Below are positions 1 through 64,000 of a stretch of DNA of 64,000 nucleotides, in pieces. This stretch comes from Deltaproteobacteria bacterium (GTDB lineage: Bacteria > Myxococcota_A > Polyangia > Polyangiales > JAFGIB01): the NCBI GenBank assembly GCA_016929805.1, contig JAFGIB010000456.1, positions 7,573-71,572 on the forward strand, given 5' to 3'. The position numbers were made by a program, and so were the translations under genes. The notes beneath the pieces are model-generated. The model did no database searches. It was not told the DNA's origin and saw only the letters and a program-made list of their open reading frames with translations. The number at the start of each line of letters is the position of its first letter. Positions within the stretch are counted from its first letter, which is position 1.

Positions 1-2012
1 CGAAATCCTTTTCTCTCAATGACACGCGGCCGGATGGTGGGTTTCGATAGTTCCCGTCCGGCTCGTAGCGCACCATGACGCAAGCGACGCGATAGATGGG
101 AAAGGCGCCGGGGTCATCGAACGAGACTTCGGCAATAAAGAATAGAATTCGGTTCCAACCGTTTCCCGGAAAGTCGGCGTTCGGGTTGGTCGCCGAGGGT
201 ACCAGGGTAATATTACCTATTTTGAAAGAGTAGCAGGTAGTTCCCTGGTCGTCGTGCAGCTTCTCGACTACGTAACGATACGAACCGAGCGAGCGCGTTG
301 CTGATTCGTTGCACCACGGGTCGGTGCCCGCCAACACTTCCTCGCCGTTAAGCGTTTGGTCCCAATCCAGGTCCTGCAGGCGATCATCGCTTACCGGATT
401 GCTCTGCGCATGTTGTTCCAACCAATCGGGCAGGCCGTCCGCGTCCGTATCATATCCGTTTTTAGCGCTGCCTATAAAGATCTCTTCGCAATCGTTCAAT
501 CCGTCTTGATCTCGGTCATCGTAATCGCAGCGTTCATCGCGGTCGGCGTCGGGACAGTCGCACAGACCGTCGCCGTCTTCGTCAACACAGTCGTGTCCCA
601 GATCGTCGTGACAAGGCTGCTCGTCGTCCACCACGCAATCGCATTGGCCGTTCATGTCGACATCTCGCAGACAGTCACAGAAGCCGTCTTGATTTTGATC
701 GACACAGGGGTCTGGTATAAAACACTTGGCATCGCTCGGGTCTCGTGCGTCGAAGCCGGTGGTCTGCATACGCCACTCAAGACGGTCGTTGAGGCCGTCA
801 TCGTCCGTGTCGGGCACCAAGGGATCGGTTCCGATTCGTCGTTCCGTGATATCCGCTACACCATCGCCGTCCGAGTCGACAAGCGGCTCGGCGCAACCTG
901 GAAGCTCATCACCATCGATATCGACGAACAGCCTGAGATCGACAGCATCGGGCTCAACATCCGCATCCTCGATTCCCGCGTCCTCAGGCGTGCTCGCGGC
1001 CGCGTCCGGACGATTCGCTTGGTCCGCGCCATCCGAGGCATCGCCGTCGGCGCCGGCGTCCGCGGGAAAGAGGTAATCGAGAATTTGGTTGCGATCGACC
1101 ACCGCGTTCTGATTGACCGCGGACATGCCTTTCAGGGTGAATACGCGGCGCGCGGCGCTGACGTCGATATGAAGGAAATTCAACGACTCGCCGCTCGGAA
1201 AACTACGAAATGTGCCGTCGCCCATTTCCGCCATTCGCTGCAGCAACTGCTGAGCGCTCTTATCGTAGGCCAGGCCCTTGTCTGAAGACAGATAGGCGGT
1301 ATGAAATTGAAAGACGCCGACGTGGTAGCGGGCCGCCAGATCTTTCAGTTGCTTTACCGCGTCTAGAATATTCTCTTCGGTGTTTTGCAGCGCTTCGTGG
1401 CTGTCGACATCCGGCAGTCCATCGGATAGAAAGATCACCAAATATTTGCTCAGCGGAAGGCTCTCCGAATCGGCGGTCTTGAGCTCGGTACGAAGCTCGA
1501 AATACGCTTCCGATATGGCGTTCAGATAGTTGGTCGTTCTGTCCGTTACCCGCAGGCCCGCGGTACCCGCCTGCAGCAGACCGGTATCGGTCGTATAATA
1601 GCTATCGGGCAATCCGTCCGGTGGAGTATCCAGGTCTTCGGGTGTCTCGCTGTGCGCTTCGGCGGAAAAGCGAAGAATGCCCACGCGTACACCCTCCGGT
1701 CCGCCCTCGAGGACCTTCCTCCAGGTTTCACTGACCGCGCGTTCTCGTCCGGTCTCGCCGCTAACCGGATCGCCCGGATCGGTAACCAATATCGATTCCG
1801 AGGAATCTACTACGAATAAGACCCGAAGCGGAAAAACGATGCTTTCCGGCGAGGTCGTACAGAAGTTACCCTCGGCGCCGAATTTATCATCTCGAACCAG
1901 TGGCGGGCGGGCGAGAGGTTCGATCTCCGCATCGGTGCAGCTCGCTCTTAACACCAAAAATACACAGAATAATAAGAGTAAGGCGTTTCGTTTGATGGCA
2001 ATCGTTTTCATT
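1..2012 (-). CDS. VWA-domain / thrombospondin-type-3-repeat lipoprotein, paralog 1 (C-terminus runs off the window start)
   Basis: Absent from the ORF track because there is no stop in the window. My reverse-strand translation from the ATG at 2012..2010 gives MKTIAIKRNALLLLFCVFLVLRASC (lipobox), VLFVVDSSES (MIDAS DxSxS) and repeated DxDxDGxxDxxE motifs (DSDGDGVADITE, DTDDDGLNDRLE, DTDADGLPDWLE). The frame stays open to the window edge. Confidence 0.8.
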
Positions 2013-2031
2013 TTTCTAAGGACAACGGCGG

Positions 2032-4344
2032 CTAACGACTTAAGGTATAACAACACGGATTCGGCAACCCCGCCTCTTGCCATTGTTCATAAGCTCCCGC
2101 ATCGAGATACCCTTCGGGGGCGGACGCGTCCGCATCTAAATCGGAGCACGAGTCGCAGGCCTCGCGAATACGTTCGACCAAATCGAAAAGGTACTGCAGC
2201 TCCCACGGACGATAGCAATCTCGCGCCGCGTCAAAATTCTCAATCGGGACGAACAACTCGGATGACGGCATCGGCAGGTTGATCGCAAAATTTTCAGCGA
2301 CGTAGTGCCTCAATAGGGCTATCGCATCTTGTCGTTTATAGGCGAAGCGCCCCAACGCGATACTATCGGAAAGGCACTGTTCAATCACGCCTTCGATCCG
2401 CGGGCGACTGAAGTTATCACCGGTGAACCAAGGGCACTTCTGAAGCCTGTCGACCTGTTTTTGGATTTTCAGCAACAGTTTTTCCCAGCTCTCGCCGGTC
2501 ACGTCGATCTCGCCGCTCTCGGGATCCTTGCTGGTCTCGCTGCGGTAAAAGGCCTCGAAACACGCGACGTAGGTGGACGATCGCGTACCGGCGAGCTGGG
2601 CGGCCTGTTCAGATTCATAAATAAAAATGCGATTCAGGCCGCGGTCCGGAACCAGCGGCGTTGTCACGAGCTGAATATCGCGCGCTTCGAACGCGGCGCA
2701 AGAGCGCGCTCGGGTTTGATCGGAACCGGACGGCGTAATTTGTCGGATCCCGAGATCCTTCCATTCGTATTCGATGCGTTGCTCTCGGAAGCGGTCGGCA
2801 TCGGGGACTTGGGGGTTGGTTCCACCCCGTATCTCATCGAGGTTGCTATTTCCGTCAAAGTCGAGATCCTGAGTCGCGTCCGCAACCGTAGGATCGGTGC
2901 CATTAACGATTTCGATCCAATCGAGTATGCCGTCGCCGTCGCTGTCGCTACGGCGGGTATCGGTGCCGATCATCGTCTCCTCGCAGTCGAGTAGACCGTC
3001 GCCGTCCAGATCGCTCGGTTCGCTGCAGGTGATCGCCGGCTGCAACGGGTCGGTGGGGTCGAAGCCGAGCTTCTTGTAGCGCAGCTCAAATAGGTCCGAG
3101 TAGCCGTCGGCGACCTCGGGCGTCGCGTCGGAATCACGCTCTTTATATTTCGTACCAAGGTTGCGTTCGAGCGCGTCGCCGAGACCGTCGGCGTCGGTGT
3201 CCGGCTCATAGCCGTCCCTGGTGAGGGAAGCGTATTGATTGCGGGCCATGAACGAAGAGGTCCACAGCGGTTTTTGCAGCGACCGATAGTCGAATTGCAG
3301 GAAGTTGTTGTCAGCGGCCGTATGAATGTTGACGTCCCGAAACGCCCCTGTTCCCGCGGCGGCCATGGCCTGAAGCAGGTTACGCGCTTGGTTTTGATCG
3401 TAACCGAAAGTGGACGCAACTTCGCCGCATACCGCGGTGACCTCGGCTTGCGGCGCGAATAAGAATACCGAGTGTAAAGCGACGTTGCCCACCGAATAGG
3501 TGTCTTGTAGCTCGATCAAATCGCTGACGCGCTGCAAGATGAGCTCCGGTTCGTTATAAGAGGGACAGATCATGTCGAAATCGACGTACTCATCGGCTTC
3601 AAGCACTTGACGAATGTTCTCGGGATCATCGGAATCCGGATCGCCCGTATAGTTGCAGATCGCGTAGAGATTATCCGGGTGCAACAGGTTGTCCCCGAGG
3701 TTGGAGCAGTTGTCGTCGGAACCGTCTATCAGGCCGTCGCCGTCGTTGTCGATTCCGTCCTCGCAATTGGTGCGGTCGTCCTCGCATCCGGCAAGGCACC
3801 TCGGTTCCGGTATCCCGTCGCTCACGAAGGCGATGACATAGCGGGAACGAGCCGGAAGCCCCGGATCGCTCGTCATAGCCGTGAGAATGTCATTTTCTAC
3901 CGCGCGCAAAGCCGTGGCCAACGCGCCTTGATAGTCCGTAGCGACGCCGCCGCCTTGCTCTTCTCCAATCGCGCCGCGAATCGTGCCGCTATCGCGAGTA
4001 AAGGGGGAATAGCGCGTCCAAGAGGAAAACCCGATCACGCCGATTTGCGCCGATCGGTTGCTTAAGACATCACCCACCAAGCGATTGAGCGCCTCAAAAC
4101 GGCGGTTCGCGGGATCGGTGCACTGAAGCGAGGCGGACTGATCGATGATCAACAATACTTTTACCGGGAACTCGACCGTTGTATCGGGTTGTACGCAATA
4201 TTCGCCTTTTACGGTCAGAAGATTGTCGAATTTTTTCTTTACCGAGGACTGCAACGGTTGCAGCCCGGCATCGCTGCAGCTACCGAGAAAGTGCAGCGCG
4301 CCCGAGATCAATATTATATAAAACAATCGACGAAACGTATTCAT
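2032..4344 (-). CDS. VWA-domain / thrombospondin-type-3-repeat lipoprotein, paralog 2
   Basis: 770-aa ORF. Lipobox is HFLGSC. MIDAS is VLLIIDQSASL. TSP3-like acidic repeats include DTDADGLGDALE, DLDGDGLLDCEE and DSDGDGILDWIE. It has a Cys-containing C-terminal domain and lies 19 bp upstream of paralog 1 on the same strand. Confidence 0.85.
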   Translation of the reverse strand: MNTFRRLFYIILISGALHFLGSCSDAGLQPLQSSVKKKFDNLLTVKGEYCVQPDTTVEFPVKVLLIIDQSASLQCTDPANRRFEALNRLVGDVLSNRSAQIGVIGFSSWTRYSPFTRDSGTIRGAIGEEQGGGVATDYQGALATALRAVENDILTAMTSDPGLPARSRYVIAFVSDGIPEPRCLAGCEDDRTNCEDGIDNDGDGLIDGSDDNCSNLGDNLLHPDNLYAICNYTGDPDSDDPENIRQVLEADEYVDFDMICPSYNEPELILQRVSDLIELQDTYSVGNVALHSVFLFAPQAEVTAVCGEVASTFGYDQNQARNLLQAMAAAGTGAFRDVNIHTAADNNFLQFDYRSLQKPLWTSSFMARNQYASLTRDGYEPDTDADGLGDALERNLGTKYKERDSDATPEVADGYSDLFELRYKKLGFDPTDPLQPAITCSEPSDLDGDGLLDCEETMIGTDTRRSDSDGDGILDWIEIVNGTDPTVADATQDLDFDGNSNLDEIRGGTNPQVPDADRFREQRIEYEWKDLGIRQITPSGSDQTRARSCAAFEARDIQLVTTPLVPDRGLNRIFIYESEQAAQLAGTRSSTYVACFEAFYRSETSKDPESGEIDVTGESWEKLLLKIQKQVDRLQKCPWFTGDNFSRPRIEGVIEQCLSDSIALGRFAYKRQDAIALLRHYVAENFAINLPMPSSELFVPIENFDAARDCYRPWELQYLFDLVERIREACDSCSDLDADASAPEGYLDAGAYEQWQEAGLPNPCCYTLSR

Positions 4345-4878
4345 ACCGACAGCTCGAAATACATTCTCAATAGAAGCGTAACAAACTTTAGAGTGTTAGT
4401 GTCTGGATAAGTTAAATAGGGCTCAAATTCACCCGCCCGAACGGCGAAGACGTAGGAGCGAAGGTGATAGCTCTGCACTTGCGCAAACGACGTATTCCCT
4501 AGTAGGCACGCATCGCATATCGCATGCCGTTTCCGGAGCGCGAACGAAGATTCGCGCTCAGCCGATTTCCAGCGCGAACCGCCCTCGATTGGCGGATACC
4601 ACCGCGAAGTTGTTGGGTTTTTAACCCGAACGACGCTAGAGATCGCGACGAGGAATAAACGCGACATGCCCCTCTATTGCTTTTAATTCGCGGGCCGGCC
4701 GAGATAGTTATAATAAGATGCTGTATCTTTGCTAAATTTCATAAAAAAACGGAAAAACGCTCTACAGGCTCACAAGCGCCCGCGCTCATCGCGCTTGCTC
4801 GAAGAACCGGGGCGGCCATTTTATGTCGTTGCCCGCGTTGTCGTAAGCGTGGTTTTTGTGGCAAACTAAATCTCAGCC

Positions 4879-5445
4879 ATGTTGTCATTGCTATTGCTCG
4901 CTTGCTTGCTTACTTTTGCGGGTTGCGGCGTGGAGTCGCGCATCGAATTCCGAATCTGCGGAAAGCTTAAGGTTCCAAATCAGCTCGACGCGCTTCGCGT
5001 TTCGATTCTGGATACCGAGCTGACGGAACAGGGTTTCGCGCTCATCGAATTGACCGAACGCGATATGGTCGCGGAGGGCGGAGTTGAAGACAGCGCGACT
5101 AAAAACGACGACGCGCTAAGAAAGACGGATGAGCCAAGCCGGGAAGCCACCGAGGACGGCGGCCTAGACTCGGAGCGGCGATCGAGTACAATCAAGTCGC
5201 TACCCGTGACCGCTTCTTTAGAAGGGATAGAGGGTCCGGGCTATCTTAGAGTTCAGGCGCTGCTCGAAGGAGTAGAAGTGGCCCGGTTTGACCGTTGGAT
5301 TGCAGATCGGGATGCGGCTTCGACGGTCGATATGCCGTTAACAGAGAGTTGTTACGGAAGATATAACTGCGCGCTCGGCCAAACATGTGTCAAGGGTAAT
5401 TGCGTGGTTGCGCCGATCGGGAACGATCCACCCGCTTGCGATTAG
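4879..5445 (+). CDS. small lipoprotein with a Cys-rich C-terminus, function unknown
   Basis: 188-aa ORF. N-terminus is MLSLLLLACLLTFAGCG (lipobox). It has an acidic middle and a C-terminal CYGRYNCALGQTCVKGNCV motif. It sits directly upstream of paralog 3. Confidence 0.6.
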   Translation: MLSLLLLACLLTFAGCGVESRIEFRICGKLKVPNQLDALRVSILDTELTEQGFALIELTERDMVAEGGVEDSATKNDDALRKTDEPSREATEDGGLDSERRSSTIKSLPVTASLEGIEGPGYLRVQALLEGVEVARFDRWIADRDAASTVDMPLTESCYGRYNCALGQTCVKGNCVVAPIGNDPPACD

Positions 5446-5455
5446 AGGTTTTTTT

Positions 5456-7414
5456 ATGGCGTGCAGAAACGCTCGCGCTGATTTTATTCGTGATATGAGC
5501 TTGGTTTGCGCGCCGCTCATTTTCGTCGCATTCGCCTGTACCGACGCGCGACTATACAGCGACGAGGGGCCCGCGATGCAAGCCGACCGCTTGACCCTAC
5601 GCGGAAGGGTGTGTGCGCAGGATACGATGGCGGAGCGATTACCACTGCGCATCGTGATCGTGGCGGACCAGGCCGCCGGGCCGCTATTTTCGAGCTTTGA
5701 TCCGGGCGGTCTTCGAATTCAGTATCTGCGCGACTTCGTTCAATCCGCCGTGGCTTCCGAGCAGACCGAGTTGGCGGTTATCGGCTACGCCAATCGATCG
5801 AGAACCCTGGCTCCCCAAGAGGGCAACTTTACCCGCAATCCCGGGGAGCTTTTAAGCGCGATCAACCAACTGGCGATCTCGGAGCCGTGCTTGACGAACG
5901 GCATTTGTCGCGATTACCTGGAAGGACTGCGTACGGCTCGCTCCCTTATCGAAGGTGACATGGCGCAAACCGAAGCGGGCGTGCGCGTGCTCACGGAGTA
6001 CGCGGTCGTCTTTTTGCTCGCCGGTCCGCAGGTTCCGCTGGCGTCGAACGTCGATTGTTGCGAGGTCGGAGATGCCGCTTGTCTACGGCAAGATCCGCAG
6101 CCGAGTAACGAATGTCAGTCGCAGCGACAGCAACGAGAGATCAAAGCGCTGCGCGAAGCGGTAGAGACGGGCGGAGGTCTCGGCGTACGCGTACATGTGT
6201 TGCACCTGGCGGCCGAGGAGGAGGCGGTCAACGAGCAGCTACAGAGCGAGATGCGGGACCTGGCCTTTGAAGGACTGGGCTCGTACACGCGTATCGGCAG
6301 TTCAGAAGCGCTATCGGTGAGCGGAACCCATGTGCTGGAGCAACGAACCGATCTAAAAGTCAAGGCTTTAATCGTATCGAACATCAACGCGAAGCCGAGC
6401 CCCGCGGGTCCGCTCGTCGATTCAGACGCCGATGGTCTCGCGGATGATCAAGAAAGCATTCTCGAAACAGATCCGCAGAACGCCGATACCGACGGAGACG
6501 GAATCGGGGATTTGGTCGAAACGCTGACCGGCATACAGCCTTTACAGCCCGATCAGCCGGCCGCCTGTCGCCAATTGAAAAAAGCCGGACAAGACAGCGA
6601 TCTTGACGGTCTATCGGACTGCGATGAGGCGCTGCTTGGAACGGAGCCGACGCTGGTTGATTCCGACGGAGACGGTATGCCGGATAAACTCGAGGTAGTC
6701 GGCGCGACCGATTTTTTGCATTCGGACGCGCAGGCCGATAACGACGACGACGGCGTCACCAATAGCGACGAATTAAGCCAGCATTCGGATCCCAGGTCCG
6801 ATGACAACACCGCGAGACGCACCTACCGATACCGATATGAAATTGAGGACGAGGGAGTGCTCGAGGAACTATACGCACTGCCGATGGGGCAGTTGACGGG
6901 TGTTGAGATAGTGCGAATGAGCGCGGGGACAACACCGGGAGTAGGGATATTGCGCTATTCAAACCAAAAGAAGACCTTGAGTTGGCAAGACGGTATCGAC
7001 ACGTCGCCGGGTCGGGCGATAGACGTCTCCGCCGAGGGGATGGTTGAGCTGCCGTCCTCGTCGTACGCGCCCGTACAGGGGGAGGAAGGTAAGCGAATCG
7101 AAGTCGATATCCGCTTCGAGGATCTTCCGGGAGTGGACGTGAACGAGCGCGTTCGTATTATTTATAGAAAGAGACATTGCATCTCCTACACTGTAAGAAA
7201 CGTTCGATTAATGAACACACGAAATACCGGGGAGTCAGACGACGGCCTCAACCGAATAGTTCTCTATTTCGCAGAAGCTCCCGAAGGACGAACGCAACGA
7301 CCCGGCCCCTTCAGAATGGCGGAGATACCCGTTGTTTTTACGCCGCCTGAAAGACGCGATCCGTCCGCGCCGGCGATAGTGGTTTTCGATGAGGAATTTG
7401 TCAGACCGAAATAG
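5456..7414 (+). CDS. VWA-like / thrombospondin-type-3-repeat lipoprotein, paralog 3 (degenerate MIDAS)
   Basis: ORF 5387..7414. I prefer the ATG at 5456, which follows agagg and gives MACRN...LIFVAFAC (lipobox). The VWA-like region is IVIVADQAAG, with no Ser in the MIDAS position. TSP3 repeats include DSDADGLADDQE, DTDGDGIGDLVE, DSDGDGMPDKLE and DNDDDGVTNSDE. The C-terminal domain is shared with paralogs 1 and 2 (YRY...NRIVLYFAE). Confidence 0.8.
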   Translation: MACRNARADFIRDMSLVCAPLIFVAFACTDARLYSDEGPAMQADRLTLRGRVCAQDTMAERLPLRIVIVADQAAGPLFSSFDPGGLRIQYLRDFVQSAVASEQTELAVIGYANRSRTLAPQEGNFTRNPGELLSAINQLAISEPCLTNGICRDYLEGLRTARSLIEGDMAQTEAGVRVLTEYAVVFLLAGPQVPLASNVDCCEVGDAACLRQDPQPSNECQSQRQQREIKALREAVETGGGLGVRVHVLHLAAEEEAVNEQLQSEMRDLAFEGLGSYTRIGSSEALSVSGTHVLEQRTDLKVKALIVSNINAKPSPAGPLVDSDADGLADDQESILETDPQNADTDGDGIGDLVETLTGIQPLQPDQPAACRQLKKAGQDSDLDGLSDCDEALLGTEPTLVDSDGDGMPDKLEVVGATDFLHSDAQADNDDDGVTNSDELSQHSDPRSDDNTARRTYRYRYEIEDEGVLEELYALPMGQLTGVEIVRMSAGTTPGVGILRYSNQKKTLSWQDGIDTSPGRAIDVSAEGMVELPSSSYAPVQGEEGKRIEVDIRFEDLPGVDVNERVRIIYRKRHCISYTVRNVRLMNTRNTGESDDGLNRIVLYFAEAPEGRTQRPGPFRMAEIPVVFTPPERRDPSAPAIVVFDEEFVRPK

Positions 7415-7486
7415 TGATTTCTTTCACTCGGCAAAAAGTGCTAAAGTGATCAATAACGTTGAAAAACAAATCGTGTTGGTGATTTT

Positions 7487-8305
7487 ATGAGTATAGAGAA
7501 GCGATACGGGCGCATTTGGTTAGAGCGGTCATCTGTCTGTTCGCGTATTTCTAGCGGGAGTCAAGAGCTCGGCGACCGACGGAGTCGCTATCATAGGCTC
7601 TTGAGAGTGTCCCTCGCGCTTACGTTGTTTCCTCTCTTTTTATCAGTACTACTACCGACAATAGCGGCGGCGCAGTCTTCCACGGTCGAACAGTCGGGCT
7701 CCCAGAAGAGTCGAGCGCCACGCAAGGGAAAACCGGTTCGCGCTCAAACGAATGCCAAAACACGCAAGGGCGGCGGGCAAACCGTTCGCGGAAACCGTAC
7801 AACGGCGGGCGCCGGCGCCGAGAGCGGGCGAATCGACGCCGACTCCGCTAGCGTTATGGGTAGAGAGGAAGACAATAGCCAAACGGCTGCCGCGAAGGGC
7901 GAAAGCGACAGCGTGGAGGCGAGTATCGCAAGCAAGCGCGGCGAGCGAACGCCGTCATCGGAAAGCGACGGGATCAGGTTAGATCAAAAAGAGAAATTGG
8001 GCGAAAAGGAAGAATCTATCGATCGAGTTGGATCGGGGGCGTCCGCTCTACGATCGAATCGCATGGAGTTCGACGCACGCTTGGTATATGGCGAGACCGC
8101 GGGCAGCGGCGCGGTGATTCTATTTGATCGAGGGCAGAGGGACCTTCCGCCTTTGACCAGACGACGAAAGAGGTTTTTGTCGGCCACCACCGAATCGGTA
8201 TTTGGCTCGAAAGACGAGTTGCGTTATCGCATTCGAGACGAATTCAAGGAAGTCGAGCCCGATAACAGTAATGATAAGTCAGCGAGCGATGGACTCGGCA
8301 ACTAG
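7487..8305 (+). CDS. secreted low-complexity (Ser/Arg/Gly/Glu-rich) protein, unknown function
   Basis: 272-aa ORF with a hydrophobic signal-like segment LALTLFPLFLSVLLPTIAAAQS. Its stop overlaps the probable start of the downstream GltG/J-like gene. Confidence 0.5.
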   Translation: MSIEKRYGRIWLERSSVCSRISSGSQELGDRRSRYHRLLRVSLALTLFPLFLSVLLPTIAAAQSSTVEQSGSQKSRAPRKGKPVRAQTNAKTRKGGGQTVRGNRTTAGAGAESGRIDADSASVMGREEDNSQTAAAKGESDSVEASIASKRGERTPSSESDGIRLDQKEKLGEKEESIDRVGSGASALRSNRMEFDARLVYGETAGSGAVILFDRGQRDLPPLTRRRKRFLSATTESVFGSKDELRYRIRDEFKEVEPDNSNDKSASDGLGN

Positions 8306-10865
8306 GCATTTGTTACACGCGCTTTACGCCAACCCGCGCGATCCGGACGCGCTCGCGGAGGTACGACGTTACTTCGTCAAACAAGGACAGTTGCCGGCGC
8401 TGGCCAAGGTGCTCGAATGGTGGTCCTCTAAAGCATCGAGCGCGCAAGAAGCCGCACAGGCGCTATTCGACGCCGCGCAGCTTTTACAAAGCGCTAATGG
8501 AGACGCTTCGCAAATTATCTCCGTGCTGGAAAAGGCGCTTGAATATGACCCTTGCTTTGATTCGGCCTCGATCAAATTGGAAGCGCTATACCGCGCTCGA
8601 GGAGAAGAAGAAAAGGCGGCTCAACTACACAAAAGAAGAAACGATCGTATCTCCTTGATCGAGGCGTTAGACGGCATCTTATCCCAGGAAAACAGACCGT
8701 CGAGCCGTCGCCCTCCGGCGTCCGCTCGTCGGAACCGGGAAGCGGCGTTCGATACGCGGTCATCAGCCAACGCCGACCCGGGCAACTCGGGTAGCCGTTC
8801 AGGTGCGAGCGAGCCGGCCGGCGTGGTTTCTTACTCGTACCGTAAGACAAAAGATCTCGCCACAGCGGAGCTGGATGCTCGGCGCGAACGGGATCTGCAG
8901 ATTCCGTCGGCTCCTCGCGTGCCCGATTTTGCGATCGCTTCTGCGGGTCCTCGCTCTCGCGAGCTTGACCGCGACGACGATGTGGAGATCGACAACGCGG
9001 GTTTTGACGAGCGGCCGACCTCGAGTAAGAGAGCCTTGCGGGGCGGCTTGGCGTATGCCGCGGAGGTCGGTACAGCTTTGGGGAACGAAGTAGCGGCGCA
9101 GAACGTGGCGCATTCACGGCAGGCACCTCCGATTTCAGCTCTCGTTTCGCACGATCTCGTACAACCATTCGACGCCGACGATTCACAGCCGACGTATGAA
9201 GACGGAGATGACGAAGAGGAGGACCGGTTTTATCGCTCTTATTCAGGACGTGCCCCGGACACGGGCGAAGCCGCGGGATTCGAGTACGATTTTGACGGAC
9301 GTGTCACCGAAGAAACCCGCGGGTTGATCAGGCAACCGGAAGCGGGCTTTCCGGATGATCACAGCGCGCGTTGGGACGAAAGTTCCAGCTTCGAGCCTTA
9401 TCAAGAACAAGAAACCGCCGAAACCAACCGGCAAGCGGCGATCGCCTATCGAATCATCGCGGGCGATCCGTTGAACAATCCGGCGGAAATCGATTCTGAG
9501 CAGCCGGCGGTCGAGATCGACGTGCTATGGGGCGACGCGAATGTTATACATGTCGCGCACCTGTCGCCTCCGCGAGCCTATTGGGTGGGAGACGCGACGA
9601 CTCGGCGAGGCCGACGGGAAACCGATTTCTTGATCGGTCGAGAGACGCTCGGCACCGATAAACTTCCAATACTCGTCGAGTCCGACAGCGGTCTTGCCGT
9701 GGTGATTCCGACGGGCGCGGTCGGCGAACTCATCATCGAGGAAAAGGCATACAGCTTTGAGGATCTGCACGATAACGGCTTGCTTCAGCCTTGCCGTGAG
9801 TTGATCGGCGCCCGGCAACTTCGACTTGTAAAAGACAGCACGGTTTGGGTCTCTCATCGCGGCTTCACGTTTATCGTCAGAATGGGGGTGGGAGCCAAAA
9901 CCGTCGGAAAGAATCGAGGTCATCTGGTACGTTTCACGGAACACGGCTGGAATCTCGCGGTCGCCGGTGTCGCCTGTTTAATGCTTCTATGCTTTGCATT
10001 TCTCCCCCCGGAAACAGAGCTACTCTCACTCAACGCGATGAATTCCGACAGCCGGCTCGCGACTCATCTCATTGAACCTCCGGCGATCGAGGAGGAAGAG
10101 ATTCCCGAATGGCTTCAAGAGCAAAAAAAGGACGCGAAAAAGGCCAAGGAGAGCGAACAGGATAAGGCCAAACGCAAGCCCGACGAGCGTACGAAAAACG
10201 GCGGCCGCCGGCAGAGCTACGCGAGCCCGAGCAACGGCGAGCGCGCTTCGCGTTTGCTTTCGACGCTCGCCTCCTCGGGATCGGGCGGCGGACAAACCTT
10301 GCAAAAAGTGGTGGCGAAATTGGGTTCAGTTGGCGCGGGCGGTTCGTCGACCGCAGCGTTTTCGCTTTCGAGCGCGCTGGCCGGTCTGAATGGAGTCGGT
10401 GGAGTCAATCTTGGCGGAATCGGAACGGGAACCGGCATCGGCATAGGCATGGGGAGCGCGGGAGGAGAGGCGGCCGCCGCCGGGGTCGGTAAATTGAGCG
10501 GTCGGGGCGGCGGAGGTCGCGGCCGGGTCCGGGGTAAAGTTCGGGCGCTCAGTCTTGGATCGCGCGTCACCGGCAGCCTGACGCCGGGACAGGTTTTGGA
10601 GGTCATCAATCGATCGATGGCTAAGATTCAACAATGCTATGAACGTGGTTTAACGCGAAATCCCGCGTTGGCCGGACAGGTCAAGTTTGAGTGGACGGTT
10701 ACGCCTTCCGGAGATGTATCCTCGTTACGGCAAGCTGGCAGTACCCTCGGTGATATAGAGGTGACGAAATGCATAGCGGGAACTATTAATCGAATGCGTT
10801 TTCCCAAGCCCAAGGGCGGTTCGGTATCGATCACTTTTCCTTTCATCTTTAGACGAGCACAGTAG
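8289..10865 (+). CDS. AgmX/PglI-type (GltG/GltJ-like) bitopic protein with a TonB-C-like tail
   Basis: ORF 8202..10865. The in-frame ATG at 8289 (MDSATRHLLHALY) overlaps the upstream stop. The N-terminus is TPR-like and is followed by a long acidic/low-complexity linker. One TM segment (WNLAVAGVACLMLLCFAFLPP) is followed by a Lys-rich and then a Gly-rich segment. The C-terminus (VINRSMAKIQQCYERGL...QVKFEWTVTPSGDV...CIAGTINRMRFPKPKGGSVSITFPFIF) is typical of AgmX/PglI C-terminal domains. Confidence 0.75.
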   Translation: MDSATRHLLHALYANPRDPDALAEVRRYFVKQGQLPALAKVLEWWSSKASSAQEAAQALFDAAQLLQSANGDASQIISVLEKALEYDPCFDSASIKLEALYRARGEEEKAAQLHKRRNDRISLIEALDGILSQENRPSSRRPPASARRNREAAFDTRSSANADPGNSGSRSGASEPAGVVSYSYRKTKDLATAELDARRERDLQIPSAPRVPDFAIASAGPRSRELDRDDDVEIDNAGFDERPTSSKRALRGGLAYAAEVGTALGNEVAAQNVAHSRQAPPISALVSHDLVQPFDADDSQPTYEDGDDEEEDRFYRSYSGRAPDTGEAAGFEYDFDGRVTEETRGLIRQPEAGFPDDHSARWDESSSFEPYQEQETAETNRQAAIAYRIIAGDPLNNPAEIDSEQPAVEIDVLWGDANVIHVAHLSPPRAYWVGDATTRRGRRETDFLIGRETLGTDKLPILVESDSGLAVVIPTGAVGELIIEEKAYSFEDLHDNGLLQPCRELIGARQLRLVKDSTVWVSHRGFTFIVRMGVGAKTVGKNRGHLVRFTEHGWNLAVAGVACLMLLCFAFLPPETELLSLNAMNSDSRLATHLIEPPAIEEEEIPEWLQEQKKDAKKAKESEQDKAKRKPDERTKNGGRRQSYASPSNGERASRLLSTLASSGSGGGQTLQKVVAKLGSVGAGGSSTAAFSLSSALAGLNGVGGVNLGGIGTGTGIGIGMGSAGGEAAAAGVGKLSGRGGGGRGRVRGKVRALSLGSRVTGSLTPGQVLEVINRSMAKIQQCYERGLTRNPALAGQVKFEWTVTPSGDVSSLRQAGSTLGDIEVTKCIAGTINRMRFPKPKGGSVSITFPFIFRRAQ

Positions 10866-10887
10866 CGAATAACATTGTCGGCGCCGG

Positions 10888-11958
10888 TTATACCTCGATA
10901 TCAAGAGCGAGAAGCGCGCCACAGTAGAGTTTCCCCCAGGTAGCTTGGTCGTGTTCGGCAAAGCGGACGACCAGCGGTTCTACGACGCGGCCCGTACTTA
11001 ATTCGAGCCTGACGCCTAGGTTTTCGCTTGCAAGGTAGACAAGGGCAAGCCGGGTAAATAGCGCGAAACTACTCGCGAACGCGTTTTTGCTTTCATAAGG
11101 TTCCAACGCCTTTCCTTCCATGTAGGCCGCGATCCACGCGACCGCGATTCCGATCTCCGACCGCCAGCGGCTATCGTAATCTGTCAAAAGAGCGTAGGCG
11201 CCGAAAGCGATATTACCGATGTAGAGCTCAGCCGAACCATTGTCGCCGGACTCGGTTATGCCGCCCGCTGAAGTCTGCACGCGTGCGGCGATTCCCCAGG
11301 GATATTCGACAAGCCAATTAACTCCTCCCGCTATTTGAATCGCGGGCGCAACACCTCCAATACTATAGCCGGGTCCCGAACCGATAACCAGAGATAGACG
11401 GCTACTCGCTGTATTCGCCGCTCGCATAGTATCTGTATCGTCCGTCATAACCCGCTGTTGGACTTCGATCTCGTGGTTCACCGCCATAGCACGAACCTCC
11501 GTGGAGGGTTTGACCTCGCTTTCCCGGGGCGGGCGAGATGACATCGCGATTTCGCGGAAGCTCGCTCGTAGAAGTTCGATCACCCGCATCGCCAAAACGC
11601 GCGAGCTACTATCCCTAGCGCTTGCCTCGCGCTGAATACTGCGTTGAACCGTTTTACCCGTGACCAAGTCGACGACCCATATTTCGATGGCCTGCCGATC
11701 GACGCCCGTAATCCAGACGGCGGCCGCGACCTTCAGGCGCCGCGCCAAATCTCTCAACTCGCGCCAAGATTTAATCGGCGCGTCGGACAATACGACCTCG
11801 AATTTGAGCGTACCTAGTTCGGCGTCGAGTTGACGCGTCAGCGCGTGCTCAGGCGCGAGTCCTACCAGTGCGATACGGTTGCCGGAATTCGCTCTCGCTT
11901 CAGAGCACATACAGAGTAGAACCGATAGAATCACGAGTATTTGGCAGACGCGGCTCAA
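10888..11958 (-). CDS. secreted protein with a beta-rich, possibly outer-membrane C-terminal half, co-transcribed with the ECF sigma gene
   Basis: 356-aa ORF with signal peptide ILVILSVLLCMCSEARA. The C-terminal half shows alternating Gly/aromatic beta-strand-like segments. It starts 21 bp downstream of the sigma-factor stop on the same strand. Confidence 0.6.
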   Translation of the reverse strand: MSRVCQILVILSVLLCMCSEARANSGNRIALVGLAPEHALTRQLDAELGTLKFEVVLSDAPIKSWRELRDLARRLKVAAAVWITGVDRQAIEIWVVDLVTGKTVQRSIQREASARDSSSRVLAMRVIELLRASFREIAMSSRPPRESEVKPSTEVRAMAVNHEIEVQQRVMTDDTDTMRAANTASSRLSLVIGSGPGYSIGGVAPAIQIAGGVNWLVEYPWGIAARVQTSAGGITESGDNGSAELYIGNIAFGAYALLTDYDSRWRSEIGIAVAWIAAYMEGKALEPYESKNAFASSFALFTRLALVYLASENLGVRLELSTGRVVEPLVVRFAEHDQATWGKLYCGALLALDIEV

Positions 11959-11979
11959 GCAGGTCTCCTAGAACCGAGC

Positions 11980-12630
11980 CTACGACACCGATTCAAGGCG
12001 CCGAAGGTCGCTCTGCGAGAGGCATTCGTTCAGGTACGGGTCTCTCTTTGCATAGCTTATAAATCGCTGCCGACCCTTTTGCAGGCGGCGCTTTATCGTG
12101 GCTAAAGAAACATCACAGGCGTCCGCGACTTCGACCAAATCCATCTCATCCATATACCTCAAGGTAAACGGGATTCGTTCCTTAACCGGCATTTTCTTTA
12201 TAACGGCATAGACTCGCTTGAGCGTTTCAACCTCCTCAGCAGAGGCGAGTACCGCGGGCACGTCGGGGATTTCCTCGGGCGGTTTGTGCTGTAACCATTT
12301 GCGCAGCCTGCGCTTGCGAATCCAGCCTCGCGCCGTAAATACGGCGATTCGGGTTAACCACGGCTTCAGCTCTGGATAGCCGCCGCGGAACCCACGGGCG
12401 CCTGCTATCGCGCGTAAAAACACCTCTTGCATCAGTTCTAGAATCTCCGCATCCCAACCCAAAACGCGATAGAGCACACGTTCGATATCAGGTGCATAGC
12501 GCCTGTATAATTCAGCCTTTGCGCTCCGGTCTCCTGCGCGAAATGATTCCACAAACGCCGTATCATCAGCGTAGAAAGTCGCCGTTGTTAGGATCTTCGC
12601 GCGTTTTACATATTCAGGAGTCTTGGCCAT
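11980..12630 (-). CDS. ECF-type RNA polymerase sigma-70 factor
   Basis: ORF 11980..12702; the probable start is MAKTPEY at 12630. The region-2-like stretch is ELYRRYAPDIERVLYRVLG...MQEVFLRA. The region-4 HTH is FTLRYMDEMDLVEVADACDVSLATIKRRL. Confidence 0.85.
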   Translation of the reverse strand: MAKTPEYVKRAKILTTATFYADDTAFVESFRAGDRSAKAELYRRYAPDIERVLYRVLGWDAEILELMQEVFLRAIAGARGFRGGYPELKPWLTRIAVFTARGWIRKRRLRKWLQHKPPEEIPDVPAVLASAEEVETLKRVYAVIKKMPVKERIPFTLRYMDEMDLVEVADACDVSLATIKRRLQKGRQRFISYAKRDPYLNECLSQSDLRRLESVS

Positions 12631-12906
12631 CAGCAGGTTGTGATCAGCAAGGAACCCTACGACTGAAAAAAACGTCATACCGAAACGCGGCGGCGCGAAC
12701 ACGCGAGCGAGCGGCGATTTTCCGTAGCGTTTGGTTGGTCATTGATAAAAACTATTGTCTATTCGAGAACTTCGAATTCCTATTCTATCAGTTTGTCGCC
12801 GGGCTAAAAATAGGAGATCGATACGTAGATTCTCAAAAAGTGGGGGCAAAACAACCTGGGAACGCGGCGATAACGGTTCGCCCTTGGGTAGTATTGAAAT
12901 AGAAAA

Positions 12907-12937
12907 GTGCCCTTGCCCCTGCCCTTGCCCCTGCCCA
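12907..12937. repeat. C-tract/G-tract microsatellite (gccc[c/t]t hexamer x ~5); G-quadruplex-type motif on the minus strand
   Basis: The sequence is gtgcccttgcccctgcccttgcccctgccca. This gives five runs of 3-4 C separated by 3-nt spacers, in the divergent ECF-sigma/FecR intergenic region. Confidence 0.8.
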
Positions 12938-13065
12938 AGTAACTCAAAAGCAAGAAACGTAGTGATTCTAGCACGATTGCGCCACGTAAGGGAAGTTATC
13001 CCGGTTGTAAAAAACGGGCATGGGCACGTTGAGCGCCTCTCAGTAATCTGCATCTGTTCGCCACT

Positions 13066-13136
13066 ACTTTTTAAGAACTTATGCATTAAGCCGTTTTTCT
13101 CGCGTTTTCGCTCGACGTTTTTTTCAAGGTTAAGGT
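13066..13136 (+). repeat. family-1 foldback repeat, right-arm fragment
   Basis: ...ccgtttttctcgcgttttcgctcgacgtttttttcaaggttaaggt aligns to the right arm of the full copies. Confidence 0.7.
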
Positions 13137-13190
13137 TTTATTTGAGCTTTTTCCTTGAGCCGCCGACACTAGCATAGTAGCCACTGGTGG

Positions 13191-14522
13191 ATGACGCGGT
13201 TTTGCGGAACCGCGTGGCATATCCCAAGTGGGAAAATCGGAGGCGTTACTGTGGGTTTTCTCGATGAAAAGCCGATCGAGCGTTTAGCTATCCGAGTAAA
13301 AAGGGTACAAGATAAGCTTCTGGCGGAAAACGCTCCCGAGCGGTTCGAAAAAGGATATCGCGCTTTTATTTCGGCGATCGATCAGGAAACCCCGCAGAGA
13401 CGCTGGCCCGCGGCGATTCGTTGGGCCGTCAGCCTAAGCGTTGCGGCGACCGCGGTCTTTGCTCTTTGGTGGATAAGAACGGATCGCGCGACGACTTTGT
13501 CTTTCACGGTAGGTCATGAGCATACCCCGGGTACTGTTGGAGGTTGGATAACCGCCCCGCCCGATAAAAGCGTGCCGGTGGATTTCTCGGACGGTACGCG
13601 ATTGGCCCTCGAGCCCAACACGCGCGCTCGCATCGGGTTATATCAGTTAACAGCGGCGCGAATCGTTTTGGAGGCTGGTAGCGCGAGGGTTTCGGTGGTC
13701 CATCGTGAACGCGTTCAATGGAGAGTTGACGCTGGACCCTTTTCGGTTCGCGTGACAGGGACGCGTTTCAAGGTATCTTGGAATCCGGAACTGCAACTTT
13801 TTGAAGTGACTTTACGCGAGGGCGCGATAATTGCCGAGGGTCCGGTATTGAATCAGGGCCAGACAGTCGGTCGAGGGCAAACGCTTAGGGTATCGTTACC
13901 TAGGGCGATGGCTCTATTAGCGAGCACCAATGCGCTTCCGTCGTATCGCGACTGGGTCGCGAGCATGCGGTCCGATGCGAACAAAGACCGAGATAATGAA
14001 AGCAAATTTACGAGTGAAGCTCAAACCGAATCGAGGCGAAAAAGAGCGAATGGTAGCGACGTTCGATGGATGGAATTAGCGGAACAAGGTCACTATGAGG
14101 CGGCGCTAGGCGCGGCTGAAGAAAGAGGATTCCATCGGCTCTGTCGTAGCCTCGGCGTGGCGTCTTTGGTCCGTCTGGCGGAAGTGGCGAGGTTTGCGGG
14201 GCGCGTCGACCGAACCGAGGAAGCGCTGCTCGTACTTCGCAAACGTTTTCCGAAACATCGGGAATCGGCTATAGCGGCTTACACCCTGGGTCTCGCCGCG
14301 TTTGATCAAAAACGGGATTATCACGAAGCTGAGAAATGGTTTGAAGTTTACTTGCGTCAACAGCCTTCCGGACCGCTCGCGCGAGAGGCTCTCGGGCGTC
14401 TTATGGAAGCGCAATATCGACTCGGCCGGAAGCCAAATGCCAAACACACGGCGCGTCGATACCTCGATCAATATAGCGACGGCCCTCACGCTGATATCGC
14501 CGCGCGTCTGATTGACGAATAA
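13191..14522 (+). CDS. FecR-domain anti-sigma-like protein with one TM segment and a C-terminal TPR-like domain
   Basis: 443-aa ORF, divergent from the ECF sigma gene. The TM segment is AAIRWAVSLSVAATAVFALWWI. The FecR-like beta region is DFSDGTRLALEPNTRARI...FSVRVTGTRFKVSW. The C-terminus is helical-repeat (LGLAAFDQKRDYHEAEKWFEVYL). Confidence 0.8.
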   Translation: MTRFCGTAWHIPSGKIGGVTVGFLDEKPIERLAIRVKRVQDKLLAENAPERFEKGYRAFISAIDQETPQRRWPAAIRWAVSLSVAATAVFALWWIRTDRATTLSFTVGHEHTPGTVGGWITAPPDKSVPVDFSDGTRLALEPNTRARIGLYQLTAARIVLEAGSARVSVVHRERVQWRVDAGPFSVRVTGTRFKVSWNPELQLFEVTLREGAIIAEGPVLNQGQTVGRGQTLRVSLPRAMALLASTNALPSYRDWVASMRSDANKDRDNESKFTSEAQTESRRKRANGSDVRWMELAEQGHYEAALGAAEERGFHRLCRSLGVASLVRLAEVARFAGRVDRTEEALLVLRKRFPKHRESAIAAYTLGLAAFDQKRDYHEAEKWFEVYLRQQPSGPLAREALGRLMEAQYRLGRKPNAKHTARRYLDQYSDGPHADIAARLIDE

Positions 14523-14539
14523 CTACGAGTGGGCAGATT

Positions 14540-15379
14540 ATGCGTATTCGTAAAGGCTTTTTAGCCGCTTTTGCATGGACTTTACTGATCGTATCAGTAG
14601 GGAATGGCTGCGAGCCGGTAGGCGAGCCGATCGCGAGTCCGGATTTATTTAACTCCGGTAGAATCTTGGAGCCGGACGCGGGATATATACGCCTCGATTG
14701 CGAGCAGAGCGCCGAATTACCGGAGACGCTCGCGATATATTGTTTTGAGGACAACGACCAACCGAACGACATCGTCGTCGACAGCACGGGTCAACACGAT
14801 GGAAAGATCATCGGGACGAAAACGCGCGTCGTCCGCGGCCCGACCTGTTGCGGTATGGCTCGGTTTTTCAGCGAATCGAACAGCGCGTCCTATATTGAAA
14901 TCCCGGATTCGCACGATTGGGACTTAGACAAAGGGTCGATCAGTTTCTGGGTACGAATTAATGCCTGTTTTATCGCCGGTCAGAGCCAAGGGTTGATCTC
15001 GCGAGCATCGGCTGATCGCGACGAAGACGGACATTTGGGGCTGCTGCTGCTTAGCGAATGCAATTGGGCGGCCTTTGCAGCCGTAGACGGAGAAGCGATA
15101 GAGGTCCGAGCTGACAGATCCCTCACGCCGGGCAAATGGTCTCATATCAATATCAACTTCGGACCTCCTGGTCTTGAGCTGTACTTGGACGGCAGACTGG
15201 TAGCGGAAGATACCTTTCGCTCGGGAATGGAAGGCAGCCGCAATCCATGGGTAATCGGAGCTGACACGCGAGAAGCGAAACCGGGGACCGCTTCTCCGCC
15301 CGTACATTTTCTCACGGGGGCCGCGATCGACCTACTGCGAATAAGCTCAGCGCGGAACAAGTTGGTTTTTCTGGAGTAA
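14540..15379 (+). CDS. LamG/concanavalin-A-like lectin-fold lipoprotein
   Basis: 279-aa ORF with lipobox VSVGNGC. LamG-type motifs are YIEIPDSHDWDLDKGSISFWVR and KWSHININFGPPGLELYLDGRLV. Confidence 0.7.
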   Translation: MRIRKGFLAAFAWTLLIVSVGNGCEPVGEPIASPDLFNSGRILEPDAGYIRLDCEQSAELPETLAIYCFEDNDQPNDIVVDSTGQHDGKIIGTKTRVVRGPTCCGMARFFSESNSASYIEIPDSHDWDLDKGSISFWVRINACFIAGQSQGLISRASADRDEDGHLGLLLLSECNWAAFAAVDGEAIEVRADRSLTPGKWSHININFGPPGLELYLDGRLVAEDTFRSGMEGSRNPWVIGADTREAKPGTASPPVHFLTGAAIDLLRISSARNKLVFLE

Positions 15380-15503
15380 TGAGCCGCTTGCGAAAGTTGA
15401 GCCATTTTAGTCTCTCGTCGACACGTAACCTATAAAAGCGCAAACGAACGCATAATCAGAACCTAATCAGAACCGATAGGAGCACGGTTCGTTGGAGGAG
15501 AAA

Positions 15504-16877
15504 ATGCAAACTCTTTTATACAGGATCGTACGCTATACCGCCTTAGCGGCGCTCTTTATCATTCCCTCGCAATCGGATGGTCAGTCATTCGAGTGCGACG
15601 ACCGATTCGGCGAATGCGGCACGCCGGAAATGAGCGGCGGCGGCGGGAACGGAGGCGGGGGCGCTATCCTCATCGCCAACACGGATCTCGGCGATACCTA
15701 CCAGTTTGCCGATGATTTCGACAACGACGGCCGCGAGGATCCCTACGATAATTGCCCGCAAGTACGCAACGCGGACCAGCTCGATTCCGATGGCGACGAA
15801 ATCGGGGACGCGTGCGACAACTGCCCCGATACCGCCAATCAGATGCAAGAGGACATCGACGGTGACGGTGATGGAGACGCCTGCGACGACGACATGGACG
15901 GCGATGGTGTCGCGAACGAAGCGGACAACTGCCCTGAAGCGCCCAATCCCGCTCCGGACGAGTCCGCGGAGCAAAGCGATACCGACGAAGATGGTATGGG
16001 CGACGCCTGCGACGAGGATATCGATGGCGACGGGCAAGACAACATCGATGACCCCTGTCCAATGATTGCCGGTCAAGCAGATGACCTCGATAACGACGCG
16101 TGCAGCCCCGACGCGGACGGCGACAACGTACCGGATATAAAGGACAAATGCCCTTATATTTACGATCCGGACCAAAGCGATGTCGACGGCGATGCCCGCG
16201 GAGACGCGTGCGACTCCGATATTGACGGGGATAATATCATCAACAGCATCGATAATTGTCCCGAGGTAGAGAATAGCGATCAGGCGAATGAAGACAGAGA
16301 TGAATATGGCGATGCCTGCGACGACGACGGCTATTGCTACGTCGTTTTCGGCGACTATAACAACTGTCTTGATCCGGAAGATTTCCTAACGGTCTACGTA
16401 CCGACGCTGCTAGTCAATGTAGACAAACTGATTCGACTTCCGTTTTTCGTTAATCGTAATAACCAACGGCTAACCTACGAATGGTCGGTCGTCGAAGCCC
16501 CTAACGGTTCGAGCGCAACAGTGGTCGCGGCTCGTGGGACGGTCGATTCGTCGATTCGATACGAATATCTTTATCCGAAAGACGAGGTCGCGAGCTTCAA
16601 ACCAGATCGCGTTGGTGAATATGAACTTCGAATCACGGTTACCGCTCCCGTCGACGCTTTGACTCAGGAGATGAATGTGTCGGATACATTTGTAGGCAAA
16701 CTCGTGGTTCAAGGTGAGCCTTCTGAAGGCAAACGCGTGGTCCAAGGCGATGAGCCTACCAGCGACACCGACGCCGGTTCCTGCAGCGTAACAAACGGAA
16801 TGCGACCGAGCGCGACGAATTGGTTGTTGGCGCTGGTAATCGGAGTCCTACTTTCATTGCGGCGGCGTTCATTCTGA
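15504..16877 (+). CDS. thrombospondin-type-3-repeat protein with a MYXO-CTERM-like sorting tail
   Basis: ORF 15492..16877. The ATG at 15504 follows ggaggag. Canonical TSP3 units are present ([50 protein letters not shown]...). The C-terminus is DAGSCSV...[18 protein letters not shown]: Cys, then a hydrophobic helix, then an Arg cluster. Confidence 0.8.
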
Positions 16878-17101
16878 CCTGACGGTTTATTTTTGCGTTG
16901 TAAAAACGTCGAGCGGAAACGCGAAAAAAGCTATAAAATAAGGGCGCGCGCAATCTATTTTGGCCCCGAGATGAGATGCTAAAAGTGAAGTGATTTTTGC
17001 GCGAGCCCTAGGTGAGGTCCAAAAAAGCGAGCACGCGATTAGCTCGCGCGATTTATCGCGAGCGACGCGGTTTACGACGACGGGCTTTTCGCAACGGTAA
17101 G
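16877..17101 (-). repeat. family-1 foldback repeat, full copy (inverted orientation)
   Basis: It contains gcgttgtaaaaacgtcgagcggaaacgcgaaaaaagc at one end, gtgaggtccaaaaaagcgagcac internally, and gcgagcgacgcggtttacgacgacgggcttttcgcaacggtaag at the other end. This is the reverse complement of copy 45668..45859. Confidence 0.8.
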
Positions 17102-17186
17102 TTTTCGCTCGTATAAAAAAAAATCGGGACGCCGCCTTTTTATACAAAAAGCGCAAGACGATCCGTTACACTATCTCTGCGCGCCT

Positions 17187-17675
17187 ATGAAAGAGAATCG
17201 AATCTTTGCCGGATGGTTATGTTGTTTGCTGCTCCTATGGCAGTGCGTAGCCGGTTGTATGTCGGCAGAGGATATCTTCACCTCCGGACGTATCGAAAAT
17301 CTTTGCAGTAACGCCGTACCGATTTGCGGAGACGTGGCCGGATGCGTTCTTAGCGATGAGCATTATATCCGCGGCGAGTTTCCCGGTGACCAGGTCGTCA
17401 TCGTACGCTCGGAAGTCGATCGCGTTCGCATCGTGGCGCGCTTTCTTTTGTCGCAGGAAATGTATCCGGGTATGTTTATGTCGGTGCGAGCGTGTTCAAT
17501 TGGCTGTGCTCAATGCGAAGAGGAAATTAGCAAGGATAAGAACCTATTCGAGCTGGCAAACGACGACGGCATTCTCGAGTACCACCTTGATGTGGAAGGA
17601 CGAGGCGATCACAAGGTCGAATATTTTTCGGACATGGCGGCCAAGTATCTATTTACCATCGAGCTGGAAGAGTAA
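17187..17675 (+). CDS. small Cys-containing lipoprotein, positionally equivalent to GltK/AgmO but identity unproven
   Basis: 162-aa ORF with lipobox LLLWQCVAGC. It is the first gene of a same-strand run leading into the Glt-like genes. Confidence 0.5.
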   Translation: MKENRIFAGWLCCLLLLWQCVAGCMSAEDIFTSGRIENLCSNAVPICGDVAGCVLSDEHYIRGEFPGDQVVIVRSEVDRVRIVARFLLSQEMYPGMFMSVRACSIGCAQCEEEISKDKNLFELANDDGILEYHLDVEGRGDHKVEYFSDMAAKYLFTIELEE

Positions 17676-17685
17676 GCGCGAGTGT

Positions 17686-17772
17686 TGCTCCAAAAAAAAG
17701 TGACCAGCGCTGTTGTACGCTTGATGCTTTTCGAGCGAGGCGTTTTACGCCACCGACTTTTTTTTAGTTTAA
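17686..17772 (-). repeat. family-1 foldback repeat, left-arm half copy (inverted)
   Basis: ctccaaaaaaaagtgaccagc...cttttcgagcgaggcgttttacgccaccgacttttttttagtttaac is the reverse complement of the left arm. Confidence 0.7.
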
Positions 17773-17957
17773 CATGGACACCGAGGATGTTTATTATTGA
17801 GCCGCGCTTGGATATGATACTAAGATAGAAGAACGACATCATAATCTATCTAAGTACGAGATAACACCCGATGTCATACATTGTATTATAACCATCGATA
17901 GACAGCAGTTGAAAACGAACCTTAGATTTAATATCGAAACCGCTTCGAGCATAATAG

Positions 17958-18602
17958 ATGAGAAGGTTATTTATTTTATCGACTATATCGGCTGTTGCCT
18001 TCGGCTTCGTCCCGGCGAGCTCGGTGAGCGCCGATGAAGGTGACGAAGCCTCACACGGGTACGCCGCGATGGCGGTGCAAAACCGCCTGTACACGCAGAC
18101 CGGTGAGCTGACGGCGTTCGTGGGTGTTTTACCGATGGATGCCTTTACCAAAGGGCTAACGCTCAGCGCGGCGTATACGCACCATTTTTCAGATCATTGG
18201 GCGTGGGAAGTCGTTCATTTCTTTTACTCCTTTCACATCGAGACCGATTTGCGCGACGATCTAGAAGCTTTCGATCTCGGTCCAATTCCATTTGAGGTTA
18301 TCGAACATCAAATGGTTACGAGCAACGCGGTTTTCAAGCCCGTGTATTGGAAGGGTTCGGTTTACAACGATTCGTTGATCTACGGAGAGCTGATGGTCTT
18401 GGCGGGCGCGGGATACGCGTGGTTCACGCGCTCAGAACGTATGGCCGTGGATCTCGGTATCGCAATGCGCGTTTATGTAAGCGGTTTGCTGTCCTTTCGC
18501 GTCGACGTACGGCACCATATATTCTTTGACGATGAGATCTTCAAACAGGCGAACTTAGACCATGAACTTTGGATTGGCCTCGGCACGTCGATTTCGTTTT
18601 AA
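17958..18602 (+). CDS. outer-membrane beta-barrel protein of the GltA/GltB/NfsA/NfsB type
   Basis: 214-aa ORF with signal peptide FILSTISAVAFGFVPASSVSA. VQNRLYTQTGELTAFVGVLPMDAFTKGLTLSAAYTHHF and the terminal ...GLGTSISF (C-terminal Phe) match my memory of the myxobacterial OMP family that contains GltA/B. Confidence 0.65.
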   Translation: MRRLFILSTISAVAFGFVPASSVSADEGDEASHGYAAMAVQNRLYTQTGELTAFVGVLPMDAFTKGLTLSAAYTHHFSDHWAWEVVHFFYSFHIETDLRDDLEAFDLGPIPFEVIEHQMVTSNAVFKPVYWKGSVYNDSLIYGELMVLAGAGYAWFTRSERMAVDLGIAMRVYVSGLLSFRVDVRHHIFFDDEIFKQANLDHELWIGLGTSISF

Positions 18603-20025
18603 CCGACGCGCGTGGATTTTGTCCGCGTGCCTCGCTTCTATCGTCGTTTGCAACGGCTGCGGCGGGGCCTCCACGCAAAACGGTAAGGAATTATCCTTCA
18701 GTCGTGCGGTCGAGGCATCCTTAGACGAATCCTGGGAGTCCGCGGCCGAAGCTGCTTTTAATTATATAAAAAAATCCTCGCCCGATGAGCTGCGATACGA
18801 TAGGGCGCTCTTAATGCTCGCGCAGGCGGCGGAACGTTTGGGTTTTTCCTATGCGGCTTCGCTTTGGTACCTTGACATCGCGCAAGCGCGGAGAAACATC
18901 GAACTACTCGACAAGTCGATAGCGGGCCTCGAACGCATTATCATGAAAGGTCCCCACGACGAAACGACGCTCGTACGGGGGGTTCTCGCCACCGCTGATA
19001 TTACTGATCTATCGGCGGACAAGCTGGCTTTCATCAATTATCTCCAGGGGCTATACAACGTTCGGGACGGATTGGACGCATGGGCGGACCGTCAGTTCGG
19101 CGGGATCGCGCCGGCGAGGTCGTATTCTCATAGGGCGCACTATATCCAGGCGGTTCGGGATCTCGAACGCAAACAATGGTCTCAAGCACGACGAAGGTTA
19201 ACACGGCTGTTAAAGCATGCCAAATTGCAGGAAGAGATTCGCAATCAGGCGGAGTTGGCGCTGGCGCGTTTATCGATGGAAGAAGCGCGCTATCCGCAAG
19301 CTATCAAACACTATAAACGCGTAAAGCGGCTTGCGCCGAGTCATCCGGAGCTGTTGCTAGAGATGGCCTGGGCATATTACTATAGCGGAGCGGCCAAGCG
19401 CGCGCTCGGTCTATTAATCGCGCTTGACGCTCCGATTTACATGGAGTTGATCGCGCCGGAACGGTTCTTGTTAGAGGCGTTCTGTCTGCGGCAGTTATGC
19501 CAATTCGAGCCGGCTAGAATCGCGGCTGTACGCCTGCGAGAACGTTACGGCGAGGCATTATCCGATCTATCCTCGGGATTGTCGCCCATCGAATCGGCCT
19601 CCCTTCGAATCGGAGCTCGCCAGCGCGGCGGAGCGCGTCGATTGTGGCTCTTGTTGGAAAGAGTTCGCGTGGAAAAAGCGTCGGTCGACGGCCTTGCAAT
19701 AGGAGAGTCATTATCCAAAGAGCTTAAAAGAGTCTACGAAGTCGGCGACCAAGAAATACAGCAGCGCCTAGAACAGGCGTTGGAAATCGAAAGCGAAATT
19801 TTGGCCGACGAGCTCATCGCGGCAGAAAGAGGCGTACAGTTAATATTGCACGAGCTAAGCGTCGGTTTGCTGCGAGGCCGCTCGAGACCTCCCGGTATCG
19901 AGTCGACAATCGAACCCAACAGGGAATCGGAAGAATCGGACGTTTCCTATTCTTTCGTCGGTGAGTTTTGGACGGACGAATTAGATAGCCTGGTCGTTAA
20001 TATTCCGGATCGATGTCTAAAATAG
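18562..20025 (+). CDS. TPR-like lipoprotein, GltC/NfsC-like
   Basis: 487-aa ORF with lipobox VVCNGCGG and helical-repeat content. It overlaps the barrel gene stop by 41 nt and the next gene start by 13 nt, which suggests translational coupling. Confidence 0.6.
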   Translation: MNFGLASARRFRFNRRAWILSACLASIVVCNGCGGASTQNGKELSFSRAVEASLDESWESAAEAAFNYIKKSSPDELRYDRALLMLAQAAERLGFSYAASLWYLDIAQARRNIELLDKSIAGLERIIMKGPHDETTLVRGVLATADITDLSADKLAFINYLQGLYNVRDGLDAWADRQFGGIAPARSYSHRAHYIQAVRDLERKQWSQARRRLTRLLKHAKLQEEIRNQAELALARLSMEEARYPQAIKHYKRVKRLAPSHPELLLEMAWAYYYSGAAKRALGLLIALDAPIYMELIAPERFLLEAFCLRQLCQFEPARIAAVRLRERYGEALSDLSSGLSPIESASLRIGARQRGGARRLWLLLERVRVEKASVDGLAIGESLSKELKRVYEVGDQEIQQRLEQALEIESEILADELIAAERGVQLILHELSVGLLRGRSRPPGIESTIEPNRESEESDVSYSFVGEFWTDELDSLVVNIPDRCLK

Positions 20026-23000
20026 TAAAAAGATATTGGGTTAACTTCGCGGGATTATTTCTCGTTTGCGCTGCCGGATGCGCGCAGCAGCAGGTGACCG
20101 TTCGCGACGCCGCATACGTGGAGATTTTAAGGGTAAAGATCTCGAAAGTGCGCAACGCCATCGAGGAAACGCGCGAAACCATAATCAGCGCGCGCAACGC
20201 GCGCTACCTGCCGGAGCTGTATCTGAGACTAGCCGAGTTGTTGAGCGAAGAGGCGCAATACCATCACCGGCTGGCCTATGAGCGTGAGCAAGGTGGCGGC
20301 AAAGCGCTGCACGTCCCGCAAGTAAGGCTGCTTAAGGAACAAGCGATAGGGGTTTATAAACAGCTTTTACACAAGTATCCAAGGACGGCATTGGCGGATC
20401 AAGTGCTGTTTAATATCGGGCAAGAGCAGCGCGAATTGGGTAATTTTACCGAAATGCAGCAATACCTGCAGCAAATTGTAAAGGAGTATCCCGATAGTCC
20501 CTTAAAGGGAGAGGCTCTGCTCGTGCTAGGCGATTATTACTTTGATAAGGGCGAGGTGGCGGAATCGCGTATTTACTATGAGCAAATTACCAAGGATAAG
20601 CCGAGTCGGGTAACGGGCTTGGCGTATTATAAATTGGCTTGGGTTTGGGTGAACCTAAATGAATGCGATAAGGCGATCGCGGCATTTGAAGGCGCGCTTC
20701 ATACGGCCCGCGCAGCGGATCAGAAAAAAAAGGCCGGCGCGAAAGGAAGCGCGACGAATGCCGGCCGCGAGCCGGATGACGGGCGATACGCCGAGGACGG
20801 CGCGCATACGGATAATGGCTCGAAAAAGGAAGTATCGAACCAGGGGATCGACGTCCGTCACGCGGCCTTGGTCGACCTCGCGTACTGTTATAGCCTAGAG
20901 CGAAAACCGGAAAACTCGGTGCGATATTTTCGCTCTTTGGCGCGCGATAGGACGACTTATGTCGAGGCGTTAGAAAAATTGGCCAGGCGGTATGGAGTTA
21001 TGAGCGAGGCCAAAGGATCGATTTTAGTGACGCGCGAACTGCTAAGACTCGGACCGATTAACGAAGAGCGCATCGATGACGTTAAGCAACTTCATGCCGC
21101 CTTGCGGGAGGCGAAGGACTATACGGCGGTGGGCAGCGACAGCCTGCTAATCGCGAGCGTCCTGGCCGCATACTGCTCGCGAGCTGATGTTTCGGATCGC
21201 GTTCGCGCTGAGATGAAGAAACAATTCGAGCTGTTTATACGCGATTTATTAACGCGCGCGCAAGAACGGCTCGAACGGCCGCAGCAGGAACGGCAGGTCG
21301 AGCGAGCGATGGAAATCGCGCGGGGCTATCGTGTTTATCTTCATGCTTTCCCGCAATCGAAAGCCTACCTCGACATGCTGCTCAATATAACCGACGTTCT
21401 CATTTTGGCGAAAGACCACTTGGAAGCTGGTCGACGCTTGCTTCAAGCGGCTTTCATGGTCGATCCGAGGGATGAGCGGCGGCGTGACATTTTGTACGAT
21501 GCGGTCGTGAGTCTTCAGAATTTTTTACACACCAAGCGAACCGATGTTAGTGATCTCGAATGGGTGCTCGCGCGTTCCGGTCTCAGACGGGCGGCGTCTG
21601 AATTGCTTCGCTATCCGCTACACGAGGACAAGATACGAACCGTTAAATTCGCGATCGCCATGACTTATTACGATGAAGGCAATCTGAGCGAGGCTGTTGA
21701 TCGGTTCACGGCTTTGGCCTATGAGTATCCCGGTAGTGAAGAGTCGGAGATATCGATTCGGCTCATACTTGACGCGTTCGACACGCTCTCGGATTTCGAC
21801 TCGCTGATGCGGGCCGCGCAACAGTTTTTAGCGAGCGACAGCCCCGCGGGCCAGGAACTACGCCGGCAGATATCCCCGCTGCTTGGCGCGGCTCAGCAGC
21901 GAAAACTCGACGAGGTATCGCTTGAGGCTGCGGGAGACGAAGGCGGCGGGCTCGACATGCTGGTCAGTTTTGCTCGCTATAATCAAGGCACGTCCCTGGG
22001 GGAGCGCGCGCTGCTCAACGCTTTCCTGGCGGCACGCGCGCAAGGCGATAGCGAGCAACTCTATAAGCTTGGAGAGGCGATTATACGTTTGTATCCCTCA
22101 AGTGAACAACTCCCCGGCTTGTTATCGACGATCGGGCAGATGGCCGTAGCCCGTTTCGAAATCGACCGGGCGATTGCGTTTTTGGCGCGCGCGGTTAAGA
22201 TCCGTCACCCGCAACAGGTAAGACTATTGGTTACTGCGGGGGAGCTCGAAGAGCAGCTCGGCAGCCGCGACCAGTCTAGACTTCGGTATCAGGAAGCGAT
22301 TCGCGCGACAGACAACAGGGGACGAGCGGAAGCGCTGGAACATCTGGCTAAACTTTTGGAACAAGAAGGCGACGCCAATAGGATGGTCGCCGAACTCGCT
22401 CCTTATAAGGAAGATAACAACCCCGAAGCTCTATCTCGTCTCGCCTTAGCACAATTAGCCCTGGGAAAGATCCAAGAGGCGGAGACCAATTTGCAGAACG
22501 TGTTGTCGGCTAGCGCTTCAGCCTCCTCGGAAGCGCTCGCGCGCGCGCACCATGGGGTAGCGGAGATTATGTTCGCCAATTCCCTAGGCTATGGGGAATT
22601 AAACAGCTTAGAAATGGTGGAGGAATACGTTGCGGTGGTTGAAGCGATTCAACAATCCTATCTCAACGCGGCGCGAGAGGGTAGCCTGACGTATACACCC
22701 GTGGCGTTAGGTCGATTGGCGTTCATGTCGAGGGCTGCGGCGCAAAGGTTTCGCACCGCGAACATACCCCAACAAGGGTTGAGCCCGGTACAGCATCAAC
22801 AAGTCGTGTCCGCGTTGCAAAGGCGAGCCGAGCAGCTCGAGCAGAGCGCGCAGGAAGCTCTCACGGCCTGCGCGAATCAGTCTTTCGCGCAGCGTTCTTT
22901 CGGCCCCGCCGCGCGATCTTGCTTGTCCGGCCGGGCCTGGGACAGGGTGTTGGCGGGGTTTGATAAATTCGCGCGACGAACCAGTAAGAGCGAGCCTGCT

Positions 23001-23366
23001 GGTCTAGAAGAACTACGCAAGCGCTTGTCGCGAAACGCGGATGATATCGAGGCCTTGCGGGAGCTTGGCTCTAGGTTTTTGAGAGCGGGAGATCCTCATT
23101 ACGCTCGTCTGGTCTTTGCCGCGGCAATTGAGCGCGGCGGCGGCGCGGTCGACGCGAATCTATTGGGCATCGCAGAAAATGACGTGCAGAACTATAGCGG
23201 CGCGCTTTCCGCATTCGCCCGCGCGGCTGAGGGCGGACTCGAAGCGGGACGGCAAAACTTGGCTACGCTCTTGCGTAAGCTCGGGCTTAATGCCGCTGCT
23301 GAAGATGCGATAAAACGCTATCCGGTCGGACAATCGGGTGGTCAACTTCTCTCCAAGGGTAGATAG
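20013..23366 (+). CDS. very large TPR lipoprotein, GltD(AgmU)/NfsD-like
   Basis: 1117-aa ORF with lipobox LFLVCAAGC. TPR-type repeats run throughout (e.g. ALADQVLFNIGQEQRELGNFTEMQQYLQQIVKEYPDSPLKGEALLVLGDYYF). The size and the position after a GltC-like gene match AgmU/NfsD. Confidence 0.65.
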   Translation: MSKIVKRYWVNFAGLFLVCAAGCAQQQVTVRDAAYVEILRVKISKVRNAIEETRETIISARNARYLPELYLRLAELLSEEAQYHHRLAYEREQGGGKALHVPQVRLLKEQAIGVYKQLLHKYPRTALADQVLFNIGQEQRELGNFTEMQQYLQQIVKEYPDSPLKGEALLVLGDYYFDKGEVAESRIYYEQITKDKPSRVTGLAYYKLAWVWVNLNECDKAIAAFEGALHTARAADQKKKAGAKGSATNAGREPDDGRYAEDGAHTDNGSKKEVSNQGIDVRHAALVDLAYCYSLERKPENSVRYFRSLARDRTTYVEALEKLARRYGVMSEAKGSILVTRELLRLGPINEERIDDVKQLHAALREAKDYTAVGSDSLLIASVLAAYCSRADVSDRVRAEMKKQFELFIRDLLTRAQERLERPQQERQVERAMEIARGYRVYLHAFPQSKAYLDMLLNITDVLILAKDHLEAGRRLLQAAFMVDPRDERRRDILYDAVVSLQNFLHTKRTDVSDLEWVLARSGLRRAASELLRYPLHEDKIRTVKFAIAMTYYDEGNLSEAVDRFTALAYEYPGSEESEISIRLILDAFDTLSDFDSLMRAAQQFLASDSPAGQELRRQISPLLGAAQQRKLDEVSLEAAGDEGGGLDMLVSFARYNQGTSLGERALLNAFLAARAQGDSEQLYKLGEAIIRLYPSSEQLPGLLSTIGQMAVARFEIDRAIAFLARAVKIRHPQQVRLLVTAGELEEQLGSRDQSRLRYQEAIRATDNRGRAEALEHLAKLLEQEGDANRMVAELAPYKEDNNPEALSRLALAQLALGKIQEAETNLQNVLSASASASSEALARAHHGVAEIMFANSLGYGELNSLEMVEEYVAVVEAIQQSYLNAAREGSLTYTPVALGRLAFMSRAAAQRFRTANIPQQGLSPVQHQQVVSALQRRAEQLEQSAQEALTACANQSFAQRSFGPAARSCLSGRAWDRVLAGFDKFARRTSKSEPAGLEELRKRLSRNADDIEALRELGSRFLRAGDPHYARLVFAAAIERGGGAVDANLLGIAENDVQNYSGALSAFARAAEGGLEAGRQNLATLLRKLGLNAAAEDAIKRYPVGQSGGQLLSKGR

Positions 23367-23369
23367 GCT

Positions 23370-24095
23370 ATGCGCCGTTTTTCGCGCATCTGGATGAAAA
23401 GAACGAGTTTGCTTGTACTAGCGACTTTTATCGCTTTCGGTTTTGCCTGCGGTTCCCAACAGGTCGAACCGCTCGATCCCAACGACTCGACTCTTCCGCA
23501 AGATACGAGGAGATGGATTGCGGCGGCCGAGGACGGTGTCGTCGCGGCCCGCGCGCGACGCGATGCGGCAAAAGAGCGACTAGAACGGGCCCGCGCGAGA
23601 CAGAAGCGTATGTTGGACGAAATCGACTTCGGCTCTAAAGGCGCTAAAGTCGTCGATTCCATGAACGCTCGCTTCGAGCGACACCAAGACTATTTGGAAG
23701 CGCAACTCGATCGCGCCGAGGCGCTTCTCGCACTGGCGGAAGCTAAGTACGAACTCGCGACCGCGGAGCAGGCTATTATACACGATATCGCGCGTTACGA
23801 TGTAGAAGAGATCAAACAGAAAGTCGAGCATGCGCGCCGACAGCTACAAGATGTCCGGAACCGTTTGCGTCAAACTCGGGAATCCCTCGACCGAACCACG
23901 ACGCGCTTTTGGCAGGTGTACGCCCAATATTTAAAGGAAGGAGGCGACGCGTTGCGTTTCTGGACCGGTAAAGGGCCGTCGATGTCAATCGCACGGTCCG
24001 CACCCAAAACCGGCACGGATGCTAAACCTCAAGAGCAATCGGTCAATCCCCGTTCCAATGTCAATCCAAAGGATTTGCCCTCGAACCCCTTTTAG
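23370..24095 (+). CDS. coiled-coil lipoprotein, last gene of the Glt-like operon
   Basis: 241-aa ORF with lipobox FIAFGFACGS and heptad-like charged helices (ARRDAAKERLERARARQKRMLDE...). It starts 3 nt after the previous stop. Confidence 0.55.
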   Translation: MRRFSRIWMKRTSLLVLATFIAFGFACGSQQVEPLDPNDSTLPQDTRRWIAAAEDGVVAARARRDAAKERLERARARQKRMLDEIDFGSKGAKVVDSMNARFERHQDYLEAQLDRAEALLALAEAKYELATAEQAIIHDIARYDVEEIKQKVEHARRQLQDVRNRLRQTRESLDRTTTRFWQVYAQYLKEGGDALRFWTGKGPSMSIARSAPKTGTDAKPQEQSVNPRSNVNPKDLPSNPF

Positions 24096-24170
24096 ATCGA
24101 TATCCGTCTCATCGGAACCAGAGTCCGCTATAGGATGTGAATAGTGAACCTGATGTCGGTTTCCTTTTTT

Positions 24171-24284
24171 TAACTTTGCAAAAGCCGTCGAACGGAAACG
24201 CTAAAAAAGCGAGCGCCGGCTTGGCTATCGCTATTTTTCGCTAGCGAAGAGCTTTGCGCTTACGGAGTTATAGCAATGGTAAGG
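24171..24284 (-). repeat. family-1 foldback repeat, short copy (both termini, internal deletion)
   Basis: taactttgcaaaagccgtcgaacggaaacgctaaaaaagc ... cgctagcgaagagctttgcgcttacggagttatagcaatggtaagg. Confidence 0.7.
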
Positions 24285-24683
24285 CTTAATAGGCCCGCCA
24301 ACGCGTACTCCCGGGCGACGAAGCATATTCGTTGTATATCGTTTATTCGCTTTATTATTCAGAATCAAGAGTAATGTCTACGCTGAGCAACTAACATAGG
24401 AGCGATGATCCACGGCGCGACCTACGGGCCGATCTTCTCTACGCGCTAAAAGATCTGACCACATGTGGTTACGAGCTTACAAAATCGTCGACACACTCAT
24501 TATCTTGCTGGTTGTCCTGGCGCGTAAGAGATCCGGGCCCTATGTGGTATATACCGCGGAGTAGGAACAACGAGTTGTTTTAATAGGCGACCTGTTATTC
24601 GTTTTTAAGAAAGCGCATACACGGAAGAATCGCATCTATAGAAAGATGCTGGAAAGACCTGCTCTGCGCGCTATCTATATTAT

Positions 24684-24872
24684 CCTTAACCTTGCTAAAA
24701 CTCCGCCGGCGTAAAGCGCTTCGCCGCGAAAAACAGCGCGAACTAAGGGTGTGCTCACTTTTTTTGGACTTCACTTAGGGTGCACTGAGCTCGGGTCCAA
24801 AAAGAGTTCCGCGCGCCCGTATTTCATCGCTTTTATCGCGTTTCCGCTCGACGTTTTTGGCAACGTCAGGGT
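24684..24872 (+). repeat. family-1 foldback repeat, full copy
   Basis: It is near-identical over ~190 bp to 45668..45859. Shared stretches are ccttaac.ttg..aaaac.ccg.cggcgtaaagcgcttcgc...ctaagggtgtgctcactttttttggac.tcacttagggtgcac...cgtttccgctcgacgttttt.gcaacgt.a.ggt. Confidence 0.9.
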
Positions 24873-25067
24873 TATTTATCCCTACTCAAAGGACGAAAAA
24901 GATCTTTTTTGAATTGCTCGTATGCTCCGAATTCTAATAGACTTAAAAAATGCGTAAAATGACGTTATCCTATTTTGGGAAATAAAAACTCTTTTAGTCA
25001 CTTCTCAAGGGTTTGCATAATTTCCAAATTGTCCTTATCAGGTGGGCAGCTGATGGGTTAAGCTTTT

Positions 25068-25829
25068 ATGGCGAGGCAGTTTTACAAGAAACGAGATCGC
25101 GTATTATTAGTAGACGACGAGCTTACAGTCGCTTGGAGTATTGGGCGCTATTTGACCCGAGCGGGTTTTTCGATTTCCGCCTGTGGCTCTGTATCGGAAG
25201 CTCTCGAACTACTCAATTCAAAATCCTATGACGTGGTTATAACGGATATTCATATGCCCGGAACGAGCGGGCTGGTGCTGATCGATTGGATTCGTGATAA
25301 TCGACCCAATATGCGAGTCGTAACCATAACGGGGTTCGGCTCGCCCGCTCTGCACAAGATCGCGATGGAAAAAGGCTCAATACTCTATTTGGATAAGCCC
25401 GTCGATGTCGAATATCTTGTAAATGTGTTAAGAAATGACGGCAACTGCAGTACCTTTTGGGGAAGCATCGGAGGAATTGATATTTTCGATTACATACAAT
25501 TAATATTGATGACGAGACAAAAATTTATCGTAGAAATCGCCTCTAAAGAAGGCGTCTACGGAAAAGTATTTTTGAATCAGGGGGACGTGGAACACGCCGT
25601 CTGCGACGATATTACGGGAGAAGAGGCTTTTTATCGGATACTCGGTTTTAAAGGCGGACGTTTTACCACCATCCCCTGGTTGGAGCCCGTAGAGAAAACC
25701 ATCCATCTATCCGGCGATTTTCTGATGATGGAAGCGGCTCGAAAGAAAGACGAGCGGGATATTAACACGCCTGCCGATGCAGGCCAATCGCGAGACGCGG
25801 ACGCGTTCGAGGAGAAGAAATATGTCTAG
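25068..25829 (+). CDS. response regulator: receiver domain fused to a PATAN/DUF4388 domain
   Basis: 253-aa ORF. The receiver region is ILLVDDE...DVVITDIHMPGTSG...TITGFG...YLDKP. The C-terminal half (GSIGGIDIFDYIQLILMTRQKFIVEIAS..GKVFLNQGDVEHAVCDDITGEEAFYRILGFKGGRFT) is DUF4388-like. Confidence 0.85.
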   Translation: MARQFYKKRDRVLLVDDELTVAWSIGRYLTRAGFSISACGSVSEALELLNSKSYDVVITDIHMPGTSGLVLIDWIRDNRPNMRVVTITGFGSPALHKIAMEKGSILYLDKPVDVEYLVNVLRNDGNCSTFWGSIGGIDIFDYIQLILMTRQKFIVEIASKEGVYGKVFLNQGDVEHAVCDDITGEEAFYRILGFKGGRFTTIPWLEPVEKTIHLSGDFLMMEAARKKDERDINTPADAGQSRDADAFEEKKYV

Positions 25830-25907
25830 GCGGATGCGTAGCTCGAGCTTTAAAACCGTATTTACGACGTCGGCATACGCGTCAAGATAGAGAAGACGGG
25901 GAGGGTT

Positions 25908-26399
25908 ATGAAGGCCTTAACCATGGAAACATCGAATATAAACACACAAAAGCTTTCGGATGTGCTGAGCGACTTTATAGCCGAGACCGATTCAATCGTC
26001 GCTCTTCTGTTGAATAAGGACGGTACCGCCATCGCCTCCGCGGGCAGCGAAAACGCGATCGATACGACGGCGATGGCCGCCTTGATAGCCGGAATGTTTT
26101 CCGCGACGCGAGAGGTGGCGAAGATGGTTGGAGAGCATCAGTTTTCCATCCTTCTTCAGCAGGGAGAAAAAAGGCACATCCATATTTCGCTCGTTAATGA
26201 GCACGTTATGATGGCGGTGGTATTTGAGGGATTTCATCGAATCGGACGTATCAGATATGAGTCGAGAAAAGCATGTAAAACGATCGGGGCGGCTCTGGCG
26301 ATTACCGACCAGACGAATAACAACCAAAAAGTTATCTCAATTCCCGAGTTCAAGGAGGTCGCTCTGAACCTTATAGATAGTATATTTACCAACAAATAG
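25908..26399 (+). CDS. mglB: MglB-type Roadblock/LC7 protein (GAP partner of MglA)
   Basis: 163-aa ORF with RBS ggggagg. ALLLNKDGTAIASAGSENAIDTTAMAALIAGMFSATREVAKMVGE...HIHISLVNEHVMMAVVF...GRIRYESRKA parallels M. xanthus MglB. It lies immediately upstream of mglA, as in Myxococcus. Confidence 0.85.
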   Translation: MKALTMETSNINTQKLSDVLSDFIAETDSIVALLLNKDGTAIASAGSENAIDTTAMAALIAGMFSATREVAKMVGEHQFSILLQQGEKRHIHISLVNEHVMMAVVFEGFHRIGRIRYESRKACKTIGAALAITDQTNNNQKVISIPEFKEVALNLIDSIFTNK

Positions 26400-26408
26400 G
26401 GCCGAGAG

Positions 26409-26990
26409 ATGCCGTTTATCAACTACGAAAATAGAGAGATCTCGTTTAAAATCGTATATTACGGGCCGGGCATGAGCGGCAAGACGAGTAATATCATTTT
26501 CGTGCATAAAACCATAGCTGAAGACAAAAGAGGAGAGTTGATATCCCTTAAGACGTCAGAAGAGAGGACGTTGTTTTTCGATTTCTTTCCTCTAGAGCTC
26601 GGTCATATCGCCACGTTTTCGGTACGCTTTAATATGTATACGCTGCCCGGGCAAATATATTATGAGGCCAGCCGTCGTTTGATTTTGGACGGCGCCGACG
26701 GCGTGGTTTTTGTAGCTGACTCGCAGCGTTCGCGATACGAAAGAAACATTCTTCATTATCAACTGTTAGAAAAGAATCTAATGCTGTATAAAATAAATCC
26801 AAAGGCGTTTCCCATAGTTCTGCAGTACAATAAGAGGGACTGCGATACGCCGATCGAGATAGGTACGATCGAAAAGCAATTAGGGCTCGAAGACGTACCC
26901 GTTTTCGAGGCGGTTGCAACCAGGGGCGACGGGGTACTCGAGACGATACGAGAATTATCACGAAGGGTTATCAGCCAATTTGAGGTATGA
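26409..26990 (+). CDS. mglA: MglA-family Ras-like small GTPase
   Basis: 193-aa ORF. MPFINYENREISFKIVYYGPGMSGKTSN (P-loop) and RTLFFDFFPLELG are present. YTLPGQ shows the MglA-specific Thr in place of the Asp of DxxGQ. VVFVADSQ and LQYNKRD (NKxD) are also present. It is near-collinear with M. xanthus MglA as I recall it. Confidence 0.92.
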   Translation: MPFINYENREISFKIVYYGPGMSGKTSNIIFVHKTIAEDKRGELISLKTSEERTLFFDFFPLELGHIATFSVRFNMYTLPGQIYYEASRRLILDGADGVVFVADSQRSRYERNILHYQLLEKNLMLYKINPKAFPIVLQYNKRDCDTPIEIGTIEKQLGLEDVPVFEAVATRGDGVLETIRELSRRVISQFEV

Positions 26991-27043
26991 GAGTGAGGAT
27001 ATTTTTTACTTTGCTTAAATATATTTGACAGAGAGAGTATAAC

Positions 27044-27748
27044 ATGACGCTGCGCGGTTCATTGTCGGATCTAGGATCAGTACAACTCGTGCAATTCCCG
27101 TATAACGGAAGGAAAACGGGCGAGCTATTTATATCTAACCGCAACGCGGAAGCCCGTTTCTATTACCACGAGGGAAACCTCATTCACGCCGCGACTGGAA
27201 AGAAAACCGGAATAGATGTGTTGATCGATGTACTCGGCTGGACAGATGGAGAATTTGAATTTCGGACGGGCGTACGGCCTGAACGTCGGTCGATCGAACA
27301 AGATCTACACCAGGTTTTAATGATGGCTTTGGTAGCCAAAGACGAGAGAGAGCGGAGAAATAGCCAAATGCACGAAGAGAAATCACCGGAATTGATCAAA
27401 AAACGCATACAAAAGCTGCTAGACGAATTCGTAACATCCACGACGTACGTCCAATATAGCTATATTCAGGATTCCAACACGAATGTTATCGCTATATCCC
27501 GAGCGCTTCAATCACGCGATAACCTGAAAAGAATGCAGGATACGATATCTTCTTTTGTTCGATCGTACCCCGGTGAGCTCGGTCGAGCGTTTTTCGAGAG
27601 CGAAGAAGGCATGATTACAATTATGAGGCTAGTTGGGAAACGTTATCTTATTATGTTTACGAATCCGGAGGCAAGTCTTGGGATGATCACGGTGAAGGCG
27701 GGCAAGCTCGCCGCGTCTTTAGATGAAACACTGAGCCCAAAAGAGTGA
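27044..27748 (+). CDS. PATAN/DUF4388 domain fused to a Roadblock/LC7-like domain
   Basis: 234-aa ORF. The N-terminus is LRGSLSDLGSVQLVQFPYNGRKTGELFISN...GNLIHAATGKKTGIDVLIDVLGWTDGEFEF (DUF4388). The C-terminus is ...GRAFFESEEGMITIMRLVGKRYLIMFTNPEASLGMITVKAGKL (Roadblock-like). Confidence 0.75.
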   Translation: MTLRGSLSDLGSVQLVQFPYNGRKTGELFISNRNAEARFYYHEGNLIHAATGKKTGIDVLIDVLGWTDGEFEFRTGVRPERRSIEQDLHQVLMMALVAKDERERRNSQMHEEKSPELIKKRIQKLLDEFVTSTTYVQYSYIQDSNTNVIAISRALQSRDNLKRMQDTISSFVRSYPGELGRAFFESEEGMITIMRLVGKRYLIMFTNPEASLGMITVKAGKLAASLDETLSPKE

Positions 27749-27755
27749 ACGCGAG

Positions 27756-28934
27756 ATGGCCGACGAGAAAAAAAACGCGAATGACACGCCCCTTCCTCTA
27801 TTTTTGATATCGTGTATTGCGGAGGGGATTATTGACGAAAAGACGGCGTATCGTATCGAGACGGTTCGCGAAGAAAGCATCGCGTCGACTTTCGGTATGC
27901 TTGAGGCAATTCCTGACCCCAGCTTACGATTTAGTAGCTTTTATCCGTGTCGCGCCAACGCTATGGCGATTCAAATTGCAAAAAAAATTGCAGAAGAAAG
28001 AACCGCACCGGCAGAATACAATCCGATTTATTTCTACGGGGATACGGGCTTGGGGAAGACCCACCTTCTTTCGGCTATTGCTAACGAACTGGGCGATAGG
28101 GAAGTCTTGTTTCTAAACGCGGCGTATCTCGATAACGAATGTATCGAAGCGATTGCACCGCACGAAAATACATCATTCCGCAATTGGCTACGGTCATTTT
28201 ACGCGTTGGTGATAGACGATATTCAGCAGTGTCCGAGGCAGAAGGAGATCGAAAACGCCGTTGCGTTCAGCATAGATGAGATGGCTTTTCTTAATCGGCC
28301 TGTGGTTGTCGGCTCGGATAGGCCCTTGGAGGAGTTGAGCGAATTAAGCGACTTTTTGCTTTCGCGATTATCACGGGGAGTAAAAGCAAAGCTCGAGATA
28401 GGGGATGAGGCGGAACGATTTGCAATCGTAAAAGGTATGGTGGGAGAAAATACGGTACCCAATACCGTCCTCCACTATATCGCGGCTCAGATCGACGACA
28501 GCGTGCGTCGATTAAAATCAACGGTGACCCAATTGATAGCTATACATAACGAATTGGCCCGCCCGATAACGGTGAATCTCGCACAAACCGTTATCTATGG
28601 TGAGCCGGACAGACAACATAGGACTATAGCGAGTTTACATCCCGGTATGTCGAGCGAGATCGATCTCGATTCATCGAAACCATCTCTTGAGTCGGACGTC
28701 GCCGAGCTGTTTAAAAAGATGCTCGTAGACGCGGAAACAGAAGAAGAGCAGGCGTTAGCGCTTCAGATAGCGATCAGTGAGAGAGTGCGACAACTGAAAC
28801 GCGATAAAAACGCCGAGAAAGAGGCTTTAGAGAATTTAGAACACGCGCTGGAGATGCTTCGTGAGGGTAGCTTAGAAGAAGCGATTCATTACATAAATCG
28901 CGCGCGAGAAAAGAAAGACGAGCCCTTTATTTAG
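27756..28934 (+). CDS. DnaA-domain-III-like AAA+ ATPase with no DnaA domain IV (Hda-like architecture, acidic coiled-coil tail)
   Basis: 392-aa ORF. YNPIYFYGDTGLGKTHLLSAIANE (Walker A), ALVIDDIQQC (Walker B), NRPVVVGSDRPLEEL, LLSRLSRGVKAKLEIGDEAERFAIV and DSVRRLKSTVTQLIAIHNELARPITVNLA are collinear with DnaA domain III. No helix-turn-helix DnaA-box-binding C-terminus is present. Confidence 0.8.
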   Translation: MADEKKNANDTPLPLFLISCIAEGIIDEKTAYRIETVREESIASTFGMLEAIPDPSLRFSSFYPCRANAMAIQIAKKIAEERTAPAEYNPIYFYGDTGLGKTHLLSAIANELGDREVLFLNAAYLDNECIEAIAPHENTSFRNWLRSFYALVIDDIQQCPRQKEIENAVAFSIDEMAFLNRPVVVGSDRPLEELSELSDFLLSRLSRGVKAKLEIGDEAERFAIVKGMVGENTVPNTVLHYIAAQIDDSVRRLKSTVTQLIAIHNELARPITVNLAQTVIYGEPDRQHRTIASLHPGMSSEIDLDSSKPSLESDVAELFKKMLVDAETEEEQALALQIAISERVRQLKRDKNAEKEALENLEHALEMLREGSLEEAIHYINRAREKKDEPFI

Positions 28935-28977
28935 CATCGAAGATCGGGGATGAGGAGATAAAGAGAGGAGCACGATT

Positions 28978-29334
28978 ATGACACAACTGAGCGTTTTACT
29001 TGAAGAGCTCGTCGAAATAAGCGGAATAAGAACAGCGCTCGTGGTAGGACGTGATGGGCTGGTCGTGGATAGCGCCACAAAAAAGTATCGGGATGATGAT
29101 GATGCCGTCGGCGCGATAATATCTACGGGAATCTGCTCAATAGAGTCGACGGGAAAAGAACTGAACCTCGGTAAATCGACTCAAGGACTCCTAGAATATT
29201 CCGACGGCGTGGTGCTCATCAACGCGTTGGCCGAAGATTCCTTACTCGTGATTGTGGCTGATAAAAAAGTAAATCTCGGAAACATCCGGTATCAAGCTAG
29301 AAAGCGTATGACTTCGCTACAAAAAGCTATTTAG
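28978..29334 (+). CDS. stand-alone Roadblock/LC7 protein
   Basis: 118-aa ORF with a strong RBS (agaggag). The sequence LLEELVEISGIRTALVVGRDGLVVDSA...GAIISTGICSIESTGKELNLGKSTQGLLEYSDGVVLINALAEDSLLVIVADKKVNLGNIRY is Roadblock-type. Confidence 0.8.
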   Translation: MTQLSVLLEELVEISGIRTALVVGRDGLVVDSATKKYRDDDDAVGAIISTGICSIESTGKELNLGKSTQGLLEYSDGVVLINALAEDSLLVIVADKKVNLGNIRYQARKRMTSLQKAI

Positions 29335-29359
29335 GGCTCGCGTAATAACAACTCCACTT

Positions 29360-29944
29360 TTAGCCGATCGCAGGCAAAACCTCTGCAGTCGTTCTCATAA
29401 TGGCTTCTTTTAACCGATGTTCTAACGGCGTACGCGTGACGACGCCTAGAATAAAATGCTCTTCGTCGCTTTCAGCGACCTGGAAACCGTAAATATGTTG
29501 TTTGTCGTAATCGAGATTTACACAAAGAAGCCTATTTTCTTTGTCCGAAATACGGTTTAGCTGCTCAAGCGCATAACTCAGCTCGGCGCCCACGCCTTCA
29601 GAATGTTCATCGGGGAGAGCGCCACAATTCGATATAACAAACCCTTGAGAATCGACTACGAAAGTCGATTCCGCGTTGATCGCTTCGTGGCACCATCGCA
29701 CAAAGGAGTCAATGCTACTAAAACCGCTCTCCGGCCTTTTAGGAATCGCTTGAAGCTTATCTTCCTCCGTCACCTGCGGCTCACTCGGCGGCTTTTCTTG
29801 AGTCGGTCGAAAGATAAAAGGAGGATATACCGGAGTCGCATTTTGCGGCTCTAAGGTGCTTTTTACCTTGGTCTTTTTACAGAGTTTGTGACTCAGATTG
29901 CTAGCGAGGTGAATGTCAAACGAGCTCTCTTTGCGGCCTTTCAT
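29360..29944 (-). CDS. protein with a Pro-rich N-terminal linker and a Roadblock/LC7-like C-terminal domain
   Basis: 194-aa ORF overlapping the parA-like stop by 29 nt. The C-terminus is EAINAESTFVVDSQGFVISNCGALPDEHSEGVGAELSYALEQLNRI...LLCVNLDYDKQHIYGFQVA...FILGVVT. Confidence 0.6.
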   Translation of the reverse strand: MKGRKESSFDIHLASNLSHKLCKKTKVKSTLEPQNATPVYPPFIFRPTQEKPPSEPQVTEEDKLQAIPKRPESGFSSIDSFVRWCHEAINAESTFVVDSQGFVISNCGALPDEHSEGVGAELSYALEQLNRISDKENRLLCVNLDYDKQHIYGFQVAESDEEHFILGVVTRTPLEHRLKEAIMRTTAEVLPAIG

Positions 29945-30731
29945 CGGTTTCTCCTATACATCCGCCTAACAAGGCTATTCTATCTTCGATTTCCGTAGCC
30001 AGCGCTTCAAATCGTCGGGCTTCCGGTGGAATACGGCCGCCCAAAAATGCGATGGGCAAACCGGCTTCGCTCGCTGCGGAGAAGACCTGAGCGCGGGGGA
30101 TTACCGTTTCAAAAACCGTCGCAAATCCGGACCACACCGTACTCATCACGTTAAATGACGCCTCCTCACCGAGTTGAACCATCGTCGCCAGTATTCCCAG
30201 CAGCTCTAGCGATTCGTTTTCGTTGGTCTTCACGTGGTCGATCACGCGCAACGTCTGACCGATAGACCGAAGGGCTAATGGCTCGGCTTGAAGAGGAAGA
30301 ATGACGAAATCGGCTATTTTCAGCGCCGTTCTCGTTACCAATCCCAATCCTGAGGGCGTATCGAAAAAAATACAGTCGAAGTCGGCATCGACCGCTTCAA
30401 TTATCTTAGCTATCGAATCCACGGATTGAAGAGCCATCTCATATTGGACAATATCCACAGGATCTAGCTTTCCGCGCGGTAAAATCGATAACGTCGAGAG
30501 CTTCGTTGCAATAATCGCTGTCTCCAAAGGTGCCCGGCCCATCAAGTAATCGGCCAAACCTACCCATTCGGTATCGCCCTTTGCCAACGAATGACCGATA
30601 GCTCCTTGCGGATCGAGATCAACCAATAAGACGGAACGCCCTCGCTCGGCGAATACGACTGCGAGATTAAGCGCGCTCGTCGTCTTTCCGGTACCGCCTT
30701 TTGTACTGATTATGGCAATTTTATTCTTCAC
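29916..30731 (-). CDS. ParA/MinD-family deviant-Walker-A ATPase
   Basis: 271-aa ORF with a GTG start after aggggag. Motifs are KIAIISTKGGTGKTTSALNLAV, LLVDLDPQG and CIFFDTPSGLG. Confidence 0.9.
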   Translation of the reverse strand: MKNKIAIISTKGGTGKTTSALNLAVVFAERGRSVLLVDLDPQGAIGHSLAKGDTEWVGLADYLMGRAPLETAIIATKLSTLSILPRGKLDPVDIVQYEMALQSVDSIAKIIEAVDADFDCIFFDTPSGLGLVTRTALKIADFVILPLQAEPLALRSIGQTLRVIDHVKTNENESLELLGILATMVQLGEEASFNVMSTVWSGFATVFETVIPRAQVFSAASEAGLPIAFLGGRIPPEARRFEALATEIEDRIALLGGCIGETDERPQRELV

Positions 30732-31051
30732 GATATCTCCCCTTTCATACGACGATTAATCGGAGAAGCAGATGTCCTTCCGGCAGAGGAAAAGGAGATG
30801 GAGACGAAAGCTCCGCGGTCCCTTTTGGTCTCTATAAGGAATGTGTCTACATATAGAGCGCCTTGATCAGCGATCGACTCCAATAGCTCAACCTTTCCAA
30901 TGACCACCGCGAGTCCATATCATAACAACCATCGCTTGTAAATCCTGCTACAACTCGCCGCATCGATTCGAACGGCGAGCCGATTTCATTGTACTACCTC
31001 CTATTCTTAGATGGGTTTTGTAGACAGCCTATTGCCCATCTATTGAATAGA

Positions 31052-31450
31052 CTAGCTTATTTCTTTAAGCGAGCCGAGTAACGACTGGAAATGTTTTTTT
31101 ACACACATCCGAACCATGCCGAGTTTCACTTGTTTGGGTACGCCTATAGCGATCGCCATATTGGTTTCCCTATTAGGCGATATTACGAAGAACGCGGATT
31201 TGGTCGTCTCCAGAATAAATTCTTTGAATCCCCCCACTAAAGTTCGCACCGTATCATTACGCGCGTGCTTCTGAGCATGAACGATCAAGTCGAGCATGTT
31301 TCCAAATGCAATTCCGATCGACTCACCGTCGATATGGTGTTGATCAGATACATTGCCGATCGGCAATCCGGTTTCTAAGTCGAAACACGAGACAAAATAG
31401 CAATTGCCGATATCGCGATTGATTTCTTGTAAAACGTTTATCAATGACAT
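31052..31450 (-). CDS. divergent Roadblock/LC7-like protein
   Basis: 132-aa ORF. The size and alpha-beta pattern fit the fold (CYFVSCFDLETGLPIGNVSD...ESIGIAFGNMLDLI...GGFKEFILETTKSAFFVISPNRETNMAIAIGVPKQVKLGMVR). Confidence 0.55.
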   Translation of the reverse strand: MSLINVLQEINRDIGNCYFVSCFDLETGLPIGNVSDQHHIDGESIGIAFGNMLDLIVHAQKHARNDTVRTLVGGFKEFILETTKSAFFVISPNRETNMAIAIGVPKQVKLGMVRMCVKKHFQSLLGSLKEIS

Positions 31451-31470
31451 GGTAACAACTCCCCGTAATA

Positions 31471-31851
31471 TCAGCCGATCAAGGGCTTTAGTTTAGTCAA
31501 GTACTTATTCGACATGACTCGCAGCATGCCGAGGTTGCCTGTTGCGTTCACACCCGCCATCAACGCGACCTGTAGCTGGGCATCTACGACGATGAAGAAC
31601 GACGCGCCCTCAACCTCGAGTATCATAGAATGCAAACCGCCGCAGATTTCCTCGGGCAATATTTTGAGAAAGTTGTTTATTCGGTCCCAGATATTGGCAT
31701 GGATGGCTGACATCGCATCGATATTGGTATCGGGAACATCGGAGTCTACAGCAAGCATCAACCCATCACCGATACTAAAGACAGCCGTGGCGACCGCCCC
31801 GGGTAATTGCCGCTTAAACTCGGTGATCAAAGCCTGAATTGGATTGGCCAC
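31471..31851 (-). CDS. divergent Roadblock/LC7-like protein
   Basis: 126-aa ORF. The sequence is GAVATAVFSIGDGLMLAVDSDVPDTNIDAMSAIHANIW...LHSMILEVEGASFFIVVDAQLQVALMAGVNATGNLGMLRV. It is the first gene of the minus-strand run. Confidence 0.6.
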   Translation of the reverse strand: MANPIQALITEFKRQLPGAVATAVFSIGDGLMLAVDSDVPDTNIDAMSAIHANIWDRINNFLKILPEEICGGLHSMILEVEGASFFIVVDAQLQVALMAGVNATGNLGMLRVMSNKYLTKLKPLIG

Positions 31852-32263
31852 TTACTCATCCCTCCTTTCCACGAAACGAAAAAAAACACTTTGACGAAGA
31901 TAGACGAAGTATCTCGTTATCTTCGACCGCTTGCTCAGCAATACAGTTTGCAAGAGTCATTACAGCATAATCGAACGCAGATAGCAATGACGTTAGAATC
32001 GAGAACGGCCGCATCACCATCCATTGTAGGGAGCGGTCGATAAATGTTTATTCGCTCATGTAGATACCACTTATCCCGATTGAAACCGACAGTATAACAG
32101 CTTGAAATACAAGGTTCGCCAGGCGGCGACATCGCTGCGACATCAGACTTGAGCCCGTCTCATAAATACCTCCATTTGCATTTGAGGCGGGACGAGCCCA
32201 TCTGCGGCGTCGCTCCTTTGCGAAATAGTGCTGTTATTCCATCGTCGTCGCTTATCTCGTTTT

Positions 32264-32444
32264 AGAACTCTTCGCAAAATAAACGATACGAGACCGGGCG
32301 CGTCGGCGGGATGCGGTCGCGAGCGCGCCCGGAGCAAAACCGCGGCAATAGCAGCGCTATTTCGAAGATTTTTCCGAGGACGAAAGCCGCTAACGCACCC
32401 GCCCACGCGCTCGCAACAGGGACGTCTATTTTGCGGAGAGTCCT
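32264..32444 (+). repeat. family-2 foldback repeat
   Basis: 181 bp. The termini are agaactcttcgcaaaataaacg and cgtctattttgcggagagtcct (inverted). The conserved core is aaaccgcggcaatagcagcgctatttcgaaga. Confidence 0.75.
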
Positions 32445-32578
32445 TAGACGGTTGCGCTCCGAAATACTCGGTCGGGCCTCGTTAAACACGCTACAAGACC
32501 GGACGGAAAGGCAAATGCGCTATAACTCGAGAGAGACGGGTGCTTTGGGGCTACCCAATTTAGACGACATCGGACGTG

Positions 32579-33892
32579 TCAGTCGTAGTACTCGTAGCCG
32601 AGATGGGTGATCAGATCTTCACCCACGAGCCATCGAAGGGTATTCTTCAATTTCATGGACTGAATAAATAGATCGTTTTCGGGATAGAGACCGGGAGCCG
32701 TCGTCGGACTCTTGAAGTAAAACGAGAGCCATTCCTGGACCCCGCTGAATCCGGCGCGTTGCGCTAAGTCCATAAAGAGAACGAGATCCAATACGATAGG
32801 TGCGGCTAAAATCGAATCCCGGCATAAAAAGTTGACCTTAATTTGCATTGGGTAGCCAAGCCAACCAAAGATATCGATGTTATCCCAGCCTTCCTTTTGA
32901 TCTCCACGGGGCGGGTAGTATTCGATTCTAACCTTATGGTACATCTCTCCGTAGAGATTGCGATTGAGCTCGGGCTGTAGAATCGTTTCGAGCACTCCGA
33001 GCTTCGAGACTTCTTTGGCTTTAAAGCTTTCGGGGTCGTCGAGCACTTCTCCGTCGCGATTGCCTAGAATGTTACTGGAAAACCATCCGTTGATACCAAT
33101 CATTCGCGCTTTTATTCCAGGCGCTAGGATCGTCTTCATCAAGGTTTGGCCGGTCTTAAAATCCTTGCCGGAAAGCGGGACGCGGTGTTTTTTCGCGAGC
33201 TCCAGAAGAGCGGGTATTTCCGCGGTCAGATTCGGCGCGCCGTTGGCGTATGGGACGCCTTCTTTGATCAGCGCATAAGCGTATACCATAGAAGGGCTGA
33301 TCGCAGGATGGCTGCTTGAAAGGCCAGATTCGAATTTGCTTAGAGACGAATGCACTTCCGAGGGCGCTTGATGAATCTCGGTTGACCCGCACCAAACGGC
33401 GACGCATCGATCAACAGCGTTTTCGCGGATGAAATCGCGGATGTCTTGGCGCACGGCTTCGGCCAGCTCCATTTTATTCTTACTTTGTTTGACATTTTCG
33501 CCTCGCAACCGCTTGACGTACTCGGGGAAGAAGACCGCGGACATCGGTTTGATCGCCTCAAGCTCGGGCTTGATGGCATCGAGGTGATTTTTTGTGAGAA
33601 CATCAGCGTTGCACGCGGCGTCGTACGCGTTGTCGCGGAAAAGATCCCATCCGCCGAACGCCAGGTCTTCTAGATTCGCAAGTTCGATGAAATCACGTAT
33701 CAAGGGCGCCCGGTTTTCCGTTCGTTTCCCCAGGCGTATATGGCCGAGTTGGGTCAACGAGCCAATCGGAAGCGCAACTCCCTTTTTCGCGAGTAGGCAA
33801 CCAGCGATGAAAGTTGTTCCGACCGCTCCCATTCCGGGTAATAAAACGCCTAGTTTACCAGTAGCGGATCGAATCTCTTTTGGTTTTTTCAT
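32579..33892 (-). CDS. ino1: myo-inositol-1-phosphate (inositol-3-phosphate) synthase
   Basis: 437-aa ORF. The N-terminus is GVLLPGMGAVGTTFIAG (Rossmann). MVYAYALIKEGVPYANGAPNL, SGKDFKTGQTLMKTILAP and NILGNRDGEVL match archaeal/bacterial MIPS. Confidence 0.9.
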   Translation of the reverse strand: MKKPKEIRSATGKLGVLLPGMGAVGTTFIAGCLLAKKGVALPIGSLTQLGHIRLGKRTENRAPLIRDFIELANLEDLAFGGWDLFRDNAYDAACNADVLTKNHLDAIKPELEAIKPMSAVFFPEYVKRLRGENVKQSKNKMELAEAVRQDIRDFIRENAVDRCVAVWCGSTEIHQAPSEVHSSLSKFESGLSSSHPAISPSMVYAYALIKEGVPYANGAPNLTAEIPALLELAKKHRVPLSGKDFKTGQTLMKTILAPGIKARMIGINGWFSSNILGNRDGEVLDDPESFKAKEVSKLGVLETILQPELNRNLYGEMYHKVRIEYYPPRGDQKEGWDNIDIFGWLGYPMQIKVNFLCRDSILAAPIVLDLVLFMDLAQRAGFSGVQEWLSFYFKSPTTAPGLYPENDLFIQSMKLKNTLRWLVGEDLITHLGYEYYD

Positions 33893-34135
33893 TGCACGAA
33901 ATCTCGAAATAGTGGTTGACGGTAAGCGGAGAAAACTATCGGGAAGCGCTGTATTCGAACCATCAGCTCCGAAGCCTCCGTAGGTAGCACCCTATCGCAT
34001 CAAATGGTCGATCCCGTTGTGTACATAATTTACACTCCGTATCTTTCCTGAAAGTGCGAATGGCCCTGTTGATCAGTTAGCAAAGTCGCTACGCAAGCTC
34101 TATGCCGCCAGCCGAAAGGCTGTTCGTATGTAAGC

Positions 34136-34304
34136 GTTCAGGGGTCATACAAGTCGGCGGCCAATTCGCCTGTAAAACCGAGCGCGCCCGAAGGGCCGGC
34201 GAGTATGGTACTTGCTGTACCTGACGAGCCGGTGCGAGGACGAAAGCCGGTTTTACGGGATGAATTGGCCGCCGTCGTAGCCAAACAGTAGTACCCCCCT
34301 GAAC
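34136..34304. other. 169-bp rod-like imperfect hairpin (structured sRNA candidate or a third foldback element)
   Basis: Nested complementary arms: cgttcagggg/cccccctgaacg, ggcggccaattc/gaattggccgcc, gcctgtaaaaccg/cggttttacggga, ccggc/gccgg and ggtac/gtacc, around the apical loop ttgct. Confidence 0.5.
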
Positions 34305-34497
34305 GGTTACCTTCGTATTGGCTTAGATATTGCATTTTGCGCGAAAGCGTGGTTGCTTTCGAAGCAAATCAGATAAAGAAAGGGTCTGGCAGGCGAAAAA
34401 ACAAACTGATACCGAATGCTATCCGTGCTGTACATTCACACTGTGGTGGCATTGCAACACTCACTGTATGAAAAGGGCCACAACTTAGGTAATAGAG

Positions 34498-35268
34498 ATG
34501 AATCGAGCGATTATATTGGCTGCAGGACGTGGAGAAAGGCTTGTCAATGGTTATAGCTTTCCGAAACCTCTAAAGGAGGTGAACGGACTTCCACTGATCG
34601 TTCGCGTACTTCGAAATCTCGAGTTTTCCGCGGTGCGAGAGGTTGCTATCGTCGTTGGATACCTTGGCGACGTATTGATTTCCGGCATAAAACGCTTTTC
34701 GTTCGATTTGGAGATCACCTTTTTTCATAACGACGAGTGGCATAAACCCAATGGGACCTCTCTATTAAAAGCGAAATCGTTCGTCAGCGGACCAACCTAT
34801 TTAATGATGAGCGACCACGTTTGGTCGACTAGTCTAATCGAGCCGATTCGGCGCTATCCGTTGGCTCACGATGAAGCGGTTCTTGGCGTTGATTTCAATA
34901 TCACGCGCTGTTTTGATTTGGAAGACGCTACCAAGGTTGAGATCGATGGCGATCGGGTAGTTAGAATAGGCAAACAGCTAGAAACTTATCAAGCGCTTGA
35001 TACGGGAGTATTTAAGATAACGCCGGCGGTGATTGAGGCGCTGGAGCGGGTGGAAGGACCGAAGGGCTGTTCGCTTTCAGACGGTATGGCAGCGCTCGCG
35101 GCAACCGGTCGTATGCGAATCGTTGACGTAAAAGACGCGATGTGGATCGACGTGGATACGCCGGACGCTCATGCCTACGCGGAGATGCTTTTAGCGAATT
35201 ACGGCCAAGAACTGAGACCGATGCCTCAAGTTCAGCCTTCCGTCATCGAATCGCCGGCTCTAAACTAA
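34498..35268 (+). CDS. nucleotidyltransferase resembling the CTP:inositol-1-phosphate cytidylyltransferase (IPCT) domain
   Basis: 256-aa ORF. Motifs are MNRAIILAAGRGERL, KPNGTSLLKAK, LMMSDHV, DATKVEIDGDRVVRIGKQL..YQALDTGVFKI and MWIDVDTPDA. The pattern matches my memory of the IPCT half of archaeal IPCT/DIPPS. It is divergent from the MIPS gene. Confidence 0.65.
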   Translation: MNRAIILAAGRGERLVNGYSFPKPLKEVNGLPLIVRVLRNLEFSAVREVAIVVGYLGDVLISGIKRFSFDLEITFFHNDEWHKPNGTSLLKAKSFVSGPTYLMMSDHVWSTSLIEPIRRYPLAHDEAVLGVDFNITRCFDLEDATKVEIDGDRVVRIGKQLETYQALDTGVFKITPAVIEALERVEGPKGCSLSDGMAALAATGRMRIVDVKDAMWIDVDTPDAHAYAEMLLANYGQELRPMPQVQPSVIESPALN

Positions 35269-35366
35269 TAGGCGTTTACATATCGGTAAGCGCGCCAACC
35301 CGCTCGCGCGTGAAACCGTGCTCTCCGGACCAAAAGCTCAGAAGCGTTCGACACCGGGTTTCGGTA

Positions 35367-36374
35367 TCATCGCGTGCGTCGAATAGCCTGGAGTATATTG
35401 CGGCCGCCGCCTCCGGCCGCTCCGACTAGCGCCTTGCTGATTCTATCGCCATAGCGGATAAACCAGCCTTTTTCTTTGGAGCTTGGTCGGTATATCTCGA
35501 TTCCCCGCTGTTGCATGTTTGTTAGCAGATTGGCGTTGAGGGCTCGCACGGCAATGCGCTCGTCCTTCACGAGCTGATTCGGAATCCTTGCCAGAGACAC
35601 TTTGAGCCTTTCCGGAAGGCCGTCGAACCATTTCTTGGAATAGACCACTATTCCGGGCTGATACGAATGCTCGCTTAGCGTTAGGTGTTTTACCGAACGA
35701 TACCACGAGCTCGCGGCGGCTTCGACAGGCGTACTTTCGAAACCGTCTAGGGTACCGCGCCTAAGGTTTTCTCTTACTTCTGTTACGTTCATCTCTACCG
35801 CGGCTATCTCTAAAATGCGAAAGAGTTCCTGTTGCGCCTTATCCGCATGCCTGACGGGCAACCGTAGAGTTTTCAGATCTCCAGGTCTTCGAATCGGCCC
35901 TTGCTTGGTGAACCACGAACGAAAGCCGTACTCCGTCAACATGCTCAGAACGAACCCGCGGTCGGGCAGAAGGGACGCGAGTTGTTTACTTACCGGACCT
36001 TCAAGAGCGCGCGCGGCGTGCGCTTCGCCACTAAATAAATATGGCGCTTGCAAGACGCAGACCTCGGGAACCTTCTCGCAAAAGCAATCTGCCGTTCCGG
36101 CGAATACCTGAATCGTTCCGTTCAGGGTTCGTTCGACGAGCTTTTTGTCATCGCCGAGAGATCCACCCGTAAAAATCTTCACCCGGACCCATCCCTGGGT
36201 TTCTTTGGTGATAAAGCTCTTTAGGTCCAAGAGCTGTTTTTCTATAGGTGTCCCTTCAGGTGCGGTGGTCGCGATCTTGATTACAATATGATCCGCATTG
36301 ACGCGATCGTGCGTCGAGAGTTGACCGATTAGGGCGCTGATTGCGGTAATAATAACTGCGGCTTTACGCGTCAT
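35367..36374 (-). CDS. TRAP-transporter DctP-type periplasmic solute-binding protein
   Basis: ORF 35367..36485; the likely start is MTRKAAVIITAISALIG at 36374. IKIATTAPEGTPIEKQLLDLKSFITKETQGWVRVKIFTGGSLGDDKKLVERTLNGTIQVFAG is DctP-like. Confidence 0.8.
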   Translation of the reverse strand: MTRKAAVIITAISALIGQLSTHDRVNADHIVIKIATTAPEGTPIEKQLLDLKSFITKETQGWVRVKIFTGGSLGDDKKLVERTLNGTIQVFAGTADCFCEKVPEVCVLQAPYLFSGEAHAARALEGPVSKQLASLLPDRGFVLSMLTEYGFRSWFTKQGPIRRPGDLKTLRLPVRHADKAQQELFRILEIAAVEMNVTEVRENLRRGTLDGFESTPVEAAASSWYRSVKHLTLSEHSYQPGIVVYSKKWFDGLPERLKVSLARIPNQLVKDERIAVRALNANLLTNMQQRGIEIYRPSSKEKGWFIRYGDRISKALVGAAGGGGRNILQAIRRTR

Positions 36375-36381
36375 CGCTCTC

Positions 36382-37431
36382 TCATTCGAAAAGGTCGCTG
36401 GCTTGTTGAAAAAGTCTTTCAGCTTTTTGTTGGTATACCCGGTTTTCCGGCGCGGTGGACGGGTCATCATCCGGATTGGCTTCAAGTACCAATCTCAGCT
36501 GTGTTTCAAATGTTTGGCGATCTTGAGCCATGACCGCGTAGTCACGCGCGAAGGTATATCTGTTCGCCAGAAAGCGGGGAGCGATTTCCACCGCACGTTC
36601 GAAATGCAGCTTGGATTTCGCTAAGTTCTTATCGGCCGGCGAGAGCGGACGGGCGTAAAACGTGCCGAAATATCGATGCGGTCCGGCAAAATAATAGTGT
36701 TCGTCTCGATTCAAGCAGAGTGTCATTGACGCGGTTACGGCATGCTTATGGACGATTCTTTCCGCGTAACCGAGCATTCGCGCCCATTCGTCCATCATGG
36801 TTGAGCGCCAAAAAATCGACGGTACCGCGTTTGTCTCGACAAGCAGATCCACGTTGTGCTCGTTCTCCACTCCTTCTATCTGTTCGATCAAGCTCGGCGA
36901 CAAGAGCAAGAGAGCGTGTTCGGCTGCTTCTATACCCTGTTTAAGCATTTCGAATCGCGCGTTTCGTCGTTCATCTTCGCCATCCGCGTCTTCCGACGAA
37001 TCACATTCGCCGGTGCCGACTTCGAGAGGGGCAGATTCATTCGATCGCGGCTCGACCTCGCTTATGCTCGTTTTACGAACTCCGGCGTTCATCTGGTCGC
37101 CGTTGGCCGGGATCGGCGGGCTGATACAGAGCAGTTCAAGCCAAAAGGCGTGGGCTCTGGAAAGTCGATTCCAGGTATCGACATCGTTCGCATCGAGCGC
37201 TACGGCCCGGCGCCAATAAGCTATCGCTTCTTCCAACTGAAGGCGTTCGGTCCGTCGCGTCCATGCGCTCGCCGCTCGCGCCAGCAGCAGTTCTCTCTCC
37301 GACGGATGCCCGGTGGTCTTTTGCCGCACAAAGCTGGGACTTACGGCTTTCGCGTGAGGGCTCGAGTGAGCGCTTCCGCAGCTACAAATAGCAAGAGTAA
37401 AAAAGATGATCAGCAGCCCCCGATACCGCAC
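36382..37431 (-). CDS. TPR-like lipoprotein, probably TatT (TRAP T-component) family
   Basis: 349-aa ORF with lipobox FFTLAICSCG and a helical-repeat body. The C-terminus (APENRVYQQKAERLFQQASDLFE) and the adjacency to a TRAP binding protein recall TatT. Confidence 0.55.
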   Translation of the reverse strand: MRYRGLLIIFFTLAICSCGSAHSSPHAKAVSPSFVRQKTTGHPSERELLLARAASAWTRRTERLQLEEAIAYWRRAVALDANDVDTWNRLSRAHAFWLELLCISPPIPANGDQMNAGVRKTSISEVEPRSNESAPLEVGTGECDSSEDADGEDERRNARFEMLKQGIEAAEHALLLLSPSLIEQIEGVENEHNVDLLVETNAVPSIFWRSTMMDEWARMLGYAERIVHKHAVTASMTLCLNRDEHYYFAGPHRYFGTFYARPLSPADKNLAKSKLHFERAVEIAPRFLANRYTFARDYAVMAQDRQTFETQLRLVLEANPDDDPSTAPENRVYQQKAERLFQQASDLFE

Positions 37432-37470
37432 GAAAAAATCTCCTCTTACGTTCTACGAGAGGTTTGCCTT

Positions 37471-37652
37471 AGGACTCGCGTCAAAATAAATGTTGCGTTC
37501 GGCGCCCGGATTTAGTTCAGATTTGCCTCGAACCGATTTTGCGAAACCGGAGCAATAGCATCGCTATTTCGAGGAATTCGCGGAATCGGTTGGAAGCGAA
37601 TACGGCCTGAAGATGGGATGCTAAATGCAACATTTATTTTGATCCGAGTCCT
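37471..37652 (+). repeat. family-2 foldback repeat
   Basis: 182 bp. The termini are aggactcgcgtcaaaataaatgttgc and gcaacatttattttgatccgagtcct (inverted). The core is aaaccggagcaatagcatcgctatttcgagga. Confidence 0.75.
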
Positions 37653-38141
37653 TAAATAAGAAAAGTAACTACAAGCTCGGACGGTGTAAAAAAAACTGTT
37701 TATCTTTTCTAGCTATCGTAGCAGTGGTAAAGAGATGTGGAATTGCCGCGAATACGACCTCGAGCGCATTTGAGCCCGTCTCGCGGACGAGACGCTGCTT
37801 CATCCAAGTCGGGTAATTCGAGAAACGCAAGCGAGGTTTTTGCGAAGGATCGCATCGCGTCGAAACCTCGTTAGACGATTTCTAAAGGGTCCTTGGATCG
37901 ACTTTAAGAAGCCAATCGAGAGATCTAAAATGGGGTATCTACACGGGATGGGAACGCGGGGCGGTAAGCGATCGGCTAGCGGCGAAGGCCGCCCGACTTC
38001 GACCGCATCTCACGCCCTATAGGCGTTTGGTAGCGCGGTCGCGATAAATACTGTAATGGTTAGATCAATTGAATACCTGTACAGTGCTTGCCGACATCGC
38101 GTACCTGTGGTATTGAGCCTTCATAAATCGGGTCTGAGCCT

Positions 38142-38174
38142 GGTGGGCCTCCCGTTGGGTCCGCCTTTTTTTTT
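38142..38174 (+). terminator. intrinsic-terminator-like hairpin + T9 in the rimP-nusA-infB leader
   Basis: ggtgggcc-tcccgtt-gggtccgcc forms an 8-bp stem that includes G-U pairs. It is followed by ttttttttt and lies 50 bp upstream of the rimP ATG. No + strand CDS lies upstream. Confidence 0.6.
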
Positions 38175-38223
38175 GTCTTTTTCCTTAGTAAAGAGCTTTT
38201 GATAGTTCCCAATAAAGTAAGAA

Positions 38224-38715
38224 ATGTTGAACGATTCCGAAAGGTTACGGCTTTTATCGGAAATTATCTCAGCGGTCTGCCGTGCGCACGGCTTGGAGTT
38301 GGTCGACGCTCGTTTTTACAGTCAAAGAGGAATAATACTAAAGGTGATCATAGAACGTTTTCGATATGGAGAAGAGAGTTGGTCGTCGGGTGTATCGCTA
38401 GCGGACTGTCAAGCCGTCAGCCAGGACCTTTCAACGGCGTTGGACGTGCACGCGGAGTTGGCGCCGCCGGGAGAGTTCCACTTGGAAGTGAGCTCTCCTG
38501 GAATCGAGCGCCCTCTGTTCAAGCTAAAGGACTACGAGCGGTTTCAAGGCAGAGAGGTAAGAATACAGACGCTTGAGCTGATTCGAAACCGCAGGCGGTT
38601 TCAAGGAAGGCTGCTCGCGGTCGCGGGCGATGATATTCGAATTGAACAGGATGGTATTGAAGTAACAATTCCGTACACAAAGATCAAAAAGGCCAATCTC
38701 GTATACCGTTTCTAG
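38224..38715 (+). CDS. rimP: ribosome maturation factor RimP
   Basis: 163-aa ORF. The sequence is LLSEIISAVCRAHGLELVDARF...LEVSSPGIERPLFKLKDYERFQGREVRI. It occupies the conserved position upstream of nusA. Confidence 0.9.
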   Translation: MLNDSERLRLLSEIISAVCRAHGLELVDARFYSQRGIILKVIIERFRYGEESWSSGVSLADCQAVSQDLSTALDVHAELAPPGEFHLEVSSPGIERPLFKLKDYERFQGREVRIQTLELIRNRRRFQGRLLAVAGDDIRIEQDGIEVTIPYTKIKKANLVYRF

Positions 38716-38761
38716 TATGTATATCGGGGGATGTGAGAAAGGCCGTTTATGAGGTAGACCG

Positions 38762-40525
38762 ATGCAAGAGGTCACGCTTTCCCTTCAAAACATTGTCGAG
38801 CAGGTAGGTCGCGAGAAGGGGATCGATCCAAAGATCCTGATCGAAACCATGGAACAAGCGATTCTCACGGCGGCGAAGCGAACTTTCGGAGCAAACCGAG
38901 AGCTCGAGGCGCGTTTTAACGAGGAGGTCGGTCAAGTCGACTTGTTTCAATACATGATGGTGGTTGAGACCGTTAGCGACCCCGAGCGTGAAATCTCGTT
39001 AAAGGACGCCGTGAAGCTAGGTCTGGAAGCCGAGTTGGGAGAAGAGTTGGGATTCCAGATTTTTTATCTTAAAGAAGATGTAGATAAAGCCAATCAACAA
39101 GATAAGGAGTTCGGCGACCTTTTACGACTTCGTCAAGCTCGAAAAGGGTTCGGGCGCATCGCCGCGCAAACGGCGAAACAGGTGATTATACAACGCGTTC
39201 GAGACGCGGAGCGCGAGCTGATTTTCCATAAATATAGGGATCGTAGGGGCGAAATTATCACGGGAATCGTCCGGCGTTTCGAACGCGGGTCCAACTTGAT
39301 TGTCGACCTCGGTCGCACCGAGGCGATATTGCCGCAAAAACAGCAAACCCCGAGGGAGACATATCGACCGGGAGATCGAATCGTCGCGTTTTTGCTAGAT
39401 ATCGACCGCGAAGCGCGCGGCCCTCAAATCATTCTTTCCCGCACCGATGTTGGCTTGTTGGTCAAGCTGTTCGAAATGGAAGTTCCGGAGATCTATGAGG
39501 GAATCGTGCGCATCGTCGCGGCGGCGCGCGAACCCGGCGCGCGCTCGAAGATCGCGGTTAGCAGCCGCGATTCCGACGTTGACCCGGTTGGAGCCTGTGT
39601 CGGAATGAAGGGCTCGCGGGTGCAGGCCGTGGTTCAGGAGCTGCGCGGCGAAAAAATCGACATCGTCCCCTGGGATAGGGATCCGGCTCGCTTTGTCTGC
39701 AATGCCATTGCTCCGGCGGACGTGACGCGCGTTATCATTGACGAAGGCAACGGCTCAATGGAACTGGTGGTGCCGGACGATAAGCTGTCCCTCGCCATTG
39801 GGCGCCGCGGCCAAAACGTTCGCTTGGCTTCTCAGCTAACCGGTTGGAAACTCGATGTTATTGGTGAGACCAAGTTTAAGACTATGGAGCAAGAGGCGAT
39901 CGCCGGTTTGGCGTCTATTGAAAACGTTGGCGATCGCGAAGCGATAGCCCTTTATAAGCAAGGGTTCCGCACCCTGGACGAAGTTGCCGAGGCCTCGGAA
40001 CAAGAGCTGGTCAGCATTGACGGGCTTGGAGGAACCGAGCGGGTAACCTCGCTTAAGGCGCGTGCCGAGGAAGCGATGGAGAGGCTTCGCATACGGCGAA
40101 TCGAACAAGCGATATCGAATCCGATTGTATTGACGGACAGGGATATTCTGCTTTTTATTCGCGGAATAACTCCGCGCATTGTCGAACTTTTGTCGAGCGC
40201 GGGATACCGAAGCGTACAGGAGTTATATCAGGAGGAGGACATCGACCGGCTCGCTATAAAGACCGGTTTGGGAATGAAGAGAGCCAAGCTTATTCGAGAG
40301 GGCATTGTAGAATACATGGAAAACGAAGCGGAACGAGTAGAGGCGGGACAGCGAGTGGCTAGAGAACGAGCAGCAGAAGCGCGTAGGAACTACGAACGAG
40401 ACGGAAGCGAATCGTCGTTCGAGGCTTTATCAACCGAAGCGGCTAAGCCAAACCGAGAGGTTGCTTTGTCGGATAACCCCGAGGCATCGGCGTCGGAGCC
40501 CGGCGACGATGAACAGACCGTTTAA
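38762..40525 (+). CDS. nusA: transcription termination/antitermination factor NusA (long form with C-terminal HhH repeats and an acidic tail)
   Basis: 587-aa [34 protein letters not shown] is present. The S1 region is [29 protein letters not shown]. The KH regions include [25 protein letters not shown] and [22 protein letters not shown]. Confidence 0.95.
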
Positions 40526-40542
40526 GGAGAGCTATAACCGAG

Positions 40543-41139
40543 ATGGATCGAACGGTTCGAAACGCCGAAATACGTACGTGCGCGGGGTGTCGACAAAAAG
40601 AGGGTCGCGACGCACTGCTACGTTTGGTCGTCTCAGGAGATCCGCCTCGCGTTGTACCGGATGTTCGAGGATGCGCGCCGGGAAGAGGCGTTTCGGTTCA
40701 TCCGAGGCGTCGTTGCGTGCAGCAGATGCTACGCGGGAATCGCGTTCAACGAGCGTTTAGGCGAGGAGTGATATCACCGTCGGTTGATAATATTGTTACG
40801 GAGGCGCTCAACCAGTATTGCCGACGGATCGAGCAGTTACTTTTAGCTGCCCGGCGCAATCGCCGAATCGCGGTAGCAAGAGACGCGGTCGATAAAGCGA
40901 TCGGCGGACATTCCGTTGAGCTCATAATTGAAGCGGTCGACGCAAGCGAGCGACATCAACCGAGTTCAAACGCGATAGCACGCCGCGGAATACGGAGTGT
41001 TGTTTTTGGTTCAGAAGAGAGTTACGGAAGGCTTTTCGGCCGAGGAGCTGTAGGAGTGTTGGCGATTCTCGACCGGGGCATAGCCGAATCGATCGTGGAC
41101 GCGATCGAAAGGTGTGCAAAGCTTGCGGAGGATTCATGA
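40543..41139 (+). CDS. fused YlxR (DUF448) RNA-binding domain + L7Ae/YlxQ-like domain
   Basis: 198-aa ORF. The N-terminus is RTCAGCRQKEGRDALLRLV...APGRGVSVHP. The C-terminus is LLLAARRNRRIAVARDAVDKAI..HSVELIIEAVDASE...VVFGSEESYGRLFGRGAVGVLAILD. The stop overlaps the infB ATG (ATGA). Confidence 0.8.
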   Translation: MDRTVRNAEIRTCAGCRQKEGRDALLRLVVSGDPPRVVPDVRGCAPGRGVSVHPRRRCVQQMLRGNRVQRAFRRGVISPSVDNIVTEALNQYCRRIEQLLLAARRNRRIAVARDAVDKAIGGHSVELIIEAVDASERHQPSSNAIARRGIRSVVFGSEESYGRLFGRGAVGVLAILDRGIAESIVDAIERCAKLAEDS

Positions 41140-43841
41140 ACAAGATCCGCGTATATGAAGTGGCGAGAGAACTAGGTCTCGAGAATCGCGAGCTTCTCTC
41201 GAGAATCGCGTCGTTGGGAATTCAGGTTCGAAATCACATGAGTTCGCTTGAGCCCGGCGACTTGGATCGAGTGAAGCGAGCTTTGGAAAAGGAAAAACAG
41301 CAGAACATCGTCGAGGAGCGTATTCGACCCACGGTGGTTCGCAGACGGATTGTCGGACGAGCTAAGCCGGTTAAGGAACCGGAGGTTCCGATAACCGTTT
41401 CAGAACAACGACTTTCTATCGTTCAACCGAAACCGACCGAAGAAGCGGTAAAGCCCGCGGTAAAGGCTCCAAAGACTTCACAAACGGCTGCAAAGACGAA
41501 GGCCGCGAAAGAAGCGGAAGCGGCTGTTAAACCGAAGCAAATCGCTAAGGCAGGAGAACGCAGACCCGCTAAGACCGCAGTCGCGGAACCTCAGCCGGTC
41601 GCGTTGGCGCCAATAGCTTCGGCGGATACCCAGCCGATAGAAGAGGAGAGGGAGGTAGAAGGGCGCGTCGAGAAACCAAAGAGGCAACCGATGGAGCAAC
41701 CTCCGGTTCTTATCGCCTTGGAAGCGGAATCCGCCTTCGTATCGAAGGATATTCCGACGCAGCCGCCGTCCTATGAGGAGCGACTGGGGGCAAAAGCGCT
41801 TCCGCCCGGAGTCGTGGCGCGCGGCAAGCAAGTCGGTCTAAAAGCAGCTCCTCTAACGGCTGAAGAGCGTTCTCGGATCGTTTCAGAGCACGCTGAACAA
41901 AGACGCGCGGTCGAATCTCCCGTTACCGCGCCGCCGCGGCGTCGCGAGTTGGCGCGCGCTGCTATCGGACCGACTGGAAGACAGCAACAAAAGGTTAGGC
42001 CGGGACGGCCGGGACGCGCGAAAAAACCAGCTCCCGGAAAAAAGGCGCTCAAGACCGAATTGACCACGCCGAGCGCTCAGAAGCGCGTGATTCGCATTGA
42101 AGATCAAATCGGTTTGCAGACGTTGGCCCAACGCATGTCGCTTAAAGCGACCGAAGTGTTGATGAAGTTGATGCAACTCGGAATGACCGGCGTGATGATA
42201 AACAGCACGATTGACGCGGATACGGCTAAAATCGTCGCGAGCGAGTTTGGTTTTGAAGTAGAAAATGTCGCGGTGAGCTACGACGAATTTATCAGTGAAG
42301 CACGCGGAAAGTACGAAGACGACAAGGAAGCGCGAGTCGCGCGTCCGCCGATCATAACGGTGATGGGTCACGTGGATCACGGCAAGACATCCCTGCTCGA
42401 TAAGATCCGCAAGACCAATGTCGCCGCCAAGGAGTCTGGAGGCATCACGCAGCATTTAGGCGCGTATCGCGTGGATACCAAGAAAGGTACGGTCGTCTTT
42501 CTCGACACGCCCGGGCACGCCGCATTCACCGCCATGCGTACTCGCGGCGCTCAAGCGACGGATGTCGTGATCTTGGTGGTCGCGGCGGACGACGGCGTTA
42601 TGCCGCAGACAAAAGAAGCCATCAACCATGCGCGCGCGGCCAACGTACCGATAGTGGTCGCGATTAATAAGATCGACAAACCGGACGCGCGGCCGGATGT
42701 GGTGATGCGAGATCTCGCCAACCTCGGTTTACAGCCGGAAGAGTGGGGCGGCCAGACGATTTGCGTCAAGGTTTCGGCGGTAACCGGAGAAGGTATCGAT
42801 ACGCTGTTGGATAACATGGTTCTTCAAGCTGAGGTCCTCGAGCTAATGGCGAATCCGAACATCCCCGCTCAGGGGGTTGTTCTCGAATCGTACGTAGACA
42901 AGGGTCGCGGCCCGGTAGCGAACTTGTTGGTTCGAGACGGAATGCTCAAAACCGGCAGTTTCATCGTTGCCGGCGGTGCTTTTGGTAAGATTCGAGCGAT
43001 GACCGATGACCGGGGCAAGCAGATTTCGAAGGCCGGCCCGGCGACGCCGGTAGAGGTGCTCGGATTGTCGGAAATTCCGGATGCCGGGGATACGTTCGAC
43101 GTCGTGACTGACGCGAAAGTCGCTCAACAGGTCGCCGAAAGAAGGAAAGCGGCGGTAGGCAAATCCGCGGTCGGAACCACTTCAAGGATAGCCCTCGATC
43201 AATTGCTCAACAAGATGAGAGAGAGCGAGCTCAAAGAGCTCAATTTGGTTATCAAGTCGGACGTGCAAGGCTCTTCGGAAGCGTTGGCGAAAGCGTTATC
43301 CGATATCTCCTCGACGAAAGTAAAGGTCAATATTATTCACAGTGGGGTGGGAGGCATTACCGAAAGCGACATCATGCTGGCTTCCGCGTCCAACGCTATC
43401 GTTATCGGTTTTCGCGTCCGTCCCACCGGAGGCGCGATAAAGGTCTCGAAGTCCGAGCGTGTCGAGATCCGCACCTATAATGTCATCTACGAAGCGATCG
43501 ATGACGTAGCGGTGGCTATGACCGGGCTACTGAAACCTGAGCTGATTGAGAAGGCTGTCGGCCGGGCTGAGGTACGCCAGGTATTCAACCTCGCCAAGGG
43601 CAAGATCGCGGGATGCTTCGTCGCGGATGGGAAAATCATACGATCAGGCAAAGTGCGTTTGGTGCGCGATTCGGTGCAGGTCTGGGAAGGTACGATTAAA
43701 TCGTTGAAGCGAGTCAGGGAAGACGTTAGAGAGGTCGCCTCCGGTCTCGAATGCGGCGTTGGTCTCGAGAACTTCCACGATATCAAAGAAAACGACATAA
43801 TAGAGTGTTTTGAGGTTGAAGAGATCGCGGTTAGTTTGTAG
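41136..43841 (+). CDS. infB: translation initiation factor IF-2
   Basis: ORF 41112..43841; I prefer the ATG at 41136 ([14 protein letters not shown]). The G domain is [30 protein letters not shown] and AINKIDK. The C-terminal domains are conserved. Confidence 0.95.
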
Positions 43842-43868
43842 CCAAGGCAAAATCGAAGAGTCGAATTC

Positions 43869-44216
43869 ATGATCGTCGGAGTATGCCGAATTGCGCTGAT
43901 ATTGCCGGGAAACGATTCTCTCAAGGGTAAACGGGCGGTGGTACGTCGAATCGTGGATCGAACGCGCAGCCGTTTCAATGTCGCGGCGGCCGAAATCGAA
44001 GATATGGATGTGAAACGTCGGGCGGTTATCGGTTTTGTGGTGGTTTCGAACGATAGCCGGCATGCGAACTCGATGTTGGATAATATCGCTTCATTTGTCT
44101 TGGATATAAGCGATGCCGTGATAGTCGATCAACAGATGAAAATCGTACGAATCGGCGACGAAATGCGAAACGGTTCCGCGTCCTGGTCCGTCAATCAAAA
44201 GAAATTTTACGAGTGA
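43869..44216 (+). CDS. DUF503 (YlxP-like) protein
   Basis: 115-aa ORF. MIVGVCRIALILPGNDSLKGKRAVVRRIVDRTRSRFNVAAAEIEDMD is typical of DUF503. It sits between infB and rbfA. Confidence 0.8.
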   Translation: MIVGVCRIALILPGNDSLKGKRAVVRRIVDRTRSRFNVAAAEIEDMDVKRRAVIGFVVVSNDSRHANSMLDNIASFVLDISDAVIVDQQMKIVRIGDEMRNGSASWSVNQKKFYE

Positions 44217-44590
44217 TGTCTCTTGACGCCGCAAGACGATTAACTCGGGTGGGAGAACGGGTTAGGACCGAGTTGATGCAGCTATTGCTTCGCGGATCGG
44301 TACGCGATCCAGGAGTGGAAGGTGTTTTTATCTCGGATGTGAGAATGAGCAAGGACTTACGTTACGCGAGGATATACGTGCGCCTGACTGGATGTCAAAC
44401 GAGCGACCATGAGCGGCTGAATACGATTAGAGCGTTGACGCGAGCATCGGGGTTTTTACGAAGAGAATTGGCTCCGCGTCTCAAGCTTAGAAATGTGCCC
44501 GAGCTGAAATTCGTTTGGGACGAGCAAGTCGATCGCGCGCTTCGCATCGATACTTTGCTAGAAGAAATCCGTCGCGAGAAAGAGCAATAA
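44213..44590 (+). CDS. rbfA: ribosome-binding factor A
   Basis: 125-aa ORF. The sequence is RVGERVRTELMQLLLRG.VRDP......ISDVRMSKDLRYARIYV. The start overlaps the upstream stop by 4 nt. Confidence 0.9.
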   Translation: MMSLDAARRLTRVGERVRTELMQLLLRGSVRDPGVEGVFISDVRMSKDLRYARIYVRLTGCQTSDHERLNTIRALTRASGFLRRELAPRLKLRNVPELKFVWDEQVDRALRIDTLLEEIRREKEQ

Positions 44591-44615
44591 TAGCCGTTAA
44601 TAATGGGAAGGACCG

Positions 44616-45551
44616 ATGGCGAAAAGAGCAACGTCGGCAAGACACGGATTCATATTGGTCGATAAGCCCCGTGGTCCGACCTCGCATGATATGGTGCTCA
44701 TGGTGAGGCGCGTGCTCGCCGGCGGGTCGGTGGGTCACGCGGGAACCTTGGATCCGATGGCGACCGGCCTGCTTGTTTTAGCCGTTGGTCAAGCGACCAA
44801 GCTGCTTCAGTTTGTGACTCTAGAAGACAAGGAATATCAAGCGACGATAACCTTGGGCAGCGAGACGGACACTCTCGACGCGGAGGGTAAGGTGATCAAG
44901 CTGGCGCAGCCTCCCGAGGACTTATCGCGGGAACGAGTCGAAGAGCGGGCGCGGCGATTTATTGGTACGATTAGACAGCGTCCCCCAACTATCAGCGCGA
45001 TCAAGCGAAACGGGATACCGCTATATCGGCGTGCGCTCAGGGGGGAACGCGTCGAGGCGCCGTTGAGAGAGGTCGTGGTTCACGATTTGCGTATTTTGGA
45101 TGTCCGTGGGAGCGAGATCGATCTCCACGTGCGCTGCGGTAAGGGGTTTTACCTGCGCGCGTTCGCGCGAGATCTCGCTCTCGCGTTGGGCACGGTCGGT
45201 CACCTGAGCGCATTACGGAGGACGCGGATTGGGCCGTTTACCGTCGATCAAGCGCGGGTTATCGGCGAATTTAGAGCTGCTGAAACAGATGGCGCACTAA
45301 GAGCAGCGCTACGAGAGAAGCTTATCCCGCTTGTAGATGCGTGTCGCGGCATGAAGCTGCTGGTTTTATCTGAAGAAGCTTGTCAGCACGCGTTTCATGG
45401 AAGACCGGTTCAAATATCGCAGATATGCGACGGCTCGCTTTCGGAATCCGATCGAGGATTAGCGGCGCTTTTAAACCAGCAACAACAACTCGTGGCCGTT
45501 GCGCGAATCTTCGAAACAGAGCTTCGGGTGATTCGCGGCTTCAGGTATTGA
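44616..45551 (+). CDS. truB: tRNA pseudouridine-55 synthase TruB
   Basis: 311-aa ORF. Motifs are GFILVDKPRGPTSHDMV, GHAGTLDPMATGLLVLAVGQATKL and PPTISAIKRNGIPLY. Confidence 0.95.
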   Translation: MAKRATSARHGFILVDKPRGPTSHDMVLMVRRVLAGGSVGHAGTLDPMATGLLVLAVGQATKLLQFVTLEDKEYQATITLGSETDTLDAEGKVIKLAQPPEDLSRERVEERARRFIGTIRQRPPTISAIKRNGIPLYRRALRGERVEAPLREVVVHDLRILDVRGSEIDLHVRCGKGFYLRAFARDLALALGTVGHLSALRRTRIGPFTVDQARVIGEFRAAETDGALRAALREKLIPLVDACRGMKLLVLSEEACQHAFHGRPVQISQICDGSLSESDRGLAALLNQQQQLVAVARIFETELRVIRGFRY

Positions 45552-45617
45552 CTCCGCGCCCTGCTAGATCGCTCTCGGAGTGCAACAAGAAAAGCGAGAG
45601 GCGCTCGATTTGCACCG

Positions 45618-45667
45618 TTTTTCGCTGGCGAAAGCGGTTTACGCCGACGGAGTTTTTGCTAGGTTTA
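45618..45667 (-). repeat. family-1 left-arm fragment, head-to-head with the next copy
   Basis: tttttcgctggcgaaagcggtttacgccgacggagtttttgctaggttta is the reverse complement of the left arm and abuts the forward copy. Confidence 0.65.
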
Positions 45668-45859
45668 CCTTAACGTTGAAAAAAACCGTCGGCGTAAAGC
45701 GCTTCGCTCGCGAAAAATTGCGCGAGCCCTAAGGGTGTGCTCACTTTTTTTGGACCTCACTTAGGGTGCACGAAGCTGCGGCCCCAAAAAAAGTTCCGTG
45801 CACCCTTATTTCATCGCTTTTTTCGCGTTTCCGCTCGACGTTTTTTGCAACGTTAAGGT
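45668..45859 (+). repeat. family-1 foldback repeat, full copy (used as reference orientation)
   Basis: ~192 bp. The termini ccttaacgttgaaaaaaaccgtcggcgtaaagcgc and gcgtttccgctcgacgttttttgcaacgttaaggt are imperfect inverted repeats. The internal motif taagggtg..cac occurs twice directly and once inverted. Confidence 0.9.
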
Positions 45860-45934
45860 TTAGGTTACCGTTTGCGCAAACCGTGCGAACTGACAAAACA
45901 GCGTTGGCTAATGAGATAAGCGGAGATATAGTTC

Positions 45935-46822
45935 ATGAAAATGGCTACCCCCTCGATATTCTCTCTTTTAAATCCGCTTCGCTTCAATGCGTTGCATTAC
46001 AATTCCATCACTCACGCGTGGATACATATCTTTGGAGACAACTTCCACTTCGGATATTTTTCCTCTCCGAACACATCCTTAGATGAGGCCACTGACGCGC
46101 TAATCGACAAGATGGCTGTTTTCGGAGAACTGTCGGAGAAGGCGAAGGTGCTCGATGTTGGTTGCGGTATTGGAGCTCCAGCGTTTTATCTGCATCGAAA
46201 GTTCGGCTGCGATGTGACCGGCATTTCCACCAGCGACATCGGTGTACACAACGCCGAGGAGGAAAGCAAGAAAAGGGGTTACCGGGACAGCGTTCGCTTT
46301 CGCGTAGCTAATGGGCTGGATAACGGCTTCGCGGACAATACCTTCGACGTCGTATGGGTTATGGAATCTTCCCACCTTATGAAGGACAAAAGAAAGCTTT
46401 TGGCCGAATGCCACAGGGTTCTAAAGCCGGGTGGTGTGATGCTGCTATGCGATATCATGTGGCGGCGGCCTTACACCATAGCGGACCGTTTTGGTTACTT
46501 GCTGCGGCTGAAGTCCGACTTTATCGTCGGCGCTTTTGACCACATTAGGTCATTCGGGTTGGTCCACATGGAGACCTTTGATACATATATAAACACGGCC
46601 CGGCAGATCGGATTCGACGATGTGAAACTGATTGACATCAGCGAGCAGGCCGTGCCCACGTTTGAACGATGGAAAGCAAACATCGCTGCGAACGAGGCGA
46701 GGATTTTGCAAACCTTGACAGCGCGCCAAATGAAAGGTTTCATGCAGGCCGCGGATTTTTCCAAAGACATCTTTGAAAGAAAAATCGGCGGTTACGGGAT
46801 ACTCAAGGCTTTAAAAAGATAA
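45935..46822 (+). CDS. class I SAM-dependent methyltransferase
   Basis: 295-aa ORF. VLDVGCGIGAPAFYL is SAM motif I. FDVVWVMESSHLMKDKRKLLAECHRVLKPGGVMLL is also present. Confidence 0.85.
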   Translation: MKMATPSIFSLLNPLRFNALHYNSITHAWIHIFGDNFHFGYFSSPNTSLDEATDALIDKMAVFGELSEKAKVLDVGCGIGAPAFYLHRKFGCDVTGISTSDIGVHNAEEESKKRGYRDSVRFRVANGLDNGFADNTFDVVWVMESSHLMKDKRKLLAECHRVLKPGGVMLLCDIMWRRPYTIADRFGYLLRLKSDFIVGAFDHIRSFGLVHMETFDTYINTARQIGFDDVKLIDISEQAVPTFERWKANIAANEARILQTLTARQMKGFMQAADFSKDIFERKIGGYGILKALKR

Positions 46823-46830
46823 GCGAGCCC

Positions 46831-48114
46831 TTACCCGGTGAGGCGTTCCTGTTGCTTAAACGTATCGAGGATATTGGCGTAACAAAAAGGCAGATGCTCG
46901 CCGTTTCTAATATAATACATGCTAGGACACTTCTTATTCTCTTCAAGGTCTATATTGTAGATATTAGGCCAGTATCTGACGAAGATCATCAGATGGTTGG
47001 GCTCTCCCAGTTTAATCGGTAGTTGGAGCATTCTGATGAAGTTCTGCGTTACGCCGCGTACGCCTAAAGCCTTGATCAAGTTATAGACCACAAGCGCCTT
47101 TTTGAATTTCGATGACGATATGGCCTCCATGTTGATGCGGCTACCGAAGGTAGTGTATCTCCCGTCTTTTCTATCCTTGAAAACCGTAAAGGTAAAGCTA
47201 CATACGCGGTTTTTCAACAAGGAGCTCAGTGCATTGGAGGGAACGATAAAATCCAGCTCATCCACAAAGGCGCTCCAGAAAGCTTGTTCTTTCAGGATAT
47301 CCTCATAAGCTACGTTAAGCTGGTCGGCGAACAACCGAATCATGTCGGTCATACAATGCGATTCTACGTTTTCGAGATGGCGGCCCATTTGGGTCGCCGT
47401 CCGTACTCGTAGCTGTAAGATAAACGACCGGTTTGCAATACAATAATCGCAGACCTCGCGCAACTCTTTGTCGTTGACGCCCTTGGCCAACGTGATCGAA
47501 ATAATGGTTCTAATACCCACCTTTTTTATCGTTTCCAGAGCCTTGAGCTTGGTATCGAGTAGAGGTTTGCCGTTTATTACTCGGTAAACCTCGTCATCGA
47601 ATCCGTTGAAGCTAAAAATGATCTGTTCGAGCCCTGCTTCCTTGAGTTTGGACGTGTAATCGTAATCGGTGAGCTTAAGACCGTTGGTTAGCAGCACGGG
47701 CCGGTTTTGTTTGGCAAGCACGCGAATTATCTCTATCAGATCCTTACGCAGGGTCGGCTCGCGGCCCATTAAGACCACGTGCTTGTTCCGGCTTTCTCTC
47801 GCGATATGTTCAATTTCTTCAAAAGATAATTCTTCTTTATCAAGCTCGTTTTCGTAACAAAGCGGACAGTTGAGATTGCATTTCGAAGAGACGTACAACT
47901 GCAGATGACGGGTTCTAACCTGTTCCTTAACTTGGTACGCCGTCTGCATTTGGTAATACTTTAGGTCTTTTTCGATTAACCCCTTATATACCGTACCGCT
48001 CTCAGCTTTCTTTTCGAGATAGACCTTGCCGTCTTCGTAAATCACCTCAGCATCGATTTCGTTGAACGTTTCAGGCGAGATGCTGGTTGTTTTTCTTATA
48101 ACATTACGTTCCAT
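46831..48114 (-). CDS. radical SAM enzyme, subfamily not recognised
   Basis: 427-aa ORF. SSKCNLNCPLCY is a CxxxCxxC cluster motif, followed by VVLMGREPTL and LTNG. There is a ~75-aa N-terminal extension, and the gene is visibly AT-richer than its neighbours. Confidence 0.85.
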   Translation of the reverse strand: MERNVIRKTTSISPETFNEIDAEVIYEDGKVYLEKKAESGTVYKGLIEKDLKYYQMQTAYQVKEQVRTRHLQLYVSSKCNLNCPLCYENELDKEELSFEEIEHIARESRNKHVVLMGREPTLRKDLIEIIRVLAKQNRPVLLTNGLKLTDYDYTSKLKEAGLEQIIFSFNGFDDEVYRVINGKPLLDTKLKALETIKKVGIRTIISITLAKGVNDKELREVCDYCIANRSFILQLRVRTATQMGRHLENVESHCMTDMIRLFADQLNVAYEDILKEQAFWSAFVDELDFIVPSNALSSLLKNRVCSFTFTVFKDRKDGRYTTFGSRINMEAISSSKFKKALVVYNLIKALGVRGVTQNFIRMLQLPIKLGEPNHLMIFVRYWPNIYNIDLEENKKCPSMYYIRNGEHLPFCYANILDTFKQQERLTG

Positions 48115-48759
48115 ACTTCCTCTTTCCCTTGATTGCTCTGTTGACCATTCGACCGGTGTAACTAGTTATCAAGAAACAAGCTGTATCGACCTCCGCGCGT
48201 AGAACAGCAACGGGTCTTCTGTAGCGTGAAGGACTCGGAGTTGTCACGCGAATTAATAAAACCCTCGGGAGACGTTTCGTCGGCGAAAAATAAAGGTTTT
48301 GTCCATCTCGGAGGCAAAGGAAATATAACGTTAGATTACAATGTTGTTATAATACTCTCTAATTGCATGGCAATGGTTAAAAATCGAACCCGGTGCGAAA
48401 AATGCTCGATTTACGAAGATTTATAACAATGTCTGTACCCTAGATCAGACCCAAACGGACACACCGGGAAAAGCCGGTTGCGATTAGCTCAATCGATCGC
48501 CTTCGGATACAGCAAAGAAGTAAGACGGCCGCTGTGGGTCATTCCGTCGACGCTCGAGCTTTCGCCGGAAACGACACGAATAGAGATCTTGAAGAGCGTA
48601 CCCCGGTAAAGGTAGGGACGAATCAGACTTTAATGCGGTATGCCTTTACTCGCCGGCGTTTTGCGTCTATCCTACACCGATAAGGATCACCTTGACCGGC
48701 TATTGAAGAGTCTAAAGAGCTAAGAAATTATATAGTTCATCTAAGTGATTAGAGTATCG

Positions 48760-50502
48760 ATGTCCACCGTTGCTGAAAATATCGTTCGATTTCTTGAGGA
48801 ACAATCCGTCGAATACTGCTTTGGAATACCGGGCGCGCAGCTTCTCCAGATATACGATGCACTGCTCGATTCGCGTCTACGGTCGGTTCTTACCACCAAC
48901 GAGTCCTCGGCCGTTTTTATGGCGGACGGGTACGCTCGCGCCTCGGGAAAGGTCGGGCTTTGCTTAGCGATCGCCGGTCCCGGTTTGACCAACATGGCAA
49001 CGGGATTGGGAGAGGCCTTATTGGACTCGTCGCCGGTCGTGGTGCTGGTGGCGGGCGTGCCTGAAGACGAGAAATTTTTTCATATTCACGAAGTCGATCA
49101 ATTGACGGCGCTGGAACCTTTGGTCAAGGCCGTTTTTCGACCGGTTGACGTCACGGGGCTCGGACATACCCTGGGCGACGCATTTCGCTTAGCGTTGAGC
49201 GACGAGCCGGGACCGGTGGTAGTGGAAATCGCCACCGATTGGTTTCGCTCCAAGTCGGATTACGAGACTTATCATTTGAGGCCGCAAGAATCGCCGGCCG
49301 AGTCAAGAGAGATATCCCGTATCGCCGATCTGATGTTGAGCGCCGAGCAGTGCGGTCTGTACTTGGGTCGCGGCGCGCTTGGCGCCGCCTCTGAGCTTCG
49401 CTTGCTCGCAGAAAAGCTCTGTGCGCCCGTGGCCACGACCGTAGCGGGAAAGGGCGTGCTGCCCGAAGATCATCCGCTTTCGGTCGGGTACGGATTCGGT
49501 CCCGCCGGTTCTGAACTTGCGCAAGAAGCCTTTCGACGTTGCGATCTCGTACTTGCTATAGGCTGCAAGTTCAGCGAGTTGGCGACTTCTAAATGGGAAA
49601 TGAGCCCTCCGGCGAAGCTCATTCACGTGGATAAAAGCCCATCTGTCTTAAACCTTAACTACCCGACATTAGTTTCTGTATGTATGGACTCACGAGATTT
49701 CGCCGACCGGTTATCGGTCCATTTCGCCGCGCTTTCGCCGAGCAAAAACGCCGAGTTGCTCGAGTTGATCTCCGCTCAAAAAGCCAAACGCATCGCCAAG
49801 CTGCCCGATAGCGACCCCTCCGCGAAGATTAAGCCGGCGCGTTTACTATACCGTTTGAGAAATATATTGGATCGAGAGTCGATGGTAGTCACGGATTGCG
49901 GTAACCACCAGCTATGGGCGGTATCGGATTTTCCGGTGCTTGAGCCGGGGACCTTTTTGACGCCTTCGGATTACCAAGCGATGGGTTTCGGTATTCCGGC
50001 GGCCATCGGCGCGGCGCTCGCGAGGCCGCGGCAACGCGTGGTCTGCTTATGCGGCGACGGTGGCTTCTTGATGAGTTGCATGGAATTGATGACCGCGGTG
50101 AGAGAAAAGCTGGATCTCAAAGTCGTGGTTTTTAACGACGGAGCTCTCGGCTTAATAAAGAACCTGCAGCAGAGAAGCCTTGGCAGAGAAAGCTCGGTTG
50201 ATCTCCCGCCGCTCGACTATGAGAAATTCGCGCAATCCGTGGGCGTAGATTACCTTGAGATAGCCACGGAGCGCGATTTGGATAAGCGGGTTGGAGAAAT
50301 GGTTAGCACAAAAGGTGTGACGCTGGTCAATGTAAAAGTTATCTACGAAGATTGGGCGCCGATGCTGTCGGGAATGAGTCTTGCCGCGTGGAATCGGCTG
50401 CCCTTGACAGAAAAGCTAAGCGCGGTGCGACAGCGCGCGATACGTATCTTAAAAAACCCCTCGGCTCTGGGTGCCACGTTACGCGAAGGACTCAAACGAT
50501 AA
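48760..50502 (+). CDS. thiamine-diphosphate-dependent enzyme of the acetolactate-synthase/benzoylformate-decarboxylase superfamily
   Basis: ORF 48745..50502 (GTG); I prefer the ATG at 48760 (MSTVAENIVRFLEEQSVEYCFGIPGA). NESSAVFMADGYARASGKVGLCLAIAGPGLTN is present. The ThDP motif is GDGGFLMSCMELMTAVREKLDLKVVVFNDGALG. Confidence 0.85.
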   Translation: MSTVAENIVRFLEEQSVEYCFGIPGAQLLQIYDALLDSRLRSVLTTNESSAVFMADGYARASGKVGLCLAIAGPGLTNMATGLGEALLDSSPVVVLVAGVPEDEKFFHIHEVDQLTALEPLVKAVFRPVDVTGLGHTLGDAFRLALSDEPGPVVVEIATDWFRSKSDYETYHLRPQESPAESREISRIADLMLSAEQCGLYLGRGALGAASELRLLAEKLCAPVATTVAGKGVLPEDHPLSVGYGFGPAGSELAQEAFRRCDLVLAIGCKFSELATSKWEMSPPAKLIHVDKSPSVLNLNYPTLVSVCMDSRDFADRLSVHFAALSPSKNAELLELISAQKAKRIAKLPDSDPSAKIKPARLLYRLRNILDRESMVVTDCGNHQLWAVSDFPVLEPGTFLTPSDYQAMGFGIPAAIGAALARPRQRVVCLCGDGGFLMSCMELMTAVREKLDLKVVVFNDGALGLIKNLQQRSLGRESSVDLPPLDYEKFAQSVGVDYLEIATERDLDKRVGEMVSTKGVTLVNVKVIYEDWAPMLSGMSLAAWNRLPLTEKLSAVRQRAIRILKNPSALGATLREGLKR

Positions 50503-50506
50503 TTGA

Positions 50507-50572
50507 CATTGACGTTGCAAAAAATCCGTCGGCGTAGAGCGCTTCGCTCGCGAAAAACAGCGCGAGCCCTTA
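50507..50572 (+). repeat. family-1 foldback repeat, left-arm half copy filling a convergent intergenic gap
   Basis: cattgacgttgcaaaaaatccgtcggcgtagagcgcttcgctcgcgaaaaacagcgcgagccctta. It lies between the stop at 50502 (+) and the stop at 50570 (-). Confidence 0.8.
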
Positions 50573-52480
50573 GTAACCATTAAGAATCACGAAATCCGGC
50601 GGATGCGGCGCCGGTATTTTGATAAAGCCTATTGGACTGAATTTATGCGGCGCGCTTTTCACCGAGCATCGGGGCTGACAGACCAGGGTATGCAACCAGT
50701 TGTAACGCAGAACGATATCCTGTTTCGGATCGGTGCCGCGGACCTCTATGCGATTGGTCGATGCTCTGATCTCGCCCGCACCAGCCTGGAAAAGATTCGG
50801 CTTGATCTTCGTCCGATAAACGAAATGGGGACCGATGTTTTGATAAAAATCTAGAACTGCCAGCGCATGTATAAAGCGCCTATCAGGATAGTCTATTACA
50901 ACCCATTTGATGGCGAAGGTTTCGAAATACTCCTGCAGAATTTGGGGGTTTGTCAAATCGATATCGTCACGCGGTCTAAAGATGTTCGAATACGTGTGGG
51001 CGAAATTACGAAAGGGAAATCCACCGATGATTTCCGCGTCGGTTGTCCAAGTGAGACGCTCTCCAGGTACGCCGAACTGAACCAAAAAGCGACCGATCCC
51101 GTCATCTTCGCGTTTTACCCAGTCGGAAAGACCGTGGTCAAACGGATTGTCGAGCGAGTGACGATAGGAATAATGAATAAAATAGCCGGAAGAGGAGATA
51201 TCGACGGGAAATCCTTCCTCGGGAGTAGCGACTTTCGGTAGTTGTTCCGGGAAGAAATAGAGAATATCCGACGAGAGGTGTTGTATGCCGGGAATAAACA
51301 AAACAGCGACTGCGGCGTATAAGACCCGAGGCGGACGAAAGCGCGCGCGGTTATGCCAAGCGGCTTCGACCAGGGCGGCTGCCGGAATCAGGGTCATAAA
51401 AGCAGCGGCAAGAGCATTGCGATAGGGCTGAACTTGAGTGAGCACCTTGAGATAGGCGCCGAAATAAGCAATAGCCAATAGATAACCGATCGCGGTCGCG
51501 AACACGAGAAATCGTTTGTCACCCGAGCGCCTCCAGATGAACAACATCAAGACCGCCGCGCCCAGAAAGAGAAAGCGAAAACTCGTACGGTTTCCTATAG
51601 GTCCTGTAACCGATGTGTTCAGAACGAGTCCGAAGAAATCTCCGAATATGAAGGCTAAAGACGCCTTGCAGTAATATCCTGAATCGAGAATATATCGAAG
51701 AAAGTCTAAAGCGACGATCAGCCAATAAGAGTTAATAGCTAAAGTAACCAGGGGAATGGTCGCGATAGCCGCGTGCTCTTTCAGACTTAGCAGCCTGAAA
51801 TACCGGAAATAAAGCACAGCCATCGGTAATACCAGAACCACAAAGCTCCAGACGTGTACCAAATGTGAAACGCCTACCATAACAGCGGCGCAAGCAACTT
51901 GCCAAAAACGTCGGTCTTGTAGATAGCGGTAGAAGAAGGCGAGGGACAGTAGCGTTAGGGAGCACGCCATGGCGTAAGAGACCATGCCGACGAACCAGAG
52001 CCAGTGCGCGAAAGAGTCGAAGAACCACAACGCTGAACCCATTGCCATCGCGACCAGCGCAGACCACTTTCTCAGACCGAAAAGACGAGCCGAGAAAAAG
52101 ACCGCGGGCAATACCAAAAGGTGCGCGAGCAACAAGTACGTGTTATGCGCCGCTCCTTTAGAAAGGCCTAACTTCCATAGCGCCCAAGTCAAAAGCTCCC
52201 AGGCCTTATTGTTGGCGTCCTCATAAATTAACATGGGACAACCCGCGAGCAGTTTCGGGTCATACAGCCAGCTTTTTCCCCAACCTTCGAAGGCTTCAAT
52301 AAAGTGCCAATTCTGTCCGATGTGGCCGTCGAAGTCTCCGATGTTTATCGGTTCGTCGCTAAAACTGATGGCCGGGTAGGAGAAAAAAGTAACCAGTCCC
52401 AGATGCGTCGCAATAACCGCAACCAGCGCTATATAAAAGGCAATCCGAGTCAAAGTAGAAGGGGAATCAGTACCGGTCAC
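50570..52480 (-). CDS. polytopic membrane protein with a soluble C-terminal domain (possible GT-C-type glycosyltransferase, unproven)
   Basis: 636-aa ORF with about 12 hydrophobic segments in the first ~400 aa, then a ~230-aa hydrophilic domain. No catalytic motif was recognised by eye. Confidence 0.65.
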   Translation of the reverse strand: MTGTDSPSTLTRIAFYIALVAVIATHLGLVTFFSYPAISFSDEPINIGDFDGHIGQNWHFIEAFEGWGKSWLYDPKLLAGCPMLIYEDANNKAWELLTWALWKLGLSKGAAHNTYLLLAHLLVLPAVFFSARLFGLRKWSALVAMAMGSALWFFDSFAHWLWFVGMVSYAMACSLTLLSLAFFYRYLQDRRFWQVACAAVMVGVSHLVHVWSFVVLVLPMAVLYFRYFRLLSLKEHAAIATIPLVTLAINSYWLIVALDFLRYILDSGYYCKASLAFIFGDFFGLVLNTSVTGPIGNRTSFRFLFLGAAVLMLFIWRRSGDKRFLVFATAIGYLLAIAYFGAYLKVLTQVQPYRNALAAAFMTLIPAAALVEAAWHNRARFRPPRVLYAAVAVLFIPGIQHLSSDILYFFPEQLPKVATPEEGFPVDISSSGYFIHYSYRHSLDNPFDHGLSDWVKREDDGIGRFLVQFGVPGERLTWTTDAEIIGGFPFRNFAHTYSNIFRPRDDIDLTNPQILQEYFETFAIKWVVIDYPDRRFIHALAVLDFYQNIGPHFVYRTKIKPNLFQAGAGEIRASTNRIEVRGTDPKQDIVLRYNWLHTLVCQPRCSVKSAPHKFSPIGFIKIPAPHPPDFVILNGY

Positions 52481-52946
52481 TTGAAGATTCTAGCTCGTTT
52501 CTAAAAAGCGTATGCTTTCGTTACCGCGGTCCGGCTGTTGGAATCGGAAGAGTATAGATCTAGCATTAATTTGCAACACGATAGTATATACTGCAATCGC
52601 GCGTGGAATTCTAGCTTTCGAGTTGGCCCGAAAGGCTATAGTCGCCTCTTCTCTACATACAGTCGCGTAGATGATCGATCAAATCTCGCCGAGCGGTCGT
52701 CCGACGGCATGACTGTTGGACGCTCCGGAATAGGTAAACGCCGCGAGTTACCGAAATCCTTTAGAGTAAAAAAAGCTACAAGCGAGCTTTGCGCAATTTC
52801 TTTTCGTTGCGCCAACATCGATGTCGTCGGGCATAACGGTTCGGCGGACGGCCTCGATTTGGATCACGAACAATGCGGTTGCGGCTTGCAATCCTTTATG
52901 GTTCGCGTATGTGTAGACTCTACACCTTATCGCTGGAAACCACATC

Positions 52947-53876
52947 ATGCGCGCTAAATCTTGGAGCAGCAGCGAAATTGTCGATCAATCGGGTAAAGTT
53001 GCAGTTGTTACCGGGGCTAACAGCGGTCTGGGTTTTCGAGTCGCGCTCGTGCTCGCGGGCAAAGGCGCTCGCGTGGTGATGGCGTGTCGAAACCGGGACA
53101 ACGGCGAACGGGCGGCTATTAAGATCCGCAGAGAGTACCCCAAAGCGGTTGTGGAATATATGCCGCTTGACCTAGCGGACCTGAGCTCGGTACGAGCGTT
53201 CGGGCAGGCTTTCAACCGGCAATACGACAAGCTCGATATTTTGATTAACAACGCCGGTGTGATGGCCCTGCCGTATAGCCTAACCAAAGATGGATTCGAA
53301 ATGCAATTCGGGACCAACCACTTGGGTCATTTTGCTTTGACCGGGCTTCTTTTGGAGCGTTTGATCGCCGGCGGAGCCGCCCGCGTGGTCACGGTATCGA
53401 GCAATGCCCATAAAATGGGAAAGATGCGTTTTCATGATTTACATTGGAGCAAGGGGTACCGACGTTGGTCCGCTTATGGGATGAGCAAGCTGGCGAACCT
53501 GCTGTTTTGTTATGAATTCGCGAGGAAGATCAGCGAGAAGAATCTAAGCATACTCTCTGTCGCCGCTCATCCGGGTTTGGCGGAGACTAATCTGTTTATA
53601 TCCCCCCGCATGGAAAACCCAAGGCCTATCGCTTTTTTATACAAGCTAGCGAACAACTACTTGGCACAAGACGCGTCTATCGGGTCGTTACCTTTACTGT
53701 ACGCGGCAACGGCCCCCGGGGTCGGCAACGGAGAATATTTCGGTCCCGCGTATTTACGCGGATGGAGGGGGCCTCCTAAGAAAGCAAACTCCAACCGGCG
53801 CTCTCTTCGTTTGAAAGATGCGGCTCAATTATGGCAGGTATCTGAAGAACTAACTGGAGTAAAATGGGCGCTTTAG
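52947..53876 (+). CDS. short-chain dehydrogenase/reductase
   Basis: 309-aa ORF. Motifs are VAVVTGANSGLG, NNAG and YGMSKLAN (YxxxK). Confidence 0.9.
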   Translation: MRAKSWSSSEIVDQSGKVAVVTGANSGLGFRVALVLAGKGARVVMACRNRDNGERAAIKIRREYPKAVVEYMPLDLADLSSVRAFGQAFNRQYDKLDILINNAGVMALPYSLTKDGFEMQFGTNHLGHFALTGLLLERLIAGGAARVVTVSSNAHKMGKMRFHDLHWSKGYRRWSAYGMSKLANLLFCYEFARKISEKNLSILSVAAHPGLAETNLFISPRMENPRPIAFLYKLANNYLAQDASIGSLPLLYAATAPGVGNGEYFGPAYLRGWRGPPKKANSNRRSLRLKDAAQLWQVSEELTGVKWAL

Positions 53877-53880
53877 GGGA

Positions 53881-53911
53881 GCCGCTTCGACGTTTTTTGG
53901 GCCGTTAAGGC
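53881..53911 (+). repeat. family-1 right-terminus fragment
   Basis: gccgcttcgacgttttttgggccgttaaggc lies between the convergent stops at 53876 and 53940. Confidence 0.55.
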
Positions 53912-53939
53912 TTATGGTTTTCCGCTTGCCGCACTTTTA

Positions 53940-55229
53940 TTACGGCGTGCAATCGCCGTCGACGCATGTTTGGCCGTCCGCGCAATCCACGCATTCCTCT
54001 CCATCGGCTCCGCAGTAATCCGCGGTCGTTTCGACATGGCACAAGCCGTCATTATCGATACACCCCGCGCAGTCGGTGCAAAGGCCGTCGATGCAGGTCT
54101 CAGTGCTCTCGCATTTTACGCAGCCGTCGCCGTTGACCCCGCAGCGATCGTTGCTCGTAACGAGTTGGCACACGCCGCTATTATCGATACAGGTCGCGCA
54201 GTCGGTGCATACTCCTTCGATGCACGTCTCATTGTCCTCGCACACCAAGCAACCGTCGCCGTTGACGCCGCAGCGGCTTTTGCTCGTTCCGGGTTGGCAC
54301 ACGCCGCTATTATCGATACACCCCGCGCAGTCGGTGCAAAGGCCGCCGATGCAGGTCTCGTTGTTTTCGCAGTCCACGCAGGCTGCACCGTTTTTCCCAC
54401 AGCGATTGTTGCTCGTGCCGAGCTGGCACACGCCTCGTCCGTCGACGCATCCTTGGCAAAGTACGCACTCGCCGTCGATGCAGGACTCGTCAGACTCGCA
54501 TACGACGCAGCGCTCGCCGTTTTTGCCGCAGTTACTGCTTCTCGTCCCGGAATGACATTGATCGTTCGCGTCGACACATCCACAGACCTCGTCGTTAATA
54601 CACTCGCCGTCGATGCAGGACTCGTCAGGCTCGCATACGTCGCAAGTCTCGCCTCCGCTCCCGCAGTTGGCGGTCGTATTGCCTGCTACGCACCGTCCGA
54701 GACCGTCGATACATCCATTGCACACGCCGCTATCAGCGGTCCCTCCGACACATCGGCCGGCCACGCACAATTGGCCCTGTTCACAGGTTACGCAAGAAGC
54801 GCCGCCGATGCCGCAGTTTTGAGTGCTGGTTCCGGAACGGCAGTTGCCTGTCAGATCGATACACCCGGTACACGCGCCGCCGCTGTCGCGTAGATTCCCG
54901 CCTCCATCGACGTTACCCGAATCAAAAGGAGGTCCGCTTCCGTCGATCAACCCCGAATCCTCGCCCATGCCGCCGGTAGTCACGATCGTTGCATCGGTGT
55001 TTGTTCCAGCAGCGCTCGTTCCGGCAGTAGCTCCTGCGTTATTCTCTTTTTCGACCGATCCGCCCGAGCCGCCGCCGCCGGCCTCATTCTCGGAGGCGGC
55101 GCTGTCGTCGTTGGTTTTTTTGTCGCCGCCGGTGCCGCAACCGCTTGCCAGCGCTCCAAGCAATAGAATCATTTCAAGTAGGGAGCAAACCCCCGTGAAC
55201 CCCGTTTTGCTTGTCCTGCTCTTTTTCAT
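53940..55229 (-). CDS. cysteine-rich tandem-repeat lipoprotein (7 x ~43-aa eight-Cys modules)
   Basis: ORF 53940..55277. I prefer the ATG at 55229, which follows gggag and gives MKKSRTSK...LLLGALASGCG (lipobox). A Gly/Ser/Ala linker follows. Then come seven modules of pattern C-x2-C-x6-C-x8-C-x6-C-x2-C-x5-C-x4-C, e.g. CAGCIDNSGVCQPGTSKSRCGVNGDGCLVCEDNETCIEGVC. Confidence 0.8.
   Translation of the reverse strand: MKKSRTSKTGFTGVCSLLEMILLLGALASGCGTGGDKKTNDDSAASENEAGGGGSGGSVEKENNAGATAGTSAAGTNTDATIVTTGGMGEDSGLIDGSGPPFDSGNVDGGGNLRDSGGACTGCIDLTGNCRSGTSTQNCGIGGASCVTCEQGQLCVAGRCVGGTADSGVCNGCIDGLGRCVAGNTTANCGSGGETCDVCEPDESCIDGECINDEVCGCVDANDQCHSGTRSSNCGKNGERCVVCESDESCIDGECVLCQGCVDGRGVCQLGTSNNRCGKNGAACVDCENNETCIGGLCTDCAGCIDNSGVCQPGTSKSRCGVNGDGCLVCEDNETCIEGVCTDCATCIDNSGVCQLVTSNDRCGVNGDGCVKCESTETCIDGLCTDCAGCIDNDGLCHVETTADYCGADGEECVDCADGQTCVDGDCTP
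53946..54872 (-). repeat. in-frame tandem repeat (~120-130 bp period, 7 units) inside the Cys-rich lipoprotein gene
   Basis: Recurrent DNA strings such as gatacaccccgcgcagtcggtgcaaaggccg occur at ~54058 and ~54318. ttgacgccgcagcg and ttgacc.ccgcagcg also recur. The protein-level 8-Cys modules confirm the period. Confidence 0.8.
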
Positions 55230-55690
55230 TTCGTGATCTCCCACTCTATTTATAGAGTAAAAAAAATTAATAGGCATTCAAGCCGAAGTCGCTCTCGACG
55301 GCCGGTGCCCTGTTTGTCGCAATAATCTATCGGATGGAAGAGATCCAAAACGGATCATAAGTGGCCAACTATCGTATTTTTGGTCGAGAAACCTCTTTTT
55401 TTTTCCTGAAGAATCTGTAAAGCGTCGGTTCGGAGCCAAACGAGCAGAGCGAAATCTATGTGGTTTAGATCCAGCGCTCGAGAAACACCCGAATCCGTGC
55501 TCGAAAACGTCGCGCCTCCCGGTCGTTCATAAAGCCCGAGATGTATTAATTGGCCTTTTTCGGGGCTGGTACCTTATTAGAAGCGATTGACTCCGGACCG
55601 GAGGAAATTATCGTTTTGTTATGGATGACCAATAACGCCTTAATTTATTGCAATTCCGATACTTTCCATTTTCAGAGCTCTTCTGCGGTA

Positions 55691-55765
55691 AAAAAAGAGT
55701 TCCGCGCGCCCTTATTTCATTGCTTTTTTTGCGTTTTCGCTCGACCTCTATTGCAACGTTAAGGT
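55691..55765 (+). repeat. family-1 foldback repeat, right-arm half copy
   Basis: aaaaaagagttccgcgcgcccttatttcattgctttttttgcgttttcgctcgacctctattgcaacgttaaggt. Confidence 0.8.
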
Positions 55766-55835
55766 CTATGTTGGAGATTTCTCGCTTTACTCGAAATGAC
55801 ATGTATGTCGCCATCTTCTAGAAGATGGAATCCGG

Positions 55836-56981
55836 TCAACCGGGTTCGATCACGACAACGCTGGTCGCGCCCGGGTCGACGCCGATCTCGGAACCGATGC
55901 GTTCGCCGCTGGTCGTATCGAAGATACTGACCTGTCCATTCCCTGGCAGCGTAAATACTCCCGTGAGAAGGTAGTTAAGATCAGCCGCGCCTTGCAGCGA
56001 TTCTGGACCCAAATCGGTCACATAGACCCGACTGCCTTCTCGATTAAAGCAGACCCCGACCGGCCGACCGTTCACATCGATTGTCTTAGTAATCCGATTC
56101 GTGGCGGTATCTATCTCAACAAAGTTGCCGCTACCGTGATTGGTCACGTAAAGCGAAGAACCGTCCGGCGTCACAGCTCCGATAATGCCTCGGCTGCCGG
56201 AGCCGGTATCGATGGTCGCTTCCACCGTCCAACTTTCGGTATCTACCACCGATATGTCGTCCGAAAGAAAATTGAGAGTGTAGACCTTTGAGCCGTCCGG
56301 CGTTATTGTGATCCAGGCTGGAGAGGTGCCGACCGTCAAGGGCTCGCGTACCGTCTCGCCGGTGGTCGAGGAGTTGGCCTGGAGCGTGCCCGGCCCGTCA
56401 GAGGATAGGTGAAGCATCGCGATATACAGAATTTCTCCATCGGGGCTTACGATAATGGAGGCGGGCAGCTCTGACATCTCCAGGTGATTATCTATGGTAT
56501 CGGTGTCGGTGCGGATGACCGAGACTTCCGGCGGCGTGGATGCGCAGCCTACGTATACGTGCTCGCCGTCAGGCGCCATGGCGATAACATAAGGCCTTCC
56601 GGGCATGGTGATTTGGCTGGCCGCCGACGCTTCCACGTCAATCGAGGAGACGGTGAAGTCCTCCCAGTTGGCGGAGTACAGCTTCTTTTGGTCCGGTGTC
56701 GAAAGCAGAATCGCCGGTCCTTTTCCGATCGCTATACTATCGATGATGGTCTGGCTTCGTTCGTCGATCACTATGACTTTGTGTGTCGCTGCCATGGTCG
56801 CGTAGATCCGCGCTCCCCGATTCTGCTCGGCGGTCGAGGCGTCGATGCCACCGTCTTTGTCGCTATTCTTCTCCTGTTCGGTGGAGGAGCTGCAGTCGGC
56901 CGTGATGAAAACCGTGACGACAGCCGCGAGCGTAACGAGGTGAAAACGGTGGTGAAGAGAGCAATCGCGTGTTCGGTGCAT
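55836..56981 (-). CDS. YVTN-type beta-propeller repeat lipoprotein
   Basis: ORF 55836..57035; the likely start is MHRTRD.. at 56981, with FITADCSS as lipobox. It has repeating ~40-aa units (..KLYSANWEDFTVSSIDV.., ..HVYVGCAS..EVSVIRT.., ..KVYTLNFLSDDISVVDT.., ..SLYVTNHGSGNFVEIDT.., ..RVYVTDLG..). Confidence 0.75.
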   Translation of the reverse strand: MHRTRDCSLHHRFHLVTLAAVVTVFITADCSSSTEQEKNSDKDGGIDASTAEQNRGARIYATMAATHKVIVIDERSQTIIDSIAIGKGPAILLSTPDQKKLYSANWEDFTVSSIDVEASAASQITMPGRPYVIAMAPDGEHVYVGCASTPPEVSVIRTDTDTIDNHLEMSELPASIIVSPDGEILYIAMLHLSSDGPGTLQANSSTTGETVREPLTVGTSPAWITITPDGSKVYTLNFLSDDISVVDTESWTVEATIDTGSGSRGIIGAVTPDGSSLYVTNHGSGNFVEIDTATNRITKTIDVNGRPVGVCFNREGSRVYVTDLGPESLQGAADLNYLLTGVFTLPGNGQVSIFDTTSGERIGSEIGVDPGATSVVVIEPG

Positions 56982-57159
56982 GGTATTGCCTTTCGAGATT
57001 ATCCGAATTATTACGGGAAACAGGGCCATTTGCATCCATCAGTGCACAGGGATTCACCCGCAATTGACGCGGCCGGCTACTAAAAACGGCAGTAGGGCCG
57101 TGACCAAAAAGCACCGCCCGCGACAAACGCACCGATAATACTTCAGGAAGGCTCGAAAT

Positions 57160-59676
57160 ATGTGGTTAATAGCCAGACCATTTTTTTGTAGTGTAGTTCT
57201 AGGGTTGGTTGGTTTCGCCATCTCCTGCAACGGTGAGGAGAATGGAGCGTCCGGTGGCACAAGCGGATCGCCCGAGTGGGGTACTTCGGGCATCTCTACT
57301 TCAGGCGGCACCGGCGGACCTGTTTCGGGCATTTCCGGCGTATCGGGCTATTCAGGCGGCGGCGGCGGCTTCGGAGCTGATTCCGATTCCGGCCTCGCGC
57401 CCGGTGATGACGCCGGTAGCGCCGGTAGCGATTCCGCGAGCGAGCAATCGGGTGGCTCGACGGCGAGCGGCGGAAGCTCGGGTCAGATCGACGGTGACCT
57501 GCCGCAGGTCGAGCAAGGGGAGTGGAAAAACGTCGCGATTATCGGTGGCGGGTTTATTCCTGGTATCGTTTTTAATAGCGGCAAGGCCGGATTGGTCTAT
57601 GCGCGGACCGATATCGGAGGCGCCTATCGATTTGATCCTCCTAGCCAAAGCTGGGTTCCGCTTCTCGATTGGGTCGGCTTTGAAGAGTGGAACCTCAGCG
57701 GTGTGGAAAGCATCGCCGCGGACCCGGTTGAGCCGAATCGAGTGTACATAGCGGCCGGTACCTACACCAACGAATGGACCAGCATGAACGGCGCGATTCT
57801 GCGATCGAGCGATTACGGCCAAACGTTTGAGCGTACCGATCTTTCATTCAAGCTCGGCGGCAACATGCCCGGGCGGTCCATGGGGGAAAGGTTGGCCGTA
57901 GACCCCAATGATAATCGGGTGATTTATTTTGGAGCTCGGAGCGGTAATGGTTTATGGAAAAGCGTCGATTTCGGTGCGACCTGGTCCAAGGTCAGTGGTT
58001 TTCCCGCCACGGGTACTTGGGCGGACGCTTACTTTCAGGATCCCATCGGGGTGGTTTGGGTAACCTTTGATCCGAAGAGTGGTACGAGCGGTAACGGCAG
58101 CGAAACCATTTACGTTGGCGTGGCTGAAACCACTACCCCGATCTACCAAAGCACGGACGGGGGCGCCACTTGGGCGGCCGTTGCGGGTCAACCCAGCGGA
58201 TATTTACCGCATCACGGCGTGCTGAGCTCAACGGGCGTATTGTATGTCACCTACAGCGACGATGCGGGTCCGTACGACGGCCAGAAAGGCGAGGTGTGGA
58301 AATACGACAGCGCCCAGGCCACGTGGACCGATATCAGCCCCATTCCCTCTTCGAGCGAGGATAACTATTTCGGATACGGCGGCGTGTCAATGGACGCGCA
58401 AAATCCCGAAACCGTCATGGTGACCGCGCTCAGCTCGTGGTGGCCGGATACGCATATCTTTCGCAGTCTCGACGGCGGAGCCAGTTGGACGAGAATTTGG
58501 GAATGGACAGGTTATCCGTCCCGTTCCTTCCGTTACGAGATGGACATCAGCGCCGCGCCTTGGCTCGACTTCGCCGCAAACCCGCAGCCGCCGGAAGTAA
58601 CTCCCAAGCTCGGTTGGATGGTTGGCGACATCGAAATCGATCCATTCGATTCAAACCGGATGCTCTACGGAACAGGCGCAACTCTTTACGGAACGGACAA
58701 TCTCGGCGATTGGGATACAGGGGGTACAATTACGATTTCGGTGAAGGCGCAGGGCATCGAGGAAACATCGGTCCTCGACCTGGTCAGCCCCCCTTCGGGA
58801 GCGCAACTTATAAGCGGGCTCGGCGATATCTGCGGATTCAGGCACGACGATGTGACTCAGGTGCCGGCGCGAATGATGATTCAGCCGACATTTGTCACCA
58901 CCACCAGTATCGATTACGCGGAGTCAACTCCCGAGTTCGTGGTGCGCGTGGGAAATCTCAGCTCGTCGAGCACGGAGAAGAACCTGGGGATTTCACGCGA
59001 CGGAGGCAATAACTGGTACGCGGCGAGCAATCAACCTACCCTGACCGGCGGGGGAGTTGTCGCGCTTGCCTCCGACGGGAGCCGGATCGTTTGGAGTCCC
59101 GCAGGCGGCGCGGTTCATTATTCGCCTGACGGTAACTCGTGGACGCCGTCCAGTGGTATTACGGCCGAAGCTCGGGTCGCTTCAGACCGAGTCAATCCTA
59201 AAAAATTCTACGGCTACGCGGCCGGCGTATTCTACCTCAGCACCGACGGCGGCGCTAGCTTTTCCGCGAGCGCGGCCGGGGGATTACCGGCCGAAAAAGC
59301 GTATTTCAAAGCGGTTCCCGGCGTTGAGGGCGATATTTGGCTGGCGGGAGGGAGCAAGGACGCCGCTTACGGCTTGTGGCACTCGACCGACTCGGGAGCA
59401 AGCTTCACCAAGTTATCTAATGTACAAGAAGCTGATGTCATCGGGTTTGGCAAAGCGGCCGCCGGCAAGGACTACGTCGCCCTTTATACGAGCGCAAAAA
59501 TCGACGGGGTTCGAGCGATCTTTCGTTCCGATGACGCCGGCGTGAGCTGGACGCGCATCACGGATGATCAACACCAGTTCGCCTCGACGAACACGGCGAT
59601 TACCGGCGACCCGCGAGTGTACGGTCGGGTGTATGTCGGGACCAACGGCCGGGGCATTGTGTACCGCGATCAATAG
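57160..59676 (+). CDS. BNR/Asp-box repeat double-propeller lipoprotein, GH74 (xyloglucanase)/sortilin-like
   Basis: 838-aa ORF with lipobox VGFAISC and a Gly/Ser linker. There are at least 8 Asp-box-like motifs (SSDYGQTF, SVDFGATW, STDGGATW, SLDGGASW, SRDGGNNW, STDGGASF, STDSGASF, SDDAGVSW). Confidence 0.75.
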   Translation: MWLIARPFFCSVVLGLVGFAISCNGEENGASGGTSGSPEWGTSGISTSGGTGGPVSGISGVSGYSGGGGGFGADSDSGLAPGDDAGSAGSDSASEQSGGSTASGGSSGQIDGDLPQVEQGEWKNVAIIGGGFIPGIVFNSGKAGLVYARTDIGGAYRFDPPSQSWVPLLDWVGFEEWNLSGVESIAADPVEPNRVYIAAGTYTNEWTSMNGAILRSSDYGQTFERTDLSFKLGGNMPGRSMGERLAVDPNDNRVIYFGARSGNGLWKSVDFGATWSKVSGFPATGTWADAYFQDPIGVVWVTFDPKSGTSGNGSETIYVGVAETTTPIYQSTDGGATWAAVAGQPSGYLPHHGVLSSTGVLYVTYSDDAGPYDGQKGEVWKYDSAQATWTDISPIPSSSEDNYFGYGGVSMDAQNPETVMVTALSSWWPDTHIFRSLDGGASWTRIWEWTGYPSRSFRYEMDISAAPWLDFAANPQPPEVTPKLGWMVGDIEIDPFDSNRMLYGTGATLYGTDNLGDWDTGGTITISVKAQGIEETSVLDLVSPPSGAQLISGLGDICGFRHDDVTQVPARMMIQPTFVTTTSIDYAESTPEFVVRVGNLSSSSTEKNLGISRDGGNNWYAASNQPTLTGGGVVALASDGSRIVWSPAGGAVHYSPDGNSWTPSSGITAEARVASDRVNPKKFYGYAAGVFYLSTDGGASFSASAAGGLPAEKAYFKAVPGVEGDIWLAGGSKDAAYGLWHSTDSGASFTKLSNVQEADVIGFGKAAAGKDYVALYTSAKIDGVRAIFRSDDAGVSWTRITDDQHQFASTNTAITGDPRVYGRVYVGTNGRGIVYRDQ

Positions 59677-60050
59677 GAGGATCCACACGGACAAAGGGAA
59701 AAACGGCGGCGTTTAGGCCGGTAAGCGGGCCCCTTCCCGAGCGCCCGCGGTTTGTCCGGATGACGAGAAGATCGCATAACGCCGTATTACAGGCGTCGAT
59801 ATTACCCGGGTCCCACGAGGTAAGGTCGGCGACTCGACGGCTTTTTAGACGATATCGCGGCAAGCTTCGCGATGGCTCGCGATAATCCCGCGAATTTCGA
59901 TCTGTTTCTATCGTTGTGGCGCTGTCGCGGGAGTTTGACTTTTGCGAGTCTTTTCGGGATGATAGGACAACTTCAAGCCGACCTACCGGAGAGCCTTGTG
60001 GCCCTCTCAATCGACTCTGCGCGAACAAAGGAACCCGGGTTTTACGCTTT

Positions 60051-60620
60051 ATGCCTCAAATTCCTATTGAAGAACGACGAGCCAAAGGCATCAACATCAT
60101 CGATCTCGTCAAAGTACTTAAGATCTACCGCCGGACGCATAAAAACGCGGTCTTTTCCAAAGATGTCGAGGCGCTCTTTAAGGAACGCATCCTGCCGAAC
60201 AAGTGGTATTCATATAGGATCTTTTTGGAGCTGATTAACTTTGCCTATAAGAATCTACTAGCCAGCAAAGAAGACAACGCGGTGCAGCTCGGGATGGCCG
60301 GGGGATTGGTAGTACTCAAAGAGTACCATGGGGTATTCATCGAAGAGGGCGACCCGATAGCTACATTGCTCTCGTTGCGACATAGTTGGCGTTCCTACTT
60401 CAATTTCGGTTTTCACGAAGCGAAGAGCGACGACGACCACAGCGTGGAAATGACCGTGGGGGACTATCCCGACGTCGGTCCTTGTCACGCGCATATGATC
60501 ATCGGCTGGGACATGGGCGGAGCTAAGCTAGCGGGTGCTTCTGATATCCGTTATGAGCTATTGACTCGACCGTGGGAAGGGGCGGGGCAACTAACCTATA
60601 TCATCCGGTTCCGGGTGTAG
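60051..60620 (+). CDS. hypothetical cytoplasmic protein (possibly the DUF2378-like myxobacterial family)
   Basis: ORF 59916..60620; I prefer the ATG at 60051 (MPQIPIEERRAKGINIIDLVKVLK). No signal peptide is present. The family assignment is from vague recollection only. Confidence 0.45.
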   Translation: MPQIPIEERRAKGINIIDLVKVLKIYRRTHKNAVFSKDVEALFKERILPNKWYSYRIFLELINFAYKNLLASKEDNAVQLGMAGGLVVLKEYHGVFIEEGDPIATLLSLRHSWRSYFNFGFHEAKSDDDHSVEMTVGDYPDVGPCHAHMIIGWDMGGAKLAGASDIRYELLTRPWEGAGQLTYIIRFRV

Positions 60621-60699
60621 AGTAGCGCAAAAATGACTTTTACGGGTTGTAATTCGAGGCGCCCGGCTGGCAAGGCGCGAGCTCTAAGCCCGGGCGCCG

Positions 60700-62052
60700 T
60701 TACTCGATGACCATCGATTCGCAGCCTAGTAGGACTCGAATCTTTCCGAGATCGGCTTCCTCGATTAGCGAACACGCGGTGGGGCAGGCGATGATCTGTT
60801 TTGGGTCTTGCGGGTCGTCGTAATACCACGCGAGCTCGCCTTCACATTTATCTTCCGACTCTACTTTGGCCAAATAACGCTTGTCCGACTCAAGACCGGT
60901 GGACGAAAACTCGACGTTGACCTTTTCACGATCGAAGGTTTCCCCTTCGGGCGGCGGCGGGATTTCCCACTGGCAATCGAGCTTGACGTATTGGGTCTCT
61001 ACACGGATTTCAACACGCGTTTCTACTATATATTCGCGGATCAGCTCAAACGCTTCAAGTAAGGTCATTCCGGCGGTGACATCACAAGCGAATGTCTGGG
61101 AATCGCTCGGCGCGCAATCGGTACCGCCGTTTTGGCCGATTTGGTTTAAGAGAGTAAAATCCGCTCCAATCATTCCTATAGCGTAGGTTTTGACGCTGGG
61201 ATCGCTGTTGAAGCCCTCACTCGCTATTCCGGCCAATGTTGAGAAGTCACCGTTGCACGCGGTGGGCAAGCCGTCGGTAATTAATACGACGACGCACTTC
61301 TCTCCACTGCTATTGCCATTCATATATTGATTACAAAAGTTGACGGCGCCGCGTAGCGCCGGCTCGATCGGTGTACCGGATCCGGCGGGAAAGTGGAAAT
61401 TGAGCGAATCGATGATCGCCTGCGCGTTTCCCGGTAATCGTCCCATGGGAACGTCCGCAGTCGCGTATTCAGTTCCCTGGCATTCCGCCGGAACCTCGGA
61501 AGGTACCCCGGCGTCGGGATCCGAGAGCCTTACCGCTCCCAATGGAAAGTATTGGATAGCCACGTCCAAGTCGGTTGATTCCGGATCCCGGACGAACGCG
61601 GTTATCGCGTCATAGGCAACGTTCCACTTGTAAGGCGGGACAAAGGGAATGCCGCTAACGGAGTCCAACATGCTGCTGGACTGGTCGAGCATGATATAGA
61701 GCGCTACAGGTTGCGGTACCTCGACGGGAACCTCGACTTCTTTCTCGACTTCTATCGGTACGGCCTCGAAGCCGGTCGCCACGCAAGCGGCGTCCGGAGC
61801 CACGTCGATGACGAAAGGCTCCCCACCGGCATCGCGTTCTGGAAAATCCACTTGCGCTATCGAGCCGCCATTCTCTTCCAAAACCTTACTTCCGCTTCCT
61901 GAACCCCCAACGTCATTGCTGTTTTGTGTATCCGTCACACCGCCTATTCGCGACTCGGCGGTACACGCGACAGCGACGAACGCCCCTGCACCTGACAACA
62001 AGACAGCCGCTGCGATTCTTCGTAGAGCTAAAAACGTTATATCTCGGTCCAT
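60700..62052 (-). CDS. Cys-rich VWA-domain lipoprotein
   Basis: 450-aa ORF with lipobox FVAVACT. The MIDAS is ALYIMLDQSSSM. VVVLITDGLPTAC is present, with about 16 Cys residues, mostly in the C-terminal half. Confidence 0.8.
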   Translation of the reverse strand: MDRDITFLALRRIAAAVLLSGAGAFVAVACTAESRIGGVTDTQNSNDVGGSGSGSKVLEENGGSIAQVDFPERDAGGEPFVIDVAPDAACVATGFEAVPIEVEKEVEVPVEVPQPVALYIMLDQSSSMLDSVSGIPFVPPYKWNVAYDAITAFVRDPESTDLDVAIQYFPLGAVRLSDPDAGVPSEVPAECQGTEYATADVPMGRLPGNAQAIIDSLNFHFPAGSGTPIEPALRGAVNFCNQYMNGNSSGEKCVVVLITDGLPTACNGDFSTLAGIASEGFNSDPSVKTYAIGMIGADFTLLNQIGQNGGTDCAPSDSQTFACDVTAGMTLLEAFELIREYIVETRVEIRVETQYVKLDCQWEIPPPPEGETFDREKVNVEFSSTGLESDKRYLAKVESEDKCEGELAWYYDDPQDPKQIIACPTACSLIEEADLGKIRVLLGCESMVIE

Positions 62053-62820
62053 TTGCCTCCTGTGCCCTTCAGCTTTTTACATCCAATAGTCTCATCGGTT
62101 TGTTCCAGTCGTGAAGCCTACCCCGACCGAGAGATTGGGCGCGCCGATCGCGCCCGTATTCTTTTGTGGCGATTAAACGGCTCACGGTCCATCTAATAGT
62201 TCGTATGGATCATTACTGTCTTTTCTACGAAAAATTGTTAAAAAGAATATCCGGTAGTATTTTGTAACGTCGGCGAAGAATACTAACCAGGGCGTCGAAC
62301 GGCTTGAAAACGTAACGACTTCGCGGTGTTACCGGACGATTCGGCAGCTTTTCCGAAAAGCGGCGGCGGGCCGCCGTAATCTGTCATCTCCAGGAGCCAA
62401 GGGTGACGAGTAAGCTGTTTTCAAGATTTCGCGCTTCGCTCGACAGGACATATCTGCAACATAGAAAAACCAAATCGAAGAAGACCGAGGCATTGTTTTA
62501 TTTCCAATGCTCGACCGCCTGAATCATGAATATCGAAGGGCGGCATATCCGACCAGCGGCATCGCCGGAATCAAGCGTGCGCCGATTCGCGAGAAGAATG
62601 GCTTAAATTGTTAGCCTATTTGACGCGAAGGGTTAATGCCGTCGAGACGGATATCTAATCGATCGCTCAGAGAATAAGTAAGCGAATGATCGGAGCCGCC
62701 GTGCATTGAAGGGTTTGGGCTTTAACGAACAATATAGATGTATTTTTTGAGTCAGTGCAATTCGGAGATAACCAGTGTGTATATTGGGGTGTAGATCGAT
62801 ACCCTTTGAGGAGGACAATT

Positions 62821-64000
62821 ATGAAGAGGAGTTACGCAATTCTATTAGTTGCCGCGGGGCTACTATTCGGCTCTTGCAGAAACGGCGACGAGGACGATAC
62901 GACACAAGAATACGGAATAAACTCTGGACAATCAGGCACGATAATCGCCGCTGACAACGATCAGGGCGGGCAAACGACGATTCCCTCCTCTGGAGGGACG
63001 AGTAGCGTGCAGGCCGGAACTTCAGGGGGCGCCGGCGGCAAGAGCGGCATCGACGCGGGCGTAAAAGGCGGGGACACGGGTGAAAGCGGTAAAGACGCGA
63101 GCGAGAACGACGCCGAGGTGGGAGAGAGCGGCGCAGAGGCGAGCGATAGCGGCATAGACGCTGAAGAGATCGAGCCAACGGACTTCGAGTCGTGTTATGC
63201 GTCGCTCGAGAGCGAATGCGATTTCGCCGAGCTGGATACAGCGGACGAGATCAGTCAATTAGCTTGTAGCGCGATAAAATTTATATCGATACCACTCGTG
63301 GATGGTAGCAGTTACGGACCGGTGACAATTCAGTCGGGACCTTACGGCGGAGCGGCCATATGGAACGCTGGGGCGGGCACGGAGTTCGTCAATCCGGTCA
63401 ATATCGCGGAGGTCGTTTGTATTCCCATCGGTATCATGACCTTCGCCCAACCCGACCCGGTAAACCAACAACTCTATAATTTGAGAGACATGGACTGGAG
63501 CCTCTACACGATATATAGGCCGGCATGTTTTAAGGAAGGCGAGAAATACCCGGTTATCACCTGGGCGAACGGCACCTGTGGGGAGCAGGCCGGGTATGCC
63601 GCGCTACTGGCCGTCGTGGCGTCGCATGGTTTTGTCGTGATTTCGTCTAATTCGACCTGGACAGCGACCCCGCCTACGAACATCGTGCAGACGCGCGCGC
63701 TGGATTATGCCGAAGCCCTTAATGAGGATCCCGATAGTATTTTATATCAGAGGCTTGATCTAGATAAAATAGGCGCCATGGGGCATTCCCAGGGAGCCGG
63801 AGCGACCCGCGCCGCGGCGATCGATCCTCGCATCGATGCGTTGATTCTGTGGAACGCGGGCACCTCGAACGACAAACCTTTCTTAGACGTTTCCGGAGAC
63901 GGCGATATCGGCGGAAACACCCCGGCCTCCATGGCTGCGGCGGTGAACGCCTCGACTCAACCCGGGGCCTGGGTGTATACGCATAGAACCTTGAATACCG
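62821..64000 (+). CDS. alpha/beta-hydrolase-fold lipoprotein (dienelactone-hydrolase/cutinase-like), 3' end beyond the window
   Basis: Absent from the ORF track because there is no stop in the window. My translation from the ATG at 62821 gives MKRSYAILLVAAGLLFGSC (lipobox), a Gly/Ser/Asp linker, YPVITWANGTCG and the nucleophile elbow GAMGHSQGAG. The frame stays open to the window end. Confidence 0.75.
   Translation, partial: MKRSYAILLVAAGLLFGSCRNGDEDDTTQEYGINSGQSGTIIAADNDQGGQTTIPSSGGTSSVQAGTSGGAGGKSGIDAGVKGGDTGESGKDASENDAEVGESGAEASDSGIDAEEIEPTDFESCYASLESECDFAELDTADEISQLACSAIKFISIPLVDGSSYGPVTIQSGPYGGAAIWNAGAGTEFVNPVNIAEVVCIPIGIMTFAQPDPVNQQLYNLRDMDWSLYTIYRPACFKEGEKYPVITWANGTCGEQAGYAALLAVVASHGFVVISSNSTWTATPPTNIVQTRALDYAEALNEDPDSILYQRLDLDKIGAMGHSQGAGATRAAAIDPRIDALILWNAGTSNDKPFLDVSGDGDIGGNTPASMAAAVNASTQPGAWVYTHRTLNT

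Follow-up and report, generated by a model that had tools for sequence, protein, structure and literature searches.

The ~32-kb block analysed here, which lies at the start of the window (the whole stretch of 64,000 nucleotides), probably consists of two independent conserved units that are neighbours by happenstance in this uncultured Myxococcota genome. The initial annotation had described it as one supercluster of adhesin-like, Glt-like and MglA-switch genes. Comparison with 79 related loci supported one conserved supercluster for the genes encoding MtsC, the VWA/TSP3 lipoproteins V1-V3, the GltG-like protein and the K-barrel-C-D-E series, but not for the mgl module. Each gene class of that annotation was found at roughly the position claimed (Pfam and NCBIfam searches), but the start at base 1 was not retained: the V2-V1 operon extends ~4 kb further left in L085, where V1 (712 aa) is followed by PPC, 482-aa and 166-aa genes. 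The 482-aa gene beyond the left edge was BNR-like.

V1 (<1-2011, minus strand, 3' end off the left window edge) and V2 (2032-4344, minus strand; Pfam VWA_2, 6e-9) encoded MtsD-like VWA and TSP3 lipoproteins with lipoboxes LRASC and LGSC and MIDAS motifs DSSES and DQSAS, respectively. V3 (5456-7414, plus strand; Pfam TSP3_bac and VWA_2), a VWA-like and TSP3 lipoprotein whose counterpart in L085 is a 652-aa gene call, had a degenerate MIDAS in which the motif scan found no DxSxS. All three had MtsD as their top-scoring NCBIfam model, in each case far under its cutoff of 800 (108, 150 and 126 bits for V1, V2 and V3). Two intact MIDAS motifs and nine lipoboxes were found by motif scanning of the window proteins, one lipobox (FAGC) belonging to X1 (4879-5445, plus strand), a small lipoprotein encoded directly ahead of V3 in L002, L004, L005, L010, L012, L019 and L043. 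An ORF at 356-1285 (plus strand) was considered as a gene and rejected as an antisense artefact of V1. The TSP3/MYXO-CTERM protein reported earlier was present at 15504-16877 (plus strand), and its identity was sharpened to that of an MtsC orthologue, a TSP3-repeat, MYXO-CTERM-anchored surface protein (NCBIfam MtsC, 457.7 bits, above the equivalog cutoff of 350; MYXO-CTERM, 20.4 bits, cutoff 20; Pfam TSP_3, 6e-38).

Two of the Glt-like envelope genes were located downstream of V3. X2 (7487-8305, plus strand), an exported or signal-anchored protein with no family match in Pfam or NCBIfam, was assigned to the GltF position by synteny: it stands immediately upstream of the GltG-like gene in every relative, the place of MXAN_1331 in the G5 cluster of M. 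xanthus. The GltG-like inner-membrane protein (8289-10865, plus strand) scored 175 bits against NCBIfam GltG (cutoff 650), 98 bits against myxo_SS_tail, the AgmX/PglI C-terminal domain (passing its cutoff of 40), and 50 bits against GltJ, the last over the shared C-terminal domain only; there was no Pfam match. A single transmembrane helix at about residue 585 (counted along the ORF from 8202) links a cytoplasmic TPR-like N-terminus without FHA to the AgmX/PglI C-terminal domain in the periplasm.

The other Glt-like genes formed an operon at 17187-24095 on the plus strand. K (17187-17675), a Cys-rich 162-aa lipoprotein (lipobox VAGC), resembled GltK in size and position only and matched no NCBIfam family; 23 relatives have a K gene, in many cases next to the barrel gene. 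AB (17958-18602), a GltA/GltB-type outer-membrane beta-barrel (TIGR04565 OMP_myx_plus, 72.9 bits, cutoff 60), occupied the position of MXAN_1329, the GltB homologue. It was followed by C (18562-20025), a GltC-like TPR lipoprotein with a lipobox (NCBIfam GltC, 55 bits, cutoff 450), and by D (20013-23366), a 1117-aa TPR lipoprotein in the GltD position (Pfam TPR families) that matched neither GltD nor any other Glt-named NCBIfam model. The last gene, E (23370-24095), a coiled-coil lipoprotein (lipobox GFAC) kept after D in 38 of 55 relatives, was rejected as GltE, being a coiled-coil and not a TPR lipoprotein. No GltH-, GltI- or GltJ-type gene was evident in the cluster.

A putative regulatory module was located between these two groups. 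It comprised an ECF sigma factor (11980-12678, minus strand; Pfam Sigma70_r2 and r4_2; TIGR02937, 76 bits), a FecR-type anti-sigma protein with a C-terminal TPR (13191-14522, plus strand; Pfam FecR, 1e-9) and a LamG (concanavalin-like) lipoprotein (14540-15379, plus strand; Pfam Laminin_G_3, 1e-14; lipobox GNGC), all three included in the cluster of the closest relatives. X3 (10888-11958, minus strand), an exported protein with no assigned family and with homologues in L091 and L082, accompanies ECF, FecR and MtsC in close relatives.

The synteny survey was built on the D family and covered 80 loci. Adhesin and Glt-like genes occurred together in 55 Myxococcota loci, with the arrangements MtsC-V2-V1-PPC-BNR-s167, K, AB-C-D-E and GltG-X2-AglSQR-V3-X1, and 24 loci from other phyla carried a single collinear operon, AglRQS-GltG-barrel-C-D-TSP3-VWA-PPC (Desulfobacterota, Nitrospirota and Gammaproteobacteria, E-values 1e-13 to 1e-86). 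Conservation in dozens of genomes places the linkage of adhesin and Glt-like genes far outside what chance would give. The series X3-ECF-FecR-LamG-MtsC-K-AB-C-D-E was collinear in the relative with D at 76% identity, and the order of the cluster was reshuffled with respect to L002/L082 and B. sediminis. AglR-AglQ-AglS-like TolQ/TolR genes (about 1.6-2.6 kb; Pfam MotA_ExbB and ExbD matches in L004) were located between V3 and X2/GltG in 15 of 16 relatives; here that site was a 72-bp spacer (7415-7486), and no TolQ/TolR (AglRQS) motor genes were found anywhere in the window. The cluster was therefore not self-contained, as had been suggested, since it lacks the motor genes of its relatives and runs past the left edge; the motor of this genome, of which one contig was examined, may be encoded elsewhere.

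The 1-kb non-coding gap announced ahead of the mgl genes was confirmed as a 972-bp spacer (24096-25067; GC 0.454) in which ORFs did not exceed 59 aa and an Rfam search gave no match. The mgl cassette (25068-29334, plus strand) comprised six genes identified by Pfam and PDB matches: REC-PATAN (25068-25829), MglB (25908-26399; PDB MglB, 59 bits), MglA (26409-26990; PDB MglA, 196 and 192 bits), PATAN (27044-27748), a DnaA-like AAA+ protein (27756-28934) and Roadblock (28978-29334). MglA matched MglA structures over its full length and had the arginine finger and the TLPGQ G3 motif. The same six-gene order was seen in L088 and L090, and by gene calls in L089, where a weak Roadblock gene was not scored as MglB by phmmer. 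The genes at 29360-31851 on the minus strand, among them a Roadblock-like gene (29360-29944) and a ParA/MinD-type ATPase (29916-30731; both by Pfam), lay outside the conserved cassette and were absent beside it in L088-L090. Two small ORFs without an assigned family were also present in this region.

Adjacency of the two units was seen only in this genome among the loci surveyed. No mgl genes occurred within 10 kb of any of the 79 related D loci, including those of relatives whose D is 76%, 70% or 58% (L002, L082) identical, and the closest relatives had no mgl cassette beside E. In the three other genomes with the cassette (L088-L090) its flanks were unrelated, and in one MAG the cassette and the Glt-like cluster were on different contigs. 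The inclusion of mgl in a supercluster, for which relatives with these genes at unlinked positions had been named as counter-evidence, was consequently not supported. The suggestion of a transfer unit fared no better: the mgl part had a GC lower by 7-8 points, but the GC and tetranucleotide profiles marked no compositional island, the tetranucleotide signature was normal, and no tRNA, repeat or mobility genes were found as island marks.

The functions concerned had been described as dispersed in M. xanthus, an account that is incomplete: G5 (MXAN_1327-1331), a cluster with no known function, adjoins mtsC (MXAN_1334), and the paralogue G4 (MXAN_1919-1923) is one gene away from mglA/mglB (MXAN_1925/1926). 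G5 and G4 mutants glide normally.

The first unit, which begins ~4 kb beyond the left window edge and ends at 24095, would be a paralogue of the Agl-Glt envelope machinery of the Mts/G5 type. Its inner-membrane GltG-like protein, the periplasmic TPR lipoproteins C and D, the lipoproteins K and E and the GltA/B-type barrel would together make up a predicted scaffold across the envelope, which may hold or expose the calcium-binding surface adhesins MtsC and V1-V3, with the ECF sigma/FecR/LamG module presumably tuning expression. The Myxococcus mts locus offers an analogy (Zhang et al. 2007, as cited in other papers), on which the output would likely be cell-cell or cell-surface cohesion rather than gliding. 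As the TolQ/TolR-type motor is missing, either the motor would be encoded elsewhere or the complex would be a static adhesion complex. The second unit (25068-29334) would be a GTPase switch of the group 1 MglA/MglB kind, conserved separately and accompanied by two PATAN proteins, the DnaA-like AAA+ protein and a second Roadblock.

A single functional surface-motility supercluster spanning the entire ~32 kb, with the MglA switch directly controlling the adjacent Glt-like/adhesin machine and with possible transfer as a unit, appeared unlikely. All its parts are physically adjacent, and in M. xanthus the Agl-Glt machine assembles under the control of MglA-GTP; moreover, the position of G4 beside mglA/mglB means that Glt-paralogue/mgl adjacency arose at least twice. 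However, the adjacency was missing in 79 of 79 related loci, the cassette has unrelated flanks or a separate contig elsewhere, the 972-bp spacer separates the units, the mgl part has a lower GC, and motor genes and marks of transfer were lacking in the window.

A true adventurous gliding motor, orthologous to G1/G2 and with the VWA lipoproteins as CglB/CglD-type traction adhesins, was quite improbable. GltG and GltC were the best named model matches, there are a barrel of the GltA/B type and a lipoprotein of GltK size, CglB and CglD are themselves VWA adhesins that load onto the outer-membrane module of Glt, and Bradymonadales are thought to prey by surface motility; but the scores were far under the equivalog cutoffs (175 vs. 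650 and 55 vs. 450), the GltJ model matched over the shared C-terminal domain only, no GltH-, GltI- or GltJ-type gene was evident in the cluster and no AglRQS genes in the window, the gene order and the MtsC link fit G5, whose disruption spares gliding, and the cluster is also present in Gammaproteobacteria and Desulfobacterota. Loss of motor genes exactly at the site that they occupy in 15 of 16 relatives, together with the rearranged order, would also suit a decaying, non-functional remnant. This was very improbable, given that the remaining genes are all intact long ORFs with lipoboxes, MIDAS motifs and the MYXO-CTERM tag preserved, that ten genes from X3 to E are collinear in the 76% relative, and that M. 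xanthus G5, by locus tags, is likewise without adjacent TolQR genes.

Two independent units remain the preferred reading, although a second, independent Glt-mgl adjacency, besides that of G4 in M. xanthus, could be a sign of functional coupling and not of chance. The first unit is an Mts/Glt-like adhesin cluster, and clusters of this type were known before from Myxococcus. Its predicted assignment to the Mts/G5 type, in preference to G4, Glt or Nfs, draws on the equivalog score of MtsC, the order of the genes and the numbering of the locus tags. With G5 and the mts locus (Zhang et al. 2007; Luciano et al. 2011) it shares the MtsC orthologue, the MtsD-like VWA/TSP3 proteins, the order F-G-B-C-D (MXAN_1331-1327), equivalent to X2-GltG-AB-C-D here, and the lack of TolQR genes inside the cluster. 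It differs in the GltG-like protein, which is without the FHA domain of MXAN_1330, in the three VWA/TSP3 paralogues, none of which comes near the MtsD cutoff, in the embedded ECF sigma/FecR/LamG module, and in the placing of MtsC apart from the V2-V1-PPC operon and ahead of the K-AB-C-D-E operon.

An Agl-Glt core complex of unassigned role was described in Gammaproteobacteria, Deltaproteobacteria and Fibrobacter (Luciano et al. 2011, Group B genes), with C, D and GltG homologues clustered as here; the distant loci in our survey add barrel, TSP3, VWA/TSP3 and PPC proteins in one collinear operon, whereas the window has divergent operons and extra regulatory genes and is without the defining aglRQS. 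The M. xanthus Agl-Glt machine with CglB/CglD (G1, G2, M1) shares the logic of an inner-membrane TonB-like protein, periplasmic TPR scaffolds, and an outer-membrane barrel with lipoprotein and VWA/TSP3 surface adhesins, but the cluster here is not orthologous by model score, has no motor and no evident GltH-, GltI- or GltJ-type gene, and its adhesins run VWA then TSP3, the reverse of CglD (TSP3/COMP then VWA).

For the second unit, the match of MglA to the M. xanthus and Thermus MglA structures reaches no more than 192-196 bits, and the association of PATAN with MglA/MglB is already in the literature. Like the group 1 modules (Wuichet and Sogaard-Andersen 2014; Makarova et al. 2006), it has the arginine finger, the TxPGQ G3 motif, an adjacent mglB and PATAN-domain proteins encoded alongside, to which the cassette described here adds a DnaA-like AAA+ ATPase, a second Roadblock and a fixed six-gene order.

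Every gene class listed by the initial annotation was found by Pfam and NCBIfam scans. The window consisted of chromosomal DNA of moderate GC content (0.47-0.59; part of a 73.8-kb contig), with housekeeping genes in its right half (ino1, a TRAP transporter and rimP-nusA-ylxR-infB-rbfA-truB). The adhesin and Glt-like genes comprised three VWA/TSP3 lipoproteins, V1 (<1-2011, minus strand), V2 (2032-4344, minus strand) and V3 (5456-7414, plus strand); a GltG-like gene (8289-10865, plus strand); an embedded module encoding an ECF sigma factor, a FecR protein and a LamG protein; the TSP3/MYXO-CTERM protein MtsC (15504-16877); and an operon (17187-24095) for the lipoprotein K, the barrel AB (OMP_myx_plus), the GltC-like protein C, the TPR lipoprotein D (1117 aa) and the coiled-coil lipoprotein E. 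Lipoboxes were present in nine envelope proteins of the cluster, and the DxSxS MIDAS motif was present in V1 and V2 and absent from V3. An open reading frame at 356-1285 (plus strand) was rejected as a gene, being the antisense of V1. The non-coding gap reported previously was a 972-bp spacer (24096-25067) with no ORF longer than 59 aa and no Rfam match, followed by the mgl module (REC-PATAN, MglB, MglA, PATAN, DnaA-like AAA+ and Roadblock genes; 25068-29334). About 30 kb from the cluster lay two other genes for surface-type proteins, one with BNR/Sortilin repeats (838 aa; 57160-59676, plus strand) and one matching VWA models weakly (450 aa; 60700-62052, minus strand); neither had homologues in the related loci.

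The conservation of this arrangement was analysed by aligning D with 11 homologues and retrieving 80 loci, each with flanks of 10 kb, from contigs representing one genome per species; onto all these loci the proteins of the window and those of a homologous locus (L004) were mapped (blastp, phmmer). The order AglR-AglQ-AglS-GltG-AB-C-D-(one gene)-TSP3-VWA/TSP3-PPC was collinear in 24 loci from distant lineages: Desulfobacterota, Nitrospirota and Gammaproteobacteria (Litoribacillus, Bermanella, Saccharospirillaceae), with E-values of 1e-13 to 1e-86 and VWA proteins aligned over most of their length. The 55 Myxococcota-type loci were organised in divergent units: MtsC-V2-V1-PPC-BNR-s167; K; AB-C-D-E; and GltG-X2-AglS-AglQ-AglR-V3-X1, where X1 is a small lipoprotein and X2 an exported protein in the GltF position. 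All these units, together with FecR, LamG, ECF and the exported protein X3, were found within about 35 kb of a single 81-kb contig (L002 and L082); Bradymonas sediminis carried MtsC-V2-V1-PPC-BNR-s167-K-AB-C, and in the nearest relative recovered, whose D was 76% identical, the order X3-ECF-FecR-LamG-MtsC-K-AB-C-D-E was exactly that of the window. An independent Logan assembly showed that the cluster continues for about 4 kb to the left of the window, with PPC, BNR-like and 166-aa genes after V2-V1. The association of the cluster parts is thus conserved, and the synteny kept across the surveyed loci makes the linkage between adhesin and Glt-like genes real, old and far beyond chance. The proposal of one supercluster held for these two groups of genes; it failed for the mgl genes, which were absent from all 79 D loci, including 26 of Myxococcota type with at least 9 kb of downstream sequence and 31 with at least 7 kb upstream. 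No mgl genes were found beside E in the relatives with D 76% and 70% identical. As regards the mgl genes, this is the outcome that the initial annotation had itself named as refuting its proposal.

MtsC scored 457.7 bits with NCBIfam NF047638, above the equivalog cutoff of 350, and carried a MYXO-CTERM sorting tag (TIGR03901, 20.4 vs. a cutoff of 20) with a C-terminal Cys/transmembrane/RRR tail. MtsD was the top-scoring NCBIfam model for the three VWA proteins, none of which reached the equivalog level (V2 150, V3 126 and V1 108 bits vs. a cutoff of 800). AB was recognised as an outer-membrane barrel of the GltA/B type (TIGR04565, 72.9 bits vs. a cutoff of 60), and the GltG-like protein exceeded the cutoff for the AgmX/PglI C-terminal domain (98 vs. 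40). The equivalog level of the Agl-Glt gliding proteins was not attained by GltG (175 bits vs. 650) or GltC (55 bits vs. 450). Among the Myxococcales-specific components, the GltJ model matched the shared C-terminal domain only (50 bits vs. 450), and no giant GltI-like ORF was present in the ORF list of the window. D, E, X2, K, X1 and X3 had no match to any Glt-named NCBIfam model even at E = 10, and D is a putative GltD homologue by its position and the core-complex synteny. Both X2-GltG and AB-C-D were present in the window, matching the order of the GltF/G/B/C/D paralogues MXAN_1331-1327 of M. xanthus as tabulated by Luciano et al. (2011) (a comparison of gene order and size, not of sequence); the full collinear X2-GltG-AB-C-D was found in L017, L030, L031, L033 and other relatives. 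Judged by NCBIfam cutoffs, gene order and locus tags, on which the assignment to M. xanthus paralogues rests, the cluster is a putative motor-less member of the poorly characterised G5/Mts-type branch of Glt paralogues.

The window also differed from the relatives in lacking the motor. Genes resembling aglR/Q/S were located between V3 and X2 in 15 of the 16 relatives with V3 close to X2/GltG, and in L004 this motor consisted of a MotA_ExbB and two ExbD proteins (Pfam). In the window, V3 and X2 were separated by 72 bp only; no scanned ORF matched MotA_ExbB or ExbD (Pfam), and L004 AglR/Q/S had no phmmer match among all the ORFs of at least 50 aa. The suggestion of a self-contained, minimal gliding system was accordingly abandoned, given that the window holds no TolQ/TolR-like ORF and the cluster runs past its left edge. 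With no motor in the cluster, the system would either draw on motor genes at another site in the genome or be static. In a groundwater Deltaproteobacteria MAG (L047, D 34% identical), AglRQS was also absent between V3 (1005-3029) and X2, which lie 780 bp apart; motor genes may have been lost at this site more than once.

The MglA of the mgl cassette (193 aa) matched the MglA structures of Thermus and Myxococcus over its full length (3t12, 196 bits; 6h17, 192 bits), and the adjacent upstream Roadblock protein matched MglB (59 bits to 6h5b). Group 1 MglA proteins are marked by an intrinsic arginine finger beside the G2 threonine and a TxPGQ G3 motif; the alignment showed both an arginine finger ('ERTLFFDF') and a 'TLPGQ' G3 motif, and the protein was therefore assigned to group 1. 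Homologues 67-70% identical were found within the same six-gene cassette on three other contigs (L088-L090). The order was the same by gene calls, though the weak Roadblock gene of L089 was not scored as MglB in the protein screen. The flanks on these contigs were unrelated (two-component genes, cytochrome oxidase, hydrogenase, thioredoxin reductase), and one cassette contig came from the same MAG as a D locus (L039), which lies on a different contig. A scan of metagenome contigs for MglA recovered only two loci and thus gave no synteny information. L089 (MglA 67% identical) is on a 269-kb ENA contig labelled Acidobacteriota_UBA4820; unless this contig is mislabelled, the cassette occurs in more than one phylum.

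The association of PATAN proteins with MglA/MglB has already been described. In four genomes, the MglB-MglA-PATAN cassette also invariably included a gene for a DnaA-like AAA+ ATPase (window, 27756-28934, plus strand; L088, 11313-12569; L089, 11279-12478; L090, 11290-12357). This ATPase matched by its AAA+ domain only (Bac_DnaA, 1e-29; TIGR00362, 171 bits vs. a cutoff of 344); the DNA-binding domain of DnaA was not found in it. To our knowledge, no role beside MglA has been described for such a protein. Convergent with the cassette (29360-30731, minus strand), a gene for a weak Roadblock-like protein (194 aa) overlapped that of a ParA/MinD-type ATPase (271 aa); this pair was not beside the cassette in L088-L090 and therefore represents a separate unit. 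The 972-bp spacer had the lowest GC content of the block (0.454) and may contain the promoter and regulatory sequences of the cassette; Rfam, tRNA, repeat and promoter/terminator scans of the spacer and of the mgl flanks were uninformative.

Composition gave no support to the idea that the block is an island acquired laterally as a unit. Bases 1-24095 had a GC content of 0.554, and their tetranucleotide profile correlated with that of the remaining window at 0.97. In the mgl part, GC was 7-8 points lower (0.47), a value equally low in some housekeeping genes, and its 4-kb tetranucleotide correlations (0.90-0.91) were those of the window as a whole (0.90 ± 0.03). Scans found no tRNA or direct repeats, and no scanned ORF of the window matched an integrase or transposase (Pfam). 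The MglA cassette, with its unrelated flanks elsewhere, is most simply an unrelated neighbour of the adhesin cluster. That the MglA switch is functionally linked to the adjoining Glt-like/adhesin cluster has a single argument in its favour, namely that cluster G4 of M. xanthus also abuts mglBA; set beside the lack of mgl genes in the 79 D loci, such coupling is improbable. The locus is therefore better described as a motor-less cluster of the G5/Mts type lying by an unrelated MglA cassette than as a minimal gliding system.

The synteny across phyla also bears on the 'core complex' of gltC/D/E/G and aglRQS, which Luciano et al. (2011) described in other phyla with an unknown function. In Desulfobacterota, Nitrospirota and Gammaproteobacteria, the core-complex operon also held genes for a GltA/B-like barrel and for TSP3, VWA/TSP3 and PPC proteins (L057-L081; for instance, L063, 3433-19417; L078, 2847-22284). 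Luciano et al. (2011) mentioned one unnamed extra gene only, with no thrombospondin or von Willebrand domains in the supplements, and no description of this synteny was found in the literature searched. It suggests a testable function for the core complex, adhesin display, since TSP3, VWA/TSP3 and PPC genes share a collinear operon with aglRQS-gltG-barrel-C-D in 24 loci. Tentatively, the core complex might ancestrally have been a TolQR-powered apparatus for the display or tensioning of calcium-dependent TSP3/VWA ('Mts') adhesins, and the window a derived form that lost its motor, came under ECF/FecR control and was brought beside an MglA cassette; we regard this as a speculative proposal, rather doubtful as it stands. 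If true, it would, with the similar G4-mglBA adjacency, hint that polarity GTPases have been repeatedly coupled to adhesion machines. Bradymonas sediminis, which is cultured and carries the full cluster, offers a place to examine the adhesin-display idea.

In M. xanthus, the outer-membrane module GltA/B/H/K is loaded with the VWA adhesin CglB, and in CglD a VWA domain occurs together with TSP3/COMP-like domains. On this model, a trans-envelope scaffold would be built from the barrel, the GltG-like protein, the TPR lipoproteins and the further lipoproteins; it would hold or expose MtsC as well as the VWA/TSP3 lipoproteins, allowing calcium-dependent adhesion or cohesion, and the embedded ECF/FecR/LamG module would regulate the adhesin cluster. 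MtsC (MXAN_1334) reportedly acts in cell-cell cohesion, development and S-motility rather than in A-motility, a phenotype described from Myxococcus only; by analogy with mts, the window cluster may play a similar role.

The M. xanthus functions had been presented as dispersed around the chromosome. This is right for the gliding set, clusters G1, G2 and M1, described by Luciano et al. (2011) together with the sporulation paralogue Nfs (G3), but not for the two clusters to which they attributed unknown functions, G4 (MXAN_1919-1923) and G5 (MXAN_1327-1331, in the order D, C, B, G, F): by locus tags, G5 adjoins mtsC and G4 is one gene away from mglA/mglB (MXAN_1925/1926). Motility was intact after disruption of G4 or G5 (Luciano et al. 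2011). By locus tags, G5 likewise lacks adjacent motor genes. GltG and MXAN_1330 carry an FHA domain, which was absent from the GltG-like protein of the window (Pfam); a weak TPR-like cytoplasmic N-terminus of about 150 residues was found in its place, so that any partner in the cytoplasm would probably be a different one.

Follow-up and report, generated by a model that had tools for sequence, protein, structure and literature searches.

A putative mosaic GltG paralogue in a Glt-like envelope locus of an uncultured Polyangiales-related myxobacterium

Background

In the Agl-Glt system of M. xanthus, the protein GltG (PglI, MXAN_4867) begins with an FHA domain (aa 1-114, predicted to bind GltI), which is followed by an FHA-like beta-sandwich, a single membrane helix, a flexible periplasmic arm and an AgmX/PglI tail resembling the C-terminal domain (CTD) of TonB. 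Published under the name 'central FHA', the beta-sandwich is predicted to rest on the AglR5QS motor; an AlphaFold model places both this domain and the membrane helix there (PMC11761067). Moreover, AglR and GltG interact in two-hybrid assays (PMC3169522). Another protein, GltJ (AgmX), joins the same type of tail and a single membrane helix to cytoplasmic Zn-ribbon and GYF domains. TonB and TolA are built along similar lines: one membrane helix is followed by a long spacer in the periplasm and, at the C-terminus, by a domain of the TonB-CTD type.

Another parallel is the G5 cluster of M. xanthus (MXAN_1327-1331), which contains GltD-, GltC-, GltB-, GltG- and GltF-like genes with no motor in cis and adjoins MtsC (MXAN_1334). 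The Nfs sporulation complex of M. xanthus reportedly shares the AglRQS motor, and it provides a precedent for a motor-less paralogous Glt-like complex driven by AglRQS. Nfs is a paralogue of Glt (PMC3169522). The mts locus has been linked to cell cohesion and S-motility in work cited by PMC11980579.

Results

The DNA analysed here is a stretch of 64 kb, called the window, and its features are listed in Table 1. The target gene runs from an ATG at 8289 to a stop codon at 10863-10865 and encodes 858 aa; an MD(S/P) start is found at the equivalent ATG in 4/4 orthologues. From N- to C-terminus the protein consists of a TPR module, an acidic disordered linker, a beta-sandwich, a membrane helix, Lys/Glu-rich and Gly-rich periplasmic spacers and an AgmX/PglI tail. 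There is one hydrophobic helix (Kyte-Doolittle 2.3), the rest of the protein scoring well below. A preliminary description had already proposed the envelope tail in the last ~90 aa with a single transmembrane helix, the Gly-rich and Lys/Glu-rich segments before it, TPR-like helices at the N-terminus, an acidic low-complexity stretch of ~250 aa and the absence of Zn-ribbon Cys pairs, and the profile, topology, composition and structure analyses given below bear out all of these.

Table 1. Features of the target gene and its surroundings (window positions)
Feature	Position (nt)	Strand	Residues	Evidence or remark
MtsD-like VWA/TSP3 protein, 770 aa	2032..4344	-		NCBIfam MtsD 149.6 bits, below cutoff; 50% identical to L005 737-aa gene
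Small conserved protein, 188 aa	4879..5445	+		tblastn 35-42% identity to L005, L006, L007
TSP3-repeat/VWA protein (MtsD/CglD-like)	5387..7414	+		Pfam TSP3_bac and VWA_2; NCBIfam MtsD 126 bits, below cutoff
Secreted low-complexity partner gene	7487..8305	+		signal peptide (…LLPTIAAAQ); putative start; stop TAG 8303-8305
Partner C-terminal motif MEFDARLVxGETAGSGAVxLFxRGxRxLxxLTxxRxxFL	~8030-8212	+		conserved
Target gene, putative mosaic GltG paralogue	8289..10865	+	858 aa	inner-membrane protein, one membrane helix, AgmX/PglI tail
Cytoplasmic TPR module, three repeats and capping helix	8289..8678	+	1-130	AF2, Foldseek, profile search
Acidic disordered linker	8679..9404	+	131-372	composition, low conservation
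Linker motif PxxP[RK]VP[DE]F	8904-8930	+	206-214	
Linker motif GF[DE][DE]xPTS	9000-9023	+	238-245	
GltG-type cassette: FHA-like beta-sandwich, membrane helix, membrane-adjacent periplasmic segment	9405..10199	+	373-637	BLASTP, AF2, Foldseek
Membrane helix	9945-10013	+	~553-575	
Lys/Glu-rich then Gly/Ser-rich periplasmic spacer	10200..10583	+	638-765	composition
AgmX/PglI C-terminal domain, TonB-CTD-like, two conserved Cys (783, 828)	10584..10853	+	766-855	NF033768
MtsC orthologue, TSP3 repeats and MYXO-CTERM	15492..16877	+		NF047638 457.7 bits, cutoff 350
Outer-membrane beta-barrel, OMP_myx_plus, GltA/B-like position	17958..18602	+		TIGR04565 72.9 bits, cutoff 60
GltC-like TPR protein	18562..20025	+		NF033756 (GltC) 54.8 bits, below cutoff; L006 counterpart 52.9 bits
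GltD-like periplasmic TPR scaffold, 1117 aa	20013..23366	+		51% identical to L005 TPR gene of 717+ aa
Conserved 241-aa protein after GltD-like gene	23370..24095	+		35-41% identical to L005, L006, L007 counterparts

The tail matches NF033768 (myxo_SS_tail) over profile positions 3-92 of 92 at 98.5 bits (cutoff 40; E 1.8e-28). It is homologous to the TonB CTD: a profile built from 12 family tails recovers 11 distinct PDB sequences of TonB C-terminal domains (E 2.8e-4 to 4e-3). Pfam TonB_C on the target protein alone gives no match at E<=0.1. Acidic residues make up 23% and basic residues 20% of the spacer stretch aa 576-640, and aa 641-760 contain 28% Gly and 15% Ser. Having a Gly-rich instead of a Pro-rich spacer sets the protein apart from TonB and TolA, as does its large cytoplasmic N-terminal region of 550 aa. 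The six Cys residues of the protein (89, 502, 563, 568, 783, 828) form no CxxC pair, and neither the Zn-ribbon nor the GYF domain of GltJ is present. The GltJ model (NF033761) reaches 50.4 bits in the tail region only. GltG is the relevant comparator, and not GltJ, whose input modules the preliminary description took for comparison. The GltG model (NF033760) aligns aa 369-857 with profile positions 161-648 of 650 and scores 175.5 bits, short of the equivalog cutoff of 650 bits.

The TPR module was modelled as seven helices (AF2 pLDDT 93, pTM 0.83), and its top Foldseek matches in the PDB are all TPR proteins (best E 1.9e-4). A profile search with the N-terminus returned 424 matches, among them other tail proteins as well as repeats in giant TPR proteins of 3400-4100 aa; P0011-P0013 match at E 1e-22 to 1e-39. 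The module is not unique to the target, as 13 further cluster representatives were found among the best 150 matches. Its ~120 aa, starting MDxxT…LAKVLEWW, mark a broader group of tail proteins that has no name and is referred to here as the N-TPR family. The acidic linker of ~240 aa is poorly conserved between orthologues (net charge -20 over aa 131-400). Its two motifs are conserved islands confined to the clade P0001-P0004, in which P0001 is the protein of the window.

The central part is where the protein approaches GltG most closely. BLASTP aligns aa 373-637 with positions 179-444 of P0005, a canonical FHA-containing GltG homologue, at 47% identity (244 bits), and over the cassette the two proteins are 47-59% identical. 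The beta-sandwich (aa ~408-532) is a confident AF2 fold (pLDDT ~90) and stands directly before the single membrane helix, as the central FHA-like domain of GltG does. Its best PDB matches in Foldseek are FHA/SMAD-fold domains, at a weak level (best E 6.5e-3, probability 0.95) equal to that published for GltG (PMC11761067). Pfam FHA (PF00498) does not match the target protein even at E<=1, and it matches P0005 at E 4.6e-14. Thus the earlier suggestion that the segment could be FHA-like holds for the fold, weakly, but not for the Pfam profile. The beta-sandwich and helix have their homologues in the 'central FHA' and the membrane helix of M. xanthus GltG and do not constitute a new input module. 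The related proposal, that the envelope-spanning chassis is kept but given a different cytoplasmic input, survives in part: the TPR N-terminus and the long linker indeed take the place of the N-terminal FHA of GltG and of the Zn-ribbon/GYF modules of GltJ, but the pre-membrane domain is one that GltG also has. Judging from the two-hybrid assay and the AlphaFold model for M. xanthus, the cassette is predicted to dock on a motor.

Segment-wise BLAST comparison reveals that the similarity of the target changes along its length. Residues 1-130 are 48% identical to the N-TPR family member P0011 and do not match P0005. In the central domain, the reverse is seen (54% identity to P0005 and no match to P0011), and over the helix plus the adjoining juxtamembrane segment the identity to P0005 is 59%, without a match in N-TPR family members. 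From aa ~650 the similarity returns to the N-TPR family (58% to P0011 over aa 650-858), and in the tail the identity is 72% to P0011 versus 34% to P0005. The boundaries of the BLASTP alignments lie at aa 373-637 for the GltG-type part and aa 650-858 for the N-TPR part. The N-TPR family (P0011, P0012, P0013, P0025, P0034 and others, all from Polyangia MAGs) shares with the target the TPR module (34-48% identity) and the periplasmic arm and tail (49-72%), but has its own unrelated pre-membrane domain and helix, here called the type-B cassette. Local HMMs assign the type-B cassette to 13 N-TPR tail representatives and the GltG-type cassette to the P0001-P0004 clade only; the type-B HMM does not match the target protein. 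The target therefore appears to be a mosaic, with its ends from the N-TPR tail family and its middle from GltG.

Every member sequence derives from metagenome assemblies, and the chimera might in principle be an artefact of binning or contig joining. However, the same collinear architecture recurs at 48-56% identity on four contigs that are independent and stem from different samples and sources (the window, L003, L004 and the P0004 contig), and the reading frame is uninterrupted through both cassette junctions. An artefact is thus extremely unlikely.

Directly upstream lies a gene for a small secreted protein, in the position that gltF occupies beside gltG and MXAN_1331 occupies in G5. Its C-terminal motif is 64% identical to that of the partner in L005, an N-TPR family locus, and hhalign against canonical GltF gives E 0.13 over 45 columns in the expected register. 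The ATG of the target lies 17 nt inside this upstream reading frame, an overlap already pointed out in the preliminary description and kept in 4/4 other loci checked (L003, L004, the P0004 contig and the N-TPR family locus L007). Because the overlap is conserved, translational coupling of the two genes may reasonably be inferred.

The surrounding locus also follows the N-TPR family. Eleven conserved gene families are common to the window, L005, L006 and L007, and syntenic neighbours of the target show 35-64% identity in tblastn to those of N-TPR family loci. The TSP3/VWA gene, a conserved upstream neighbour, is 57% identical to a 647-aa gene of L005, and in every related locus the gene for the 188-aa protein stands ahead of the TSP3 gene. 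The MtsC orthologue is 49% identical to a 446-aa gene of L005, the gene order around the beta-barrel is also found in L006, and the GltD-like protein has a weak BLASTP match (E 6e-13) to the GltD homologue of the canonical locus L002. As a whole, the locus appears to resemble the G5/mts type of M. xanthus. Both have a GltD-like TPR protein of ~1100 aa, a GltC-like protein, an outer-membrane barrel of ~246 aa and GltG- and GltF-like proteins, and both are associated with MtsC or MtsC/MtsD-type TSP3 adhesins. The transducers, compared by annotation only, differ in that MXAN_1330 is annotated as FHA-domain-containing and the target carries a TPR module.

These data bear on a simpler reading, in which the gene is a plain GltG orthologue of an ordinary Agl-Glt focal-adhesion machine whose N-terminal FHA domain was exchanged for TPR. 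Among full-length NCBIfam matches the GltG model ranks first, the cassette shows 54-59% identity to canonical GltG, and an MglB/MglA-like pair is encoded 15 kb downstream. However, the equivalog cutoff of that model is missed by a wide margin, and the tail and periplasmic arm come from another subfamily. Moreover, the locus shares its synteny with L005, L006 and L007 and holds MtsC/MtsD-type genes, not the G1-type order gltD-E-F-G-H-I-J of L002, and no GltE-, GltH-, GltI- or GltJ-like proteins were found in the window. A plain orthologue is therefore considered unlikely.

One difference from the N-TPR family loci concerns the motor. In all three of L005, L006 and L007, the TSP3 gene is separated from the partner gene by a MotA_ExbB gene and two ExbD genes (TolQ-ExbD-ExbD), an ExbB/TolQ-type channel partnership like that of TonB and TolA. 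The motor proteins of L005 find nothing in the window by tblastn at E<1e-3, and Pfam and NCBIfam scans of ~48 of its larger ORFs detect no motor genes. L003 has no motor genes either, the partner gene standing directly after the TSP3 gene. For the clade, the absence is based on these two loci; L004 and the P0004 contig end too early. At the canonical GltG loci L001 and L002, motor genes are likewise not nearby. The motor search covered the 64 kb of the window, and the cognate motor could have moved elsewhere in the genome.

Discussion

Like TolA, TonB or GltG, the target protein probably serves as an inner-membrane force transducer, here within a Glt-like complex that spans the envelope. On the cytoplasmic side, the three-repeat TPR module would recruit some partner by means of its long disordered acidic tether, and the FHA-like beta-sandwich and membrane helix would dock on a proton channel of the TolQ/ExbB type. 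In the periplasm, the Gly-rich arm and TonB-CTD-like tail may reach the GltD-like and GltC-like TPR scaffold and the beta-barrel beneath the outer membrane, and the tail may also bind the secreted product of the upstream gene that overlaps the target gene. The likely output would be the TSP3/VWA adhesins (MtsC/MtsD-like).

What sets this gene apart is the combination of an apparent N-TPR/GltG mosaic with a locus stripped of the motor genes of that family. The ancestor would have been an N-TPR tail protein with its own pre-membrane cassette and TolQ-ExbD-ExbD in cis, in which the cassette (aa ~373-637) was replaced by the canonical GltG version and the cis motor genes were lost; we infer this direction of the swap from synteny. 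With the cassette replaced and the cis motor gone, a motor of the AglRQS type would most likely drive the complex in trans, as for Nfs. Nfs is a close duplicate of the whole Glt cluster, whereas in the target the likeness to GltG is confined to the motor-proximal cassette and all other parts belong to a distant paralogue. A G5/Mts-type transducer with a swapped-in GltG-type cassette, powered in trans, is regarded as the fairly probable explanation.

Alternatively, no recombination took place. The GltG-type cassette could be ancestral in part of the family because G5 of M. xanthus has no cis motor and has an FHA-annotated GltG-like gene. If it were ancestral to G5-type transducers in general, the clade would have kept the old state and lost nothing, and the type-B cassette with its cis motor would have replaced it later in other Polyangia lineages or would be a rapidly diverging derivative there. 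The lack of any GC or GC3 anomaly in the cassette is consistent with this. However, the gradient of similarity runs the wrong way: the cassette is closer to GltG than the tail is (54% vs 34%), and yet no part is better conserved within the P0001-P0004 clade than the tail (78-82% vs 55-61%). In addition, the type-B and GltG-type cassettes have no detectable similarity, whereas the flanking parts are 46-72% identical. Even so, the gene would still be a mosaic, with only the labels of donor and recipient changed. Such a history is considered improbable.

The genes next to the target raise another possibility, namely that it is a signalling or regulatory membrane protein, in which the TPR and FHA-like domains serve as phospho-dependent scaffolds and the tail as a mere periplasmic anchor. 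An ECF sigma factor and a FecR-like protein are encoded directly downstream and might, for example, be connected with it as a sigma/anti-sigma pair. A relative, P0010, has a Ser/Thr kinase domain, and deletion of gltG changes gltH expression in M. xanthus (PMC3169522). However, the sigma/FecR block is not present in the syntenic loci compared, and the missing Pfam FHA match also argues against this reading. A signalling role is thus very unlikely; the conserved neighbours are structural Glt-like components, accompanied in the relatives by a TolQ/ExbD motor.

Architecture of the transducer

The listed ORF (8202-10865) contains in-frame ATG codons at 8271 and 8289. The latter is the real start; all 4 full-length orthologues begin with MD(S/P) at the equivalent codon. 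The product from 8289 has 858 aa and agrees with the preliminary description in ORF, start, composition and the single membrane helix, which hydropathy places at aa ~553-575. By composition, the linker at aa 131-400 is acidic (net charge -20), aa 576-640 are Lys/Glu-rich and aa 641-760 are Gly/Ser-rich (Gly 28%). The AgmX/PglI tail proposed earlier was recovered at aa 766-855 (NF033768, 98.5 bits against a cutoff of 40). With a profile of 12 tails of the family, the top matches were TonB C-terminal domains from 11 distinct PDB sequences (E 2.8e-4 to 4e-3), which justifies the label TonB-C-like at the superfamily level. No significant domain was found in a Pfam scan of the whole protein or of its cassette alone, that is, the pre-membrane domain plus membrane helix (aa ~373-637). 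Zn-ribbon Cys pairs are missing, as had been noted: the protein has six cysteines and no CxxC pair. A GltJ-like identity was rejected, since the ZnR and GYF domains are missing.

The TPR-like N-terminus seen in the preliminary description is borne out by an AF2 model of aa 1-138 (alignment of four orthologues; pLDDT 93, pTM 0.83), which has seven helices. Its top PDB matches in Foldseek are all TPR proteins, including consensus TPRs, MamA and OGT (best E 1.9e-4). A profile of this module gave 424 matches among 1.84 billion representatives, falling into three groups: AgmX/PglI-tail proteins with the module at the N-terminus (P0011, P0012, P0013, P0025, P0034 and others); cytoplasmic TPR proteins of 1000-1900 aa, also matching at the N-terminus; and giant proteins (3400-4100 aa) in which 10-17 stretches match. 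In canonical GltG loci, the giant ORF at the place of GltI matches at E 1e-14 in L001, but only at E 0.11 in L002, and none of the window's periplasmic TPR proteins match. This pattern puts the module in a subfamily of cytoplasmic TPRs that is also present in GltI-sized scaffolds. We do not claim a strict GltI origin, the match being strong in L001 and weak in L002. The suggestion of a different cytoplasmic input domain thus holds in that the N-terminal module differs from those of GltG and GltJ; it is not a novelty, however, as the TPR head defines an existing family of at least 13 representatives. The tail-less proteins of the second group (P0015, P0017, P0030 and others, 1000-1900 aa) open with the same ~120-aa module, MDxxT…LANLLEGWA.

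The pre-membrane region was modelled from nine homologues as a confident beta-sandwich (aa ~408-532, pLDDT ~90) followed by the membrane helix. The best PDB matches have the FHA or SMAD/FHA fold (DDL, Pml1p, kanadaptin, TIFA, MEK1 and the IRF association domain), with weak fold statistics (best E 6.5e-3, probability 0.95), and the Pfam FHA model does not match the protein even at E<=1. In a 2025 modelling paper, the "central FHA" domain of M. xanthus GltG (residues 190-329) was assigned by Foldseek at E 1.1e-2, and this domain and the membrane helix were predicted to sit on the AglR5QS motor (PMC11761067). At an equal level of evidence, the beta-sandwich described here is the same domain. Moreover, the NCBIfam GltG model covers aa 369-857 (profile positions 161-648 of 650), scoring 175.5 bits against a cutoff of 650. 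Therefore, the FHA-like fold suspected in the preliminary description was found, but it is a domain of GltG, probably inherited from there, rather than a novel input module.

The linker carries two motifs, PxxP[RK]VP[DE]F (aa 206-214, nt 8904-8930) and GF[DE][DE]xPTS (aa 238-245, nt 9000-9023), kept in all 4 orthologues within a disordered, fast-evolving surrounding. A regex search found neither in ~160 other proteins compared, so they are clade-specific. They are candidate docking sites.

Mosaic structure

The full architecture is found in just four proteins of a 5.8-billion-cluster collection, all metagenomic: an identical entry (P0001) and three orthologues (P0002-P0004, 48-56% identity). 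After these come two canonical GltG proteins, P0005 and P0006, whose N-terminus is an FHA domain in Pfam; the P0005 gene sits in a textbook gltC-D-E-F-G-…-giant-TPR cluster. Searching genome contigs with the protein returned only L001, a distant relative, and searching metagenome contigs with an alignment returned only a 2.3-kb fragment (L008). Segment-wise BLAST against P0011 (N-TPR family) and P0005 shows that the gene is a mosaic of the N-TPR family and GltG, with boundaries in full-length HSPs at ~aa 373 and 637-650.

Identity of transducer segments to an N-TPR tail protein (P0011) and a canonical GltG (P0005)
Segment	aa	P0011	P0005
N-terminus	1-130	48%	no match
Beta-sandwich	401-552	no match	54%
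Membrane helix + juxtamembrane	553-612	33% over 15 aa, 16 bits, not meaningful	59%
Lys/Glu-rich + Gly-rich arm	613-760	46%	24%
Tail	761-858	72%	34%

According to local HMMs, 13 N-TPR tail representatives among the best 150 matches carry a type-B cassette unrelated to the GltG-type one, and among the matches listed the N-TPR module is combined with a GltG-type cassette only in the P0001-P0004 clade. Among the clade members, identity is highest in the tail (78-82%) and lower in the cassette (55-61%). Under vertical descent the tail should thus also be the part closer to canonical GltG, but here the cassette is by far the more similar of the two. The possibility that the cassette is ancestral rather than acquired fits these data less well. 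That the chimera is an assembly artefact was rejected, since four independent contigs show the same architecture. Cassette GC3 is unremarkable, which argues for an event that is not recent or that occurred within the lineage; a recent horizontal transfer was rejected on this ground.

Genomic context

Three loci encoding N-TPR/type-B proteins (L005-L007) have one common gene order. On one strand lie genes for a ~160-190-aa protein, a ~650-aa TSP3-repeat protein, a TolQ/ExbB-like protein, two ExbD-like proteins, a secreted low-complexity protein and the tail protein; convergent to these are genes for a ~250-aa protein, a ~1100-aa GltD-like TPR protein, a GltC-like protein and an OMP_myx_plus barrel. 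L005 additionally has MtsD-like VWA/TSP3 genes and an MtsC-like gene. All of the L005-L007 genes except the three motor genes have counterparts in the window, at 35-64% identity.

Features of the window
Feature	Coordinates	Strand	Remark
VWA/TSP3-repeat paralogue	~11-1942	-	
MtsD-like protein	2032-4344	-	
Small conserved protein	4879-5445		
TSP3/VWA protein	5387-7414	+	
Secreted partner	7487-8305	+	
Transducer	8289-10865	+	
Secreted 356-aa ORF	10888-11958	-	no family match
ECF sigma factor	11980-12702	-	
FecR-domain/TPR protein	13191-14522		
LamG-domain protein	14540-15379		
MtsC	15492-16877		above NCBIfam cutoff
Outer-membrane barrel	17958-18602		
GltC-like protein	18562-20025		
GltD-like scaffold	20013-23366		
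241-aa protein	23370-24095		
Response regulator	25068-25829		
MglB-like protein	25908-26399		63.6 bits, below cutoff
MglA-like small GTPase	26409-26990		MPFINYENREISFKIVYYGPG…
DUF4388/PATAN protein	27044-27748		
DnaA-like AAA+ protein	27756-28934		
ParA-like ATPase	29916-30731	-	
rimP-nusA-(RNA-binding protein)-infB-…-truB	38224-45551		ordinary housekeeping operon
VWA protein	60700-62052	-	

The L005 motor proteins found no match in the 64-kb window (tblastn, E<1e-3), and family scans of ~48 of the larger window ORFs detected neither MotA/ExbB nor ExbD. In L003, an orthologue locus, the partner gene directly follows the TSP3 gene without motor genes between them. The absence of motor genes from the clade is read from the window and L003, as L004 and the P0004 contig end too early. 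Motor genes are likewise not found adjacent to canonical GltG in L001 and L002. In M. xanthus, aglRQS forms a cluster of its own. Across these few loci (motor genes absent in two, present in three), a GltG-type cassette is accompanied by a motor encoded in trans, a type-B cassette by one in cis, and the chimera behaves as its cassette does. The distinctive feature of the clade is a cassette-level mosaic coinciding with an apparent loss of cis motor genes. The view that the protein is an ordinary GltG orthologue with a swapped N-terminus was rejected, because the genomic context and the tail are wrong for GltG.

The partner gene lies directly upstream of the transducer gene. Its product has a signal peptide (…LLPTIAAAQ) and low-complexity stretches, some basic and some acidic; the C-terminal motif, MEFDARLVxGETAGSGAVxLFxRGxRxLxxLTxxRxxFL, is near-invariant in six loci. 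The transducer start codon does lie within the partner gene, as first described: the two genes overlap by 17 nt in the window, L003, L004, the P0004 contig and L007, and the junction DNA GATGGA…TA(G/A) is kept in L003, L004 and L007. L005 and L006 have a short gap instead. Translational coupling and 1:1 assembly of the two proteins may follow from this arrangement. The partner gene stands where gltF would be expected, and for GltF the insertion of a beta-strand into the tail of GltG has been predicted (PMC11761067). A profile-profile comparison (hhalign) with two canonical GltF sequences aligned 45 columns in the expected register, but only at E 0.13, which makes the partner a putative GltF homologue at most.

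Among the paralogous M. xanthus clusters listed as of unknown function is G5, comprising MXAN_1327 (GltD-like, 1089 aa), MXAN_1328 (GltC-like), MXAN_1329 (GltB-like, 246 aa), MXAN_1330 (GltG-like, 749 aa, annotated as FHA-domain-containing) and MXAN_1331 (GltF-like, 162 aa), without a motor in cis (Luciano et al. 2011, PMC3169522). MtsC is MXAN_1334 (PMC12475490); it has been implicated in cohesion between cells and in S-motility (PMC11980579). In gene content, the window locus matches G5, with MtsC/MtsD-type genes in addition; on these grounds, G5/mts-type Glt paralogue is the most fitting name for it. In several Myxococcota lineages, this likeness links the G5 cluster with the cell-cohesion genes of mts and with adhesins of the TSP3/VWA type.

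Potential function and motor choice

The best-supported reading is that the protein is a transducer of the TolA/TonB/GltG class. The membrane-proximal cassette would engage a TolQ-type proton channel, while the flexible periplasmic arm and TonB-CTD-like tail would engage the GltD-like/GltC-like scaffold and the secreted partner. The cytoplasmic TPR module, on its long acidic tether with the two clade-specific motifs, may recruit a further partner. A signalling role fits less well. Taking segment identities and synteny jointly, the mosaic origin of this transducer fits better than any of the four rivals considered here (ordinary GltG, ancestral cassette, signalling, artefact).

Since the cassette is of the GltG type and cis motor genes are missing, the balance tilts slightly towards a complex that uses an AglRQS-type motor encoded elsewhere. 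The Nfs complex of M. xanthus is reportedly driven by AglRQS in the same way. So far, coupling of the AglRQS proton channel to Glt, Nfs and the uncharacterised G4/G5 has only a two-hybrid result and AlphaFold models behind it. The clade would offer a natural domain swap, with a GltG-type cassette in a transducer that is foreign in all other parts, and with loss of the cis motor genes known from related loci. This suggests that motor specificity lies in aa ~373-637. The value of the clade is that of a natural experiment on motor-transducer specificity, drawn from metagenomic data alone and from 64 kb of the genome. It also reveals a recurrent N-terminal TPR module common to tail proteins and GltI-sized scaffolds.

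A more speculative and rather unlikely scenario goes further. A natural cassette swap might have put the motor-specificity determinant of GltG (FHA-like domain plus helix) into an adhesin-handling Mts/G5-type transducer, so that one AglRQS-type motor drives both gliding and a TSP3/VWA cohesion apparatus. The TPR module, related to the repeats of GltI-sized scaffolds, would then be a built-in piece of the cytoplasmic platform, replacing the FHA-GltI contact. In that case, the sequence of the locus would mark out the ~265 residues that set motor choice in systems of the Tol/Ton/Agl type.

Other tail proteins and neighbouring genes

P0010 (1083 aa, from a Logan contig) combines a Ser/Thr protein kinase domain with a type-B cassette, membrane helix and AgmX/PglI tail; the kinase is another N-terminal module on the same family scaffold. 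L004 encodes a second AgmX/PglI-tail protein (4281-5930, minus strand, 549 aa; tail HMM E 3e-23), convergent to the transducer orthologue, with a weak match to the N-terminal TPR profile and no counterpart in the window. In L001, a Myxococcales MAG, tandem tail genes encode an FHA-GltG (8073-10010) and a shorter paralogue (10034-11740); then comes the giant ORF (>2889 aa), its repeats being those that match the TPR profile.

Three VWA/TSP3-repeat (MtsD/CglD-like) paralogues flank the window locus, and a further VWA protein is encoded near 60 kb. The block between the transducer gene and MtsC (10888-15379) is missing from the syntenic L005, L006 and L007. The block with the MglA/MglB-like genes (25068-30731) opens 1 kb past the Glt-like genes and lies in a lower-GC stretch (0.465-0.484 at 24-32 kb against 0.55-0.58 at 20-24 kb). 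The window NusA is 100% identical to that of an NCBI MAG labelled "Deltaproteobacteria bacterium", 80% to those of Polyangiales/Myxococcales MAGs and 70% to that of Sandaracinus, placing the lineage among uncultured, Polyangiales-related Myxococcota.

Follow-up and report, generated by a model that had tools for sequence, protein, structure and literature searches.

Copies and decayed fragments of a probable MITE family in a 64-kb stretch of Myxococcota-like DNA

The 64-kb stretch of DNA analysed here (the window) holds housekeeping operons such as nusA-infB-truB, and scattered among them are copies of a single repeat, spaced 0.4-20 kb apart and in both orientations. The original prediction counted at least ten full or partial copies, and blastn together with an nhmmer profile made from five full-length copies confirms ten. 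Three of these are full (188-214 bp), one has an internal deletion and six are arm fragments; with the internally deleted copy counted among them, fragments make up seven of the ten. The list below gives each copy, followed by one tentative further piece.

45668..45858, plus strand: full copy of 191 bp; nhmmer E 2.5e-63; nearest to the consensus (94.7%)
24684..24871, plus strand: full copy of 188 bp; nhmmer E 1.2e-63; 91.5% to consensus
16889..17102, minus strand: full copy, long variant (214 bp) whose tips are degenerate and whose interior carries a 26-nt insert; nhmmer E 2.2e-55
24169..24284, minus strand: internally deleted short form of 116 bp, found as two overlapping nhmmer matches; 78% to consensus
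45586..45665, minus strand: inverted left-arm fragment, older and decayed; nhmmer E 8e-12; 78.5% to consensus
17689..17762, minus strand: degenerate left-arm fragment, model positions 14-86; weak nhmmer match (E 1.6e-6); 79% to consensus
13091..13138, plus strand: right-tip fragment, model positions 145-190, with an exact match to the 22-mer core; nhmmer E 2.8e-7
50505..50573, plus strand: left-arm fragment, model positions 3-61; nhmmer E 8.8e-15
53882..53919, plus strand: probable right-tip fragment, weakly matched (blastn 84% over 38 nt, E 6.5e-4; nhmmer only E 2.6; repeat-family search 86%)
55667..55765, plus strand: right half, model positions about 103-190; nhmmer E 5.5e-19; 89% to consensus
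29332..29364, unstranded: tentative 33-nt piece, 85% complementary to the internal insert region of the 16889 copy; borderline blastn E 2.9e-4

Copy density is about one per 6 kb. Together the ten copies occupy 1.7% of the window and about 12% of its intergenic DNA, falling in eight of its 39 intergenic gaps. The inverted full copy had been placed from 16877, about 12 nt too far left; its nhmmer match starts at 16889, 12 nt past the stop codon of a TSP3-repeat gene. At 62427-62460, where a possible degenerate fragment had been proposed, nothing was found with a cutoff as loose as E<=50. The 16889 copy shares 75-78% identity with the other full copies, and the left end of the right half at 55667 resembles this long variant (a blastn match to the 16889 copy reaches 55667).

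Gaps between convergent genes are filled by fragments, just as had been described from the letters: the 50505 fragment fills a 67-bp gap (50503-50569), where it overlaps the minus-strand ORF by 4 nt and ends in bases that form that gene's stop codon, and the 53882 fragment lies in a 63-bp gap (53877-53939). The tentative piece at 29332 likewise spans a 25-bp gap between convergent genes. The 13091 fragment lies in the gap between divergent ECF-sigma and FecR genes; a larger unit bounded by inverted tips at 12653-13137 was also considered and rejected (E 2.9, not significant).

Similarity arising by chance, or left behind by segmental duplication, could fit only the weakest fragments (53882, 29332 and 62427). 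For the main copies it is already refuted, and as an account of the family we give it practically no credence. E-values reach 1e-63 and the 22-mer core occurs four times against 0.00 expected in shuffles, which establishes the family as real. Similarity between copies breaks off where the terminal inverted repeats end, and the genes flanking different copies are unrelated, which speaks against remnants of segmental duplication. Copies also occur in independent metagenomes.

The full unit is 188-191 bp long, non-coding, and an imperfect palindrome along its whole length. Its terminal inverted repeats, of about 40 bp, start CCTTAACGTTGC(A/T)AAAA..CGTCG; these repeats, opening with CCTTAACG, are the conserved ends of the family. 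The imperfect terminal repeats and foldback structure proposed earlier are borne out by every full copy, each of which aligns with itself in reverse complement (E 1e-10 to 1e-17). The two outermost stretches, of about 40 nt each, pair with one another (helix 1, 29 pairs, 87.5% paired). The 45668 copy has a predicted RNA fold of -83.4 kcal/mol (z -7.5) and a DNA fold of -55.6 kcal/mol (z -7.8), and the 24684 copy a fold of -74 kcal/mol (z -4.0). In most copies, most frames are interrupted by stop codons, and the unit matched no protein family. There was no Rfam match at gathering thresholds and otherwise only a chance resemblance to a miRNA hairpin (E 0.22), and a tRNA search found no tRNAs.

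The ends of the full copies were searched for target-site duplications, and exact 4-bp duplications flank the three best-preserved: TTAT at the 24684 copy (24680-24683 and 24872-24875), TTTA at the 45668 copy (45664-45667 and 45859-45862) and TTAA at the L003 copy. Since two intergenic 4-mers drawn at random agree with a probability of only 0.0048, the probability of three of five copies matching is about 1e-6. A fourth copy, seen in translation in the protein P0121, is compatible on both sides only with TT(T/C)A, its duplication being read back from the protein. The L002 copy has no duplication (TTGA/TATA), and two old copies have degenerate tips.

An insertion can also be followed at the level of sequence within the window. 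The 45668 copy sits inside the tip of the older inverted copy at 45586..45665, whose terminal CCTAAACC it splits, leaving the remainder of the tip at about 45863-45868. When the 45668 copy is excised in silico together with one TTTA, the older copy's tip is restored and its alignment reaches model position 2.

These results bear on two other kinds of repeat that fold back on themselves. The units might be REPIN-like, that is, two inverted REP units spread by a RAYT (an IS200/IS605-like Y1 transposase), with half copies as REP singlets. A unit of two inverted halves that folds back, the lone halves, and the dense, intergenic copies would all suit such an origin. We nevertheless consider it highly improbable: copies are flanked by exact 4-bp duplications that vary in sequence, and neither REP/REPIN nor IS200/IS605 movement is known to leave staggered-cut duplications. 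The ends are terminal repeats of about 40 bp, not 20-40-nt REP palindromes with a GTAG-type head, and the window holds no RAYT. An even smaller chance, bordering on negligible, attaches to attC-like sites of a chromosomal integron or to another site-specific recombinase system. The outer cores, CCTTAAC...GTTAAGG, do resemble RYYYAAC...GTTRRRY, and attC sites share the imperfect palindromy, but the outermost bases are off consensus (C for a required R, G for a required Y). Known attC sites measure about 57-141 bp and the units here 188-214 bp; moreover, the copies are dispersed in both orientations rather than in a one-way cassette array, there is no integrase in the window, and variable 4-bp duplications do not fit.

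The similarity is not confined to the window. Two further full copies were found in two different JGI metagenomes, and another lies on a further MAG contig. One short-read contig, moreover, breaks at the repeat. In one metagenome contig (L002), the repeat interrupts pfaD, which is intact in a 90%-identical relative (L021). Homology between the two contigs runs to the element's left tip (L002 1135/1136, L021 619, pfaD codon 151), and the truncated L002 pfaD matches profile positions 170-444 of 444. The right flank in L002 is not pfaD and the right junction is not a simple insertion, which requires that a deletion followed the insertion or that the assembly was joined chimerically through the repeat. 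The third example is P0121, the single protein found with a chimeric six-frame peptide query for ORFs miscalled inside copies. It carries a 64-aa (192-nt) insert, in frame within a lipoprotein signal peptide, that is a translated repeat copy. Removing the insert leaves MKQRNMNQKTTTVFTLACAGAFAVWGFAAC joined to GS, a lipoprotein signal peptide like that of its homologues (P0258: MNQAMRNAISFTLVGAWSAC), and the insertion probably harms function. The copy lies on a 28-kb contig whose accession falls in the same block as that of the window's TruB; going by accession numbers, this contig is probably from the same MAG. The claim that all copies are intergenic thus holds in the window (10/10) but not across the family, given the copies in pfaD and P0121.

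Elsewhere the repeat was not seen. No copies occur on contigs L019 and L020, from the closest relatives by TruB (60-65% identity), or on those of the pfaD relatives (L021-L025), and a TruB search of genome contigs returned only distant genomes (<=47% identity), none with the repeat. A distant blastn search of plasmids and phages gave no match, nor did a scan of viral contigs.

The original prediction left two readings standing, a non-autonomous mobile element and a REP/BIME-like structural element acting as a bidirectional terminator or mRNA stabiliser. The first is upheld by the 4-bp duplications, sharp boundaries, nested insertion and the copies in pfaD and a signal peptide, while the second found no backing in scans or covariation. 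Under the latter, a hairpin selected by the host, possibly a domesticated MITE, would be kept between genes for its function. The stability of the RNA folds speaks for it, as do the three fragments lying exactly between convergent genes (50505, 53882 and 29332) and a few compensatory pairs, such as GGACC/GGTCC becoming GAACC/GGTTC in L002; the left arm also has a weak hairpin with a T7 run behind it. However, terminator-like sites are not above shuffles (20 vs 15.8 +/- 3.9; 22 vs 17.3 +/- 4.2), and no U-tract comes after the whole-element hairpin. The left-arm motif, the sole hairpin with a T-run in the unit, is internal and runs antisense to the upstream genes in four copies (16889, 17689, 24169 and 45586), which does not make an intrinsic terminator. 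A promoter scan likewise showed no enrichment.

Across copies, covariation is also no higher than in shuffles. Paired cells amount to 88.6% vs 87.7% in shuffles (65/500 shuffles as high) and the covariation score is 0.095 vs 0.083 (65-97/500 as high), both from five sequences and hence of low power; at that power, compensatory pairs are not retained as in a structured non-coding RNA. Since fragments may retain either arm, no functional module is common to all of them; copies have also broken up a pfaD gene and a signal peptide, and the element is absent from relatives at the same operon end. Altogether, we regard selection for such a host function as very unlikely.

We conclude instead that the repeats are, with high probability, copies and decayed fragments of a MITE family in the genome of an uncultured deltaproteobacterium. 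MITEs are defined by their short length (under about 500 bp) and absence of own coding capacity. Short non-coding length, terminal inverted repeats, a fixed-length duplication, dispersed copies and presence/absence polymorphism are all observed here. The family appears not to have been described before, and a literature search found no MITE family from Myxococcota; it is an ordinary kind of element and opens no new category.

The family looks old, judging from the 75-93% identity between copies. No pair is closer than 93%, and there is accordingly no evidence of recent activity. The suggestion that half copies reflect decay agrees with the fragments being the most diverged copies and having breakpoints at internal T-runs. 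In the short form at 24169, model positions 1-82 are joined to 145-188 at a shared GCTTTTTT microhomology, with the two nhmmer matches overlapping by 10 nt at 24203-24212; it would have arisen by deletion between two internal GCTTTTTT runs. Long palindromes are unstable, and the half copies may accordingly have lost one arm. Intergenic DNA has about twice the frequency of TTWW-type sites, which, together with selection mostly against genic insertions, explains why copies persist mainly between genes.

Several known repeat systems invite comparison. Whole-length imperfect palindromes also characterise the ERIC/IRU elements of enterobacteria, which, like the repeat, are intergenic and have copies with internal insertions or deletions. 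ERIC units measure about 127 bp, however, and the repeat's sequence and lineage are unrelated to theirs; it also shows clear 4-bp duplications and genic insertions. As in Rickettsia palindromic elements (RPE), a copy can be read through in frame, adding 64 residues to P0121. This is a single case, though, and lies in a signal peptide, and as most frames contain stops, nothing suggests adaptation to translation. With REP/BIME and REPIN-RAYT systems it shares dense intergenic palindromic repeats and lone halves; the duplications, the long terminal repeats and the lack of a RAYT in the window set it apart, and membership is not supported. The Correia elements (CREE/NEMIS) of Neisseria make up as much as about 2% of a genome and mostly duplicate TA (PMC9330008). 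They are in a similar size class, include full and internally deleted forms and reach high density (1.7% of the window here). Both have A/T-rich insertion sites and a hairpin that can be co-transcribed, and neither has an assigned transposase. They differ in sequence and host, in duplicating TA rather than 4 bp of TTWW type, and in being palindromic only in their 26-bp ends, whereas the repeat is palindromic over the whole unit. Bacterial MITEs in general are non-autonomous and depend for their movement on an IS transposase acting in trans (PMC9330008). Like them, the repeat is small and non-coding, has terminal inverted repeats, duplications and many dispersed, mostly intergenic copies, and carries no transposase of its own; it differs in having no sequence similarity to the plasmid and phage collections.

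As had been noted, no transposase gene is present in the window (Pfam scans of about 50 ORFs), and neither a cognate transposase nor a full-length IS with matching ends was found in the window or the plasmid and phage collections. We infer that the enzyme would be a DDE-type transposase whose gene lies elsewhere in the genome or has since disappeared; it would bind both ends and make 4-bp staggered cuts whose repair leaves the duplication. Integration would take place at A/T-rich tetranucleotides (TTAT, TTTA, TTAA and TT(T/C)A, also adjoining TTGA), a target consensus drawn from the small sample of only five or six copies with both ends. If copies influence transcripts, for example by forming a -83 kcal/mol hairpin in mRNA that runs through them, this would be incidental and not the family's reason for existing.

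IS5 and IS701-type elements produce 4-bp duplications. IS1380 elements have ends that start with CC and 4-5-bp duplications. The repeat's ends also start with CC and its duplications are 4 bp and TTAA-like. By this analogy, CC ends and a TTAA-like 4-bp target are a lead pointing to IS1380, or to an IS5/IS701 type, as the possible source of the enzyme. IS1380 transposases are prokaryotic relatives of piggyBac (PMC10140906), which inserts at TTAA and leaves a duplication of 4 bp (PMC7351741). A more ambitious account would combine IS1380/piggyBac-type mobilisation and a TTAA-like preference with a place among the densest bacterial MITE families (about 1 per 6 kb; several hundred to >1000 copies if the window is typical) and with host roles for some copies, either as arm fragments punctuating convergent gene pairs or as in-frame copies tolerated in proteins like Rickettsia RPEs. 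In this full form we think it unlikely.

For work on MAGs, the repeat matters because it breaks short-read assemblies and may create chimeric joins (L002). Gene callers are also misled by it, both in the start of P0121 and in ORFs called inside copies. The Myxococcota-like lineage is poorly sampled, and one of its repeat families now has a defined consensus, ends and target; the 4-bp TTAA-like target is a concrete lead towards the family's transposase. In this lineage, a MITE can disrupt a PKS/PUFA gene and the signal peptide of a secreted protein.

The ~190-bp repeat family read from the sequence in the original prediction is real: a repeat search, blastn queries with each of the three long copies, and an nhmmer profile of five full copies gave concordant results. 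Together they locate three full units, one internally deleted unit and six fragments (model positions are those of the profile, from the left arm to the right tip at ~190):

24684-24871, + strand: full unit
45668-45858, + strand: full unit
16889-17102, - strand: full unit with a 26-nt internal insert and worn tips
24169-24284, - strand: internally deleted unit, model positions 1-82 joined to 145-188 with a 10-nt overlap
13091-13138: fragment
17689-17762: fragment
45586-45665: fragment
50505-50573: fragment
53882-53919: fragment, weak
55667-55765: fragment

The family's 22-nt core occurs four times (0.00 expected), while a further fragment proposed at 62427-62460 was not detectable. All ten copies are intergenic, as claimed, and lie in 8 of the window's 39 intergenic gaps. 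Maximal ORFs cover 84% of the window; the copies total 1.1 kb, which amounts to 1.7% of the whole window or about 12% of the intergenic DNA in it. A borderline 33-nt piece (29332-29364; blastn E 2.9e-4) matches the region of the 26-nt insert in the 16889 copy and spans the 25-bp gap between two convergent genes (a Roadblock/LC7 gene and 29360-29944).

The window derives from a bacterial chromosome and carries rimP-nusA-ylxR-infB-rbfA-truB, as well as TSP3-repeat, TPR and FecR/ECF-sigma genes and an MglA/MglB-like cluster. Its TruB is identical to MBN1656665.1 (MAG 'Deltaproteobacteria bacterium', 73.8-kb contig); identity drops to 60-65% in the nearest other relatives, and the lower-ranking ones that carry a name belong to Myxococcota. 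The cluster at 25068-29334 (response regulator with DUF4388, Roadblock/LC7, small Ras/Arf-like GTPase, DUF4388, DnaA-like AAA ATPase, second Roadblock/LC7) is an MglA/MglB-type polarity module, which fits a Myxococcota-like host. Thrombospondin type 3 (calcium-binding) repeats occur in two large secreted proteins, encoded at 15492-16877 and 5387-7414, and their DNA has internal direct repeats. In addition, ORF 53940-55277 (-), whose 445-aa product has no Pfam match, contains six tandem 129-bp coding repeats (43 aa, cysteine-rich) at 53950-54670.

The entire unit forms an imperfect palindrome. Its terminal inverted repeats comprise the outer ~40 nt per side and start CCTTAACGTTGC, and the unit ends read CCTTAACGTTGC...GCAACGTTAAGG. 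Every full copy aligns with its reverse complement (E 1e-10 to 1e-17), and the predicted fold is one long hairpin (RNA -83.4 kcal/mol, z -7.5; DNA -55.6 kcal/mol, z -7.8), in keeping with the suggestion that the unit can fold back on itself. Pairing across the five full copies is 88.6% vs 87.7% in shuffled controls, with 65/500 shuffles as high. Since their substitutions disrupt predicted pairs about as often as in shuffles, the foldback appears to be inherited from the founder sequence; this comparison gave no evidence of per-copy maintenance.

Several observations point to transposition. Exact 4-bp direct repeats flank the three best-preserved full copies, and these differ between copies: TTAT (24684), TTTA (45668) and TTAA (the copy in L003, a JGI metagenome contig). 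For two intergenic 4-mers drawn at random from the window, the chance of identity is P = 0.0048, which puts three matches out of five at ~1e-6. The copies resemble one another only as far as the outer edges of the terminal repeats, and the genes on either side are unrelated. The 45668 copy is nested: it lies within the tip of an older, inverted copy, and its in-silico excision along with one TTTA rejoins GCTAGGTT-TA-GGTT, a worn terminal GCAACGTTAAGGTT, and the alignment of the older copy then reaches model position 2.

A second JGI metagenome contig, L002, provides an interrupted gene. Here, the unit's left tip abuts a pfaD matching only profile positions 170-444 of 444, whereas pfaD is uninterrupted in L021, a 90%-identical contig from another sample. 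Homology between the two runs to pfaD codon 151 and breaks off precisely at the edge of the element, in an A/T-rich patch (between GAACAAAAAA and TCAATGAG). On its right side the L002 copy borders a gene other than pfaD, and no target duplication is present, so the locus has also been deleted or rearranged, or the contig is chimeric through the repeat. In L002 (1136-1337), the right tip (…CGTTAAGG) stops 11 nt upstream of the next gene's ATG, and its terminal AAGG could thus act as a ribosome-binding site; this position was not consistent at the window copies.

A six-frame peptide query also found a copy in P0121 (MBN1654002.1), a BNR/sialidase-like protein on a 28-kb contig. Its organism name and accession block are those of the window's TruB, and the contig probably belongs to the same MAG. 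Residues 15-78 are a full unit translated in-frame inside the lipoprotein signal peptide (64 aa = 192 nt, i.e. the 188-nt unit plus 4 nt), and the flanking residues are compatible only with TT(T/C)A on both sides. Without the insert, MKQRNMNQKTTTVFTLACAGAFAVWGFAAC is followed directly by GS, and the result is a lipoprotein signal peptide similar to the ones its homologues carry (e.g. MNQAMRNAISFTLVGAWSAC in P0258). The L002 and 16889 copies each have one stop-free frame. These features resemble Rickettsia RPE, although the likeness may be chance.

Two readings had originally been offered, a mobile element or a REP/BIME-like terminator or stabiliser. The duplications, boundaries, nesting, pfaD and P0121 all favour the former. 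The latter was not borne out: terminator-like sites are no commoner than in shuffles, the whole-unit hairpin lacks a U-tract, and an Rfam search gave no match. The unit's sole hairpin-plus-T7 motif lies inside it, and in four copies this motif runs antisense to the gene upstream. REP/REPIN elements are not known to make target duplications, which argues against this reading given the 4-bp duplications here. As a mobile element, the unit may still have a secondary effect on read-through transcripts through its predicted stable hairpin.

The incomplete copies suggest how the element decays. The short form (24169-24284) lacks model positions 83-144, and as both flanking segments share GCTTTTTT, deletion via microhomology fits. 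Three left-arm fragments stop at model positions 82-86, an internal T-run, and two right-arm pieces begin at position 145. Long palindromes are unstable, and we infer that the loss of one arm in the half copies reflects this.

The family extends beyond the window, with full copies in the two JGI contigs and one on the P0121 contig; none of the loci retrieved from more distant relatives contained it. The L003 and 45668 copies share 93% identity, more than any within-window pair. A short-read contig (SRR13394437) with an identical truB stops at 45657, a point ~10 nt short of the left end of the 45668 copy that falls within the tip of the older one, as would happen if the assembly had broken at the repeat. 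Pairwise identity among full copies is 75-93%, and fragments match the consensus at 78-91%, with no sign of a recent burst.

The window contains other repeats. A second, unrelated MITE-like family (~180 bp) has two intergenic copies (37473-37653 and about 32266-32446) with termini GGACTCGCGTCAAAATAAATGTTGC / GCAACATTTATTTTGATCCGAGTCC (29 nt, 90% complementary) and a common core, GCRAAACCG..GCAATAGCA.CGCTATTTCGA. TTA occurs on both sides of each copy, suggesting a 3-bp duplication. A 49-nt inverted match (4588-4636 vs 62292-62340; 76% complementary) likewise has no relation to the main family and may represent a third repeat or mere chance; one of its sites is intergenic, while the second extends over the 5' end of ORF 4341-4667 (-).

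As originally noted, the window shows no transposase gene; among about 50 ORFs scanned there was none, nor any integrase or Y1 transposase. IS1380 elements have ends starting CC and 4-5-bp duplications, and IS5 and IS701 types make 4-bp duplications. The CC ends and 4-bp duplications here therefore fit IS1380 as the transposase source, but only as a lead, as 4 bp also fits IS5/IS701. IS1380 transposases are prokaryotic relatives of piggyBac (PMC10140906), which integrates at TTAA (PMC7351741).

Plasmid and phage collections and a literature search gave no match to a described repeat family, making this a MITE family without a described counterpart in these searches. In lifestyle the family most resembles the Correia elements of Neisseria: these too come in full and short forms, reach a density of about 2% (PMC9330008) and have had no transposase assigned to them. 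They differ in sequence, host and duplication (4 bp of TTWW type here vs mostly TA in Correia). The main element works like a classical bacterial MITE (as defined in PMC9330008).
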